From assembly GCF_964204865.1 (NCBI RefSeq), contig NC_135250.1:19096001-19160000 (forward strand): a DNA stretch of 64,000 bases, read 5' to 3'. Shown here piece by piece: positions 1 through 64,000 of this stretch; positions within the stretch are counted from its first letter, which is position 1; every line of letters begins with the position of its first letter. Position numbers and translations under genes: made by a program. The notes below the pieces were generated by a model that saw nothing but the letters and a program-made list of their open reading frames with translations, was not told the origin of the DNA and ran no database searches. This DNA comes from Styela clava. Its lineage: Eukaryota.

Positions 1-586
1 ATAAAGATTGTACAAGATGAAACAAAAGCAAAAGACTTCAGACATTGCAAAATGATCATTCATCATTAAATCCCCTTTTTCAGCGTTTTTAGATTATCTA
101 ACCCTGTAATATTTCTCCATTTATATGTTTAAACATGACCCAGTGATCAGAACAACTTGAAGGTCTCCTTCATTTTGCAAACAGTTTTTTTTTATATGTT
201 ATTGTATTTGACGGATCATTTTGCAAACAGTTGTCAGCTGTCAAAGGGGCAAGCTTATAGTCAAATTTAAAATATTGTCTGTCATCCCTGTTTGTAAATT
301 AATTTAAAATGAAAAAGGTTACACTATAAGTGACTATAAGTTCTCAGTACTTAGTGAAAGAATAATAATGTATTTACTGCATTTGTATTTATATATTACA
401 GCCTTAAAACTTTATGAACATCCTGTATATTTTCTTAAATCACTCGTTTGAATAAGTATTGTCACAAAAGAACAGTATATAAACTTAATTTAATGAGCAA
501 AAGTACTTTATGCAAATAAAAAGCTTGAATATTAATAGTTTTTTGTGTTAATTAATTGTGAGCTATTGTTACATATTACTTGTAGA

Positions 587-2210
587 TTGTGGATAGGATT
601 TCTAATCAATCTAGATGAGATGAATGGCTTGATTACTTGGTATAAGAGTATACAATAAGAACAAACTGGCTCATGCCTTACATCCATGACCTAAGAAATT
701 AAGTCCTATAAAAATTTTGGAAGAAATGGAGCATTATGATAGATTGGTAATTAAAGTAAAACAAAAACACATCGTGACTATATTATGTATAACTTGAAAA
801 TGCTCTCAAATTTTCAAGGTAAATTAACAGTTAAGGGGGATAATAGAGCTGCCCTATGTACAGAATGTTTTATTTTTGGGGCAACTTCACAAGACATGTA
901 CCGCCGATCATGTACAGCTTCGTAAAGTTTTTCAATATCTGTCAAATGTCTCTAGCCCACATGATAAATAGTCATGAATATACTAAGAACTATGCAAAGT
1001 TTCGATATGAAAATTCAGAAAAAGTGGAGATGGTACCAAACAGTATTAAGTGCATATTGTTTGGAATTTAGAGACCACATAGAAAAAGTAATGATTGCAT
1101 TTTAAGCACGGAGCAAAAAAAAAAACAAGTCACAAAATTACCTCTAAAATATTACTGGATGTATACCAGTAATTCATTACTCTTAGCCACTAACTTCTTA
1201 ACATTGCTTTTAAATCTTTACTAATTCACTACATCATATACCAACGTATAATATAGACATTTTTGTAGTAAATTGGTTTGTTTGAAGTTTTCTGTAACCT
1301 TTTCAATAAATGAAGCCCATGTGTATCAAAAACATGGTTCCATATTTTTGAAGATAATAATATTAGCAATAGTTGCAGTCAGTTTATTAATATTACAATT
1401 CAATCAAATGGACATCCCAGCCTGATAGAATAAAGTATTTAGATATGTAGACTTAACCCAAGCCATGGGTTGATTAATGTTAGAAATCAATGTATTGAAT
1501 TTTTATTAGGTAAAGCTTATCATGGACAACTGTACCCAATTCATTTTGCCTATTGAAAATATGTGAGATTTTCTGGTTTCTATTGTTGATATAAATAGCA
1601 GTTTAGCAGTTGGTATTACTATAAGTGGAGAATCAAATACAGAAAAGTGTGTTTCTTGATTTTCAAAGAAGAGAAGCTAGTTTGAATTTTGGCAGTGCAA
1701 TGAAGAATTATATTTCACACAGTAAAAATAATGAAAAGCATAAAACTCATAGTTATCAGGATATTTTATGCCAATGTTGAATTTAGCCAAAATAAGCCAC
1801 AAGAATAATGACATATACCCAGCATATTTCACCACATTTGGACACATCAGCAGAATCTAAATATATAAATATCATGTTTTAATCATATTGATCACACATC
1901 ACATGATACTATTTACACGTGTCTATCTCATTTTGAGCCCTGTAATAGTAGCACAACAAACTATATAAACACAGACATTCTTTGGGACTTACAATAAGTG
2001 CACATTGTAGAGATGGTAACAGTGCAAGTGTGCTATTGTGGAATGGATGCCTCATGTGAAAAAATATTGGGTCAAAAGATAAAGGATATACCGGTACATT
2101 AGGTAGGTCACAGTTCTTTATGTAAGAATAAGCATATTACAATTTTCTGTTGTAAATAATTTTATTTTCAAATGGATGGGAATTTCATCAAAGACAGGTA
2201 TTCCTATGAA
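587..2210 (+). pseudogene. Probable decayed multi-domain C-type lectin gene remnants
   Basis: Scattered translated fragments resemble CTL motifs: LWIGF (587), NEAHVYQKHGS (~1309), EKCVS...FEFWQCNEELYF (~1641-1716), WN-DASCEKILG with a +1 frameshift (2039-2072), NGWEFHQ (~2170). Many stops and frameshifts; pattern recognition only. Confidence 0.3.
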
Positions 2211-2385
2211 GGCTATGATATTGCAATTCCTAAAAACACCCTTCGCATTAGAATTGAGGCATTAATTGTTAATTTTTTTTTTATAGTGGATTATTAAGAA
2301 AAAATTAAGAATAATTTGCTTGATTTGAAAACAAGGTGGGTACTTAGTCAAATAGAACAAAAAACATTAAAATTATAGCTTTGTA

Positions 2386-4398
2386 ATGGCTGGTGTGAAG
2401 AGAATAATCATTTTTGGAGCTACTGGCCAAACCGGATCAAGGACTCTGCAGAGAGCCATAAATGAAGGTATGCTATAAAATATACTGATTTTATTCGGAA
2501 TACGTCTGTCAAATTATTTCTAAATTGAAATAAAAATGTGATTTGAAAATCCAATTTCCTCCTAATTTAAAATACAGAAAACTTGTTTTGAAAATGGATA
2601 TAAAACATGCTTTTCACCCGAAAAAAATCACTTATATAGAACAAATGGCATTATATATATTGTTATAGTAGGTCATAGTATTAGTAATACCAATTGTGCC
2701 TCAATTTCTCATAATGCTAGATATCCATAGTGATAAAAAAATATTTGTTCAGGTCTACAAGTGTCAGCATATGTACGAACACCTTCGAAGATATCTGAAG
2801 ATGTGAAGAAAAATCTCTACAAAGTTATACAAGGCGATGTTCTCGATAAAAGCTCAGTTGAAAAAGCAATTGAAGGAAATGATGCTGTTATTTCTGCACT
2901 TGGTGCAACTTCTCCTTTTGGTGAGTTTATAATCATGTCCCTAATATTGAGTGGTTTCCCATTTAAAAAACATCTTTGATATATCACACCAACAGAAGCA
3001 AAAAAAATTGCACATGGTTTGAAATTCACAAGCATATTTGTAAACAATGCACTGGTATTTTCAGCGAAAACTACAGTCATGTCAGAAGGTTGCTCAAACA
3101 TCATCTCAGGAATGAAGAAACATAATGTCAGGAAATTGATAGTTGTCAGTGGAGGTACGGAGATTAGTTATCAATTATTAACTACGGTACCTAAATTAAA
3201 ACTGTACCCATGCAAAGCAAATACAAAATTAATCAATGCCCAGGAATTGATATGTGATATGAAAAATTGAAAGATTCTTCAAATTACAGTTTTACAGTAT
3301 GAAATAGAGGTGAAATATAACCTAACAAAATATATACAGGGTGTTCAATGTTCATAAAGTCCTATTACAATTTCAAAATTTGTTATGAAGTCAGTTCAAT
3401 TTATCTCAACAAGGTTTGTTTTAGTTTACTCAGTGTTTATTCAGGTATTTTTTTTAGGTTTTTTCATTTGATACACTCTCTTATGTCCACCATTAGATAG
3501 ACGAAGCACATCGAAGTTCTTTTACCTACTTTAATTTAGGACTTATCAATGAATACCCTGTATATTCAGGATAATAAAAATCGTCAAAGCATTAATCATA
3601 ATCAAAAAAACTGTCAAAAAAAACAAACAATCAATTTATGACCATTTTATTAGCAATATACTTGGCAAGTGAAGCTGGAATATTCGCGACACTGATGAAG
3701 ACACTTGTCAAATCAACAGAAGACCATGTAAAGCAACTAAGTATATTGGAAAATGCATCCAGCAATATAGATTGGATAGCAGTCATGCCACCTTGGATCA
3801 AAGATGACAAAGAAGTCAATCCAAATTACCTGGTAAGCACCAGTACTACACCTCACCTATTCATAGTTAAATTCTGATAAATTGAAACTATGTTTATTGT
3901 TTTGTTCACATTTGAGAATTTGCTCAAAGCACGAATACTTGATAGGAAAAGATTATGTTATTAGGAACAATTTTAATTCATCAAATTCAAATCCAAAGCA
4001 ATTTTCATTGCTCAAAGTAGAGCATTTTTTATAATAGGCCTACAATTTCCAATAGTAATATATCGTTATATAAACAGCAGTTTTGGTGTATTATTTCAAG
4101 CTGGAATTATTTTTTCAGTCCTATTAAAAGTGAAACGATGCAGTAATACAAACAATAATATTTTCATTACCTTTTACAGTACAAAAAAGATTATCTGCCA
4201 GGCGTATCCCAAGTTACTACGGCAGAGATAGCAGATTTTATGATCAAAACATTAATGGATGACGATAAAGTTGAATCACTGAAGCATTCTCAAATTGCAA
4301 TATCGTCAAAACCAAAACAACCGTCAAACTGCCCTGGAACTATAGGAATGGCATTACTTGTTTTGGCAGTCGGTTCAGCCATATATTTCAAATATTGA
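2386..4398 (+). CDS. BLVRB: BLVRB / flavin reductase (NADPH)-like paralog 1, 245 aa, C-terminal transmembrane tail
   Basis: Exons 2386-2467, 2753-2920, 3065-3154, 3654-3832, 4180-4398, all GT-AG and in frame. MAGVKRIIIFGATGQTG Rossmann motif, VRTP, GDVL, DAVISALG, TTVMSEG, EDH, AVMPP, DFM match human BLVRB motifs; ends TIGMALLVLAVGSAIYFKY*. Confidence 0.9.
3337..3560. mobile_element. Tc1/mariner-type MITE
   Basis: Ends CAGGGTGTTCA... and ...TGAATACCCTG flanked by TA on both sides; related sequence at ~13808, ~19025, ~21030 and 23832-24043. Confidence 0.7.
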
Positions 4399-5319
4399 AC
4401 TGCATAAGATTTTGAATGATTATTAAAATAAATGCACAATATTTTTCGAACACATTATTGTTTTTAGATTTATAAAATTAAAATCACATGACTAATCAAA
4501 ATCTACTATCATATTACATCTTACAAAATCAAAATAAGACACAAACAGACAAAACTCATTTCAAGCTCTGCCTGCCCTCTTAATTTGCCTGAGGAAACGC
4601 ACTGCACGAATATTAACACAGTGAAGTGTTTACATCTGTCATGAATTTAGTTCAATAGAGCAGTTACTATTCAATTATTTCTTGTATGACTTGTATTGTT
4701 TTTGATAGATGGTTTAGAACTTAAGAATATTATAGTTTGGTAACTAGATGTAGCAATGTTATATGAGCTTGATTTTATTTGTAAGAATATGTGCCAAAAA
4801 AATAATGTTCTAGTGTGCTTTCTCAATGTGAATTTTGTATTCATTGCAGTAATTGTGTATTTACTGAGCAAAAAATCTGCTATTATCAGGTTCTCGATTT
4901 CTGGACCTAACATATCATAATACATTTGAACATAAAACCAACATGTTATAATTCTGCCAGGTGGGTTGTATTGCCCACTCAAATAATTAAATTTGGCATC
5001 AGTACACTGCAGTTATAGGTCGCAATTGAATATATAAAAAAAAAAAAAAGTTAAAGCAATTGATCCACAGATATTGTTGATCTCAAGATATTTTTGGACT
5101 GTTTTCTTAATAGCAAAATATTTGGTAGGGTACATCCCTGTATGATTGTTTGCTATTACCGTACACTATGCAAGAACTTATGCTTTACCATCAGTAACAT
5201 TTTTAGTTTTAAAATTCAGTTGCTATTTCTGCCAGGTTTTACCATTTCAATGAATATGTTATTAATATGTCATGAATCTGTCATACTCTGTATATACTCT
5301 TTTTACTAATTATAATCAA

Positions 5320-7721
5320 AAGATATGAAAATACCGCAAAAATTTGTATCTATCTTTTATACCACTATTGCCATGTTTTACTTTTATAATCGATAAGACC
5401 GTAAGTGATTATTGAATATTTAAAAGTTGACTAAATAAAATATGTGTTAACGCAATATTTTCGAGTTTTCGATTCGCGTAAATAAATATGTAACATGCGC
5501 AGGATCAACCCAAGCGGAAATCTCATCAATGAGTTAATTGTTAATTAATTGAGTTAATTATGTACAATCTTTTCTCTAAAAAGGGAGCAATGGAAAGCAT
5601 GGAGCGTTTTAGAACGTTTACATGAACTACTAAAATGCAAGCATTGTATTGACAACGAGTGGCATCTCTCTACCATTTGCGCAGGTGACATTTACAGTAG
5701 ATTTATGGCTAGAAATATCTGGAATTATGGGAAAGCATTGTGGTCAAAAGCTTTTTATTTTTCATATTGACATTTTTTATTGACAGAATTTCTAAAATAG
5801 CCATCCAGAATTGACTCAAGGTGGTGGGCTGGAAATCCAGTTCACAGCTAAGGCGCACATTGACCTACGTTTACGTTTGTGTTATGGCCGCCAAAAAGAG
5901 GAAAATATATTTTTAAATTGATTCAACAGCTATTTGCGGAACCATTAGGCAAAAAATATAAGCTATGACGTATGTTTGTGAGTGCGCGATGCTGTAGTAT
6001 GGTCAAAAACATGTTTTTCTACTTTTACATTGTGATGTCACGGACTCGGAGGACTCGATTCGAATCCTTGACCTATTACTCGGATTCGTCGAATCTCTGT
6101 AATGCCGGACTCGTCCCATCCCTATTAAATACAAAACATCATAGTTATCATTGTTTCTAGCTTGGTTCATTATTATTACTATATAATGTCTAATGTCAAA
6201 CGAATCATTGTCTTTGGGGCATCTGGTCAAACAGGATTAAAGATTCTGAAGACAGCATTAGAGGAAGGTAATTAATTATTGAAATATATAAAATAACACT
6301 CATATCACAAAATGTCTTACAACTGCAAACTTGTGTGAAAAAAAATTAGAAGAACTGATGTAGTGGATTTAGAAGTTTGTTCCCAAACTGTTCAATCAAC
6401 TGAATCAAATTGCACCATATCAGGGTTCTCGAACTTTCAAAATCCACGACCCCGTTGCAGGAACTCTTTGACAACTTGCTTTTGTACAAAAATACCCAGT
6501 TTTGCTTTTAACGCGCTTCCTTCAGTTATTTATTCGACACGTTTTTATAATGAGAAGCCAAAATACAAAATTAAAATAATAAATGCATTACAGAGTACAC
6601 TACAGACAGTCAAAACTCTGATCAATAGATAGTCAAATTACTTTGATTGTCATCATGAATTAAATATCTAGTCTTCATAGAACCGCTCTGTGCACCTATG
6701 GGGGCCAAGGATCAAGTTTGGAAATCGCTGTGCTGGACAAAACATACTAAGGTGATATCACTAAATTTTCAAATTTACAGGTCTTGGAGTCACAGCTTAT
6801 GTTCGCACTCCTTCCAAGATATCAGAAAATATCAGAAACAGACTTTATAAAGTAGTGAAAGGAGAAGTGAAGGATAAAGAAATTATTGAGGATGCAATTC
6901 AAGGGCATGATGCTGTATTATCTGCGCTTGGCGGTAAAAAATTTATGTAACATTATGTGAAGCAAAAAGGTTAGGAAATTGGCTTGCATGGAAGGCATGG
7001 ACAACTAGGTGGGAGTGAATAAGAATACCCCCATATTTAAATAGTACAGTATTCTATACTCCTGCTTCACTATCAAATTTGAATTATTTAATAGTATTTG
7101 GCAAAATCACTTCAAAAAAACTTGGTTTGAACCATAAATAAATGAAATACAATTGAAATTTATAATATTACATAATATAGAATTGATATATAATGTCCGA
7201 AATATATTTTCTGTACTTCCATAACTTAAGCATTATTAAATTTCAAATTGATTGTCAATCAAGTCAAAAATAGACCAGATTAACTTATATATATTCAAAG
7301 CAATGACTTTTCCATTTTAACCTTTTTTTACTTAGCAGTTAGCACTACTTTTTTAAACCAGAGGACAATAAAAAATAGATCGGATATCAGATATTGACAA
7401 TATAAAGAAATACACTCTTCAGATGAATTTTATTTTTGCTATTAAATGTATTGTAGGAACTAGCCGCAACATAATTTCAACTGGGATTGCAAATATAATT
7501 GGTGGAATGAAGAAACACAATGTGCGAAATTTGATTGTCGTCAGTGGAGGTTTGTGATACTCTTGCATATTGAAATTAATTACTGAAGTGAACCAGTTTT
7601 TCATAGCAGATACAAATGAAATTTCAATTGGAAAATATACTAATAGACACTGTTGTATTAACTTTTATTTAATAAAATAAGTAAAATTTGTCATATATCG
7701 TCATTTTGATATAAAAGTGAT
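5320..7721 (+). repeat. Segmental duplicate, copy A (upstream region to intron 3 of paralog 2)
   Basis: Near-identical exons, introns and upstream sequence with 8863-10956, interrupted by copy-specific inserts (~5430-6125, ~6450-6745). Confidence 0.9.
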
Positions 7722-8426
7722 TACCGTACTTGATATTACTCAAATGGAAATTTATTTCAAGTCAAAGTAGTAGAAAAACAAACTTTACAGATCTCTTTCA
7801 ACTGACACTATTAAATATTTAAACCAGCAATTCTACTTCCAAGTGAAGCCGGTATCCTATCAACATTGGTGAAAACATTTGTCAAAGCTACAGATGATCA
7901 TATCAAACAAATTGAGATTTTGGAAAATTCTTCTGTAGATATAGATTGGGTTGCAATAATGCCCCCTTGGATTAAGGATAATGATGACGTAAACCCAAAT
8001 TATCAGGTGAGATGTTGATGATGAATTAATTTTCTATTATTCTACAATATATTTATGTGCTCTTTGCTCTGAATAAGCTCCTGCACAGGCAGCCGCGACC
8101 AGATGTATGTTCAGAAAATCTTTCTGGTTTGGCCTTGCCTCCCCAATTAAATAAACCCTGGGTGAGGTGGTTGGTTTGCATGGGAATTGAACGCAAGATT
8201 TTAACCTGCAATGACATGCTTTAACCACTTTTCAACTATCTTTTAACCTTAAACCAGAACTTTAACGTTGTATTTTATTTCACAGTATGCAAAGGATAAA
8301 GTACCTGGGGTATCACGAGTAACAACAGCTGAAATTGCAGACTTCATGATTCATTTGGTAATGAACAAAGCAAAAGCTGAATCCTTTAAACATTGCAAAG
8401 TTGGAATATCCTCAAAATCAAAATGA
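6186..8426 (+). CDS. BLVRB: BLVRB-like paralog 2, 215 aa, no membrane anchor, mosaic gene
   Basis: Exons 6186-6267, 6781-6933, 7457-7549, 7828-8006, 8286-8426; GASGQTG, VRTP, DDH, AIMPPW; ends KVGISSKSK*. Confidence 0.85.
8060..8232 (-). mobile_element. SINE-like repeat fragment (family 2)
   Basis: Shares the core CCACCTCACC(CAGGGTTT) with 58490-58600 (+) and 55730-55807 (-); the 55.8 kb copy has an A-box-like TGGCCTAGTG and a degenerate B box. Confidence 0.45.
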
Positions 8427-8465
8427 TTTCAAGAAGAACTTTTTCAATACATTATCAGTCTAGCA

Positions 8466-8757
8466 CGCCGGTTCCCAGCTACTGGGCCATAGAAACTTTT
8501 TCAGATAGGGCCACAAACCTAATAAAACTGCTACATTTATTGATATATTTAAATAATTGATGGTAGTAACAATGAATGACGATGCTGTCTTTTGCTACAG
8601 GGTGGCATTCTAATTACCGTAATAAAGTGAAAGTGTCCTTTTTGCGGAAAGAATTTTTCAATTTCTTGTAGTTTTCTCCTCGGATGGAAAAGTTAATAGG
8701 CCACATAATTTTTGTGCCTTGAAAATGGGCACAGAAAAAAAAGGTTGAGAATCAATG
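8466..8757. mobile_element. hAT-type MITE just downstream of the paralog 2 stop
   Basis: 8-bp TSD gtctagca/gtctagta and degenerate GGTTCCCA / TGAGAATC TIRs. Confidence 0.55.
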
Positions 8758-8862
8758 GTCTAGTACAAAAACTTTTATTTTCTAATTTGAGTGAATATCA
8801 TTTTTATTTTATTTATACCAGTAATACATTGAACACACATATTATTGAAGTTGAAACCTCAT

Positions 8863-10956
8863 AAGATATGAAAATACCACAAAAATTTGTATCTATCTTT
8901 TATACCACTATTGCCATATTTTACTTTTATAATCAATAAGACCATAAGTGATTATTGAATATTTAAGAGTTGAAACTATCCTTTGTTTTATTTACTGTTT
9001 GCAGAACTAAATAGCCTATTTCCTCAAACCAGATAAATATAGAATATCGTAGTTATCATTGTTTCTAGCTTGGTTCATTATTATTACTTTATAATGTCTG
9101 ATGTCAAACGAATCATTGTCTTTGGGGCAACTGGTCAAACAGGATTAAAGATTCTGAAGATAGCATTAGAGGAAGGTAACTAATTATTGAAATATATAAA
9201 ATAACACTCATATCACAAAATGTGTAAAACTGATGTAGTGGATTTAGAAGTTTGTTCCCAAACTGTTCAATCAACTGAATCAATATGCACCATATCAGTG
9301 GTTCTCGAACTTTCGAAATCCACATGCGGCCCACTAGATACTTCTGTGCGGCCCGCGGGTGATTTGGAAACACGCCACTTCTCGGGTCTAACAATCAAAG
9401 CCGGCATTGTTAAGCAAGCGCGCCGCTAATCCCATCATATTGAAAATCGTGAGATTTATGTTTTGTATTAGTTTCAATAAATATCGGCCTTTGTGTGAAA
9501 TTGGTGTGCCCTTCGCGACCCTTAAAATTCGTCACTCGACCTCTCGCCCCCCAGTTTGGGAAACCCTGATTTAGATATCTCAGTATTCAAACTGAATCAC
9601 GATTAAAACAATATCGGTATACAATCTCACACCCATTAGAGCATATTAGCAACCTATTAATAACGCCACTATTTTTTATTAGCAGTTTATGAAACTGAAG
9701 TTTCTTTTTTGATTCAAATTTAGAACTAAAAAAATAATTACTTCGTTTATGAATGATGCAGAAATTCTCGCACAAAAAAATATTGCTATTCACTGAAAGT
9801 GTTTCGTTAAATTTAACTGTTTCACAATATTATTTTGATTTTTAGTTCATCTTGTGAAATATATATGAGGCAAAGTTTGTCGCCTGCCGGCCTTCAGATT
9901 TATGCTTGTGGCCCTCGTGGTAATTTGAGTTGTGCAGGCCTGTACTAAGGTGACGTGATACCACTAAATTTTCAAATTTACAGGTCTTGAAGTCACAGCT
10001 TTTGTTCGCACTCCTTCCAAGATACCAGAAAATATCAGAAACAGACTTTATAAAGTGGTGAAAGGAGAAGTGAAGGATAAAGAAATCATTGAGGATGCAA
10101 TTCAAGGGCATGATGCTGTATTATCTGCGCTTGGCGGAAAATTAAAAATAGGTAGGTAAAAAATTTAAAAAAAGCATTATGTGAAGCACAAAGATTAAGA
10201 AATTGGCCTGCATGGGAGGCATGGACAACTAGGTGGGAGTGAATAAGAATACCCCCATATTTAAATAGTACAGTATTCTATACTCCTGCTTCACTATTAA
10301 ATTCAAATTATTTAATAGTATTTGGCAAAATCACTTTAAATAAACTAGGTTTGAACCATAAATAAATGAAATACAATTGAAATTTATAATATTACATAAT
10401 ATAGAATTAATATATAATGTCAGAAATATATTTTCTGTACTTCCATAACTTGAGCATTAGTAAATTTCAAATTGATTGTCAATTTGAGTTTTTAAATCAC
10501 CGTTGTCAAAAATAGACCAGATTAACTTATATATATTCAATGCAATGACTTTTCCATTTTAACCTCTTTTTACTTAGCAGTTAGCATTACTTTTTTTAAA
10601 CCAGTGGACAATAAAAAAATAGATTGGATATCAGATATTGACAATATAAAGAAGACACTCTTCAGATGAATGTTTATTTTTGCTATTAAATGTATTGTAG
10701 GAACTAGCGACAAGATAATGTCAACTGGGGTTGCAAATATAATTGGTGGAATGAAGAAACACAACGTGCGAAATTTGATTGTTGTCAGTGGAGGTTTGTG
10801 ATACTCTTGCATATTGAAATTAATTACTGAAGTAAACCAGTATTTCATAGCAGATACAAATGAAATTTCAATTGGAAAATATACTAATAGACACTGTTAT
10901 ATTATCTTTTAATTAATAAAATTTGTCATATATCCTCATTTTGATATAAAAGTGAT
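8863..10956 (+). repeat. Segmental duplicate, copy B (upstream region to intron 3 of paralog 3)
   Basis: Near-identical to 5320-7721; homology ends abruptly at AAAAGTGAT in intron 3. Confidence 0.9.
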
Positions 10957-12087
10957 ATACTAATAGACACTGTTGTATTAATTTTTAATTAGTGAGCGGT
11001 TTGAGTTTATTTGCACATTAAGATAGTCATTAATTGAACCAGTTGAGTAAATTGACTAAACAAATTAAATTATCGAAATTTCATTTTGTCCATATAATGT
11101 AATATTACAAATACCTCTTTGTAATAATAAGTGTCTTTCATATATCTTCTAAGGTTTAGCAATTAAGAAGGTATATTCACAGTAATGTTTTTTTTCTACT
11201 GCAACGATTCACAGCAACAATGTCCAAAGCGAATCGGATATCCAAATACACATACTTTAGCTTGTGAATATTTAAAAATAAATCAAAACAATGTTTTTTC
11301 TCAACTATTCTGATTGTTAATCCAGGATTGCAGTTACCATCCCACGCTATACCCAAATTTTTTTTGAGTTTCTTCGTCGGTGAACTAGCTGATCACTCTG
11401 CAGTGATTAAGCTATTAGAAAACGCATCAGATGACATTGACTGGACAGCAGTGGCTCCTCCTTTTATTAAAGATAGCGATGAAATTGAACCTGATTACAT
11501 GGTAAAATATTGTTCACTAACATAACATGTTGCATCGTTGGAAACATTTTATTTAATTGCTAAATGAAAGAATTTTACAATTTTTTTTAGTATTATTAAT
11601 TACCCTTTGCATTTACTTTTATCTTGTTAATTTTCAGAAGACGTGTGTTTATATTAGTTCTAAATAATTGTAAACCATTAATCTGAATTGAAGCATCCAA
11701 TGACAATGTAATTAAATATTACAAAGCAGACAAAGTCTGTTTATTAGGGACATTGAATATGTAATTTTTTACATTATTTAGAGAAGAAGACAGTCCATAT
11801 ATAAGATCTTATGATCAAGTTGATAAAAAATATTGCCTTCCTAAAAATTTTCTGAAAGAAGTCTTGTTTCACAGGTTGCAATAAATGCTATGCCTGGGGT
11901 TTCCAATGTAACTTCTGCTGAGATTGCTGACTTCATGATCAAAATCATAACAGACAAAAATAAGCAGGAAACATACAAGCATGCGAAAGTTGGAATTTCA
12001 TCTCGAGCTTCAACTAGTTTTAAAGCACCGATTGCTATATTGCTCCTTGCTTTGGCTGCTGGTTCCATCATGTATTACACACAATGA
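9094..12087 (+). CDS. BLVRB: BLVRB-like paralog 3, 243 aa, C-terminal transmembrane tail
   Basis: Exons 9094-9175, 9984-10151, 10701-10793, 11326-11501, 11875-12087; GATGQTG, VRTP, ADH, AVAPPF; ends FKAPIAILLLALAAGSIMYYTQ*; AATAAA at 12131. Confidence 0.9.
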
Positions 12088-13002
12088 AGGTTTTAGATGA
12101 TTCAGTAGTGTTCAAGATTCAATTTGGTACAATAAACTCTTTATTACACAACTGACATTACATACATGATACATGTCAATCATTTTGTGTTTCAATCTTC
12201 AATCATTAAGGTGTAAAAGCATTCAATATTTTAATCTAACATTTCTAATCTTTGAATTACTAATTGGAAAGCTTCTTATTTCATTAGAGTACAATCTTGT
12301 ACAAAACTTCTTTCTCTCTATACAGAATGTTTAACAATTAAATGAAGCAATATTTTTTGAATTATTATTTTGACAATAACAAAGAAACCGTTTACGATAC
12401 TAAATCTTTACAATAATTACCGTAGTAATTTTCATTCCCTAATCTGGTTTTAAAGAAAAGTTTAATATTGAAAAATCCACTATTGTCTAAATATGAAAAT
12501 AAATAAATAAAACCCAATTTTGTGATCGTTAATGTACTTTTTTATGCTTTTTATAATTCATAAACATGTAGGCATAGAAAGATAAAATGAATTTATTGAT
12601 TCATACCACAGCATTTATGATAAATACAACATGTAAAGTATCCAATGATATTTTAGTTACCATATGTTTAACACAATTCGGTTAATTTTTGCGGCGTAAG
12701 TTACTTGTTATAAATGAATACTTTTTCCCTTCATAATTTCATGATCATGATCCATTTATTAAGCAATTATAAAAAGTAATTGTACTACATAAAAATAGGG
12801 TATTTTCCACTTTTCACAATAAAATAAAACTTGTTTATACCTTTATTTCCAACATACTGCTTTCAGTAATAATAATAACAATCAACAAGGAATAAATAAA
12901 GCAGAGACAACCCCCAACATCAGTTAATAATTGATCTCGAGCTCATATGAAGGCAGTTTAATAGGCGAAGAATAGAACTCAAGTAAACCTAAGAAGCGGG
13001 AA

Positions 13003-13025
13003 CCAATGGGTTATATTTATAAATA
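13003..13025 (+). promoter_or_regulatory. Candidate CCAAT plus TATA core promoter of paralog 4
   Basis: CCAAT at 13003 and TATAAATA at 13018-13025, about 90 nt upstream of ATG 13111; weak evidence in AT-rich DNA. Confidence 0.35.
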
Positions 13026-13110
13026 GCAGACAAAATCAGTGAAGCGTAAACTTTACCACAAAAAGAGAAGTAATATACAGAGAGTAGAGCTGTGTTAGTG
13101 GGCAAGAAAG

Positions 13111-15820
13111 ATGTCTGAAATTAATAGTATCATTGTTTTTGGTCCAACTGGAACTACTGGATTACATATATTGAAAAGGGCAATACTTGAAGGTTAGTAT
13201 TTCATACACAAATTCTTTGCAAAATATTTAATTAAGCCACCTTTGGCTTTGTATGAATATAACTTGTTATATTTATTTAAAAAGCACTGTACATACGGCT
13301 CATAATTTACAATCATTAAGCAAATAACATATTTACATTTTTAATATAATATTTGCTAATGGCATAGTGGTATAGCCTTATGGAAATATGTGGGATTCGT
13401 AGTGTGTGTGCATGTGTCAGAGCTGTGCTCTGAATGCTGGAATGGCAAACAAGTTTACCCAGAGTGCAAGCGTTGTGTCTATATCGTTGTGTCTATATCA
13501 TCTTTTATTATTTCTACAGGATTGGAAGTGACAGTATATGTACGTAATCCAAAAAAAATACCAGAAAGCATATGTGCAAAACTATACAGAATTATACAAG
13601 GAGATGTGTTGGATAAAACGAGGGTTGAGAATGCAATCGAAGGACATGATGCCGTACTGTCTGCACTCGGCCAAGGAGGGAATAACCGTGCGTTAAAAAG
13701 CAGTGTTAAAATAAAGAACAAAAATACCTTGTATTAGAGAAAATAAATTAAATACTGAAGTTGTGCAACTCAATGTACAGTATGTAGATACATATTAAAA
13801 AATATGCACAGATTGTTCATGAAGTCCCGTTACAATTTCAATATGAAATCAGTTCTCAATATATCTTAACCAGATTTGTTCATTTCAATGAGTGATTATT
13901 TAGTTTTTTAATACATTTAATATACCTGTAGGGGCCCAGCAAACTATGGTATCAATAATTCCCCTTTTTTGGGAATTAAAAAAAAAATTTATGAGTTTAC
14001 AAACATCCATGTATTTAAATTGTTTATTTATTTGAGTTGCAAGGCACCGAATATACTGTTATAATTGTGACTAAAAAGGCTATTTTTTGACAATGATAAT
14101 TATGGTTGCCAAATATTGTTTAAAGTACACCATGAAATAAATGGTATGTACACCATTCTATCAAAATAAACGATAGTAGATTATGGCCATTGTACAATAG
14201 AATTTAGGTAATGCAGGATAAATAGGAATCTTAATTGTTAATTACAATGACAATTAATTCCAGGTGACAATAGACTACTGTCGGAAGGTTGTCAAAATAT
14301 TGTGTCGGGAATGAAAAAGCACAATGTAACGAAACTGGTCATTGTTAGCATGGGTAAGCTTTTGTGTATGGTAATCATAAGCTTCAAAGGTACATAGCAT
14401 CACTTGTTCAAAAGCACTAATAGGTATTGATAATCAAAAATGCTCGCACCTATTTATAATTAATTTGCAATTTTTAATAAGAAATGGACAACTTTCTCCT
14501 CATCTTCAAAAATACAGTTTATTCGAAAATATTACAATGGGTACAAAACATTATCCATTCTTATTTTTTTAAACATTACCTCTATTGTCCCAATTCCGTA
14601 AAACTGCATTTGGGCTGATATTCCATGGCTGGGGTCATATAAAAAATCAATGGCTATGGAGCCAGTGGCCAGAACCGATAAAAAAAATGTTGAAACCATT
14701 GTGATTTCAAACCAGTTCCTCAGTCTTGGCCAGTACAATACAATAAACATTGTATAAAAACTGATGATGTCTTTATTAAAGGGACATTTCTTACGAGAGA
14801 AAGACCCAGATTCAACAGGTTTTGGAAAAGGAACGGATTTTATGATGATCATCAAAGACAAATCAAAATACTGGAAGAAGAAAGAGAATCGATTGATTGG
14901 ATCATGATGATGCCTTCGAATATAAAGAACAGTACAAATATCAACCCCGACTATAAGGTGATTGGGTTTTACTTAAAAGCAGGTAACTGTCTCTTACTGG
15001 GCAAGATTAGTACCCACACCGGCAACTCCACTAGGAAAGATAATGATGATCAACGAAAAAAATCCATATATTCTCAGTAGTTTCTCTTGCATTCATACTT
15101 GCTAATATTCTAGCATCTACAGCTCAATTGTCATGTCATATGCAGCAAAATACTGTACAATGTAGGATAAATGTTGGATTTTCAATATTCAAAAATGTTG
15201 ATTCATGAATAAATAACAGTTAACTAGGACATCATTGTCATTTTAACGATGGTTTCAACTTAATGTGATAAAATTTTAATGGTGCAAACGATGGGACATA
15301 CTGCTTAAGACACGATTTTCTTGATAATAGCACTTATTCCGTTATAGTGGAGCCTTCATCAAGCTAGGATGAGAAAGCTTAAATGAAGTTTAGAAAGATC
15401 TATTTTGTTGACAGTTGCCCTTTTTGCAAGCATTTTTAATTTTTGCAGGGGGATAAGATTTTAATTCAAAATTATACACATAATTTTGCTCCCTTTCCCC
15501 ATTTCTTACAAAGTTTTACCTTTTAGGTGGAAAAAAATAATATTCCTGGTGGATATTCCGTTACTGCTGGAGAACTTGCAGATTTCATGGTAAAGGTATT
15601 CATGGATAGAACATCAACGGAATGCTTCAAGCATACCAAGTTAGGGATATCTTCTTATCCAAAGAGGAAATTTTCATGCAAAATCAGTATGTCAGTTGCA
15701 ATGGGTCTATTTGCTTTTGCTATTGGAGCAATGCTGTATTATAGAATGCTACCTGATGTATTGCAAGAATTTGTTGACAATGTCACCAACCATGGCACAG
15801 ATGCTATTAAAGATCAGTAA
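13111..15820 (+). CDS. BLVRB: BLVRB-like paralog 4, 269 aa, transmembrane helix plus C-terminal extension
   Basis: Exons 13111-13192, 13520-13687, 14264-14353, 14782-14957, 15527-15820; GPTGTTG, VRNP, GDVL, DDH, MMMPSN; tail ISMSVAMGLFAFAIGAMLYYRMLPDVLQEFVDNVTNHGTDAIKDQ*. Confidence 0.88.
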
Positions 15821-16698
15821 CTAGTTGAGTCGAATGAAAACTGTGTGTATATAGAATTCTTCACCAAGCCCAAAGTTAAAGCTAATGAGATGAATATGTT
15901 GACAATATGTTAAAATAATTTTCTCTCAGCTCTTATCTTAACCCAAACCATGTTTTTTTTCCTTTTTTACATGACATGGCGATAAGTTGCATAAATATCA
16001 TGTTTTTTTTCCTCGTTATTGCAAAATTATCTTATTGAGTTCAGGATGCATTTTTTCGTCTGAGGTGTATGCATTGTTTTGCCATTTCTTGCAGTTACAA
16101 AGATCCTAAAATTTGAATCACAGGCTTTTTAAAATATGTATAAAACCATATAATGTTTAAATATGGAAAAAAGCATGTGAAAGCGTTCATTTTCTTATAT
16201 TTCCATATATGTCTTAATTTTTTATGCCACTTTCATACACAGTTTCTCACCACAATTTTGAACTTAAATATATTTTGTAAACACACTTCAGCAAACTGTC
16301 AATATTGCAAATTGCAATTGAAAAACCAGTCAATTAATTCAAGTTTATGTCCCTCATTTCACACATTGATTTACTCGTTTTATCTTTCAGGTTTTAGCCA
16401 TAAAATTTACGGAACATGTTCAATTTCCACTATTTTCCTCTGTATATTTTTAAAGGTGTTTGTTGTGTTGTACTTGTAAATATGATTCATGCACCATCAC
16501 AGTAATAAATGTGCTTGAAATCATCCTATTATGGAAGAAGAATTGAAGTGTCATGAAACACAGAGACAGTATAATGAATTAATAAGTGAGAAACAGGAAG
16601 TTTACAAGAATATTAAACCACAGTAAGTAGAAGAGTAAGACAGTGGGCAGTCAGCTTCCAGTAAATATTTATCACTGACGGTTTCTAAAATGTGAATA

Positions 16699-17520
16699 TG
16701 TGCCTTTCTGAAAGACAGTAGCCAAATTCAGAAAGTTGGATGCTCTAGAATTCTGTCCCATGATGTATTTTGTGTCTATAAATTTTATTAGATCAATTAT
16801 ATAAATGGCTCATAAATATAATTGTAATTGAGTTTCCATGAAACAAACTACTTATCCCCATTCTATGATTTGTTGCTGGTGGATTAGTATGCATAAAATA
16901 ACTTTCGACTTCCATTTTTCGTATGTGTGACGAAGTCAAGACTTTTGGCCAGATGCAAATACATTTGTGCTAGAGTGCAGAAAGCCAGAAAGACTCAGAG
17001 AACCCATGTATGCCAAACTATATTAGGTGGGAATTAAAAGAAGCTTTGATTTCACTGTGAAAACTTTATATAAATCTTTGAAGAATATATATCCTTTTCA
17101 AAAATTTTAAATGTAAATAAAACCAAATATGCTACAAATCCCTAGTCGTTTCAGACCTATCTCTGTTTTACTTACAGCGTGACAGTCAACAAAGATTTTA
17201 TTGTGCGACAAATTAATGATCAACTTGCAACAAAGCATTTATCTTCAACTGGAATAGCACAAATACTGTACCACACAGTTTAATAATGAAGAAACTTTTA
17301 AGAAGTCAGAAATGTCAAGATATCAATGTGATATGGATAAAGTCTGAACAGAGCAAATGAAGTGATTATTTCAATTCAGATATAGAAAATTACAGTAATT
17401 GCATCAATTTTCATGCCACATCAAACATTGGTATCATTGAAGATGGACAAGGAATCCCTGCTATAAAGTCACAGGGTCAAAATTCAATATGATTGCCGAT
17501 CAAGCCAAGAATGCAGACGA
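16699..17520 (+). pseudogene. Probable decayed C-type lectin remnants upstream of paralog 5
   Basis: CAFLKDSSQIQKVGCSRILSHDVFC (16699-16773, C-x13-C-x9-C), INDQLATK (~17212), VIWIKSEQSK*SDY...NCINF (~17328-17412) and frameshifted RWTRNPCYK (~17441); disrupted by stops. Confidence 0.3.
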
Positions 17521-17721
17521 AGGGTAACTCTAAACCAAAAAATATTTATAATACAAACGCGTGCCCAGCCAGGTGTAACAGTTTCGCATAATGGTATAGT
17601 ACTTTTATAGTAATTTTATGGAAGGCAACTCAGCTGCTTTTGAGATACCACAACAAAACATTATTGGAAGCTCACAAATGTGATAAGAAATTGTACATGA
17701 CTATAGATTTAAACAAATACA

Positions 17722-19516
17722 ATGTCTGATCAACGCAGTGTTATAATATTTGGTGGTACAGGGCATTCAGGAAAATATATACTGAAGCGAGCTGTGGCTG
17801 AAGGTAGGAGCATAGTAAAATTTTCATGAAGAAAATCACGTACGGTAGATTATTAAACATATCTCTCAATAGATATCCTATTATTAAGAAGATGACCCGA
17901 AAAAGAAACCCATACAATAATATGTTCCAAATGGCCTGCATTTCGTTTTTTGGGTCGCCCCATATTTTATCTAGAGTGGAAAATAATATTTAGGTGTAAA
18001 TGGAATAGTGGCAATATACATGTGTGATACTTTTTGTTTTTCGTTCAGGACACCAAGTAACCGCTTTTGTCAGAACACCCTCAAAAGTGCCAGAGAAGAT
18101 TAAAAAGAATATTCAGATTGTACAAGGAGATGTTTTGAACTCTGAACAAGTGGAAAAAGCAATTAAAGATCAGGATGTAGTTTTGTCAGCACTGGGGAAA
18201 GGACTAAGTCTCGGTAGATAGCATCAGTCAAAATAACTAGCCTATTTCAATCATGCCAAGATATAATATTTATATATGGTACCTCAATCTCACACGTCAC
18301 ACTTATGGTAATCAGGTCATAGACTGTATTTCAACATGGGATTAATTAAGCTGTCTTGTCTCTTTTTTATACCTACCGCAGTTAAATTTAAAAAGCCTAG
18401 ATTATCCACTGTATAATCTATATTCATATTATTAAAGGTCCAACAACGTTAATGTCAGAAGGAGCCAAAAACATAGTGTCTGGTATGAAAAAACATGAAG
18501 TGAAAAATCTCGTCATGATTTGTGGAGGTAACTATGCTATATTTATATAACCGCTTATGATCTATGGCATAAATTCTGAAAAACGTCCACAATCTTAATC
18601 CAAAATATTATGTCATTTATTGCAGCGGGGAGTCTACCAAATCAATCATCACCCTGGCTATTTAGACATATTGGCGAAGACCATAAGAGAGTGGTTGAAA
18701 TTCTTAAACAAGAAAATGAATCGTTAAGATGGGTAACTCTACACCCTCCTTTAATCAGGAGCCTGGGAATCATTAATCCAAATTACCAGGTGTGTTGTTG
18801 TGTTTTCCTTATTAATGCCCAATATACCGGTATTAGGAAGATAACATATAATGAAGTTTATACTTAAAATACAAAAACCGCGATGTGTGCTCATACATAT
18901 ATACTCCAATATTACACAACAGTAAATTACTCAACTTAACTGGTAATATCAGTGTGATTAACTTATTAATAAGTTAAAATGGGCATGGCCTACACCAGGT
19001 TTTGATATGTTTACTTATACATGCTGTTCATAAAGTCCCGTACAATACTAGGTGAAAAAACTTCGATGTCCCCTGTGCATCAAATAGTGGTAAGTGTAAG
19101 TATATAGAAGAAAAAAGGGGGGCTAGTTCACTAAACGCTGTCAAGAACTTTTAGTTAGGGTGGATTACCCATTTTCACATGTCATTATGAACCCCAACCT
19201 GATTACGTCATCCAAAAATTATGATTTGAATAATTTGCGATTCGATTGGTGAATACTTGGACAGCCCTAGAACTAGCATTTCATTAAATATGATTGTTTT
19301 GTCATTTAGTCGATGTAAAACAATCTCTATATATAAAGTTACAAACATTTTTTTTAGATCGAGAAAGATAACAACACAGGAAAATTTTATGTTAATGCTG
19401 GTGAGATTGCAGACTTCATGATGAAATATATCAGTGATGAGGAAACTGTCAAAAAATATCAGAACTGCTTACTAGGAATATCAGCAGGCCCTTCTTCTGT
19501 CTGCTCAATCATATAG
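17722..19516 (+). CDS. BLVRB: BLVRB-like paralog 5, 219 aa, C-terminal CaaX motif (CSII)
   Basis: Exons 17722-17803, 18049-18213, 18438-18527, 18626-18789, 19358-19516; GGTGHSG, VRTP, GDVL, PTTLMSEGAKNIV, EDH, LHPPL; ends GISAGPSSVCSII*. Confidence 0.9.
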
Positions 19517-19940
19517 CTTAAATTATTGAACTATGCCAGTGCTTCAGTGTTCAAGATATAAGTTCAGCATTATTTTTTACAGAAGCCATAACATATTGCA
19601 TTTTATAGTTATATTTATTTATTTGACTACATCAGATTTAAAAAAAAAAATTATTACCTCATTGCTTATCTATCTATTTCCTGCAACATATAAATATTAG
19701 AGTGTGAGCTTACAGTGAAAATCACATTCAATTCACATTATTTATTACAGTATATATGAATTTTATAAGATTTTTTATGAGTTAACAAATTTTGCACTAT
19801 ACAAAGTACTCTAAGTCCTGTCTCTGCATCTAAAATTATGTGTTCTAATATCTATCGTCCACTTTTTCTACTTGCCACTCATGTCACAGTTTTTTAGATT
19901 ACTATTAACCGTACTCGACTGAGAGAACAGTTTTCTATAC

Positions 19941-20238
19941 CAGGGCTACTCAAATATTTCTACCGAAGATCCGCATACAAAAATAAAAATTACTTGTGTC
20001 CGGTGTATCCCGAAATTATATTTCGGCATCCTTAAACACACACTTCCTCGTCAGACTAATGATTATTAACTATTCAAGATTGTTTCTTTTCATATATATT
20101 TAAATCTATAAAAGTGATTTTATAAAAGGAAACTTCAAAAGTGGGGCTAATGATCCAAAATAAAAAATTAGGCGTGGTCCAAATCGAATACCCGAAAGGG
20201 TCGGATTCGGACCGCGGTCCGCCAGTTGAGTAGCCCTG
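19941..20238. mobile_element. hAT-type MITE
   Basis: Perfect 13-bp TIR CAGGGCTACTCAA / TTGAGTAGCCCTG; TSD ttctatac/ttttatac. Confidence 0.85.
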
Positions 20239-20805
20239 TTTTATACTACCTCACTTCAATATTTGTTGATTCCAGTAAAAATGGCAAAAATCTTTCAGCG
20301 AAAACTTGATTACCCAGGTAATTCTGATGAACATCAGATGAATAGTAAACAAAATGTGTATTAAATTTTCACTAATTTCAGATTAGAGGACTACGGATTT
20401 TTTCGAGTACCAAAACTTTTTTGCCACTCGAAGCAATGATAATTATTTTAATTCATTCTTACGCATTCCAAAATACACAAAATATTAACAAAACGTGTCA
20501 GGAAAATTTCGGTCCTCCCAAAAATAATAGCTCCTCACATTATCATTGATATCAGTGACTACTTGTACATGACCTTGCCCGGAGAGAAAGGTGTGTATAA
20601 TCATATATAAATATATATATATACTATTGATTATAATTCATTACTGTTACTACAGTTCCAGGAATTTCATCCATGTCAGCCCCATATTTCCGTTTTCTTG
20701 TATGAATTAACAAAATGATATTTTACATATTGTAATATTTTGTGTTTATATGATACAGGACAAAAAATATTACTATTATACTAACAATTTTACATAGAAA
20801 CTAAT

Positions 20806-23603
20806 ATGCCTAAGCCTAAGATCATAGTTTTTGGAGCAACTGGAAATACTGGATTTTCCATTCTTGAAAGAGGAATTGAAGAAGGTATGAATGCAATATT
20901 TACCAAACATTAGAAATATATTTTTGAACTAACAAATAATGAGAGGGCCTCTATTAAGCATCTATGGATGCCAATATCCAAATACTTTGGGCATTGTAAA
21001 ACGATTTACTGGACTGTCGAATTATATAAGTACAGGATATATATGTTCATATAATTACAATTTTGCTATGAAGTCCGTTCTCAATATTTTCTGACCAGGT
21101 TTGTTTTATATCAATCAGTGTTAATTTAAGTTTTTTACGTCATGTAGGGGGGAACAAAATTATATATGGAATCAATAAATTCAATAAAAAAAACTATAAA
21201 AAATTGTTAACGACTTTTTGAACATTTTGTAATGAAATCATGATATATTTTATTTTTCCAAGGATGTGAGATCACAGCATATGTGAGAACACCATCTAAG
21301 TTGTCAGACCGGTTGCGCAATAATGTCAGAATAATTCAAGGGGACGTTTTGAAAAGAGAACAAGTCGAAGATGCCATTGAAGGGCATGATGTGGTATTGT
21401 CTGCACTTGGTTCGGGATGGGCACTAGGTATGTAGGATACAAAATATTAAACAAACTTTTTTATTTATATGACGCTTATCATGTCTTAATAATAAAATCA
21501 TGAGCTTTCAGCCAGCTTTACTGTTGACCCATTGCACTACCATAATGAAAATGAAAAGCTTTATCAAAAGTTGTAGCACCAGTGAAAAAAATACAATCAG
21601 AATTCTTACATAAACTTTAATCACTCAGCTAGGAAAATTTCATTAATGCATAGTAACGAGTTTAAATTTCAAAAATCTTAGGCACATATCTGAAAGTGTA
21701 TGTAAGGTAATCATTGATGTAATACGTTCACTTGACAATAATTTTTTTTTTTAAGTTTTTGAATCTAGAACTGGCTGTTTTTTTAAATGATTCGATAGCT
21801 ATGATCACAAATACATATTCAATATTTTTCATTTTATAAATAATTATCATGAATAAGAATGATATTTTGGTGATTGTAATAATTCATATATACCGTATAT
21901 ATATATTCAGGTCCTACTAAAATAATGTCGGAAGGATGTAGAAACATTGTCTCAGGAATGAAAAAACATGGCGTTAAGAAGATCGCAGTAGTGGGAGTAG
22001 GTGAGACGAAGAACTTTATCCCAGTACATTAATAATTATTTCCATTAGGATTTCCAAATCATATAATGATTGATCCATGACCTCTAAACCAGTTAATGTC
22101 CCGGTCTAAATCGGTGTAGTTGGCGACTTGATAACAGAGACGTGGAGTAGTTGAACAAGTTTAATATGGTAGTAAGACTCCAATAATTTCATTATTGTAT
22201 CCTTTCTACACACATTCTTTACAATATAGTATAAGTTACATAGATTTATGTAAATATGCTAATACCAATTTTAAATACCAAAATGCATGGCTGTCCTAAA
22301 CCCATGAGTTGTGTTATTAATTAAGTGTCTTTAGTGTTACCAAAAGAAACGAGAATTTTCAAACCAAGATTTTCTGAAAATCTTCTTCCTGAAATTGTCA
22401 TAAAATCAAATAAGAATGTAGAAAAAAACATTACCGGTAGTTATAAAATTTATTCTATGACAATTGCAACAACAATAAACTGTTTTTTTAGATAACATAA
22501 CCATACCCAGTCTTCTTTCTCGTAGATTCTCATTTGATTTTATGACAATATCCTTTATTTACACAACATAACCATAACATAATCTGAAATAGAGATGAAG
22601 TGCCCCATTTCATCATGCCACATAAAGAAGATATTCCTACCCTAATGGAAAACACATTCTAAATGTTGGTGATTTTTATTCAGCAAGTCTAATACCAGGA
22701 GAATGGAGCCCTATGGTACTGAAATATTTGATTGAAGATCATCAGAAGCAGATTGATATTCTTAATGAAGAAAAGGACACAATTGACTGGGTTGCCATAA
22801 TGCCTCCTTCACTTTGGAGAAGCAATTATATCAGTCCATCATACACGGTCAGTATAGTTCATTAAGAACTCGTTGACGATAAACTTGAACCATTTGAAAA
22901 ATTAAAAGTATAACCACTTGAAACTAAATTTGAGAACTAATCAAGATAATCTCAATATTTCTTCCTCAAATCAAACCTACTTTTACCCCACAACTCCCAC
23001 AAGAAAATCATGTCACTTTTTTATGATTTTAGGTGTCAATGTCAACACAAACATTGCTTTTGTAGCTTTTCTAACTGATAAAAAAAGATCTACTTTATTT
23101 TTGTGATAGACATTTAGACCAGGGGTGGGCAAATTAGGGCCCGCATGCCGGATCCAGTCAGATCGCACCTCGGGTGAAGTGGTGGGCATAAGGTTATTCA
23201 ATACTTCAACCTGTGACACATATTGAAAAATATTTACTAATAAAATGATGTTTTAACTTTAATAAACAAATGTCTGAAAGCTTCGACTAGAGTTAACATC
23301 AAGAATATCCATTCACATTCCCAGTTACATAAACTCATTTGTCTCTAGATCATAATAAGTTATTTTACATTCAAACAGGTTGAAAAAGATACATTCACTG
23401 GTCGCTACTACGTATCAACAGGAGAGGTTGCGGACTTTATGTTCAAATGTATAAAAGATGACAACATTTGCCAAGAATACAAGCATCGTCTAGTGGGAAT
23501 CTCATCTGGGCCAGCAATTATTTCAACTAAGAACCTGGTTCTGTTGACAATTCTTTCAGCAGCAGCCATCGGATCTTATTTCATGGGATATACACCTTGG
23601 TAA
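20806..23603 (+). CDS. BLVRB: BLVRB-like paralog 6, 240 aa, C-terminal transmembrane tail
   Basis: Exons 20806-20884, 21263-21427, 21911-22000, 22684-22847, 23379-23603; GATGNTG, VRTP, GDVL, PTKIMSEG, EDH, AIMPPS; ends KNLVLLTILSAAAIGSYFMGYTPW*. Confidence 0.9.
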
Positions 23604-23831
23604 TGAACTATTAACCTGAACTGAAAGATTCTCCGATTGACTGCTTTAGATTTTGTGCAATTTAGAATAGTTTATAATATTTGAATATTACTTGGACAAT
23701 TCTTTTATTGTTAAATTTAGCCTGCAATGCACATACAATTCTGTCAGCAATACTTGCTGAAGAAACTAACACTTAGTGAAGTGAATAAAATATGCAACTG
23801 AACAGTGACTACATAATATATATGAACATTG

Positions 23832-24043
23832 TACATGGTGTTCATAAAGCTACATGGTGTTCATAAAGCTACATGGTGTTCATAAAGCCCTTTTAAGTTG
23901 CCAGGGGAATTTATGGATAGTTTACTGGCCTTACAGGTTCATATAAACACTAATTTAATTAAATGAAACAAACATGGTTAAGATTAAAAACTGACTTCAT
24001 AACAATTAAAATTGTAACAGGACTTTATTACGAGCACCCTGTA
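23832..24043. mobile_element. Tc1/mariner-type MITE with triplicated terminus
   Basis: 19-nt unit TACATGGTGTTCATAAAGC x3 (23832-23888); right end GAGCACCCTG-TA; the interior is the reverse complement of the 3337 element. Confidence 0.7.
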
Positions 24044-25104
24044 CAATAAACACTTCCTGAATTTAGGAAGGTATTTTAAATTTTGATTATGGTATGTAAT
24101 TGGCTTAAATCAGTCCTAAAAATATTAGAGCAATCTTATTATACCAATCCAGCATTATAAAAAATCATTAGGTATGTGTTTTTGTCTGCTGCATGAGACT
24201 AATTTTGATTTAGTTATTCAAAAACATTTACTTCAGAACATATTCAATTATCCTGTATTGGTTATCCCTAGATGAATATGACTAATGATAAAATAGCCAC
24301 TTAAGATAATGCTGCATAAGTTGTGTTATAGTGATGAAATTACATATAATGCTGCTGTAAGGATGAAATGATCTATGGCGATCAAGTTGAATAAGATGTG
24401 ATTGTCCATAAAAAAGGGATATTATTAGAAAGACAGCATTGAACAGCAAATAAATGTCAGACACTACGACCTAAAACCCTCAATCTTGCATTGAACGCAC
24501 GCACCGCTTTTCTTTCCACTCAAACTAGGATTTAGTTTGACTGTTAGCACAACATCTTATGCGTAGGAAAGATTCTTTCTATTGTGACCAAGTTGCGTCA
24601 TAAAATTAAATAAACTTTTCTTGCCCCCTAGAAAAAATCGATAAAAATTTTACCATCATGTCGTAATAACATTTTACCTTGGTGTCAACACGACAAATTT
24701 CGATTAATTCATACAACAAACGAATAAATGTTCAATATTTTCAATACAACATTAATCTTAATCTTAGTGGTAAAACATAATTCATAGGAATTTTTCAATT
24801 CCAATGACTCACTCAAATTTATCTTAAGTCTCTCTGGAGATGAGTCGAGTGCGGGTTGAGTCATTTCATTCAGACGACTCGGAGCATCGAGTATGGTACG
24901 CATATCTGGCAATCCGATCATATATGTTCAACTACCACTTGATTCAACAGGGGTGTGATAGCAAGATTCATCCAGTTGGGCATAAGCAGAGACAGCTTTA
25001 AATATTACACTTTAAGGTAAATACCGCATGAGATAAAACAGTCCCACTTTACATTAGTATATCCATGTCAACCTATGTATATTTGTGGTAATAAATTGAC
25101 TCAC

Positions 25105-26950
25105 CAGTACAACAGTCATCTGTTTCAAGGTGTCCATGTTCAAAGGAATATCAAGAAGCTTTGCAAGAAATGTTCCACCACCTAGTTCCCATATGTGGCC
25201 GATCATGTTGCCATGCTAAAAAAAATTGAAATGGGTAAGCAAAAAACAAGTGAATCTAAGTAGGCACCATGAAGATGTAAGTTACGGTAAGAATTCCATA
25301 TTTATTCTGGGAAAAGTCAATACAATGGATTTATCATATGGCAAAGCACAGTCCCTCGTTCGGATACCAGTCCATGTTGGAATGGAAAAAGGTAACCAGA
25401 ATATTTTCAAAATGCATGAGCTGATTTCAGAAAGTAATAAGACTTCTTTTTGGTGATAAAGGGAAATTGATGAATAAAGAGGATAAAACTATATTCTGCA
25501 CATATAAGTGCCAAACGTATGTTTCCAGTTGAATAAATTTTTACAATTACATTAATCAGAACCAAACTAGGATTAAATTTCTCTGTTCAAAAAGACTGCA
25601 TTCAGGAGGGCAGGATATAAAAGAAAAACAAACCATCTGAGTCTTCCGTGCATAGGTGTATTCGAGAGCAACTGAAGGCTTCGTAGGTTCTTCACGATTT
25701 AAAAATCTGAGCAGCGCTGTAGTCTTCCCCTAAAATATAATATTGCAGTCAAATTTTGTAGTTACATTAACATGTTATATATAGCCTACAATTATATTCG
25801 ATAAATTTCATACATAAAATTTACAAATCTGTTATATATTATTCCGGTTGAAAAGAAACATATTAAAATCTTTCTGTGAAATTTAGAATTCCAATATCAC
25901 ACAGATTTCAGTGAAAATACAAAACAAAAAGTCATGTTGAATGTATTATAAGCATTTTGATGAACATTCAGATATGAACTGTCACAAAAGAGACTCAGCT
26001 TTTGTTTTTTGGAAAACAGTTTTCACATAGTTAACATATAAATGGCCGTTCTAGTTGATAGTATCAGTACTTCCGAAATTTTTTCTGGATGAAGTTCCAG
26101 ATTAAACACTTAATGGCTAGAATACAACAACATATTTCAGTCATGACCTGGGTATTTAAGAGTTTGAAAATGAATTGAAGTTATTTTAATATCCTTTACA
26201 GATGGATTCCAGATATTTGGGTAACCCAAACTACATTTCAACCTATGATAAAAGCTATTGGAAAACAAAATGAAACTACTTTTTAATCACTGGAAATTTT
26301 GAAACTTACTGATGATTTTCCACCAATAACAAGAACATATTTGTCAGTTACAATTCCTTTATAAGCTTCGTTTTCTTTCTTGATATTGATTTCATCCACA
26401 GCAGCATCCCAGATTGTTCCACTAAAGATTAAATAACAAATACCTCAAGTTTGAATCTGACATCTTTAATTTCAATATACTGGATTAATTCAGTTTTAAA
26501 ACTAGAAATTTTGATCTCAAATGAAAGTTGAGGTATAGACTCATTTGGTTGGAAAATATATTCGATTATTGATTATACAAGTCCTCAACATTCATACACA
26601 TCCTCAAATTATCTCATTGTACAAATGTTGCCAATGAAAATCATTCATTAGCTTTTGACATGCAATAGATGAATTCAATTAAAGCATCTTAAATATGTGT
26701 GAGTCGTGTGACATCTGATTTGCGTCAAATAACTAATTCCCAACCTATAAAGCCTCGTAAAACTTCACCCTATGTACCAAAAAAATGTAAAATTAAGATA
26801 ACAGGATTTCTTGTTACTCTTCTAAAATTATAGGCCTATTACAGTATATGTTTCCCATTCCTACCCTATGATACAAAGCATAGTAATATCTGCTGCCACC
26901 AAACAACCCTTCCAAACATTGAGAATTAACAAGAGAGTTTATTACCTCAT
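25105..26950 (-). CDS. DYNC2LI1: Cytoplasmic dynein 2 light intermediate chain 1, 5' part only (108 codons found)
   Basis: Exons 26950-26946 (ATG AG), 26421-26310, 25729-25634, 25215-25105 give [10 protein letters not shown]...[38 protein letters not shown]...[32 protein letters not shown], matching the DYNC2LI1 N-terminus. Later exons were not found; the first exon is less certain. Confidence 0.82.
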
Positions 26951-27141
26951 GTTGTTTCCTTTCAATTTGCAATGTTTCTTGATCTGCAGCCAATAATATA
27001 TAAAGATAATTAAATCTAAAATACATAGAAAAAATTGAAAAAACTAAACTAAATTGGGTTACATTATAAAATAAAAATAACAATACAAGAGCGATGGTCT
27101 AGCTGTCACCGGCATCTCTGAATAAATAAATATCTCTAGGG

Positions 27142-27588
27142 CAGCGGCTCCCAAACATTTTGTGTGTGCGGCGCCACACGAAAAAAATATGCTGCTCTTC
27201 AGTAAATCTCAATATCGTGATCGTTATTTTGTACTTTATTCCATTTAACGATAGTAAACATGTATGCTCAGGGAATAAAGGCAAACCCTCCTTTCTCATC
27301 TTTGCCTGTTCGCTAAACTCGGTTCAGCAGATGAATAAATTGCGGCAAATGGTGTCTGTATCTATTGTTACGTACCATAGAGGCAGACAGACACTATGTA
27401 ACAAAAAGTAAACGGCAAGGAATTCATTGATTCATACACACGTGTATTTGAAGTAGGAAACAATACAACTTTTAAACTAAATACAATGTGTAAAATATCA
27501 GATCATAGTTTAATTAATTATACACAATTCTGCTAATTTTGGCGGCGCACGTGACAACACGCTACGACGCACCTTTTGGGAACCGCTG
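27142..27588. mobile_element. hAT-type MITE
   Basis: TIR CAGCGGCTCCCAAA / TTTGGGAACCGCTG, perfect 8-bp TSD ctctaggg; related inverted copy at 60669-61160. Confidence 0.88.
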
Positions 27589-28528
27589 CTCTAGGGCATA
27601 AATTCCATAGCTTGCCCAGCATCTCAGCCAGGATGTAATAAATTACCAGACTGAAGAGATCCCAGTCCTTCTAAAGATCCTGTTACACAGCAGTGGCTTC
27701 TTATATAGAGCTTTGTTCAGAGCAAAAGTATTGAGAATTGAAATACAATGGACGATCATGTCACCATGTGTACAGTCTGTAATGGATTGAACAAGTTTGT
27801 TTAGACAACTTATAAAATAATTTAGGAATAAGATTCATTGCATAGGAGTTGCCAAACCCACAAAATAAAGCAATTTACGAAGGCAAATTATAGTAAAGAA
27901 ATAGATTGAACTTTAAAACATATTTTGCTAACACCACATAAATATAAGTACGATATACAATAGATAATTTCTTATTTCGAGAGGTTTGGTTGCAATAAGG
28001 TAAATTGTTTTAGTTTCTGAGCACTAGTCTTTCTCTGTAGCAATTGTATATGTGGAAAGTATCACAGCTTAAAATCTTGGCATCGACTATTTTTCTTAAA
28101 TAAACTCACGCCACAACTTCAAAAACTTGCTGATGGCAAATGAGCACATCTTTCTCACTAATGCAACTTTGAATTCATTTCTGCTGAAGTAAATATTATG
28201 TAAATATGACCGTTTTATATCAGTCATTCAATTTTGCGGCCCTAAAAGCACTAAATGCAGCTTAGGACATCCTAGGGTCACAAAATTTTACAAACTTTAC
28301 TTTTTTTTAAATTTGGGTCGCTTGAAAAACAGTTGGGAACCACTGAGCTAGACTACATTTTAAGATCAGCATATTACTACTATACACTGATGAAAATTTC
28401 CAAAATCATATATCAGGATGAATGTAAATTTTTGGAAATAAATATCTTGAAATTCTTTAAACATTTCAAAAACAACATAAACAATCAGAAAAACAAAATA
28501 ATACAGTATTTTCAACGAATTATAGGTA

Positions 28529-29626
28529 TTAAAATATGAAATAAGCTAAGATGAAATAAGGCAAGAGGCAGAAAACATGACCAATCAATGTACTAATTGT
28601 ATAGCATTTTACAGGTTTTAAACCTTGTTTTCCCGGAGGAAATTTGCCTGTAGCAAAAAAGTCCTTCAGAAGTTTATCTTTTTCAATAAACCTATCGTAA
28701 ATCCACGCTTCAGAAACAGAGTAACCTCCTCCTTCTCCAACCTTTGTCATCATATCAGAGGAACGAAAAACACGGTAATGCAGATAAACTTTTTTCGGCC
28801 CTCCGCTACCCATCACCCATGACGTTATTCCTAGAGGCTCATTCTTTGCATATCCAATTGTGACATCGATAATCCATTTGATATGTTTTTTTCCCAGTGA
28901 ATCTTTGTTGAGTCCATTCTTAACCCCCTCAACACCCAGGACATCCACTATTGCTTGAAAAGCCCCCACTCTAGGTATAGTAACATTGTTTAATAAAGGT
29001 AAATTATTACGCTTGGAAAAACGCCAACTTCCCTCTCTTCGTTTATGAAGAAATCCACCTTCGGGAAAAAGAATCATCCATTTTCTATCACGTTTGCAAT
29101 AAACATCAACAAGGTGTTTTTTGAATCGCTTCATTCCATCAATTTTGATTTGTGCTTCAGAACCGCTAAACAAAAATGGAAACTTTCGAATATCCGAACC
29201 TTGGAGAAGGAAGAAGTCACCATGGCCTTTTGCTATCCATCCAAAACTTAAAAATTGTAATACCCAGTCCATAATCCACATGACCCCTCTAAGCGAAGGT
29301 CTTGTACCCCGCAGAGCATGCATCAACACAGGAATATCCCCCGAAGATTGGTGATTTGTCATGAGAATGCTTTCATCATTGATAATGGAAGATATATCAT
29401 CGCCGCTGGTAAATATTTCATGTCCGGATAACTGAGCCCAAAATGCTACCATAGATAGTAGTTTTTCATATAGCCATCCTTCAATAGCCCAGAACGTTAG
29501 TGGAGAGAATATCCTTAATGGTTGTAATAACAAGTACAAACAAAGGTATACCGGAATTGCATATATGTTGTTTACAATGCAAAGTATCACCCGAAGAAGT
29601 GATGTGAATGTTGTAATGAAACTCAT
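28529..29626 (-). CDS. LPGAT1: Acyl-CoA:lysophosphatidylglycerol acyltransferase 1-like, 365 aa, single coding exon
   Basis: Uninterrupted ORF; first ATG at 29626 (the track start 29650 is a TTG upstream of a splice acceptor). NHQSSGD (HxxxxD), HGDFF, RDRKWMILFPEGGFL, WIIDVTIGY and RFIEKD match LPGAT1. Confidence 0.95.
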   Translation of the reverse strand: MSFITTFTSLLRVILCIVNNIYAIPVYLCLYLLLQPLRIFSPLTFWAIEGWLYEKLLSMVAFWAQLSGHEIFTSGDDISSIINDESILMTNHQSSGDIPVLMHALRGTRPSLRGVMWIMDWVLQFLSFGWIAKGHGDFFLLQGSDIRKFPFLFSGSEAQIKIDGMKRFKKHLVDVYCKRDRKWMILFPEGGFLHKRREGSWRFSKRNNLPLLNNVTIPRVGAFQAIVDVLGVEGVKNGLNKDSLGKKHIKWIIDVTIGYAKNEPLGITSWVMGSGGPKKVYLHYRVFRSSDMMTKVGEGGGYSVSEAWIYDRFIEKDKLLKDFFATGKFPPGKQGLKPVKCYTISTLIGHVFCLLPYFILAYFIF

Positions 29627-29995
29627 CTTGAAAGTTAGACTCTGGTACAAAACCTTTTATGTATTTCACTATTGCTTTAGTATTATACAAAACATGTGTT
29701 TAAAATGGAAGTAGGTACAAAGCAAAAAAAAATACGATATTTTAAATTGAAATCATAACAATCTTCATAACTAAAACTGACAGGTAAACTCATATTGATT
29801 TCTTGTCTATCAATCTTTCTTACATATGCAGGTGCAGTGGTGTGGTAGAGTACAAGCCAACAATATTTCAACATTATTAGTTCACAACAGAGCTGCACCG
29901 CGCACTTGACAGAAAAAATTGTCAGCCATTCTCAATTAACAACCCAATAGCAGAACAAGGGAGACAGTACGACAAAATTGAGATATTTATTACTT

Positions 29996-30466
29996 AGATA
30001 TGTCGGGTTTGGTATAGTTTAGTACCACATGCACTTCTAGTTGACCTAGCTCAACTATTTTTGCATATGTCAATCCTAACCCCTACCTGACTACGTCACC
30101 GAAAAAAATACGTCATTTCGACGTCACAGTGGCGTAATAAGGCTCACCAAAGTATGCGGAGGGTAGTCCAAAACGCGCAGACGATCATCCGAATCGAGCA
30201 AGCTATTTCTCTCGTTTTTTCGTCACAACGATCCCGATAGGAGAGAGATCGCCAGCGTTAGCGAGTTCGTTATCAGCGGCGCAGATGCCATTTTGGGCGA
30301 TCGTAATTATACTTTGACAAGCCCTATGACAGATGATGACGTCGTAGTGACGTCATTTTTGGATGGCATAGTCAGGTGGGGGTTAGGAATATCATATGTA
30401 AAATTCGTTATGCTATGCCAACTGGAAGTATTTGTGGTACCAAACTATACTAGACCCGATATGTCT
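29996..30466. mobile_element. Foldback-type element with ~130-bp imperfect TIRs
   Basis: 29996-30127 is an imperfect reverse complement of ~30335-30466; related fragment at ~19170-19222. Confidence 0.8.
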
Positions 30467-30709
30467 GCATGTAAGTACGGTATGTTTATTCATGTCATTA
30501 ACTGTTTAACTAAAAGGTATGACACAGGGCACACACACACACAATGGCACAACCAGTCTTACCGGTATGCCGCAATACATATCATTACTGCAATACCTTG
30601 ATAATGTTTTTGAACAAAGTGAAAGTTGTAAATAAAATAAAATTCTAGTTAATCAAGTACCGTAACTCTCCGGTCCCAGAGTTGATTAGATGGCTGATCC
30701 TGATATCGC

Positions 30710-31341
30710 CCAGTCTGGATTTCATGGCCTTTTCGAACGAGAAATCGGGCGTGCAATCAGAAATTCCCGCGTGCAAATAAGAATTTCTGGCGTGCAATTA
30801 TAGCTCACGGCGTGCAAAACAACTGCGCCCGCTAAACTGATTTCGAACTAAGATACCTCTCAATACATCCGCGTAAAAATAAGTTGGATCATAGCAAAAA
30901 TGGACGTTTGGCCTTTGACCCCCAAAACATCATTTCTATATTTTGTCACTAATTTTGAGAGTGTTTGTGCGACTTTAGATACCGGTACTGTTCAGTACAT
31001 CCGTGTAAAATTATTGTATTAAAAATACGCTGAATCAGAGCCATAACTGGCCAGCGTCGGTGAGGAGGCGATTTTTCTCACGGGATTCCTATCATTCAAC
31101 GATTTTTGCTTCGCATTTTTCGATCAGGCCAAATCTTGCAAGCAAGTATTAGTCGACAATTGTAAAGTTATAATTTTTTAGCATCTTTATATTACTAGAT
31201 TATTGATTTAAAAACTATTTAAACCGATTTACATTGGTGAGCAATTGCAAATTTTTGGCGTGCAAAATTGAATTCGCTCGCGTGCATTTTTGTGGAGCGC
31301 TAGCGCCCTCGGGCGTGCATCTGCCATGGAATCCAGTCTGG
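30710..31341. mobile_element. Non-autonomous DNA transposon with GCGTGCA subterminal repeats
   Basis: 19-bp TIR CCAG(T/A)CTGGATT(T/C)CATGGC; direct repeat gatatcgc at 30702-30709 and 31342-31349. Confidence 0.85.
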
Positions 31342-31689
31342 GATATCGCACCGACAGTGAATGAAATGTACAAAGCTCATTGAACAAAAAAACTCAATAT
31401 CGAAAAAATGAAAAAACGTTTGTTTATGAAATAATATTGCCCTTCTGCCCTTGAGCTCCCGTGCTGAAATGATAGATACCGGTAACCAAATACAAGTATA
31501 GGATTTATATATTTATCCAGGAAGAGAGGAAAGCCGATAGGACTGTGGCCTAAAGCCAAAAAGCCATACTGCTGTACTGTCTTTATTTCTAAGATTTGTC
31601 CCTATTCAGTTATTTTGAAGGTCTTTCTTTGTCTTAGAAAATATTTTGTAGGATCAGAGGATAGAATCTATCGTAAGTGAGGAAAGCTG

Positions 31690-31968
31690 ACAAGCTGGGG
31701 TAAGATAACCAATAATTTGTTTCTGATGAATGAACTTGATCTTGAAGGACGCGCAACCAACCAGACTGCCAGAGGACAGCGGTTACCGTACTGCCGTTCG
31801 TGAACCAATGAGACGGCGGGGATTCCAGCAATTGATTTTCACATACAGACATAATTTACCCCGCAGCACATAGGATTTGAACCTCGAACTCATGCAGGAC
31901 GCAGTGTAATCCAGTAATCAGAGGTGCAGTGGCAGCCTAACACTTACCGTTGCGTCACATTGCCGAGC
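31690..31968 (-). mobile_element. tRNA-derived SINE (family 1)
   Basis: 5' GCTCGGCAATGTGACGCAACGG (A-box-like) and GGTTCAAATCC (B box); related heads at 38200-38332 and 60820-60903. Confidence 0.65.
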
Positions 31969-32319
31969 GACTGCTTGACTAGCTAGCATTCAAATTTCAC
32001 ATAGGCTACTTCAGTACTTGCTTGCATCGCAAAGAATTGGAGCAGAATCAAGAGAGTGATGCTCAAATAGCCTAAAGGACCAGAGTTATCCAAGCCCACA
32101 CTAACTCTGCGGTCAACGGGTTAACCAACTATTTTATTCACTTTATAAACGATGTTTAAAAAAAATTGGTTGTTTTAATAATATATAGACCATAGATTGA
32201 TTATACGCAAATCTGCAAATGCAATACCAAGCACAGCCCAGTTACCTCAAGTAGGCCTATCACCTAACAAAAACGAGTATAGACTGGCGTCACACCAGTG
32301 TGGCCAAGCTCGGCCTAGT

Positions 32320-32353
32320 CAAAGTGACTATAACCCGGGTTATAGTCACTTTG
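32320..32353. mobile_element. 34-bp perfect palindrome with 8-bp TSD (minimal transposon remnant)
   Basis: CAAAGTGACTATAACCC-GGGTTATAGTCACTTTG flanked by ggcctagt on both sides. Confidence 0.8.
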
Positions 32354-32463
32354 GGCCTAGTCTAGTGCCTAACAAACACGAGCGCTGCTATCACCAAAGC
32401 AAAGTGAAAATCAAAGTTACCAAGCAGGCGCAATCGCAATTTGGTTTGAATAACTGTACCGGA

Positions 32464-33509
32464 TGTCATACCAGCGTGTGCACTTAAATCCTAATAAAGA
32501 CCAGACTTTTATAAATTCTTATTTTCACTATATTTATAGTGGCGTAAATATATACTACTACGATAGTGGATTGAATGAATGGAGTCTAACACTAACTTGA
32601 TAAGTTTTCGACGGTTTCTATGTTTTTCCGCGTGTTTTTTTGTGGCTTTTGTTGACGATTTTTCCTTTAACGGTATACCTTTCTTCAGGGTTGTTTTAGC
32701 GTGCTTATTAGAGGTTTTTTCTTGCACGTTCCTGCATGTTTTTTGGGTGGTTTTAAACGAGTTTTACGCGTTTTGTTGATGTTTTTTTTCTTTTGGCGTG
32801 CTTTTGTTTCTAGGAAGGTTGGCGTGTATGTGTAAGCGTGTTCTTGCAATTTTTACACGTTTGGTTTTTGCACGTTTGTGTATTTTTTTCACTGGTTTTC
32901 GACGGATTTAATTTTTGCTGGTTTATGACGGTTTTCGATGTTCACCCCGTTTGCCACCACTATTACTTTTTTTTAAATGTTTGAGGTTTTTATCTGGAAG
33001 CAATGTTGATTAGGGTGTCTTCATAATTTGCGTTGGGTGTCTTCTTCATTTTTCTTCGCTCTCTTTATCAGTCTTAAATGACTTCCGTCTTGACACTTAT
33101 TGCTGACCCTTGGCAGCTAGCTTCTAAAAATCCTAACCTCCTCGTTGTCGGTCTGTCTTTCCTTTCCTGATTGTGTGGGAGCACTTTTTGGGAGGCGACC
33201 TCTAACCAACCTTTTACCTACTAATTGCTACATGTTTTGCCTCCTACCTTAACTGTTGTAGAAGCCTATTGCATCTTTTCGACCTGATATTTTCCTCTCT
33301 ACCTCAGACCTATTGGGCCAGTTTAGACCGACACGAATCTAAATCCAGATCCGACCAGGTGTGGCTTCGTTAGGATTTGTTTAACAAGTATTATCAGAAA
33401 TCCGTACAGGGGTCGTTTTAGTTTTCGTGGCACCTGGCAAGCTTACTCTTCTTACAACGTCACACGCTTCTTATCTTATAACGGTCACCTGGGACCCCGT
33501 CTGACTACA
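32464..33509. repeat. Strand-skewed ~1-kb insertion of unknown class (possible solo LTR)
   Basis: T-rich + strand with CpG-containing CGTG/GACG motifs; begins TGTCA and ends ACTACA at a (CA)n tract; no TSD visible. Confidence 0.3.
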
Positions 33510-33528
33510 CACACACACACACACACAC
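33507..33528. repeat. (AC)n microsatellite
   Basis: About 11 AC units followed by A-rich tracts. Confidence 0.9.
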
Positions 33529-34199
33529 GTAAAATGAAAAAAAAAAAGTACAAACAACAAACAAACAAACAAAAAAAAATAGAATTTGGTCCGGCAAGAC
33601 CGATTATTATAATCGAAATGGGCTTTCGTCCATCACTACAATAAATGCAATGTTGTGTTTCTCATCACGTTTACTGAGTTTTCTTAATTTCATCTTCTTG
33701 GCAAATTTCTCAAATCTGTAAAATGTAACAAAATTGGATGCAAATTACATTGAGATATTCTCTTACTTTTTGTTTAAATAATAAATAGTCATGTACACTT
33801 ATTTTAGTAACCATAACTTTTACCAAGTCACAACGATGGTTTTGAAATATGGATATGGAAAACTTTTCTTTGGTTTATGCAAGTTAATCAAAATATTCGT
33901 TTTATAAAAAAAATTGATAAATATAAATAGCCTACATACGTATATATGATCCGTCTATAGTTCACATAAAATATGCAAAAGTGTTTCTATCAGATAATGT
34001 CGAATTTCAACAAAGTTTCTCACTGTAATCAAAATGTAATTTCGAAATGGGTTTTTGCACAAACGTAAACAGTTAATATCATTTTTTAAAAGCTTCCCCA
34101 TTTCAAGATTCATTTCGGCGGGTCAAAGTTTTTTTGTCGAATCATGTTATTGTATTGGTATTATTAATAAGGAAGTGTCAGAATTGGAATATTAGGAAA

Positions 34200-34435
34200 G
34201 GGGCTCCCGAAGTATGCGAACCAAGATGGCGGACATCGGAATGTAATATGTGTACTAGGTTAGGGTTAGGCCATAATTTTAGGTATAAATACTACGGGAG
34301 GCTCTTGGCTAGTCTTCCAACTGATAATAGGACTAAAATAAGGAAAATTGGAAAAAAATTATCGCCTAACCCTAACCTGTTACCCATGTTACGTTCCAAT
34401 GTCCGCCATCTTGGTTCGCATACTTCGGGAGCACC
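34200..34435. mobile_element. Palindromic MITE with ~90-bp TIRs
   Basis: GG(G/T)GCTCCCGAAGTATGCGAACCAAGATGGCGGACAT inverted at both ends; perfect 8-bp TSD ttaggaaa; internal fragment recurs at ~62560-62620. Confidence 0.9.
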
Positions 34436-35105
34436 TTAGGAAAAATGTTAATCCTGGCTTTACTTAAACTTAAATTATCTGCATGGGTAAGCTATTACTT
34501 CCATATTTTGGATACTTCATGATAGTGCATTTTCGTTTTTACAAGAAGCATTCCTCAGTTCCTAAGATAAAACAATTGAATTGGGCGGTGTTCAACCTTT
34601 TTCTTAGTTTAAACGAATACACGAATTCGCGCTAAGGTTCGCATGCGGCTCTCAACAACCTTTCCTGCGGCTCTAGTTAATGCTATTAAAAATCAATTAC
34701 TTTAAAAAAAAATCTTTTTATAAAATATAGAATTGAAACGATACGTTAAGTGTAAAGATAAGCATATAACACCATAAGGCAAAAACAACGACTTTTCTGA
34801 TAGCGAGCCGCGTTTTTATTAGTTGTTAGTAATTATTCCGTGAAAGTTACATTTTCTGTTTTACTGTGTCATAATCGCATACATTTCGAATGTCGCTGTA
34901 ATTGTATCAGTTGTGACTTATTCCTAGGATTTATTCATTTTATCCCTCATTTAATTATAATTATTCTAACCTGTAGCGCTGTAGGTGTCGCTGCTTGAAG
35001 ACCTTCTTAGGTCCCTCGCGACTCCGGTCACGCAAAAACATGATTAGTACTGTAATTTATTCATTATGTCACTTTATGTTTGAACGTGTTTTTTTGTGAT
35101 GACAA

Positions 35106-35133
35106 AATAAACGATTGATTGATTGATTGATTG
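35106..35133 (+). repeat. AATAAA plus (GATT)n tail, probable 3' end of a non-LTR element
   Basis: aataaacgattgattgattgattgattg; such tails are typical of CR1/L2-mobilised elements. Confidence 0.45.
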
Positions 35134-38100
35134 GGGACTCGCACAATTCACGATTGAGTTGGAGACGCGCGATTTCGGTGTCCAAGCAGAGCGGCGCAGG
35201 TCACGTGGTACCGGATATTCGAATAGTAAAATGCCATTCGAATATTTTATTATTCGATTCGCCCTGGTTGTTACGTGTGTTTTTGTTACGATGACTTGGT
35301 ATTTTAAATACGTGCTTGAGATTTGTTGCTATTTTACCTTGCGTTGTTTGTGTGCGGCTCTTCACAACTTTGAGGTTTGAAATTTGGCTCTGGGACTAAA
35401 AAAGTTTTGAGAACCACTGGTTTAGATGTTAATTTTACTCGGGTACGCAACAGGAGGTTCATATCAATGAACCATTCAAACAATCAATTTGTATTTAAGA
35501 AGGCATAATACGTTTCAACAGGTGAGACATATTATTAGAAGCAAATATTTGAACAGATTTTACTAATTGCCCAAAATACCAAACATTTAACAAGAATATC
35601 TCATCCACCTGTAAAAACCTTGTAGAAATTTTTCTGTGTCTTTTTTTCTTTTTCTCTATGATGTTTTTCATATTGTTGGAAAAATACGAATCCGTTTCAA
35701 ATCTGTAAAATGTAAGAAACTTGGTTATACTCTGGTGGTTTTAATTGTAAGTTGAAACAACACATCTGTCACGTGATCAACAATAATTTATACGATATAT
35801 ATCTAATCTTCCGTTCCATTTTCTAAAACCTCCATGAATGCACACAAACCGTTAGAAATTACATTTGATGATATGAAAAGGAAATATGCAAGCTAGACAA
35901 TTTCTGTGCGTCATGTAATTTCGGCAAAAATAACGAAACAACAAAAACCGAAAACAATTAGCTATATTAAGTTGATTTTTTCATGTTTATGCGAGAAGAT
36001 TGCCATTTGAGGTAAAACTTCATTATAATAGTTGTTCTAATGGTTAGCAAGTATTGAATAACAAATTTCTTCTCAAAAAATTGCTTATAACTTCAATGAT
36101 ACACTAATTCAATAAAATAATTCAACCACCTTTTAAAAATTTCAGTAAAAGCAATTTACTTGAGTAGAGTCGAATAATTTCAAGTCATCAAAAACTGTGA
36201 GGCAAACAAAGCGAATAAAATCTTTCTTGTTCAATTTTAAGATTTGTCAAGTCGTCTGAAATGCCTTTTAATTAAATCGACGAAAATCGTAGGATATTGT
36301 AATCTAAAAACTTGTTATCTTGAACGTTTATAAAAGAAATGTAAAATCAAGCCTATTTTTATGAGTATTTGTAATAATGACGGGAGAAACTTATTCAAGA
36401 TTCTAAACAACTAAAAACAAATTTCTAATAATGGTTATATTAAAATCTTTTTATAAAAGTCTTCAAATGACGATATTCGTTTCATTATATAATTTCTCGC
36501 AAAATAATATAGGCCTACTCTACTGTGATGGAAAGTAATATTGATAAACCGGTATTACAAGAATTAAACTTTGCGAAGCACTTCACATTGGTAGTAATCG
36601 TATTAGATTTACGAAATCTCTCCAGATAGGGTTTTTTGTAAATCGCTTACCTTATTTATACGAATTATGGGCCACATTTTATAGCGAACAGAAATAAAAA
36701 AAAATGCAAGTACACAGTGCTATCATTGTACTGACGTTTGCTTAATTGCTGAATCACGTTTCTACCTCGAAAATGCATATTTTCCTAAAACTCCTCTACC
36801 GTTTAACGCAGAATAATATAGCAATGTATAACATATCAAATATAGTCTCCCCACCTGACTGTTGTTTCAAAAAAGCAACGATATCGTTGAGAAGTCCAGA
36901 TGCCACGAATATAAACGATCCGTTCTCCATCAAACATTCCTTTGACTGAATGAGAGAAGCGAAACGCTACTCTAAATTCCCGCTCAAATTTTAATTAAAG
37001 ATAACAAATAATTTACTGCAATCAAATCGATGGACAATCAGGTTAATTAGGGCTAGTTATTTCAGATACCACGCGATTGAGCAATTTTGAAATAGAGCAT
37101 TATTTTTGCTCACTTCAGTTTGATGACAATTTTAGTCAGAACAAGTATTGTTGCATCAACTCAACTGGTATATCACAACCGGTATGTTAGTCTTTGATCA
37201 CAACCAATATTAATTGCGGGTATTTATTTGGTTTTGTATAAATTACTTCTTTCTTGGGGCATGTTTCAACTTCTCAAACTTACATAATTATGTAAATATA
37301 CCATTTACATACCGGTGGCGAGTAGGGATGGTATAGAATCGACTCCGGAATCGATTCCAGATTCGATTCTCAGTGGAATCAGCTAGAATCAATTTCGATG
37401 CGTTGGAATCGATTCTTAGGACTTAAAGTTGGTTGCAAACACGGTATAACGTTTTGTGTCAAGTCCTTCACATATATAAATGTATAATCTGCTATGTGGA
37501 GTTGCTACGACGCCTCAAACATCACTATATTTTTACACCCTCCTCCAACTCGCTCGTTTGCGAGGGTGAAGGGCACGTGCCAACGGCAATGAAACAAAAA
37601 ACTTATCAAATATCGCAGTTGTCGCCCAAAAGTACCTCTGTGTCCCAGCAACATCCGCTGCATCAGAAAGGGCATTAATCTTAGCGGGGCTTACAGTCTC
37701 CAAATTGCGATCCAGACTCACAGGAAGACATGTGAAAAAATTTAACTTTTCAAATTGCAATAGATTTTCGCTATAATATTTTTTTTGCTACAGTATGTTT
37801 TTGAACTTAAAGTGAACATATAGATCATTTAGTTAATATTATGTTGTTGTCAGAATTCATTTTGTTGTTCTTGTTATGGAAAAATATATTTTCACATCAC
37901 CTACTGGACCATTTGCTTTGAAATTTTCAGTGGTTACAACTTGTATTTTTATGGGATCCTTTTTTGTGTATGTGATTTGGTCTACTGTGATAGATTGAAT
38001 ATCCATACTACTTAATTTGGGCTTCCGCGTTCATATATTGGAACATCGCTCTCGTGTTTGATTTCATATATGGTATTGTTAAAGTGGGTATTTTTTCTCG

Positions 38101-38199
38101 GAAAGCTATACCGAGGAATCGAGACTCGTCATCGAAAATTTAGGGATAGGATAAAAATCGAATCCATGTAAGTAATCATACTTAGTTTCCTTAGCGGCG

Positions 38200-38332
38200 A
38201 GGAGTCTCATCGCATATAATCATCCCAACGGGATTCAAACTTGCGAACCCACGCAGGGTTGTCGGGGGTGTGGCGGCGAGAGTATTCCTAAGATAGTCAT
38301 AAGGCTTAGCACGATTCGCCACACTGCCGAGC
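38200..38332 (-). mobile_element. tRNA-derived SINE head (family 1)
   Basis: GCTCGGCAGTGTGGCGAATCG ... GGTTCGCAAGTTTGAATCCC, similar to the 31968 copy. Confidence 0.55.
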
Positions 38333-38644
38333 CATATTATATCGTGTCCATATATTATGCATTGCTCTCGTATTTTGGTTGGTACAACTATTACGGCAGG
38401 AACATAAACATATGAAACACAGTCCTTTTATTACCACCCTTTAAAAAGGGGTTAAAGTTTACAAAACAGCGTGAAACACGCAAAAATATTGCCAAATCAC
38501 ATGACGATCTGCAAACACCGGCATACTATTCTTCCTTCCAGCTGTTTGCGTTGTTTTGTATTACAATACGTATTAATGAAAGACTTTCCTGTATACGGTA
38601 AAGGATGGCAAGCGATTGTGTTGAAGAAGTGTGAATGAAGAAAT

Positions 38645-41600
38645 ATGGAACTTCGACTTCGACCAGAAAACAAGGATACAATGGATAATTTGGACCACAG
38701 CACAGTAATGAAAACTGCCAGTAGTCCGACTTCAGGGAGTGATTGTAATCTTGATTTTGGGCAGAGGTAAGTTAAGGCTATTTGTGCCATTGGGTCCGGT
38801 CAACTAAAACAATTTTATCACAATCAAACCTCATAAACAAGAAAGCTCAGAAATAACACCATGCACCATATTAGCATATCCATGATTCTGTGATTTAAGG
38901 TTTCACTTTTGTAGTTGATTACATTCTTAAATTACTCAGTTCACAGGTTCAGCAGATCAGTGTTTTATTTCGTCCATTTTGCCATTTCTGCATGGGTCTT
39001 GGTAGTGCATTAGTGAGAGAGTCAAAAAGGTACTAGAATTGACCAAAGCTATGTTGGATAGTTTTTTTTCCATATGTATATCCTGAGAGTGTAATATTAC
39101 AGAACCTGTGTTATTAATTTATTTATTCATGTGCTTGCTTTGGGTAGTAACCGACTCAGATGACTGTTAATGGTCGTATCGTTACCACCCTGTCATCTAC
39201 CGAAATCTAATTTTTCTCATTTTGCTATCATATATATATTGTACGTGTTTTCTGGTTTGACGAAACAATAAATTCTCTCTCTCTCCCTCTCCATGTGTTG
39301 GACCAGTTTATCACTTATTTGTCATTCGATTTCAGAATTTGTTATCCTTAAATAAAATTACTATACTGAAGTGCATTCATTGGATATGCATCTAGGGTAT
39401 TATTGTCCAGTATGATTAATATATTATATTTCATGGCTGTTTATTGGTGATAAATCCAATTTTCTTCTTTTTTCACACTGTCAAATTCAGTAGGGCTCAA
39501 TTTTCTGATTCCAAGATGTTCGACATTGGTTCCATTCTTCTCTCTATAATCATTTAAATCAATCGCAACGTGCGCCGGCCATCACATGACCGAAATGTGC
39601 TTATTGCAAAAAACTCTTGAATGCTGCCGTAAAATTTTTTTTTTTTTTGAGGAATCCAATGATGCAGATTGCATTTCCTCTTAGTTGCGCAGTTGATTTG
39701 TGGCAATAGGGAAGCCCAAAGGAGAGGTTTGCACTCACTGTTATAGTTGATGTTTGTAATGTGTTTTTTTTCTCAGAATCGGAGAATTGTGTTATAGTGT
39801 AATTGTCAAGTACCTATTTTCAGTTCATCCCCAATACAAATAATGTTATTTTTGCATGATTAGTTATATTGCCTTATAGAATTTTATAAGAAAGAATGTC
39901 TGCAAAATTCCTTTTCAGTCATCTATCCATAAGCCACCAGAAAGATGAAAGTGATGACAATGGTCTTCAAAATTCATCTTCCAGTAAGAAACATAGCCCC
40001 AGTTCAGCATATGATACTGAGCCATATGGGGGAGATGCAGGTACAGGTAATTCTTACTTATTTATTACCTGAATCGCTTTATTATGAATTATATTATGAA
40101 CTGTTACTAGTCAATAGTCATATATTTATACTGTTCTTAAAAGATATGGAGTTTAATTGTTTTTAAGAAAAGCGATTACATTTGAAATCTGTGTCGACAC
40201 TGTAGATCCAAATTAGCTTGTCAAATTTTAATGTATTGCAAGAATCATATTTTTAACAGTCGAAACTAAAAATGAACATTAGGTACTACCTGATTGGCCT
40301 GGTACACAATGACAGAAGATTTCAAATAGTTCCTTTTGTGCAAAGTGTGACACGTGGTACTTTGGTAGTACTGCAGTGACGTGATGTTTGAATAATTTGA
40401 ATAATTCTTTTTTGAAATTTATTTTTATTGGCATTTGACATTTAATGATCAGACAAAAAATATGTTCAGACAAGTTCAACTTTTGATACAATGTTTATCT
40501 CCATCGTGCTGTATTATCAACTATATATTTATCTCAGTGCAAATTTACTTTTTAGTCTGGTTAATATATTTAAATACCAGTTGTGGAAGATACTTTTTCT
40601 ACATATTATCACAGCATTTTTATCTCAGAATTTCATCAAATTTTATTAAAAGTTATAGTACTATTTGGAGAATCTTTATTTGAATGTAATATGGCTCGAT
40701 TTTTGTAATTCTGAATCTAATAATTTGAAGCATTAAAACTTTTTCAGGTGTAATAACGAAAAGTCCACCCCTTCGTCATAAAAGGACAAATTTCAACAAT
40801 TGTAACAGCAGAGCAATCGCTGGTGTTGCTGTTGCATCTTCGAGAAATGGATGGTTGTCAAATCGATTCTGGGGATGTTTGGAGCCACTATGGAAAATTT
40901 TGAGCAAACCAGCATTAGATGCATCAAAAGGTAGTGCCAATTTTATTATTCCACTTTCCGCCTTTCGTAAAGTGGAATAAATGCATTTAGATAAGTTGAA
41001 TTGAGTTACTTAGGAATGATTTCTCTATATATTTATTAATTAATGGATTTAGAATAGTAGAAGATGTTATATCGCGAAATTTGGTTAATGGTTTCAAAAC
41101 AGAAGGGTGAATGGTGAAAATATTTTATTTGAAAAAATCGCAAAAAATAGATACTTTTTGAGTTGGTTTATTAACCAAAGTTTGAAGCGATATTCACGAA
41201 AGTATTTCACTAAAAAGTTGGAGGAAATTAAAAATCGAAATTATGCTTTCTTCATTTTCTCAAAACTAATCTTTAAGTTTCTACCATTTGGGTCGAAACC
41301 CTCAAAATTGGCTTAACTCAGTGACATTTTTTTTCTTGTGTTGTAAAATTAGGATTTAAGTCCTGCAAATCTAAGTTGGTCAATGCATCATGTTCGCTAA
41401 GCAATACTATTAATATATAGAAATTTCCCTTAATTCTGATTTCTAACTTTTTTTCAGATACTTGGGAAATTCCATTTGAAAGTATTGAGGATTTAGAGTG
41501 GGTTGGAAGTGGGGCACAAGGGGCTGTTTTTCATGGGAAATATAACAACAAAAGTGTCGCAGTTAAGAAAGTCAAACATTTGGAAGAAACTTCAAAAATT

Positions 41601-44600
41601 GCAGAATTTCGCAAATTCAAACACGAAAATGTTGTTTCGTTCATGTGCGTTTTTTTTATCTGTGATGTTTATTAATAAAGGGTCATATTTTGTCTGCGTG
41701 AAATTTTTTGCACTAACTATCATTTATATTTGATGTGTTCAAACAAATTTCACTGTTATAAAAAAGCGGGAAAATTGCCTTTGGACACACTTCAAACAAT
41801 CTCAATTTACAAATTAATCCTTTTATCACTTCAAAGTGAAATTTATAATGATTCTGTCATTGTAAGGTTGTAAGACAATTTTTGCAGTTATTTGCTTAAT
41901 AATTAAGATCTGTCATATCACCTTACCTACAGAAATATCTGAGATCACAATTCACAACCCGCACATTGACAATGCTTTTGGAATTCAACTGCTGTAGTAG
42001 TGTTATGAACGTCTCATTGTTGAACCGAATTGTTTCAAACTTGCTTATTTTTTTACAGTGGAATCTGTAGTCAGCCGCCATGCTATTGTATCATAATGGA
42101 ATATTGTACGCAAGGACAACTTTACGAGGTATTGAGAAGTCAACGTCAAATTCCACCGACTCTCATGCTGGATTGGTCAACTCATATTGCATGTGGCATG
42201 TCATATCTTCATCTTCATAAAGTCATTCACAGAGATTTGAAATCACCAAAGTACATTATGATATTGTTTTTCGTCTTTATTGAATTTTACCCAGCATGTT
42301 ACAGTATAATGCATGCTTGATGTCTGCCATTTGGTGCCATTTGGTTTGAGATGAGAGATAGGACAAAGATGTCCAAAAGAGATCTGAATCGAATCATGAT
42401 TCCAAATATTTCAATATGGTCAAATTATTATTTTAATCCTGGTTTATAAATTTATAATACTTCTATTTAAAATTTAGAATTTGAATCCACAAAATGGCAT
42501 TGAATAATCCACAGGTGTGCACCCTTTATTACATAAGGGCCAGATCCAAATACCTCGGTATAGACTTCCTAGGGATTGCATGCATAAATATTTTCGTTAT
42601 TGATCTTATGACATGCATTGTTCGCCTCACACAAGCTACCAGATTCAAGTAAACTGAAAACTTTTTTTCGCGGGCCTCACACCAATTAAAATTGGCACTT
42701 CTCAGTGGGCCGCAGGCTGCACACTTCTGGAATAAGCCGATACGCTTGAGTTAGAAATCATGATAATATGAATCATTATTAATGCTAATCATGATAACTA
42801 GTTAATGAAAAATTCAGATATTGGAATTACCTATTTTCTTAGCAATTTATCCATTTTTGCAGGAAACTGTTTGTTGTAAACTGTTATTAATATGTGTATT
42901 CTATTTTATTATTTTTTCAATGCTATAAAATATTTCAGTATTCTGATCACGGACAAAGATGTTTTAAAAATATCTGATTTTGGAACTTCAAAAAAATGGG
43001 AAGACCAAAGTACAAAAATGTCATTTGCTGGTAAGGTAGCTTATTATTTTATTAATTCCTTGCGTTATTACAATAACTAGTACTATGTTTTCTCTCTCTT
43101 GCCCTCATGGAGGCTTATCAATATAACACAGTCCGAGTGTTAAAGACATGGCTTTGGATAAACAGATAAATATTCTCTTAATGAATAGAATTGAAACTAT
43201 AACATCAGTTCTGTGGTAAATGATGTTATACAAAGAGTTCTGGTTTGTCTGAGGAATTCGTTTTGACGGACAATCTTTGCTGCAATATTAAAAAAGCCCT
43301 TTGTTTTATCAATTATGCTAAATGATTATACAGTTTCAAACCCATATAGTATTCTATCAAAATTTATTATATTTTGATATAAAAGGATCTGTCGTTTTAT
43401 TACCAAAAGTTAGGACGTAAAGTGATATTTCTGAATCCTGTGTCATAATAAATTACGATACTATGGAGCAAAAAGAAAAACACAAGACACATTTCTCATG
43501 ACCATTGTTCAGCTTAGGAATATTTGACCAATGTGCTTGAAATGTACTATTTTACTTCTATTTTTAACTTTATCATCAGTAATGTAGAGAGAGTGGAACA
43601 TGGTTAGCTTTCATTGAGGTAATATGCCTGCAGAAATTTTTTTTATATCCCGATTATCAAAGTGCCCAATTTCTAACCTTTTTTGGGTTATTTTCAATTA
43701 CTACCTCACCCTATTGCTGTTCTGTTCATCAAAGTCTATGTTTTTACCAAATTTAGCTAAATAGTTATGTTATTCGCTAATCATTTCAGGCACTGTGGCT
43801 TGGATGGCTCCAGAAGTTATAAGGAATGAACCAGTTTCTGAGAAAGTTGACTTATGGTAAGTTGCAATAATCAATTACCATAATTAATTCAAGGGCTTTG
43901 TCTTATGCCAAGTTATATGAAATATATTTGCCCTTTAATGTAGACTGGGATCATATAGCCACACACATTCCTAACTAGTTGATTTCTTTTCTATTGGATA
44001 GCTGTTTTTCTGATCGTATTAATATGCACGAGAGATGTACCAATATCACTTTTTTCGCCAATACTGATTCGATCCCAACGAAAAACGCTGATACTGATAT
44101 TCCGATACTTTGTATTTATCATCATCATCAACATATATACAATGTTCTCAAGTGTCAACTTAAAAAACAAGATATCTTAGTTCGGAGTGCATGCCTTAAG
44201 CATATTTTTTTTTATAAAAAATGAAATATTTTTATTCCTTCAAAACAAATGTTCAATAATCCACAACATGCAAATTAGTACAATATTCTGCTGTATTTCA
44301 GGTCATACGGGGTCATTTTATGGGAATTACTGACTGGTGAAATACCATATCTGGATGTTGATTCTTCAGCAATCATATGGGGAGTAGGCAGTGATTCAAT
44401 GAGTCTACCAGTCCCTACCACGTGCCCAGAAGGTTTCAAACTTCTTCTACGACAATGCTGGTAAGTGGGAGGTTACTATTGTCATTGAAATTTTTGTCCT
44501 ATTTCACTAAGTACGGTAATGTCTTTGCTAAAAACCAATTTCATTGTACGCTGCTAATAGAATTATTCTCCTGTTTTCTGAAATATTTGTGTTCGATTTG

Positions 44601-47600
44601 GTAGGCTATTCTGTTATTATGGATATCCAAGATTATGCCTGTGATAAATATTCACATGCCCAATATTATTTGGTAACCTGATGAGAGGCCGGGTTTGTCA
44701 TTTGGCCATCTTGTCACCCTTCCTCTCCCACACGATGAATATGAAAATTCCGATCCTATTCGTTAGCTTTGCTTATTAGCTATTTTTCAGTTATCATATT
44801 TATAATTATATTTTTCAATTTCTAATTTTATATAAAGCATTTATTGATAAATATACTCCAGGAGTTCCAAATCTCAGAACAGACCATCTTTCAACCAAGT
44901 TCTAAGACATCTTGAAATCGCTGCTGCTGATCTACTTGCTTCTCCTCAACAATCGTTTTTTGCGTCTCAGGTACGATTCATGCCAGTCTTTTTACATCTA
45001 TTTAGTCAGGGATGGTCAAAATTGGATAATAATATATTTGTTTCGAATGAATTTTATAATAATATTTTTGAGAATGAAATATATAATTCAGTGTTTCCAA
45101 TCCTATGGGTCGTGACCCAAAACTGGGTCGCTTGAAAATCTTGTCAGGTCACCTGTTTTTCCGACAAAAATATTTTCTAGTAAACAGTAAATTTTATTGT
45201 ATTGTTTATTTTATATTTGGTATTGTAGTGTTGCTCAATCGTAATATTATGTATGGGAAATGCCACAACGTAAATTTTTGACAGCATTTATTTTGGCTTA
45301 AATAAATAAACCCATGTCATAAATTTCAAAAACTTGCTGATGGCTAATAAGCGCAGCTTTCTCACTAGTGCACCTTTGAATTAATTACCGTTGAAATCAA
45401 TATTTGATAGTATTTGTGGTTGCAAGATTTCACAAAATTTGTTTTATAAAAAAATTGGTTTGCTTGACAAACGGTTGGGAACCACTGATATAATTTATTC
45501 TAAATTGGGGCATGTTGGAAAGGCTCGAATAGAGGTCAATGTATATAAAATGAGTTGGAATGCAGAAATGTTAAGATAATCTTTCAGATTTTGAAGGGAG
45601 GCGTTTTTGTTTATACTTCTCAAAATGATCATTTTTCAAATGAAATTTTTCTAATTCCTACTTCATATCAGATTTTTGAAATATCTCAAATGGGTTAATT
45701 TCAAATTGATTCAAATATTTGATTTGTTTCGAATTTGAACTACAAGTAATATTTTCTTTTTTTATGATACACAGGTATCATGGAGAGAAGAAATTGCTTT
45801 GTATTTCAAGAAAATTCAGTGCGAAGGAACTCAGATCCATAAATTGAATGATGAGCTTATTAAACGGAGACAGGAAGAGTTACAGTACGTTGTAAATCGT
45901 AATATATTTTCTTAGTTTTTAATTGCAATGAACAGTTTTTATCAATAAACTCACTCTAGAAATTCTGAAATTTCTAATTGTCGAGTTAGATCGCAACAAC
46001 TAGTAGGTCCAGCATGAGGCCGAAAAACGTTGGTTCTCAAAATTCTTGAGGTTCTAAAAAGCGTTTCAACTTTCAAGCTATGTAAAATTTGCATATGCAC
46101 TGCACTCACTCAGAAACAAAGGACACTCATCGTGGAGAGAAGTTGCGCGGCAGCTACTGAACTACCAAGATGTGTAGAGACTATAAACCACCCTGTGTGT
46201 TAGTGAATACCGTTTGACTAGAGACTTGAATCATATAAATATGATCAGGAAAAAATCTTTGAGGTGGTTTATTCAAAATTATAGCATTGTGTGTGGAATC
46301 AGGATGAAAAGATATTCTCGAGTAAAATAGCGAATTTTATTAAAACATTTCAATTTTAATGAATTGGTAAATTTAAGTTACTGTTGATTTCAGATTTACT
46401 ATTTTCTAATAAAATTTTTTTTGTTTCAGACATGCTCAAGATATCCGGGAGCATTACGAACAGAAATTGGAACATGCTAATAATTTATATCTTGAATTGA
46501 GTTCTTGCTTGCTGCAATTGGAACAAAGAGAAAAGCAATTGTCCAGGTAAGAAGTAGCAATTACTTTATTATTGGACACAAAGCGAAATTATGGATAACA
46601 TATGCTAAAATAATTTAGTTGTAAAGAATTGCTGTTTTTTGCAAATATTTTCAAATTATCAGTACTTAAAAATGTTTGAAGCCGTAGAAAGGGTATTACT
46701 TTCGTTTTGTTTTTTCCAAATTATTTTTTTTTGAGTCATATGGAACCAAAAATGCTGCCCTTTCATTTTAATTGAAGGGAACACTTTTTATAAAATATGG
46801 GAACACTTTATTTCATCACACTTGTAATTGCATCCACTTATCTTTCCAACAAACTTGGTATTCATCCAAAAACTTACTATACTGGACTACTGGTACCAAA
46901 TTGCGACATTCATGTCTATATAACTATGTCTTCCTCTTCTAATCAGTTAGATATATATAGATATTGAAATTAATTTTTATCAGCCAGAAATTGCAATATT
47001 ACCAGAAATGTATCTTCTACATAGTATTATTAATTTATTCTTTGTTGTTTTGCTATTTCATAAAGTATTTGTGTTTATTTACTATCGTTGCTATGTTTTG
47101 ACGTCATTTGCAATTCTTTCTCCACATCGCTCCATTTACTATCTGCATCAAGTTGATTAATTATTTACAACTTTTAAAATTTCTTATGAGACAAAGACAC
47201 TAAAATATATCATATTATTAAGCATGGCACACTGGAAAATACCTTCAAAATATATAGATTATATTTGACACATGCTTGTTTTTTCTTCATGTTGAGTACT
47301 ATTAGAAATATGAGAATTGTGCCCTTGGGACTTTTCGGTCATGTTTTCATATGCGTAATATCACCCATTGTTTGGAAATACCATTTACATGATTCATAAA
47401 ACTACAATAAACTTGGAATTGAAAATGTACATGCAAAACAATATTTTGCTGCTGCAATTTCTTTTAATTCACTTTGTAATGGATAATTTGGATAGTAATT
47501 ACTGAGTAGAATGGAATTTTTTTTATAATTGAATGAATAGTGGTCCTATGAGTCATTTTGGAAAATGTTTTGGGTTTAAAATTGCCCTTTTATCTACTAT

Positions 47601-50600
47601 TAGACAAAAAATTGGAAATTATTAGTAATCAATAAATAGAAGTTTCTCCTAGAGGGCAAATACTTTTAATTTCTTATGGGCAAATTGTGGATATTAGGGC
47701 GCTTGAATATTCTTAATTTTTGAAAATCTCCATACTTGCATGTAGAAGATATGTGTCTGATATCATTACAAATTCTTCTATTGTTCATAGCATTTTCTGT
47801 TCAAGAGTTTCACTATGTTAAAATAGTATGAACAGATTTTTTTTATATTTCTTCCAGGCATGAAGACATGCTTTATCACAATGTAGATGGTAGATCATCA
47901 CTACCCAGTGTACATAGTGGAAACCTAGGAAAACTTCTCAATGAACACTTGGGAAAATTGCAACCTGTCGCTCGAGAGTAAGATACAGTTGAATAACTTA
48001 CATCTTATTATATTTCTATTTAGAGTCGAAGAATTTTCTAATATTTTTTTATTTGATATAGAGTTCAAACAGTTTGGCATGTTTTATTACGCATTTGACA
48101 TGACATCCCAAATACAGACTTGCACTAACAGTAATCATCCATCTCTGTTGTTATGTCAAATATTTATTAAATGTTACCATGAATCAGGGGTGGGCAACAG
48201 GCAGCCGTGGGCCTCAACCCGGCCCGCCAAGTCATTTAGCATGGCCCTTGCCAACTCTCAGATTTTTGTTTCATGGGGTAAAAATACATACATATTGTTT
48301 TTTGCTCTTGTCGCTGCTTTTAATCTTTTGCCTGGGGCTTTTATTACTGCATGGCTAAACTGACAAACAGACAAAAAATATTGCACACCCCTTCCCTAAA
48401 TCATTCAATCCTACCTAATTCACTACCCTACATTAATTCAATTTTCTGACTATTCACAATTCACATTTTTTTCTTAATGTAAATTTCAGAGAAAAAACTG
48501 TCAAACATTTTGACATGGACATGAAAAATTCACCGTCAACTTCACAGATGTCATCGAATGGTCGGCGTTCACATAAAAGGCAAGGGAGCCGTGGTAGCAC
48601 TACAAGAATACTTGCTGGTATGCCATTGCTTCATTCATTGGAAATTTGATAAATTTATCCAAAATTTGGAAATTTCAGAATGCGAAAAAATTCAAAATGA
48701 TTATATCAGATGAACAGCATTACAGTTTTTTTGTGAAATTTGCCTCTTTTATAAAATAACATACTTTCTAATTTTTCTTCTAGTTAGGGTTCCCTAGACC
48801 AGGGATTCTTAACCATTATTCTTTCCCTGTACAAGTTTTCACAGTGATATTTGCTCCCAAAGCTTTATCTCCCAAAGTATCTATAGCTAAATCATGGGGC
48901 ATGGGAAAATGAATTTTGGAATATAAATGTCTAAAATTGATTTTGTTTGGTTCTCATATCTCTAGTCTAGTTGAAGCACTTGTTAAAGCTAAAACTGAAT
49001 TTCTTGCTTGCAAAATATATCCCAGCGGCAGGTTGAATTTCACAGCTTCCAGGGTCTATATATCTGCTCTATGTCGGTTGGCTATATAACCAACTTCAGA
49101 CATCTAGATGAGACATACAAAAATGTGGAATAGGGCTTTTATATATCTTTTTATAATTCTTTTAGAATTGAGAAGGGCAGATAGGATGAAAGGCATCAGT
49201 AACAACAACAACAATAAAAAAGAAACTGTTATTTTATCAAGTTATGATCTTGCTCATCCATCTATAGTAAGTTATGAATGTTAACACTCAATTTTACACC
49301 ATCCTCTAATATACATAATTGTATGAAGTTATACTGGATATTTGAAAGCATATTTTTACATCCGATGTTGTTATGCTAAGCCAAGAAAGCCTGAGTGCAA
49401 TGGAGGTATGGATCCTTTTGTAAAATTGAAGTTGTGACAAAAATCACCTCTCTGAAATTAATTGATGGATCAATCAATTTCAAATTTAGTATTTAAAGAT
49501 GGACCCTTTTACTAGAAGGCCATTGTACTCTGATTCCATTTCTGCTGTTTGTAGTACTCTCAAGTTCTGCTTTTAATAAATTGGTATGGGCTGTTTCAAA
49601 TGGATTGATTTTATATTAAAACTCCTAATTTACCACAAAATTGACGAAGAAATTCGATAAAAATGAAATTTTTTAAATTTTTTTATTTTATTTTCAAATC
49701 AAATTAGTTTTTACTATCGACATCTTGTTTGTAAATGAAAAATTTAATTCTTCAGGTTTCTATACAACGAGACAATACTTCCCCATCAGCTTTATGTATT
49801 GGCTGTGACGGCAGAAACTCATTGACATCAGAATGTATTGAAAGATCGGTAAAATCATCCCCTCGTTCGAGTATGGGTAAATCGTCAAAAATATGTAACA
49901 GCAGCACATTTCCCACTCAACAAACTCATCGGAAATACTCAAGTGATACTTCAGACTCCTCCGATCCTCAAAGTTTTCGAAGAAGTCGAAGTTGTCGTTT
50001 TCCGAGAAATCGAAGATGCAATTCGATCTCGTATCAAGGTTCACCACGATCTCGCTCCGTACAATTTGAAGTTCGATGTCAGACGTCCCAATCGTTGTGT
50101 AGTTTGTCTCAGGCAAGACGTTCCTCAGATAATTTCAGATGTCTGTCAAAACTGTCGGAAAAACATTCGAACAGTCTAAACGAAGTGTGTGATCATAGTG
50201 AAAATAGTGGTATGAACAATGGTCACGAGCATAATGTTCTACAAAGAAATGTTGGAAGTTGTAGCGTTCCTTCTAAATTATCACTACAATCAGGTTAGCA
50301 CAATCAGAAAATTTTGTTATTAGACGGGGGTGGAACTTTGTTCTAAAATAGGATAGGACTTTTCAATTAATTAATATACCAATCATTCTCAAGTCTCAAC
50401 TTCCTAGTACTCATAGATATTCGAATTCACTGGAAGTTTATTACATAGGAATCCAATATTTCACCAAAATTTTTCTGTTTCATTTTAATTAAAGAGTGAC
50501 ACTTTATACCCCACGCTTGTCTGCCAAACTCGTACACAAAGTCCGTATCAGTACCAATGCTCAACCTTGATGTCTGTATTTTTGAGCATTTTCTCTTGCT

Positions 50601-51777
50601 TCGTTATGGTATGTTTTAGTTATGAATTTTTTAAATAGGGGGAGGTAAAAAAAAACAGAGATATCAAATATGTCGATCGGACCATTTAATATAGACATTT
50701 CTGGGTGTCACATGGTTTTTGTATGTTTTGATTTTTTATTCTTAGTGCCACCATCCATGACTTTAACCAAACTGAAAGCCATTGTTCCACTTCAAGACGA
50801 AAGGTATGTAGTCAGGGATGTTCTAAGTTAGTGTTTTTATTAACCTGGATTCCATCGAACCCATGGGGTTGTACAGTGATTTTTCATACCCTCCTTCGCC
50901 CTGGGAACGCCACTGGTTAAAATACATGTCCTATACAAATTCATATTTAATCGATTGAAGACAGTTGCATTTTATATATAACCTTGCAGAAAATACGCTC
51001 GCTTTATATAAAGTTCAAGTTTTGTCTGTTCAAGGCGATGGGGCTCAACGAAAGCCTGTAGAACAGTGGTCAGCAACCTACGGCCTGCGGAGTAATATAA
51101 TCCGGCCCGCGACGCTTCACTGAATTATAGTAACAAAACAGCTGTTTTGACGATTATATTCTTTACGTAACAGAATTTATTGCGAGACGCATGTGGACTC
51201 AAATTATATTATAATCTAACGAGTATAAAATTCACAATTACTCGTTTAGTAAGCCAATAATTCAATTATAATTAGACAAATGGCAACAAAGCGCAGAAAA
51301 GTTGATGCTAAGTGCAAAGGGTTCAATGGTGCCGAAAATATTCAAATGGAATTTTTGAGATTCAATGCATTGTATCACTGCTTGATTTTTATTATAAAAA
51401 GTATCATCCGTTCGGTTTTCAACTTTCTAAAAATATGTGCGACCCGCCAATGACTTGCAACCCTTGTTTTGGCCCGCGGGCGACAAAAGGTTGCCGACCC
51501 CTGCTGTAGAATGACTTTAAGAACTACTGTCCTAAGTTAAAAAAAAGTTTTCAAACACATTTAAAATTTGTTTTATTCAATAAATTCTATATTTTTGGGA
51601 TATTTTCATTGAAAAAAGTGATTCTCAATTTTTTGTTATATCCTCCATTTTGATATATTAATTTTTACAAAATATCTTTTTATCAGCGGAAGAGATTATT
51701 CTGATGCTTATTCATCAAATGAAAATAATACAAGTGACAGATCAGATTCCCCGGAAACAAAGAGAATACAAATGTAG
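38645..51777 (+). CDS. MAP3K13: Dual leucine zipper kinase DLK/LZK (MAP3K12/MAP3K13 family), about 833 aa
   Basis: Exons 38645-38766, 39919-40046, 40748-40930, 41458-41644, 42059-42250, 42939-43030, 43790-43856, 44302-44460, 44862-44970, 45775-45884, 46430-46546, 47858-47977, 48490-48617, 49166-49266, 49756-50293, 50746-50803, 51687-51777 splice in frame. [48 protein letters not shown], zipper [15 protein letters not shown]-terminal [10 protein letters not shown]. Terminal exons are less certain than the kinase core. Confidence 0.92.
42510..42729. mobile_element. hAT-type MITE
   Basis: Ends CACAGGTGTGCA / TGCACACTTCTG, TSD gaataatc/gaataagc; interior shared with 51963-52297. Confidence 0.7.
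45089..45487. mobile_element. hAT-type MITE
   Basis: Ends CAGTGTTTCCAA / TTGGGAACCACTG, perfect TSD atataatt; partial relative at ~28110-28345. Confidence 0.82.
51064..51503. mobile_element. hAT-type MITE
   Basis: TIR CAGTGGTCAGCAACCT / AGGTTGCCGACCCCTG, perfect TSD ctgtagaa, GGCCCGC subterminal motifs. Confidence 0.88.
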
Positions 51778-51962
51778 CGTAACAAGGTATAGTGTTATCA
51801 GTTTGCCTTTGATCTTGGAATTCACATTTGAAACCTGGATTCACAGAAGACATAACTTGGTAACATATTATTTTTCTGAAGACAAAATTATCATTGAGCA
51901 TTGATGTGGTATTTACCTGAAAATCATGTACCCATTAATTTAACTTTGGTTTTACTATATAG

Positions 51963-52297
51963 CAGGGGTGTGCACTGTGCAGTCTTTAATACAAAAGTGC
52001 CCTGTGTGAAACCGCGGGCCACAGTTTTATTTAACATATGATTTCTAGTAGTGGCCGATATAAAAATTTTGATTATCGATCTTATGATGTGCAATGTCCC
52101 CCTCGTACAAGCTAGCTGTTAGGAAATTGTAACATCTAAGACAAAGGGATTGGAATTACTCGCACATACCAGATTAAACTGAATTGAAAACTTGTTTTGC
52201 TGGCCGCACACCATTTAAAATTGGCACCTCCTCGCAGGCTGCACGATTTGTTCTTGTGGCCGCATTTGGCCTGCGGGCCGCAGGTTGCACACCCCTG
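51963..52297. mobile_element. hAT-type MITE
   Basis: Perfect 12-bp TIR CAGGGGTGTGCA / TGCACACCCCTG; TSD degenerate; similar ends at ~53080-53421. Confidence 0.75.
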
Positions 52298-55200
52298 TTT
52301 TAGAGTATTCTTACACTAACTATGTTTTTATATTTTATATCTGTTTTATCATTGAATGCCATAAAAAATAACATCTTTTAAGCACACTTCTTCAAAGCAA
52401 TTGGTTATGTCAGTTGTTCTCAAACTTTCATGGTCTGTGGCCCACTTTCAAAGACTCAACACATGTGGCCCCTTACAATAAAAACCTAGTTTTGATTTTA
52501 ACACATTTCTATCAGTTATTTTATGTACCATATTTAATAATAAAAATCAATTTACCACATCGTGTCTTTGTTTGTTGCCCCAAGTGTACCATCCTGGGGC
52601 CCCCAGGGGTTCCAAGGGCCCAGTTTAAGCAACCCGAATTTATGTGATAGTTTTTGCTCGGAATGGCTACTCCTTCATCTATAGGCTCATTTGTTCTCTC
52701 ACATTGTGATTTTTATAGTGTTTTTCAATAATTATTTTTGAAATATTATAAAGAGATAATAATGAGGTGTGTAGTTTTTATCAATGTTATCATTTTATCA
52801 ATGATTTTGTTCAATATTATTTTTGATTCCACTGCCTATCATTTATTAGTTTGTGAAATAATTTTTATTATAACTATTTGTGAATAGTTCTAATTTTCAT
52901 TGTAACTTTTTGGTATTTTTTGAAGTATTTTATGATACGTGATCGTTATTAATTATTATAATTACCTTTGAAATTTAATATCGTATTGACATGCTTTGAA
53001 TCTCACATCAATTGGTATTTGCTAATGTGCAATTCTGCACTAAAATGATATGTAGACTCAGGGGCTCATGGCATTAAATCAGGGGTGTGCGCTGTGCAAC
53101 ATTTTTTATCGGTTGGCCTTATAACCAACTTCAGACATCTAGCCGGGCCACATAAAAAATTTAGTTTTTCCCTGCCAGGAAGGCAAGAGAAACGAATGCG
53201 AATATTGATTAGTCTTGCAGTGATTAATGCATCGAGCAAAACAGCGAAGGATTTATCTCAGCGACACGAGAAAAAAAACATTGCATATTTTTTACCCACG
53301 TGGGCGACTTTTTAAACATAAAGTGTCAGATTATAATTTTGTGCTTGATGAAGAAAAATCGGAGTGTTGACATGGGCCACAGTAAATGGTGTGGCCCGCA
53401 GGCCGCCTGTTGCACACCCCCACACTTGGGTGTGATATCAATCTCATATATTTCCGGAGTGTGTGCATGTGATATTGCTTTGAGAAAATTTCTAAAAAAA
53501 TACGCCAATTCTACAAAGTCGGAATACTAATTCTCAAGGATTTTGCTGAATAGTGGTATAATATACATAAATTGTTTACTTTCAAATTTCACTTCATTGT
53601 GTATTTATAAATGATATTACTGTTGTTGCACTAAGCGATATGTTTGTTTTTTTGAATGCTTCAAGATTTTCCAGATATAGTGTTTGAATCGGTACGCAAT
53701 TGGTTATAAAAAGCATTTGATATACATATAATCTATACTTTTAAACATAAGCTTTCTCAGATAAAAGTTTCCTAAAAGTTGCGTTAGGTTCAAATACCAA
53801 TATTCAAAAAGCCATTGTATGACAATTAACGAGAGACTCCAATAACTTATAATTGAACTGACATGAAAAGATGTCATGAATTTAAAAAAAATATTAGTAC
53901 AGCATATTTGTTGACAGATCGAGTTAGGAATAACTGGTTAAGAAACTCAGGCAATCAGTTTATGCTGTATTATCTGTAATAGAAGTAAAGCCATATTTCC
54001 TAAAGAAATTCTTTTCATCCATACCTGGCAGGGTTTCAGAGAATCTTTATTTGTATTATAATGCTCTATTTCAGGTAATACTTATCCATGTAAAATTTTC
54101 AGGATTGTCATGTATTGATTTCTGTACCTTGCTATTCTGTTCTATAGTTCTTTGCATATTTTGCTTAATCGTACTTGATTTTTGTGTTCGTAATTAAGAA
54201 ATCATCTTGCGATCTGCCTCATTCTTATTCGAGTATTATTCTTCGCTGACATTGATTGAAGTTTATCAATTTTCAGCAATACTTCAATCCGGGTTATTTT
54301 TAAATTGTACTGATGTATTTTTAGATGAATTTATCCCTCCTGTCAGCACTCAGTTTCATTGTGAATTTGAAGTTATTCATTGTGATTAGTATTATCACTG
54401 TCTTCTTAAATTCTTACTGTTTATTTCAACAGTATTTTTCTGCTTTTTTATCCTTATATTTTAGGTGTTGGAAATTGTAATCTCTGTGATTGGTGAATTC
54501 ATAAATTTTGAAATAATGTTTAGATCAGCACTCTTACCCAGTTGCTAAGTATACTGTAGTTGCTTGCTGGCGATAGTTATTGAGAAATAAAGAATGAGAG
54601 ACATTGACAGTAAATGGTCAACTACTGGGACTAGTTATTACAGAAAAAATCCTTTGATCTTCAACAGATAAAATTCCCTGGGTAAATTTAACTCTCGTGC
54701 TGTACTTCATCTGTTATGGTGCACATTTAGTAAATGGAAAGCATATGTATTAAAAGTGCCATGGATTTGTAGACAATATATTCTGATTGCCAAAACTAAA
54801 TTTAATCGTAATCTCAACAAATTCCTCGAGATATTCTTTAGCTAAAACATCAAACTTTGGTTTTAGTTTGGTTGTGGCAGCATCAGGCGGCTGGATTGAT
54901 TAACCCAATAGGCCTGATTTGGCTCGGGGGCTGTACTTTGCCCATGTCAGCTCTAAGTATGTTCAAATGACCTTGGTACTGTTGTGGGGTCGTCCTTTAT
55001 TTACCCATACTTGTACTACATTTGGATTAGAACTGGGTAGCTACCCTTATCAACATTAATTAGTAACAGGGCAGAGAGCCATAGTAGGATGTCCCAATAC
55101 CTGTACACTTTTGATTAATCATGATATGCTTGATCTGTGCTTTTAGTACCCTGCTGCTTATATGTGCATATTCGAGGTAAATATTTTACAGATGGGGCAG

Positions 55201-57163
55201 ATTCTAATTTAATAATATTTTCATATGATAAGAAATTTGCTTTTTTGATTATAAATCTTTTTGTTTTCCTTCGTTATTATTATTTTCGTCATTGTGAACT
55301 ATCATTGTTTAATTGATCTTGAAAGTTTAATAAAAAAACATGTGAATCACACACTTCGTAAAAACATCAGGTACAGGTAAATTCTAGTAAGCTATGCGGA
55401 ATAGAAAAAATACATGTTGGCATATGTACAATTATTTTCGATGCAATAATGGGACAATGCTGAATGATTCATTGACCGGTGCCATATCACAATATTTAGG
55501 CATTTTTTTTCTTTTTGATTATATTGATTTATGTTGTCTTTTTTAAAATGTGCATATCCATTCAAAACAGCATATTATCTGTCTTTTTTCTATACAAAGT
55601 ATTCATATGTTTCACTCTGAACAAGAATCTGCACAAACAGTATTGCTAGACAAGGAGCTACTAAAGTTTGAAGGAATTCTGAATCTTTCCGGTTCTGCAT
55701 TGTCAACAAAAATCCCACCCCCCTCTCCCAGGTGAGGTGGTGGGATGAGATTGGAAACCGAATTTTTAACCTTCGAAGTGTAATGCTTTAATCACTAGGC
55801 CACAGAGGCGGCTTCTGAACTCAAGATTGGTGTCATTTGCTGTCCTTCTCTTCTCATCATTAAGAGTAGAACGTATCGCCAATTTTTTCTTCTGTTTTAT
55901 TGCAAGATGTTTCTCACACGATAGTAGTAAATATCTTAATCTCATTGGGCATCGGTCGGCGTACTTTATGTACATTTGGGCCAAATATACACATTTCTGG
56001 TAGTGTGCGAGACTGCGAGGGCATTAATGGCCTGGCACAATGTGTATGTGGCTGTTTCTTATTTATTGTCATACACAATACTCTGTTTTTATCCACTTAT
56101 CATCAACATGATAGATGATGCTGTTTTTGTTTGATGGACAAAAGTTAAAATTAACTGGCAACTTCATTGATGATATATGCAGTACTTCGTTGAAATAACG
56201 ATCTTAAAAGCCAGTACAAAGTTTAATATTAGCGTAATTCATTTTGGATGAAGCTGCTCACAGCAATATGAGTTTCGAATGTACACATAAAAATGAGAAA
56301 AGTTGGAATTGATGAGTTGAGCTTCCCGAAGACATAACTTGTTCATGAAAGCAGTAATATTTTCATATATCTAATTATTTAATAAATTTCCCCTCCTTGC
56401 AGTTAAGCTTGTTCATATGAGCGCCACCTACAATATATCATCCAACTTTATTAATGTTCTTTTTATGATACAAATTTGACAACCTGAACATTTAATCATC
56501 AAAATTTTGCTATAGATAATTTATATCTGATGTCTTCGGCCCAGATCTCGTATTGCTATAGTACTTTAATTTCTGTGTTATACTTGGCCATGCTCGTTTA
56601 AAAAGAGATTGATCTCAACCATAAGCCATCTTTTCTCTTCACCATTATAATTGTAAATTTGCCTCCAGGCTATATTGTGGTATCAGTGCTTTCCGACTTT
56701 ATGATAATAAGACTCGGTTACCAGTAAATGTATCCATTCTAATTTGAAACAATTTTATAGTTTACAGTCAGTCATTTAGAACTTAATATATCATACAGAT
56801 TAACTTGGGTTTCATTATATAGTTTACAGGATTTGATATTGTTTAGTTCCAACAGTCTGGTAAAAGTCATTAGTTGGTCTGGTCATGTCTGAAGATGAAA
56901 TAAGAAATATCGACATATAGCATTCAATAATATTGTCAATGTACTTATTAAATTATCAAAATTATTCAGATAATGAATAGCATTAAATCACAAGAGATTT
57001 TTTTGGGGTCAATTCTGTTAAAGTGTTTTATATTGGGCAGCTAGTTTTAGTAACAATATATATTGTATTTAAATTTGATAAAGCTTACTGGTATTTTATT
57101 GGAGTATTGTTACCAAGATGATAAAAATGACAATCAACGCACACACGAGTCGGAAATTGAGGA

Positions 57164-57304
57164 AGTTGCTCTAAAAACTTTAAATGAGGTTTAAAAGCGT
57201 GTTACATAAAAAGGCAACCTCATATTGCGACATAGTTGCTCTAAAAACTTCAAATGAGGTTTAAAAACGTGAGACATAAAAAAGGCAATCTCATATTGTG
57301 ACAT
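57164..57304. repeat. Tandem duplication, 2 x ~70 bp
   Basis: Unit AGTTGCTCTAAAAACTT...CTCATATTG(C/T)GACAT starts at 57164 and 57234. Confidence 0.9.
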
Positions 57305-57481
57305 AGGTTATAAATTCAAAAATAAGACAGATTATTCTCTAAGTACCGTATTTATACTGGTAACTTTGTTACAGAGACTTCTGAGAGAATGCTAAAGCTC
57401 TCTCTTGCTGTTTTGTGTTGAAAAATTATATTAATTTCACTATTTTGTCTTTGTGTTAGCTGCTATGTTTACTAGTTCAAT

Positions 57482-60400
57482 ATGAAAAAGCGTAAATTCG
57501 TCACAAGGAGATGTACAATCAAAATACAAATTTTATTTGCAACAATTTTTATATTTTCTGTCATTCATTTCCAGTATGTAAGTATCATTGTTATATTTGA
57601 GTAACAAGTATTTAACACTAGCTCATTTCATGACTGCAGCAGTTTTAAAATTTGTTGTGTTATAGGATACATGACAGAAAGCCAATTAAAAATATAGTGA
57701 TACGTATCTTAGATATATCTTTATTTTTTATTACCCCAAAGTCGAAGCAGAAATTTCAAATTCTTCGGATTTAGGATTAAAGACTTCTAATAATGATAAT
57801 CAAAGTCTAAATTTCTGATGGAAATTGAAAAGTTTTAATTACCGGTACCTATAATACAATTGAAGAAGTCTTGCAATGCCAGGTTTGTTTTTTCGGTGTG
57901 ATATTTTTAGCAACTTAGAGACTAACTTTATTGTCTCCTGCTTTCAAATTTTATTATAATAATCACTTTTTATTATTTTTTGCACCATGAATGAAGATGA
58001 GCACAATTGATCATGAAAATCTGGAAAAATTGTATACAATTCCTGACAATTTGATGATGAAACATTCTTCAAAAGGAGATAATAAAAGAAATAAAATGAT
58101 TCAAACAAATAATAGAAAATTTGATAGCGGAACTACTCTGCAAAATCATGAAGGTACAATTACAAATAATATTTTGTGTGTAGACTCAATTACGAAACAG
58201 GCAAGAGGCATACATTATGGCTACTTGGGGAATAATTGGCTACAGCTCCGAACCCAACTATTTTGACCACAAGAATAAAATAATCTGTTTTTTTATGTGG
58301 ATTCCTACCATTATACCTGACTTTTACCAAGAGAAAGGAACAGACAAGTGTTTAGTGTTTTCTTCGTTACGGTTAACTAGAATTTTAATGAAATTAATTT
58401 TTTTAACCCAGGGGTCAAATTATCTGTTTTTTTTTTCCTACAAAATATGTCTTATCTTGTTCTTGATACATAAATCAACATTAACATGATGTGTTAGAGT
58501 CAGACGCAACCCGCGTCGCTGGTTAAAATCTTCTGTTCACATCCCACGTCTGCCACCTCACCCAGGGTTTAGTGAATTAGGTAGGCAATGCTGAGATTGT
58601 GGTTCTTCCGAACTCTAGTAACTTTCTAGCTAAGATGTCACGAACTAGGTTAGCTAATCGGCGAATCTTATTTACATTAAAAAATATATGATGAATTTAT
58701 AAATATATTTGTGGCTTATGGCACCTCTTTAGTTGATGTGGGCCTTTAGCAGTTTTGTCGTTCAAAGTATTTCATACTTTTATCTTAAGCAGATCTGAAT
58801 GAAATCTATGATAGAGACGAGGGGTTGTGGAAAACCCATTCAATGCTTATTCATTCAAGGATTATTTCCACTGTGTTGAACGAATAATCTTATTGAATTT
58901 GAAATTACTAAAGCTTTTTTCCATATCTTTATTTTAGAAATAGATTGCCAACCTAGAAGAGGTGTTGTTTTTTTGAAGACTCATAAAACAGGTATGAGAT
59001 GAATTTTCTAATTGACGACAGCATTATGTAGATATTGAGTCTCCTAATTTACTTTGATATACAGTGACACCTCGGTAGTCCAACGACTCGATGCTCGAAT
59101 AATTTAGTAGTCGACCAAAAAATTCTAGTCAAAAATGCTGCGGTACTCGAACGAAAATTCGATGCTTGAACACCCTTGTCGCCGAGTGAGATGACATCAC
59201 CCGAATCGCGCAAATCGGCTGCCCTTTGACCAACCATTCAACAAAAGAGCGAAGCTCAAATATAATGGACACAAAGGCAAAACAAAGTAGTACGAGTATG
59301 CAATCTGTCAAAGTAGACTAACGCGAAAGCCAAACTGCCACAAGGTCTGCAATTTAGGAATGCATAGGAATGGATTAAACTAGTTACCGTTGTTTGTTAT
59401 GGAAAAAAGTTTCTGTACTCGAACAAATCAGTCGTCGAACACCAATCATGAACGCATTATGTTCGACTACCGAGGTATCACTGTAGACCAAATTTTTTTA
59501 AACATCATAAATTCAATCTTTTAATCTTGCCAGAATGATGAGATTTAAGATACGCCAGAGATTGTTTACGAAGTACCTACCCTTCACTGCTATCCTATCT
59601 TTTAACTTCTTTACTGCTATTTATAACCACTGTTCAATATTACCCTTTTTATACCCATCTCTTATTTGAAAAAATCTTTATTACCAAATCTTGATGCAGT
59701 GAAGTTATTACTTCTAATATTGCAATCGGTGATTATTACTGAAAAGATCTGACTGGCATTTAAATTCTTCACATTTTCTGTTGTGCTGTTACCAGAAATG
59801 AACTTGAATTGCATAATTTGAACAATTTGGTTATGTTACTGTATAAAACAAATAAAAAATAGCTTACTCACCAATATTCATATACAAATCTATGGCCAAT
59901 AGAATTGTTTAAAATTTCATGGAAATTGGTTAGAAATAGTTTTTTTTTATAAAGTTGTCATCTTTTCTATGAAAGAACAGTATTTGAAGCAGTATGCTTG
60001 ATTTTAAGATTCATATGGCGAATATTTGTGCAGTTGTTCAATGCTCTGATGATTTATGGACTTATATTGACCACCTCTGGTGGCCGATATATATCCGTTG
60101 ACCTAGTGGTTAAAGTTGACTTAGTGACATCTCAGGTAATGGCTTCTTGCACAGAGCCTTGGTTGGAGCAGAAGGTGTGAAAATATGTCATATCAAAAAT
60201 ATGCGTGTAGACCTGAATTATTCGCCTAATTGTTTTCAGGAAGCACAACTATGACAAACATATTTCTTCGATTCGCTGAAAAACATAAACTTGCGGTTGG
60301 TTTGCCTCCATTAAGAAAATGGGAGCTTGGTGGTTATCCTGGATTTTTCAATAAAAAATTAGTTGATCCACAATTAAAGCAATATGAAATGCTTTGCCAT

Positions 60401-63400
60401 CATTTCAGGTGAGTTTTTTCCTGATATTTATTGGTATATTTTAAGTTTATCACATGGTATTTCGTAACAGTATTCCAAGCAAGGCTTTGCAAAAGCAGGC
60501 ACCGATATGTACAGAATACATGTGTATCGTATGTATGTGATATAGGACAACATCCCATTGCGGACTTCAGAAGAGTTAATTAATTAAAAAGCTGAAGTTA
60601 TCAATTTACAAGTATTTTTATATATTGCTGATATATCATTTCAAGAGGCGGGGCACGATGGCTTATTACAGCAGTTCCCAAAGTTGCTAAGTGCGTCATG
60701 AAAACTGACAGAATTCTGTTAAACATAACAAAATAGGATTCAATATTTTACATATTGCATTTGATATAAATGTGTTATATTGTTTCTTATTCGAAAAACG
60801 CACAAAATTAACTTTGTATGAGATTCTGCGAACCCACGCAGAGTAATCAGAGGAGCGGTGGCGAGTGGATTCCTGAAGCTTAGAACGATTTGCCACTTCG
60901 CAGAACCAATGCAATTTCGTGAGCTGCAGTTTATTTATCTGCTGAACCGAATTGGCAAACATGGGTGATTTTTTTAGCATTTCGAAGAAAAATTGGACAG
61001 AGATAAGGAAAAAAATTGACCTTTTGTCTTTATCCCCCAGGCTCACTCGTTTACTTTAAAAGGCATAAAAGTACACATTAACGATAAAAGCAGCATTTTT
61101 TCGTGAGCCTTTTTCTCCAATAATGTGTCGCCGCACGAACAAAAAGTTTTGGAACTGCTTGCCTAGCAATTAAAAGCGTCAGGCTGAGTTGGCATCGCAT
61201 ATTACACATCACAGGTACAAGCCTCATGACCCTAACCCAGGGGATAATAAATTTGGTAAGCATTTGTAAAGCTACTTCACAAATATATTCACTTTTATTA
61301 CATTCAGAATGAACACTGAAGTGGTGTCACAAATAGTACCTGCTGATACCTTGTATGTTACCATTCTACGAGATCCAGCAAATGCGTTTGAATCGGGATT
61401 TTCGTTTTTCCGAGATGGTCCTTTTTCATCATGGATGCCAAATTATGAAAATGAAGATGCTTTGGAACAATTTATTGAATCTCCAAAGCATTTTTACAAC
61501 AAATCAACACCTTGGTATTTTCGAGCGAAAAATTACCAAAGTTTTGATTTAGGTATGATATACGTATTTTTTATGTAGCGTCATATAATTCAACAATCAA
61601 TTACATCGGTCAACAATCACCTCTTGAGAATAATGGCCAATGGCCCAGCAGTTGAGGTGTTAAACATGACTGTTCTGACATTGCAGATTACACATCTTGT
61701 ATTCCAATCCAATTTTTTCTTTCTGGTTGTGAGGGTGAGCTCTGAATTTGAACATAAAATTTGAGATATTTATTGGTGCTAACACAGTGAGGTACAACTA
61801 TTTAAGCACCTCTGCATTTTTGACGATTTACAATCAGGAGGTGTAGATGCCCTCAATAAACAATGATCAACATTCTTTCATGGTACTTGATACGTTCGTT
61901 CAACATACGTTTGTTATGTAATAAAATCCAAATTTTGCCTGCAAAAGTACGCACACCTTAGTTACTTATCTGTTTAGAATTCACAGTCAACTTAAATAAT
62001 CTTTCCTACTTGACGTCATAAATTTCAACTTCGCTTATCACCATTAGAAGTTGTACATTCTCCATGTACTCCGAAAAATTTGAAATTTCTTCTTCCGATT
62101 ATGGCTTAAATAACAATTGAATTTTCTTCACTTCTCAAATTCTGTCAAATATTTCCATTTTTAGGTTTTAATAATGACAGAGAAGATGAAGATTATATCA
62201 AATATGTTCGTTATAAAATGGATGATTTGTTCAATCTCGTTTTAATAACTGAAAAATTTGAAGAATCACTTATTTTACTCAAAGGTGAGTGGAAACAGAT
62301 TTGAAAAGGAGCAGATGAGTGTGATCAGAGCATTGGCTCTTTGGTTGGCAGTTTCATAGCTTATACCCTGCACTATTTCAAAAATATAAATTATAGTTTT
62401 ATGTCCTCGTTACCCTCAACTTCATATTCATATTTTGACGCTCCAGAAGTGTATGTACCAATATATGGAGATAACTAATTTTGTTCGCCTACTTTACATC
62501 AAGTTGTGTAAAGGAACTGAAACCTATGGGCAAGGGTATATTCGCCTGGCTAACACAGACAGTCCCCGAACTCGTAATAGAACTAAAATAAGAAAAATGG
62601 GAATAAAATTATGGCCTACTCGTACTTCAATATTATTACATAGTCCATTAATAACATATGATATAATTTTCAACAGATTTGCTCTGCATGGAAAGTTTGG
62701 AAGATATTCTGCATATAAGACTCAAAGTTCGACAAAATAGTATGCGAAGAAAATCTAATGATAAATTGAAAAGACAAATGAGAGAATGGAACAAAATAGA
62801 TACAATGATTTACGATTATTTCTTGAAGCGTTTGAATGAAAAGGTATTTTGTCAGTCTTGTTTGACAAAATGGAATTAATCTGTATTTAGTATTATCAGG
62901 TGATCGTTGGTAATTCAGTTTTTAGTTAATACATTTGCTTGATCAACGTGTATTTAACTACTCCAAGTCTCTTTCATTTACCACCAGTCCTGCATGAGAG
63001 TTAGATGGATAGACATGTTGCCCTGTTGCCCCTCTAAAACACACTATGCCTACTTATTTCGTGTGAAGCAGACACAGTTGGGGCGGGAAGATGACACATA
63101 AAAAAAAATAGTGTAACCGTGAATGAGTTATTATTCCTTGTAAAAATATGTCTCTAGTATTTTGGCACTTCGGCTAAATATATAATATTTTTACTATTTC
63201 ATATTGAAATTACATGATAGAAACATCATGTTTGAGTCTGGGGTATTCCCATTGAATAGGATATACATATTTATCCCGAGGGAGAGGAAAGGAGGAAAAA
63301 AACAGGCTAACATAAATATTTTAACAGATTCAAGGTTATGGTATACAAAGAATGACCAACGAAGTTGAGCAGTTGAAGAAAATGTTACAAGAAATTGAAG

Positions 63401-63404
63401 AGAA
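57482..63404 (+). CDS. Galactose-3-O-sulfotransferase family (GAL3ST-like), 3' end beyond the window
   Basis: Exons 57482-57577 (type II signal-anchor), ~57997-58153, 58938-58991, 60240-60408, 61308-61552, 62165-62284, 62677-62843, 63328-63404. CQPRRGVVFLKTHKTGSTT (5'-PSB), CHHFR, YVTILRDP..FES.F (3'-PB), KNYQSFDLG, FNLVLITEKFEESLILLKDLLC, WNKID..IYDYF. Confidence 0.9.
59062..59483. mobile_element. pogo/Tigger-type MITE
   Basis: 23-bp TIR CAGTGA(C/T)ACCTCGGTAGTC(C/G)AAC with TA TSD. Confidence 0.88.
60669..61160. mobile_element. hAT-type MITE containing a SINE fragment
   Basis: Ends CAGCAGTTCCCAAA / TTTGGAACTGCT; inverted homology to 27142-27588; family-1 SINE head at ~60820-60903. Confidence 0.65.
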
Positions 63405-64000
63405 GTAACTTTCAGCAATTTTGTATATTTTTGTATGATTATAACATAAATTCAATCCAAATATGTCTAAGGTGTTTATATCTTCAACCCGTATTTGCTA
63501 AAAAAGAAAATATTTTTTTGGTCGAGGACTAATCAGTTTCGTGACTTGACTAAAATACCCAAGGCATGGAAGCAATTCGGAGGAATAAAATACGGTTTCT
63601 CGAAAATGTCATGTTCTACTCGTCTCACTTGTCTGTGTCCCACTTGCTTCACGTGTACTACTTGTTCCAAGGTTGTGGAAATAGGTGAACTACACCTGAT
63701 TGAATTAAAGTATTGTAATTACCATTTGGAAAAGATCTTTGTTAAATTAAAAATTTGAATGGCGATACATGCATTTAGATATAACGATACCGCTTTTATC
63801 GCTTATACCGCTGGCACCAATCTGATAATGAAACGCCAATTTTTTAAAATGCAGATATTGCCGGTATTCCAATACTGAGATTCCGGTAATATTTAATTAT
63901 CATCTGGATTTTAAGGGATTGACAGGATGAAAAAGTTGTCCAAGTGGGACACGATAGACAAATGGGACAACAAGGACGAGTGGGGCATATGGGACACAAC

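What the first reader, a model, noticed from the sequence alone, without database searches (positions are those of the whole stretch)
2386..23603. Six-gene BLVRB/flavin reductase array with interchangeable membrane anchors
Seen: six intact paralogs share one 5-exon layout, and their last exons diverge right after a shared (G/A)IS(S/A) motif. Paralogs 1, 3, 4 and 6 continue into a ~17-20 aa hydrophobic helix, paralog 5 ends in CSII, and paralog 2 stops with no anchor. None has a signal peptide. Established: human BLVRB is a single-copy soluble NADPH reductase of biliverdin IX-beta, flavins and some quinones; heme oxygenase and cytochrome b5 are tail-anchored. Inference: a family of cytosol-facing NADPH reductases sorted to different membranes, possibly reducing lipophilic pigments, quinones or metals. 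I know of no description of membrane-anchored BLVRB families, but could not search.
Basis: partly seen in the sequence, partly recalled or inferred. Interest (0 to 1): 0.88.

Follow-up and report, generated by a model that had tools for sequence, protein, structure and literature searches.

The report
Tail-anchored BLVRB-like reductase gene array
The sea squirt Styela clava carries a tandem row of seven intact genes for biliverdin-reductase-B-like NADPH enzymes, and four of them end in a membrane-spanning tail and one in a lipid-attachment motif, although this enzyme family is otherwise known only as soluble.

Summary
Window 2386-23603 holds six intact, head-to-tail, five-exon genes with canonical GT..AG introns in conserved phases. 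A seventh paralog (g0) lies just upstream, and its last exon ends at window 69. The genome is Styela clava. RefSeq already names six of the seven "flavin reductase (NADPH)-like", with proteins that match my models. Spliced RNA contigs from three studies reproduce all eight introns of g5 and g6 and run through the tail-coding last exons.

The fold is BLVRB: human BLVRB is the best solved match (TM 0.92, rmsd 1.7 Å). NADPH-binding residues are kept, but the substrate residues Ser111 and His153 are not.

After the last β-strand (GISS), g1, g3, g4 and g6 have a 9-residue linker, a basic residue and a 17-20-residue hydrophobic helix. g5 ends in CSII; g0 and g2 have no tail.

Relatives in other ascidians show the same three endings: transmembrane tails, CMIS/CVVA, or none. 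None of 116 bacterial-type homologs has a tail.

The most likely reading is a tunicate family of cytosol-facing, membrane-anchored NADPH reductases. Sorting to different membranes and the substrates remain untested. I found no paper describing this.

The parts
1..69 (+). End of exon 5 of a seventh paralog, g0. Its exons 1-4 and the start of exon 5 lie upstream, at L002 7882-10000 = G000:C1:19093882-19096000. The protein has 214 aa, ends ...KHCKMIIHH with stop at 67-69, and has no tail.
   Evidence: one residue different from RefSeq protein P0020
2386..4398 (+). g1: exons 2386-2467, 2753-2920, 3065-3154, 3654-3832, 4180-4398. 245 aa, transmembrane tail.
   Evidence: one residue different from P0019, 'flavin reductase (NADPH)-like [Styela clava]'
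4336..4389 (+). g1 tail helix (aa 226-243, GRAVY 1.94), followed by KY and the stop.
6186..8426 (+). g2: exons 6186-6267, 6781-6933, 7457-7549, 7828-8006, 8286-8426. 215 aa, ends GISSKSK, no tail. Exons 1-3 are 92-97% identical to g3. It lacks 15 bp (5 codons) at the end of exon 2 relative to g3 (153 vs 168 nt).
   Evidence: identical to P0018
9094..12087 (+). g3: exons 9094-9175, 9984-10151, 10701-10793, 11326-11501, 11875-12087. 243 aa, transmembrane tail.
   Evidence: identical to P0001
12031..12081 (+). g3 tail helix (aa 226-242, GRAVY 1.96).
13111..15820 (+). g4: exons 13111-13192, 13520-13687, 14264-14353, 14782-14957, 15527-15820. 269 aa, transmembrane tail plus 25 further residues.
   Evidence: No database protein or RNA evidence was obtained for this copy. 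Its exon-5 type is conserved in P0003, P0005 and P0006.
15683..15817 (+). g4 tail helix (15683-15742, aa 225-244, GRAVY 1.71), then an acidic post-TMD segment (15743-15817) carrying the motif LPxVLQEFxD, which is shared with P0003, P0005 and P0006.
17722..19516 (+). g5: exons 17722-17803, 18049-18213, 18438-18527, 18626-18789, 19358-19516. 219 aa, ends in CSII.
   Evidence: all 4 introns seen as GT..AG joints in RNA contigs; RefSeq P0160 is a one-codon indel allele with the same ending
19502..19513 (+). g5 C-terminal CSII, a candidate CaaX prenylation box.
   Evidence: It is kept in RNA contigs of three runs; the only variant there, at 19507, is a third-base change in a run-X1 contig.
20806..23603 (+). 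g6: exons 20806-20884, 21263-21427, 21911-22000, 22684-22847, 23379-23603. 240 aa, transmembrane tail.
   Evidence: all 4 introns are joints in 4 of 4 RNA runs, and contigs read through the tail and the stop; identical to P0156; AF2 pLDDT 95
23535..23594 (+). g6 tail helix (aa 219-238, GRAVY 1.60). AF2 predicts a helix at 216-237.

Best explanation
This is a tunicate-specific expansion of the BLVRB (flavin reductase NADPH) family: seven tandem genes in Styela clava. The catalytic Rossmann domain keeps its NADPH site. Directly after its last β-strand (GISS), four copies carry a 9-residue linker, a basic residue and a single 17-20-residue hydrophobic helix at the extreme C-terminus.

With no signal peptide, such proteins are inserted post-translationally as tail-anchored proteins, with the enzyme on the cytosolic face of a membrane. 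The low tail charge makes the ER (possibly ER plus mitochondrial outer membrane) the most likely target. One copy (g5) has replaced the helix with CSII, which probably accepts a prenyl group and gives a weaker, also cytosol-facing attachment. Two copies (g0, g2) are soluble.

Shown here: gene structures, transcription and splicing of g5 and g6, the fold, cofactor residues, and conservation of the tail architecture across species. Inferred: membrane insertion, topology, prenylation, the target organelle, and enzymatic activity on membrane-associated or lipophilic acceptors. The paralogs have different residues at the substrate positions, so they probably differ in substrate more than in location.
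For: Gene models and intron phases.

RefSeq proteins match the models.

Spliced RNA contigs from 3 studies give all 8 introns of g5 and g6 and read through the tail exons.

Family assignment:
- Full-length PF13460 match, 111-115 bits.
- phmmer against PDB: human BLVRB at 1.7e-19, next best 8e-11.
- Foldseek on an AF2 model of pLDDT 95: human BLVRB at TMt 0.92, rmsd 1.7 Å, 33% identity, against <=0.80 for bacterial structures.
- The nearest ESM Atlas clusters are chordate 'Biliverdin reductase B'.

G10, G13, G16, R35, D54, H132 and P151-P152 are conserved.

Tail architecture was examined in 21 TM-bearing sequences. Nearly all have a linker of 8-15 residues, a net basic flank just before the helix (20 of 21), a TMD of 15-23 residues and a short C-terminal segment. 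The TMD sequence drifts while hydrophobicity is kept among the g6-type orthologs P0002, P0157 and P0158. The g4-type post-TMD motif is conserved in three other sequences.

None of 116 bacterial-type homologs has a C-terminal hydrophobic segment.

The chance rate of a TM-like read-through is 0.3%.

CaaX-like endings recur in the Clavelina protein P0009 (CMIS) and in P0014 (CVVA).

TM tails occur in both major subclades of the tunicate tree, and the C-terminal state changes at least 5 times.
Against: - No localisation, fractionation or prenylation data exist.
- TMD hydrophobicity is only moderate (GRAVY 1.6-1.96), close to the Kyte-Doolittle threshold.
- RNA evidence was obtained only for g5 and g6. 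g4 has neither a database protein nor RNA support here.
- The catalytic Ser111 and the substrate-binding His153 of human BLVRB are not conserved (Gly/Met/Val and Trp/Phe/Asn/Leu/Ser), so BLVRB-type chemistry is not assured.
- CSII has Ser at a1 and Ile at X, which is not a textbook farnesyl or geranylgeranyl box, and no g5 ortholog from another species was found.
- Homology of the TMDs between the two tunicate subclades (linker 8-12 against 12-15 residues) is not demonstrated, so 'ancestral tail' rests on parsimony only.
Confidence: 0.68

Rival explanations
1. The anchors are real, but they do not send the paralogs to different membranes. All four TM tails use the same default destination (ER). 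The array diversified through its substrate pocket and expression, not through location.
For: C-terminal segment charges are +1, 0, -3 and 0, with TMD GRAVY 1.6-1.96 and an identical 9-residue linker. In mammalian cells a low tail charge favours the ER, whereas peroxisomes and mitochondria need charged tails (PMC5450235). The pocket columns differ in every paralog.
Against: g4 has a conserved, acidic 25-residue lumenal segment that the others lack, which could be a retention or interaction signal. Targeting rules come from mammals and yeast, not tunicates. CSII and the tail-less copies clearly differ in attachment.
Confidence: 0.45
2. The hydrophobic C-termini are not membrane anchors. They would be tolerated extensions, for example oligomerisation helices or degradation signals, on otherwise soluble enzymes.
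For: Hydrophobicity is moderate, rich in Ala, Gly and Ser. Two copies do without a tail. No experimental data exist.
Against: The architecture (net basic flank in 20 of 21, an uncharged helix of 15-23 residues, the extreme C-terminus) is kept across the 21 TM-bearing sequences examined while the sequence changes. It is absent from all 116 bacterial-type homologs. A random extension gives such a tail in 0.3% of cases. When the tail is replaced, it is replaced by a lipidation motif in two lineages. That is what selection for membrane attachment predicts.
Confidence: 0.12
3. CSII of g5 is a chance ending left after loss of the TM tail. g5 would be an ordinary soluble enzyme.
For: X = Ile and a1 = Ser are not canonical. 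No ortholog with a conserved box was found. No relic of the TMD remains downstream, so the history is unclear.
Against: Among the six non-TM endings in the family, three have Cys at -4 with an aliphatic a2 (CSII, CMIS, CVVA). This is far above the roughly 0.5% I estimate per sequence from typical residue frequencies (my assumption, not a tool result). The box is identical in two assemblies and in the RNA contigs.
Confidence: 0.4
4. The family is not the ortholog of vertebrate BLVRB. It would descend from a bacterial-type 'NADH-flavin reductase' acquired or retained separately, and the BLVRB likeness would be family-level only.
For: Outside tunicates, the best hits in the 5.8-billion-protein search are prokaryotic or metagenomic (up to 110 bits, 35-37% identity). 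This is higher than the 74 bits to human BLVRB. The C-terminal '...ADFMIK...VGIS' resembles the bacterial ending '...ADVADFMIK...VGISN'.
Against: That database is overwhelmingly prokaryotic and pre-filtered by shared words. Among solved structures, human BLVRB is clearly closer than any bacterial member, by sequence and by fold. The Atlas neighbours are chordate BLVRB clusters. All copies have four spliceosomal introns. No other PF13460 gene exists in the genome that could be the 'true' BLVRB.
Confidence: 0.12

Closest known systems
Human BLVRB / flavin reductase (NADPH) (PDB 1HDO and others)
   Same: Same fold and size of catalytic domain (TMt 0.92, rmsd 1.7 Å, 33% identity). Same GxxGxxG, Arg35, Asp54, His132 and Pro151-Pro152.
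   Different: The human enzyme is single-copy, soluble and 206 aa long. Here there are seven tandem copies, four with a C-terminal TMD and one with CSII. Ser111 and His153 are replaced.
Bacterial 'putative NADH-flavin reductase' / SDR family oxidoreductases of PF13460
   Same: Length of about 205-210 aa, 30-37% identity, and the same end of domain (VGIS).
   Different: None of 116 has a hydrophobic C-terminal extension. They have no introns.
Tail-anchored redox partners of the ER and outer mitochondrial membrane (cytochrome b5, heme oxygenase-1) and the tail-anchored Rossmann enzyme FAR1 (my own knowledge)
   Same: No signal peptide, a single TMD at the extreme C-terminus, and a catalytic domain facing the cytosol.
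   Different: The catalytic domains are unrelated. Insertion and topology are experimentally shown for those proteins and only inferred here.
NADH-cytochrome b5 reductase (CYB5R3) and FSP1/AIFM2 (my own knowledge)
   Same: Cytosol-facing NAD(P)H oxidoreductases that exist in lipid- or membrane-anchored and soluble forms and reduce membrane-bound acceptors.
   Different: They are anchored at the N-terminus (myristoyl with or without a hydrophobic segment) and are flavoproteins with a different fold. Their forms arise from alternative transcripts, not from paralogs.
Ascidian relatives found here: Clavelina lepadiformis CAK8688179.1 (P0009), Phallusia mammillata CAB3225808.1 (P0013), and unnamed transcripts P0002, P0015, P0144-P0147, P0157-P0159
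   Same: Same domain, the same GISS end, and the same three kinds of ending: TMD, CaaX-like, or none.
   Different: They come from other species. Linker length and TMD sequences differ, and the taxa of the unnamed ones are unknown.

Membership tests
BLVRB / flavin reductase (NADPH), Pfam PF13460 | NAD(P)H-binding Rossmann domain matching PF13460 over its full length | tested here: met
   g6 scores 110.9 bits and g5 114.6 bits over profile positions 1-183 of 184. Exon 2 of g1 passes the cut-off on its own (43.3 bits), and the genome scan found the exon-2 region of all seven copies above the cut-off.
BLVRB / flavin reductase (NADPH), Pfam PF13460 | GxxGxxG plus Arg35 (2'-phosphate of NADPH) and the other cofactor contacts | tested here: met
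   G10, G13, G16, R35, H132 and P151 are kept in all six Styela copies in alignment A2 (g0-g3, g5, g6), with E for D54 in g2 and g3 and Y for P152 in g0. g4 was not in that table; its GxxGxxG, Arg35, GDV and DH motifs are visible in the paralog alignment.
BLVRB / flavin reductase (NADPH), Pfam PF13460 | Closest solved structure is BLVRB | tested here: met
   phmmer 1.7e-19. Foldseek TMt 0.92, rmsd 1.7 Å.
BLVRB / flavin reductase (NADPH), Pfam PF13460 | Catalytic Ser111 and substrate-binding His153 of the human enzyme (their roles are from my own knowledge) | tested here: not met
   The Ser111 column is G in g0-g3 and g5 and V in g6; g4 has M there, read from its exon-3/4 boundary. Ser sits one position earlier in g0-g4. 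The His153 column is F, W, W, F, L, S in g0, g1, g2, g3, g5, g6 and N in g4.
BLVRB / flavin reductase (NADPH), Pfam PF13460 | NADPH-dependent reduction of flavins or biliverdin IXβ | not testable with these tools
   Needs recombinant enzyme assays.
Tail-anchored membrane proteins | No N-terminal signal peptide or other TMD | tested here: met
   The N-terminus is the first Rossmann strand. In g3, g4 and g6 the best internal 19-residue hydropathy is below 1.6; in g1 it is 1.66, and that segment is core β-strand plus helix of the fold.
Tail-anchored membrane proteins | Single hydrophobic helix within about 30-40 residues of the C-terminus | tested here: met
   g1 226-243 of 245, g3 226-242 of 243, g4 225-244 of 269, g6 219-238 of 240. 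AF2 predicts a helix at 216-237 in g6.
Tail-anchored membrane proteins | Post-translational insertion with the N-terminal domain in the cytosol | not testable with these tools
   Only the charge distribution (basic before the helix, neutral or acidic after it) fits this.
CaaX-prenylated proteins (g5 only) | Cys at position -4 from the C-terminus | tested here: met
   CSII followed by the stop at 19514-19516.
CaaX-prenylated proteins (g5 only) | Aliphatic a1 and a2, and an X residue accepted by FTase or GGTase-I | tested here: inconclusive
   a1 = Ser, a2 = Ile, X = Ile. No predictor was available. The relatives' endings CMIS and CVVA are canonical.
CaaX-prenylated proteins (g5 only) | Conservation of the box in orthologs | tested here: inconclusive
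   No g5 ortholog was found in other species. The box is conserved within the species: two assemblies and RNA contigs.

The most novel reading that the evidence does not exclude
The ancestral tunicate BLVRB became a tail-anchored enzyme. Since then the family has repeatedly swapped its attachment (transmembrane helix, prenyl group, none) while rewriting its substrate pocket. That would make a set of cytosol-facing NADPH reductases working on membrane-bound or lipophilic acceptors (quinones, tetrapyrroles, or the metal and polyphenol chemistry of ascidian blood cells). It would be a membrane-redox system with no counterpart in vertebrates.
Probability: 0.3. Interest if true: 0.7.

Novelty: new variant of a known kind. 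Interest (0 to 1): 0.5.

Why it matters
BLVRB is studied as a soluble cytosolic enzyme involved in heme catabolism, flavin and quinone reduction, and redox control in blood-cell development. A lineage in which the same fold is anchored to membranes in several ways would show that the enzyme can work at a membrane surface. It would also point to lipophilic or membrane-bound acceptors.

The family offers a natural series (TMD, CaaX, none; seven pockets) for asking how anchor type and substrate pocket co-evolve.

For tunicate biology, it supplies candidate reductases for the unusual redox chemistry of ascidian blood cells.

The value is limited for now. The genes are already annotated generically, nothing is known of their activity or location, and the phenomenon may be confined to tunicates.

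Tried and rejected
I rebuilt the models from coordinates only.
- The joined spliced models were never sent to a search tool. Searches used exon references or database proteins returned by those searches that turned out to match the models (P0001, P0018-P0020, P0156, P0160). Joined models were used only inside scripts, for translation, hydropathy, alignment, and the g4 row of the trees.
- An apparent frameshift in g4 exon 4, suggested by the ORF list, was rejected. The exon is open in one frame, 14782-14957.
- I looked for relics of a lost TMD downstream of the g5 and g2 stops. There is none for g5. For g2 there is only weak, gapped similarity to g1 after a TGA where g1 has CAA. This is suggestive and not conclusive.
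- Rfam on window 1-26000 gave no match.
- The BLVRA catalytic domain (PF09166) was not detected in the genome, but the control rang nowhere, so this shows nothing. Heme oxygenase is present on contig C9.
Synteny in other species and the taxa of the unnamed homologs could therefore not be examined.
- Vertebrate and invertebrate BLVRB sequences could not be brought into the tree, so orthology and the transfer rival stay open.
- Eight literature searches found no paper on anchored BLVRB-family proteins or on this family in ascidians (and a term search inside the Styela clava genome paper PMC7540406). The library covers open-access papers only.

Full report
**What is there**

The window is AT-rich (about 32% G+C). 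A scan for the Rossmann motif finds six exon-1 candidates on the + strand, at 2416, 6216, 9124, 13141, 17752 and 20833. I read every junction and assembled the exons by coordinate. This gives six genes of five exons each. All 24 introns are GT..AG, the intron phases are 1,1,1,0 at homologous codons, and the reading frames are open: 245, 215, 243, 269, 219 and 240 aa. tblastn of the six proteins against the window recovers exactly these 30 exons and no fragments. An apparent frameshift in g4 exon 4 was an artefact of the ORF listing.

**A seventh member**

A PF13460 scan of the whole assembly (377 Mb; the window is C1:19096001-19160000) finds seven exon-2 matches. All are in this cluster, and one lies 1.9 kb before the window. 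I fetched the upstream 20 kb. It shows a seventh five-exon gene, g0, with the same intron phases. Its last exon crosses into the window and stops at 67-69. Its protein has 214 aa, ends ...KHCKMIIHH and has no tail. No further copy lies within 20 kb upstream or anywhere else in the window.

**Identity of the genome and of the models**

A profile of the six exon-5 translations (alignment A1) was searched against 1.8 billion representative proteins. It returned a protein identical to my g3 model (P0001). Searches from that protein and from relatives name the organism. P0001, P0018, P0019, P0020, P0156 and P0160 are "flavin reductase (NADPH)-like [Styela clava]".

These proteins compare with my models as follows:
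- g2, g3 and g6 are identical.
- g0 and g1 differ by one residue.
- g5 differs by a one-codon indel, which is also seen as a polymorphism in RNA.

g4 has no database counterpart that I could retrieve.

**Transcription**

Nine public runs hold about 16-25% of the sampled words of the g5-g6 stretch. That share is what exons alone would give. I laid the contigs of four runs from three studies on 17680-23679. They show GT..AG joints at exactly the eight predicted introns. All four runs show them for g6. For g5, runs X1 and X4 show all four and X3 shows two (X2 has no g5 contigs). The contigs continue through exon 5 beyond the stops, to 19953 for g5 and 23679 for g6. No joint to another last exon appears. 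The tools allowed one such call, so g0-g4 were not tested this way.

**Family**

- Full-length PF13460 matches of 111 and 115 bits.
- phmmer against PDB puts human BLVRB first at 1.7e-19, with the next family at 8e-11.
- An AlphaFold2 model of g6, built on a 37-sequence alignment (A2), has mean pLDDT 95.2.
- The best Foldseek matches of that model are the human BLVRB entries (TM 0.91-0.92 on the target, rmsd 1.7-1.9 Å, 33% identity), well ahead of bacterial members at 0.80 or less.
- The nearest ESM Atlas clusters are two chordate "Biliverdin reductase B" clusters whose representatives are 207 aa long, so they have no tail.

The cofactor positions G10, G13, G16, R35, D54, H132 and P151-P152 are conserved. 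The Ser111 column is G in g0-g3 and g5, M in g4 and V in g6, with Ser one position earlier in g0-g4. The His153 column is F, W, W, F, N, L, S in g0 to g6 (the g4 residues come). NADPH binding is therefore expected. BLVRB-type substrate handling is not assured, and the pocket differs from copy to copy.

**The tails**

The domain ends with the β-strand (L/V)G-I-S (AF2 strand 204-208 in g6). In g1, g3, g4 and g6 there follows:
- a 9-residue linker ending in or near a basic residue;
- an uncharged stretch of 18, 17, 20 and 20 residues (GRAVY 1.94, 1.96, 1.71, 1.60) that starts exactly 52 codons into exon 5 in all four;
- a C-terminal segment of 2, 1, 25 and 2 residues, with net charge +1, 0, -3 and 0.

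AF2 makes this a helix (216-237 in g6, pLDDT 78-88). The four tails share a pattern at the end of the helix: A-x-G-(S/A)-x-x-Y-(Y/F). g5 ends GISAGPSSVCSII, g2 ends GISSKSK and g0 ends KMIIHH.

**Are the tails more than chance?**

1. Translating from every non-exon position of the first 24 kb gives a TM-like continuation in 50 of 15,475 cases, or 0.3%.
2. None of 116 bacterial-type homologs retrieved has a C-terminal hydrophobic segment. They stop at ...VGISN or similar.
3. Relatives from other species keep the architecture while the sequence changes. The g6-type transcripts P0002, P0157, P0158 and P0159 all end in a TMD of different sequence. The g4-type exon-5 ORFs P0003, P0005 and P0006 keep the TMD and also the post-TMD motif LP-x-V-(L/V)-Q-(E/Q)-(F/Y)-x-D-E. 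A second clade (P0015, P0144-P0147) has a 12-15-residue linker, a TMD and a +1 to +2 tail. In the 21 TM-bearing sequences the linker is 8-15 residues and the TMD is 15-23 residues, and 20 of the 21 have a net basic flank just before the helix.
4. Where the tail is absent, two lineages have a lipidation-type ending instead. These are g5 (CSII) and, in aplousobranch-type sequences, Clavelina lepadiformis CAK8688179.1 (CMIS) and the fragment P0014 (CVVA). Phallusia mammillata CAB3225808.1 ends GISSS.

So three of the six non-TM endings have Cys at -4 with an aliphatic a2. Both kinds of anchor place a protein on the cytosolic face of a membrane, so the two observations support each other.

**History**

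Maximum-likelihood trees were built with the tails and with the tails cut off. Both give a well-supported tunicate clade against a bacterial outgroup, with two subclades:
- Clavelina plus Phallusia plus P0015/P0144-P0147;
- the Styela-type genes: (g0, g1, (g2, g3)), g4, and (g5 + P0159, g6-type).

TM tails occur in both subclades. At least five changes of C-terminal state are needed. The simplest reading is an anchored ancestor with losses in g0, g2 and Phallusia and replacements in g5 and Clavelina. This rests on parsimony and on unproven homology of the TMDs between the subclades.

g2 is a mosaic. Its exons 1-3 and intron 2 are 92-97% identical to g3, whereas its exons 4-5 are only 54-65% identical to g3 and are closest to g1. 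This points to recent conversion or duplication of the 5' half. The g2 stop (TGA) lies where g1 has CAA, and only weak, gapped similarity follows it. No relic of a TMD follows the g5 stop. The anchors are therefore alternative outcomes of turnover within one exon. They are not shuffled modules.

**Where would the tails go?**

Costello et al. 2017 (PMC5450235) show for mammalian cells that low tail charge together with a hydrophobic TMD favours the ER. Charged tails shift proteins to mitochondria and peroxisomes, and removing the tail gives ER targeting. All four Styela tails have low or negative charge and moderate hydrophobicity. They look like one class (ER, perhaps with some mitochondrial outer membrane), not like four addresses. 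The +2 tails of the second clade look more mitochondrial. This is inference from rules established in other organisms.

**Origin**

Outside tunicates, the best hits in the 5.8-billion-protein search are prokaryotic "putative NADH-flavin reductases" (up to 110 bits). That exceeds the 74 bits to human BLVRB. The database is mostly prokaryotic, and the structural and Atlas comparisons favour BLVRB. I therefore treat a separate, transfer-type origin as a minor rival. I could not test it, because no invertebrate or vertebrate BLVRB sequences or gene structures were reachable.

**Context**

The genome has a heme oxygenase gene on another contig. The test for BLVRA was uninformative. The array's neighbours in the window are unrelated: an acyltransferase ORF at 28532-29650 on the minus strand and a protein-kinase exon at 42030-42317.

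**What is known**

The genes carry generic RefSeq names. Seven full-text searches and a term search inside the Styela clava genome paper found nothing on membrane-anchored or prenylated BLVRB-family proteins, or on this family in ascidians. The library is open-access only, so this is absence of evidence.

**Verdict**

The anchor interpretation is well supported by comparative evidence but has no experimental support. The claims about different membranes and about substrates are not supported.

I class it as a new variant of a known kind: a known enzyme fold combined with known anchor types, in a combination and a family-wide pattern that I could not find described. Interest is moderate.

- The joined spliced models were not sent to any search tool.
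- RNA evidence covers g5 and g6 only.

Noticed in passing
window 20084-20238: An interspersed repeat of about 155 bp lies between g5 and g6. The first look found 1,324 candidate copies in the genome, and the 40 that were scored are 89-95% identical. RNA-contig depth is very high (about 750-1,900), with many different flanks, so it is transcribed inside many transcripts. It contains a GC-rich hairpin and has no Rfam match. The Styela clava genome paper reports an absence of SINEs, so its class would be worth checking.
   Followed up: partly
window 19370 (g5 exon 5): An in-frame 3-bp deletion polymorphism (NN against N) appears in one RNA run, and the RefSeq g5 protein P0160 shows the same difference. 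Several other allelic differences occur in g5 between runs.
   Followed up: partly
window 6933 against 10151 (end of exon 2 of g2 and g3): g2 exon 2 is 15 bp (5 codons) shorter than g3 exon 2 (153 vs 168 nt): g2 lacks the stretch that encodes GKLKI in the loop after SALG but keeps a GT donor. Its exons 1-3 are otherwise 92-97% identical to g3.
   Followed up: partly
window 28532-29650, minus strand: A single-exon ORF of 373 aa has Acyltransferase (PF01553) and Acyltransferase C-terminus (PF16076) domains, making it a lysophospholipid-acyltransferase-like gene.
   Followed up: partly
window 42030-42317, plus strand: An exon encoding part of a protein kinase domain (PF07714/PF00069, HRDLK motif), belonging to a multi-exon gene downstream of the array.
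   Followed up: no
g1 aa 223 and g4 aa 222 (window about 4327 and 15674): Cysteines lie just before the tail helix in g1 (three residues before) and g4 (two residues before). Juxtamembrane cysteines are typical palmitoylation positions (my own knowledge).
   Followed up: no
window 18981-19219 (intron 4 of g5): Low-depth RNA contigs in two runs lie inside the intron without joints. They could be unspliced RNA, an antisense transcript or a repeat.
   Followed up: no

What the first reader, a model, noticed from the sequence alone, without database searches (positions are those of the whole stretch)
19481..19516. Paralog 5 has a CaaX box where paralog 6 has a transmembrane tail
Seen: paralog 5 ends GISAGPSSVCSII*, while paralog 6, which has the same exon 2-4 sizes (165/90/164 nt), ends GISSGPAIISTKNLVLLTILSAAAIGSYFMGYTPW*. 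Established: a terminal Cys-a-a-X is the prenylation signal, and a large aliphatic X favours geranylgeranylation. Inference: two different anchoring chemistries in apparent sister genes suggests membrane attachment itself is selected. There is no polybasic second signal, which would point to endomembranes.
Basis: partly seen in the sequence, partly recalled or inferred. Interest (0 to 1): 0.75.

Follow-up and report, generated by a model that had tools for sequence, protein, structure and literature searches.

The report
Prenyl box carved from membrane tail
A sea-squirt gene for a flavin-reductase-like enzyme ends in a four-residue lipid-attachment signal where four sister genes carry a predicted membrane-spanning tail; the signal likely arose from the broken end of such a tail and is predicted to keep the enzyme on membranes.

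Summary
Confirmed. The window holds six of seven tandem BLVRB (flavin reductase)-like genes of Styela clava. Paralog 5 (XP_039273900.2) ends CSII*, spliced contigs support that exon, and eight runs keep the motif. Four sisters end in hydrophobic tails; two have none. In published yeast reporters CSII is fully prenylated and cleaved. New here: (1) the codons V-C-S-I-I-stop lie in register with the end of the sisters' membrane helix (V-G-S-A-I-Y), with the old stop codon still downstream, so the box was likely made by deleting the helix core, Gly>Cys and Tyr>stop; (2) the 25-row subfamily has 12 membrane tails and 7 CaaX boxes in three separate lineages (CSII; Clavelina CMIS/CVLQ; unnamed CNIL/CIIL), so membrane attachment looks selected; (3) catalytic Ser111 of BLVRB is absent in 24 of 25 rows, so the substrate probably differs. 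Not shown: prenylation of the protein itself; no paralog-5 ortholog was found. Geranylgeranyl is not favoured over farnesyl by the data seen. Precedent: the ALDH3A1/3A2/3B1 trio. New variant of a known kind; interest 0.5.

The parts
17722..19516 (+). Paralog 5, five coding exons, 219-aa BLVRB/flavin reductase-like protein (XP_039273900.2)
   Evidence: splice joints; fold TM 0.85-0.88 to human BLVRB
19358..19516 (+). Last coding exon of paralog 5
19502..19516 (+). CaaX box Cys-Ser-Ile-Ile and TAG stop
   Evidence: unchanged as protein in 8 of 8 runs and in two RefSeq versions
19517..19529 (+). Likely relic of the old helix end, closing with the likely ancestral TGA stop at 19527-19529
   Evidence: 28 nt before this TGA match paralog 1's last 27 coding nt better than 2794 of 2794 TGA-anchored window stretches
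19546..19557 (+). 12-nt 3' UTR word shared with paralog 3 (12107-12118) at a like distance from the stop
   Evidence: the only two copies in the window, both strands
17511..17523 (+). Alternative first coding exon of RefSeq isoform X2; product lacks the Gly-rich dinucleotide-binding start
20806..23603 (+). Paralog 6, sister lineage, 240 aa, hydrophobic C-terminal tail at 23514-23603
   Evidence: (19-residue Kyte-Doolittle 1.80)
2386..4398 (+). Paralog 1, 245 aa, hydrophobic tail; its last 10 codons (4369-4398) are the best match to the paralog-5 box
6186..8426 (+). Paralog 2, 215 aa, no anchor (ends GISSKSK); mosaic of paralog 3-like and paralog 1-like exons
9094..12087 (+). Paralog 3, 243 aa, hydrophobic tail
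   Evidence: P0099
13111..15820 (+). Paralog 4, 269 aa, hydrophobic segment followed by a 26-residue extension
   Evidence: gene model mine, not checked against transcripts
1..69 (+). End of the last exon of a seventh paralog (p0, 214 aa, no anchor) that starts upstream of the window

Best explanation
Paralog 5 is a BLVRB-fold, predicted NADPH-dependent reductase whose C-terminus is a canonical CaaX box; it is predicted to be prenylated, clipped and methylated, and the lipid likely replaces the membrane helix that its ancestor likely carried. Shown: gene structure, spliced last exon, fold, motif, position in the tree. Inferred origin: an in-frame deletion removed the hydrophobic core of the tail, the Gly of the helix-end motif became Cys and the following Tyr codon became TAG, leaving the old stop 10 nt further on. 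Inferred function: the prenyl group, five residues after the last strand motif (GISA) and with no polybasic or evident palmitoyl second signal, holds the enzyme loosely and reversibly on the cytosolic face of ER/Golgi membranes, whereas the tail-anchored sisters are fixed there; both would bring NADPH reducing power to a lipophilic acceptor (quinone, pigment or lipid-oxidation product) that is probably not biliverdin IX-beta, because Ser111, Arg78 and His153 are replaced. Odds by step: protein is prenylated in vivo 0.85; box arose from the helix end 0.75; kept by selection for membrane attachment 0.65; farnesyl versus geranylgeranyl about even, dual use likely; substrate class 0.35.
For: Motif: CSII observed prenylated and cleaved (PMC9231725 Table 3), 100% modified with Ras-recruitment enrichment 11.35 versus 9.01 for Ras2 CIIS (PMC10320760 Table 3). 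Tail is outside the confident fold (last block pLDDT 65 against 92-99). Three prenyltransferase-beta loci in the genome. Recurrence: of 25 subfamily rows 12 have hydrophobic tails, 7 CaaX, 1 a CCGCNC end, 2 other, 3 none; CaaX rows fall in three places and forcing them together is rejected (AU p 3e-12); Cys -4 is kept while aaX and linker change between proteins 57% (CMIS/CVLQ) and 64-88% (CNIL/CIIL) identical, all predicted prenylated and cleaved by the SVM model. Origin: hydrophobic tails lie on both sides of the Styela root; VCSII* codons match paralog 1 at 13 of 18 and paralog 3 at 11 of 18 bases ungapped; TGA-anchored test 0 of 2794 for paralog 1, 32 of 2794 for paralog 3; local score above all 2970 null windows. 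Human BLVRB, without an anchor, is reported partly on membranes and mainly ER-localised (PMC12532840 passages; PMC13528197 abstract).
Against: No ortholog of paralog 5 was found in any search, so conservation of its Cys outside S. clava is untested. Two of seven sisters, Phallusia P0100 and P0266 (nested in a CaaX clade) have no CaaX or helix, so anchors are lost readily. A helix end is already hydrophobic, so one Gly>Cys change makes a good box by accident. Invariance in the species is weak evidence: two RefSeq versions differ at 9 residues and 1 indel, none in the last 42, chance about 0.12. The local score to paralog 1 (26) only just beats the null maximum (25), the query was chosen after a first look, an out-of-register paralog 1/6 pair scored 25, and the sister paralog 6 matches poorly (17). 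The CaaX group was named after the tree was seen. The in-frame peptide after the stop is not significantly tail-like (p 0.053). Substrate and localisation are untested.
Confidence: 0.6

Rival explanations
1. Accidental CaaX: paralog 5 is one of three Styela copies that lost the tail; the leftover end happens to read CSII and, even if prenylated, is not under selection.
For: p0 and p2 lost the tail with no replacement; the residues come from a hydrophobic helix end; a third of all CXXX words are predicted prenylatable and 15% canonical (PMC9231725); paralog 5 carries many amino-acid polymorphisms; no ortholog found.
Against: Needs a Cys and a stop in exact spacing; two other subfamily lineages keep Cys -4 over 12-43% divergence; CSII scores among strong canonical motifs; Cys -4 in 2 of 308 comparison proteins.
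Confidence: 0.22
2. The CaaX box is ancestral: the early enzyme was prenylated, paralog 5 and Clavelina kept it, and membrane helices arose several times by loss of the stop.
For: Linker after the GISx motif is 5 residues in both paralog 5 and the Clavelina pair; the fewest changes on the tree is 9 and my hand count for a CaaX ancestor is 10; the base of the subfamily is unresolved; paralogs 1 and 4 have a Cys before the helix.
Against: Paralog 5's box aligns with the far end of the helix and the old stop lies downstream, which points to helix-to-CaaX in this lineage; Styela helices share an end motif across both sides of the root.
Confidence: 0.1
3. The protein is prenylated, but the lipid serves a protein partner or carrier rather than the bilayer, and the enzyme stays mostly cytosolic.
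For: No polybasic stretch and no free Cys next to the box (Cys204 lies in the last strand); a single prenyl group is a weak anchor (recalled).
Against: Canonical, cleavable box; the alternative state in relatives is a membrane helix, which points to the bilayer.
Confidence: 0.08

Closest known systems
Human biliverdin IX-beta reductase / flavin reductase (BLVRB; PDB 1HDO, 5OOG, 7ER7)
   Same: Best solved match by sequence (E 1.9e-26) and fold (TM 0.85-0.88, rmsd 1.7-2.0); Thr12, Arg35 and His132 equivalents kept. No separate canonical copy found in the genome (lower bound).
   Different: Human enzyme has no C-terminal anchor; Ser111 is Gly here (Ser in 1 of 25 subfamily rows against 11 of 11 canonical rows), Arg78 is Gly, His153 is Leu; the subfamily is a separate branch (100/99).
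Class 3 aldehyde dehydrogenases ALDH3A1 / ALDH3A2 (FALDH) / ALDH3B1
   Same: One oxidoreductase family with a soluble, a C-terminal-helix and a prenylated member acting on lipid substrates (PMC4109017 passages).
   Different: Unrelated fold; ALDH3B1 also is palmitoylated and at the plasma membrane; lipidation is shown there and only predicted here; here the swap recurs in three lineages and its mutational path is readable in the DNA.
Ykt6 versus helix-anchored R-SNAREs; OAS1 p46 versus p42 (recalled; OAS1 p46 seen only as a reference title)
   Same: CaaX lipid in place of a helix, or added to a soluble enzyme for endomembrane targeting.
   Different: Ykt6 is an ancient split with a second lipid; OAS1 uses alternative splicing. 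No alternative last exon was seen for paralog 5.

Membership tests
CaaX-prenylated proteins | Cys fourth from the true C-terminus of an expressed, spliced frame | tested here: met
   (runs are guessed RNA; GT..AG joints seen)
CaaX-prenylated proteins | aaX accepted by a CaaX prenyltransferase and protease | tested here: met
   literature look-up of the same tetrapeptide on yeast reporters: PMC9231725 Table 3, PMC10320760 Table 3; not the ascidian enzymes
CaaX-prenylated proteins | Cytosolic protein with an accessible tail | tested here: inconclusive
   fold starts at residue 6, so no signal peptide; last block pLDDT 65, drawn as strand then short helix
CaaX-prenylated proteins | Prenyltransferases in the organism | tested here: met
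   PF00432 at three loci; not assigned to FTase, GGTase-I or RabGGTase
CaaX-prenylated proteins | Isoprenoid on the protein itself | not testable with these tools
   needs labelling or mass spectrometry
CaaX-prenylated proteins | Cys -4 conserved in orthologs | tested here: inconclusive
   no paralog-5 ortholog found; conserved within two other lineages
GGTase-I (geranylgeranyl) substrates | X in L/F/I/M/V with branched a2, and modification by GGTase-I in preference to FTase | tested here: inconclusive
   consensus met (PMC10942308); CTII near-complete, a1 Ser weakens; a-factor-CSII mates like wild type; CSII absent from the one supplement file read
Plasma-membrane two-signal CaaX proteins (Ras type) | Polybasic stretch or adjacent palmitoylated Cys | tested here: not met
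   0 K/R in 15 residues upstream; the one Cys there is in the last strand
BLVRB / flavin reductase family (NAD_binding_10) | Single-domain Rossmann fold closest to BLVRB, Gly-rich motif, Arg35 | tested here: met
Biliverdin IX-beta reductase proper | Active-site Ser111 (most critical residue per PMC10215512) and Arg78 clamp | tested here: not met
   Gly112 and Gly79
Biliverdin IX-beta reductase proper | NADPH-dependent reduction of biliverdin IX-beta or flavin | not testable with these tools
   needs an assay
Tail-anchored proteins (paralogs 1, 3, 4, 6) | One hydrophobic segment near the C-terminus after a cytosolic domain | tested here: met
   19-residue Kyte-Doolittle 1.75-1.87 against 0.77-0.96 for p0, p2, p5; paralog 4 has 26 further residues
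Tail-anchored proteins (paralogs 1, 3, 4, 6) | Membrane insertion and target organelle | not testable with these tools
   needs fractionation or imaging

The most novel reading that the evidence does not exclude
Tunicates and their unnamed relatives turned BLVRB into a family of membrane-bound NADPH reductases with a new, Ser111-independent chemistry for lipid-soluble acceptors, and swap the anchor (helix, CaaX, Cys cluster, amphipathic end) again and again; Styela paralog 5 preserves, base by base, the birth of a working prenylation signal from a dismantled membrane helix.
Probability: 0.27. Interest if true: 0.72.

Novelty: new variant of a known kind. Interest (0 to 1): 0.5.

Why it matters
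It would be a traceable case of how a protein gains a prenylation signal (one deletion and two base changes at a helix end), in an array that offers soluble, helix-anchored and lipid-anchored versions of one enzyme for side-by-side tests. Human BLVRB is reported to protect ER and plasma membranes without any anchor; relatives that hard-wire the location support a membrane role and give a route to the unknown lipophilic substrate. The principle (helix versus prenyl among paralogs) is known from ALDH3, which caps the surprise.

Tried and rejected
ESM Atlas gave no answer. No run was on record as RNA; spliced joints, not depth, were used. A simple premature stop with an in-frame decayed helix behind it: p 0.053 over six tails, rejected in favour of the deletion reading. 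Alternative last exon or splice to paralog 6's tail: no such joint in 4 runs laid over the gene, which does not exclude it. One origin for all CaaX boxes: rejected. My first His153 column was off by one and corrected; p0 was over-trimmed in the first tree and restored; first exon picks for p0 and p4 were out of frame and corrected. Fragments P0110, P0112, P0209, P0241, P0270 and near-identical cluster members were left out of the 25 rows (P0252 and P0364 stand for P0209 and P0270). Not in print as far as searched: BLVRB+ascidian 0, biliverdin reductase B+prenylation 0, flavin reductase+Styela clava 1 unrelated, de novo+CaaX motif+transmembrane anchor+evolution+replaced 0, biliverdin reductase+tunicate 1 unrelated; subscription journals are not covered. 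Earlier scan notes: nothing.

Full report
Observation. The window is from Styela clava (named protein match). An exon-2 search of the genome gave seven matches, all in one tandem array (8 of 8 candidates scored, a lower bound); six genes lie in the window and the seventh starts about 2.1 kb upstream. All seven models have five coding exons, GT-AG introns and no internal stop. Paralog 5 is 219 aa and ends CSII*; paralog 6 has the same exon 2-4 sizes and a hydrophobic tail. Paralogs 1, 3, 4 and 6 have 19-residue hydropathy maxima of 1.75-1.87; p0, p2 and p5 have 0.77-0.96. Contigs from runs guessed to be RNA join exons 2-3, 3-4 and 4-5, and all 8 runs laid cover the CSII codons with one synonymous change in one run. 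Contigs collapse alleles and one DNA run may be the assembly source.

Family. The protein is closest to human BLVRB by sequence (E 1.9e-26) and by predicted fold (mean pLDDT 95.8; TM 0.85-0.88). With Phallusia, Clavelina and unnamed records it forms a 25-row branch apart from 11 canonical animal-type BLVRB rows (100/99). A canonical-clade query found only array exons in the genome, so the array may be this species' BLVRB complement; I recall human BLVRB having 79/165/90-nt first exons, like paralog 6, but did not check it. Arg35 is kept in 25 of 25 rows and His132 in 23 of 25, while Ser111 is kept in 1 of 25 (11 of 11 canonical), Arg78 in 2 of 25 (10 of 11) and His153 in 0 of 25 (9 of 11). A review calls Ser111 the most critical residue, with about tenfold loss of biliverdin reductase activity on mutation, and His153 unimportant (PMC10215512, passages). 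I therefore file paralog 5 in the BLVRB family but not as a biliverdin IX-beta reductase.

Is CSII a real signal? The same tetrapeptide was tested on yeast reporters: prenylated by Ydj1 gel shift and cleaved by a-factor mating (PMC9231725, Table 3, passages and supplement rows), 100% modified with Ras-recruitment enrichment 11.35 (PMC10320760, Table 3 passage). The lipid is open. X = Ile fits the GGTase-I consensus (PMC10942308, passages; CSII not in its text or the one supplement file held), and CTII was nearly fully geranylgeranylated by the human enzyme, but Ser at a1 cut modification to about half in the CxIM series (PMC11152559, passages), and wild-type-level mating points to farnesyl in yeast. 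There is no K/R in the 15 residues upstream. Three prenyltransferase-beta loci exist in the genome.

Is attachment selected? No paralog-5 ortholog was found. The subfamily, however, shows the same alternation: 12 hydrophobic tails, 7 CaaX boxes, 1 CCGCNC end, 2 other, 3 none among 25 rows. The boxes are CSII (Styela), CMIS and CVLQ (two Clavelina lepadiformis proteins with consecutive accessions, 57% identical) and CNIL, CNIL, CNIL, CIIL (unnamed records, 64-88% identical, with a linker indel). All are predicted prenylated and cleaved by the SVM model of PMC9231725. Trees built without the tails put them in three places, paralog 5 as sister to the helix-bearing paralog-6 group, and one CaaX clade is rejected (AU p 3.3e-12; group named after seeing the tree). 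A fourth lineage inside the canonical clade ends CSLQ or CGLQ (10-member cluster of P0141). Against: p0, p2, Phallusia P0100 and P0266 have no box or helix; the taxa of the unnamed rows are not known.

Origin of the box. The codons GTC TGC TCA ATC ATA TAG of paralog 5 lie in register with GTC GGT TCA GCC ATA TAT of paralog 1 (13 of 18 bases) and GCT GGT TCC ATC ATG TAT of paralog 3 (11 of 18), the last turn of their membrane helices. The first TGA after the stop (19527) is followed by ACT as in paralogs 1 and 6; the 28 bases before it match paralog 1's last 27 coding bases better than any of 2794 TGA-anchored stretches of the window (paralog 3: 32 of 2794; sum: 0 of 2794), about as well as paralogs 1 and 3 match each other. 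A 12-base word 16 bases after that TGA recurs 19 bases after paralog 3's stop and nowhere else in the window. The simplest reading, inferred: deletion of the helix core between the shared GISxGP motif and the helix end, Gly to Cys, Tyr to stop. Cautions: the local score (26) barely exceeds the null maximum (25 of 2970), the query was picked after a first alignment, an out-of-register pair scored 25 and the sister paralog 6 fits poorly; exchange between paralogs, seen in mosaic paralog 2, could explain that. For the whole subfamily the direction is unresolved (9 changes at least; my hand count for a CaaX ancestor is 10).

Mechanism. Inferred: after prenylation, clipping and methylation the enzyme sits reversibly on endomembranes, five residues from its last strand, while the helix-bearing sisters are fixed; both deliver hydride from NADPH to a lipophilic acceptor. 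Human BLVRB is reported in membrane as well as cytosolic fractions and proposed to protect against lipid peroxidation (PMC12532840, passages) and to engage ligand mainly at the ER (PMC13528197, abstract and outline only). The endomembrane prediction rests on the recalled two-signal rule. Substrate and organelle are untested.

Comparison and verdict. The closest system by logic is ALDH3: cytosolic ALDH3A1, helix-anchored ALDH3A2, palmitoylated and prenylated ALDH3B1 (PMC4109017, passages). So the kind is known. I found nothing in print on anchored or prenylated BLVRB relatives (listings seen as titles and abstract starts). New variant of a known kind; best explanation 0.6; interest 0.5.

Noticed in passing
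window 6186-8426 (paralog 2): Mosaic gene: exons 1-3 are 86-89% identical to paralog 3, exons 4-5 closer to paralog 1 (64-65% against 47-56%); it lacks a tail. Suggests unequal crossing-over in the array.
   Followed up: partly
window 15527-15820 (paralog 4 last exon): The hydrophobic segment is followed by 26 residues that include an N-V-T sequon; glycosylation there would report ER insertion and topology (sequon read by eye).
   Followed up: no
window 17511-17523: RefSeq isoform X2 of paralog 5 starts from an upstream exon and lacks the first strand and Gly-rich motif but keeps the CaaX box; likely cofactor-blind or a model artefact.
   Followed up: partly
proteins P0141, P0253-P0261: A canonical-clade BLVRB cluster (Ser111 kept) with a long tail ending CSLQ or CGLQ: a further, independent CaaX-bearing lineage of unnamed taxon.
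   Followed up: partly
proteins P0103, P0265, P0266: Other tail types in the subfamily: CCGCNC, a Trp-rich end (IPFWKLWSR), and GCSK inside the CNIL/CIIL clade.
   Followed up: no
window 28529-29656, minus strand: Intron-free 375-codon frame with Pfam Acyltransferase and Acyltransf_C matches, a lysophospholipid acyltransferase-like gene beside the array; possibly a retrocopy.
   Followed up: partly
window about 25080-26420, minus strand: Exon read by eye as [11 protein letters not shown]; recalled as resembling dynein-2 light intermediate chain; not tested.
   Followed up: no
window 41421-50298 and 61270-61578, plus strand: Exon-like frames of a protein kinase (recalled as MAP3K12/13-like) and of a sulfotransferase-like gene (recalled label) in the frame list.
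   Followed up: no
window 17722-19516: Two RefSeq versions of paralog 5 differ at 9 residues and one codon indel, both forms also seen in run contigs: a markedly polymorphic enzyme.
   Followed up: partly
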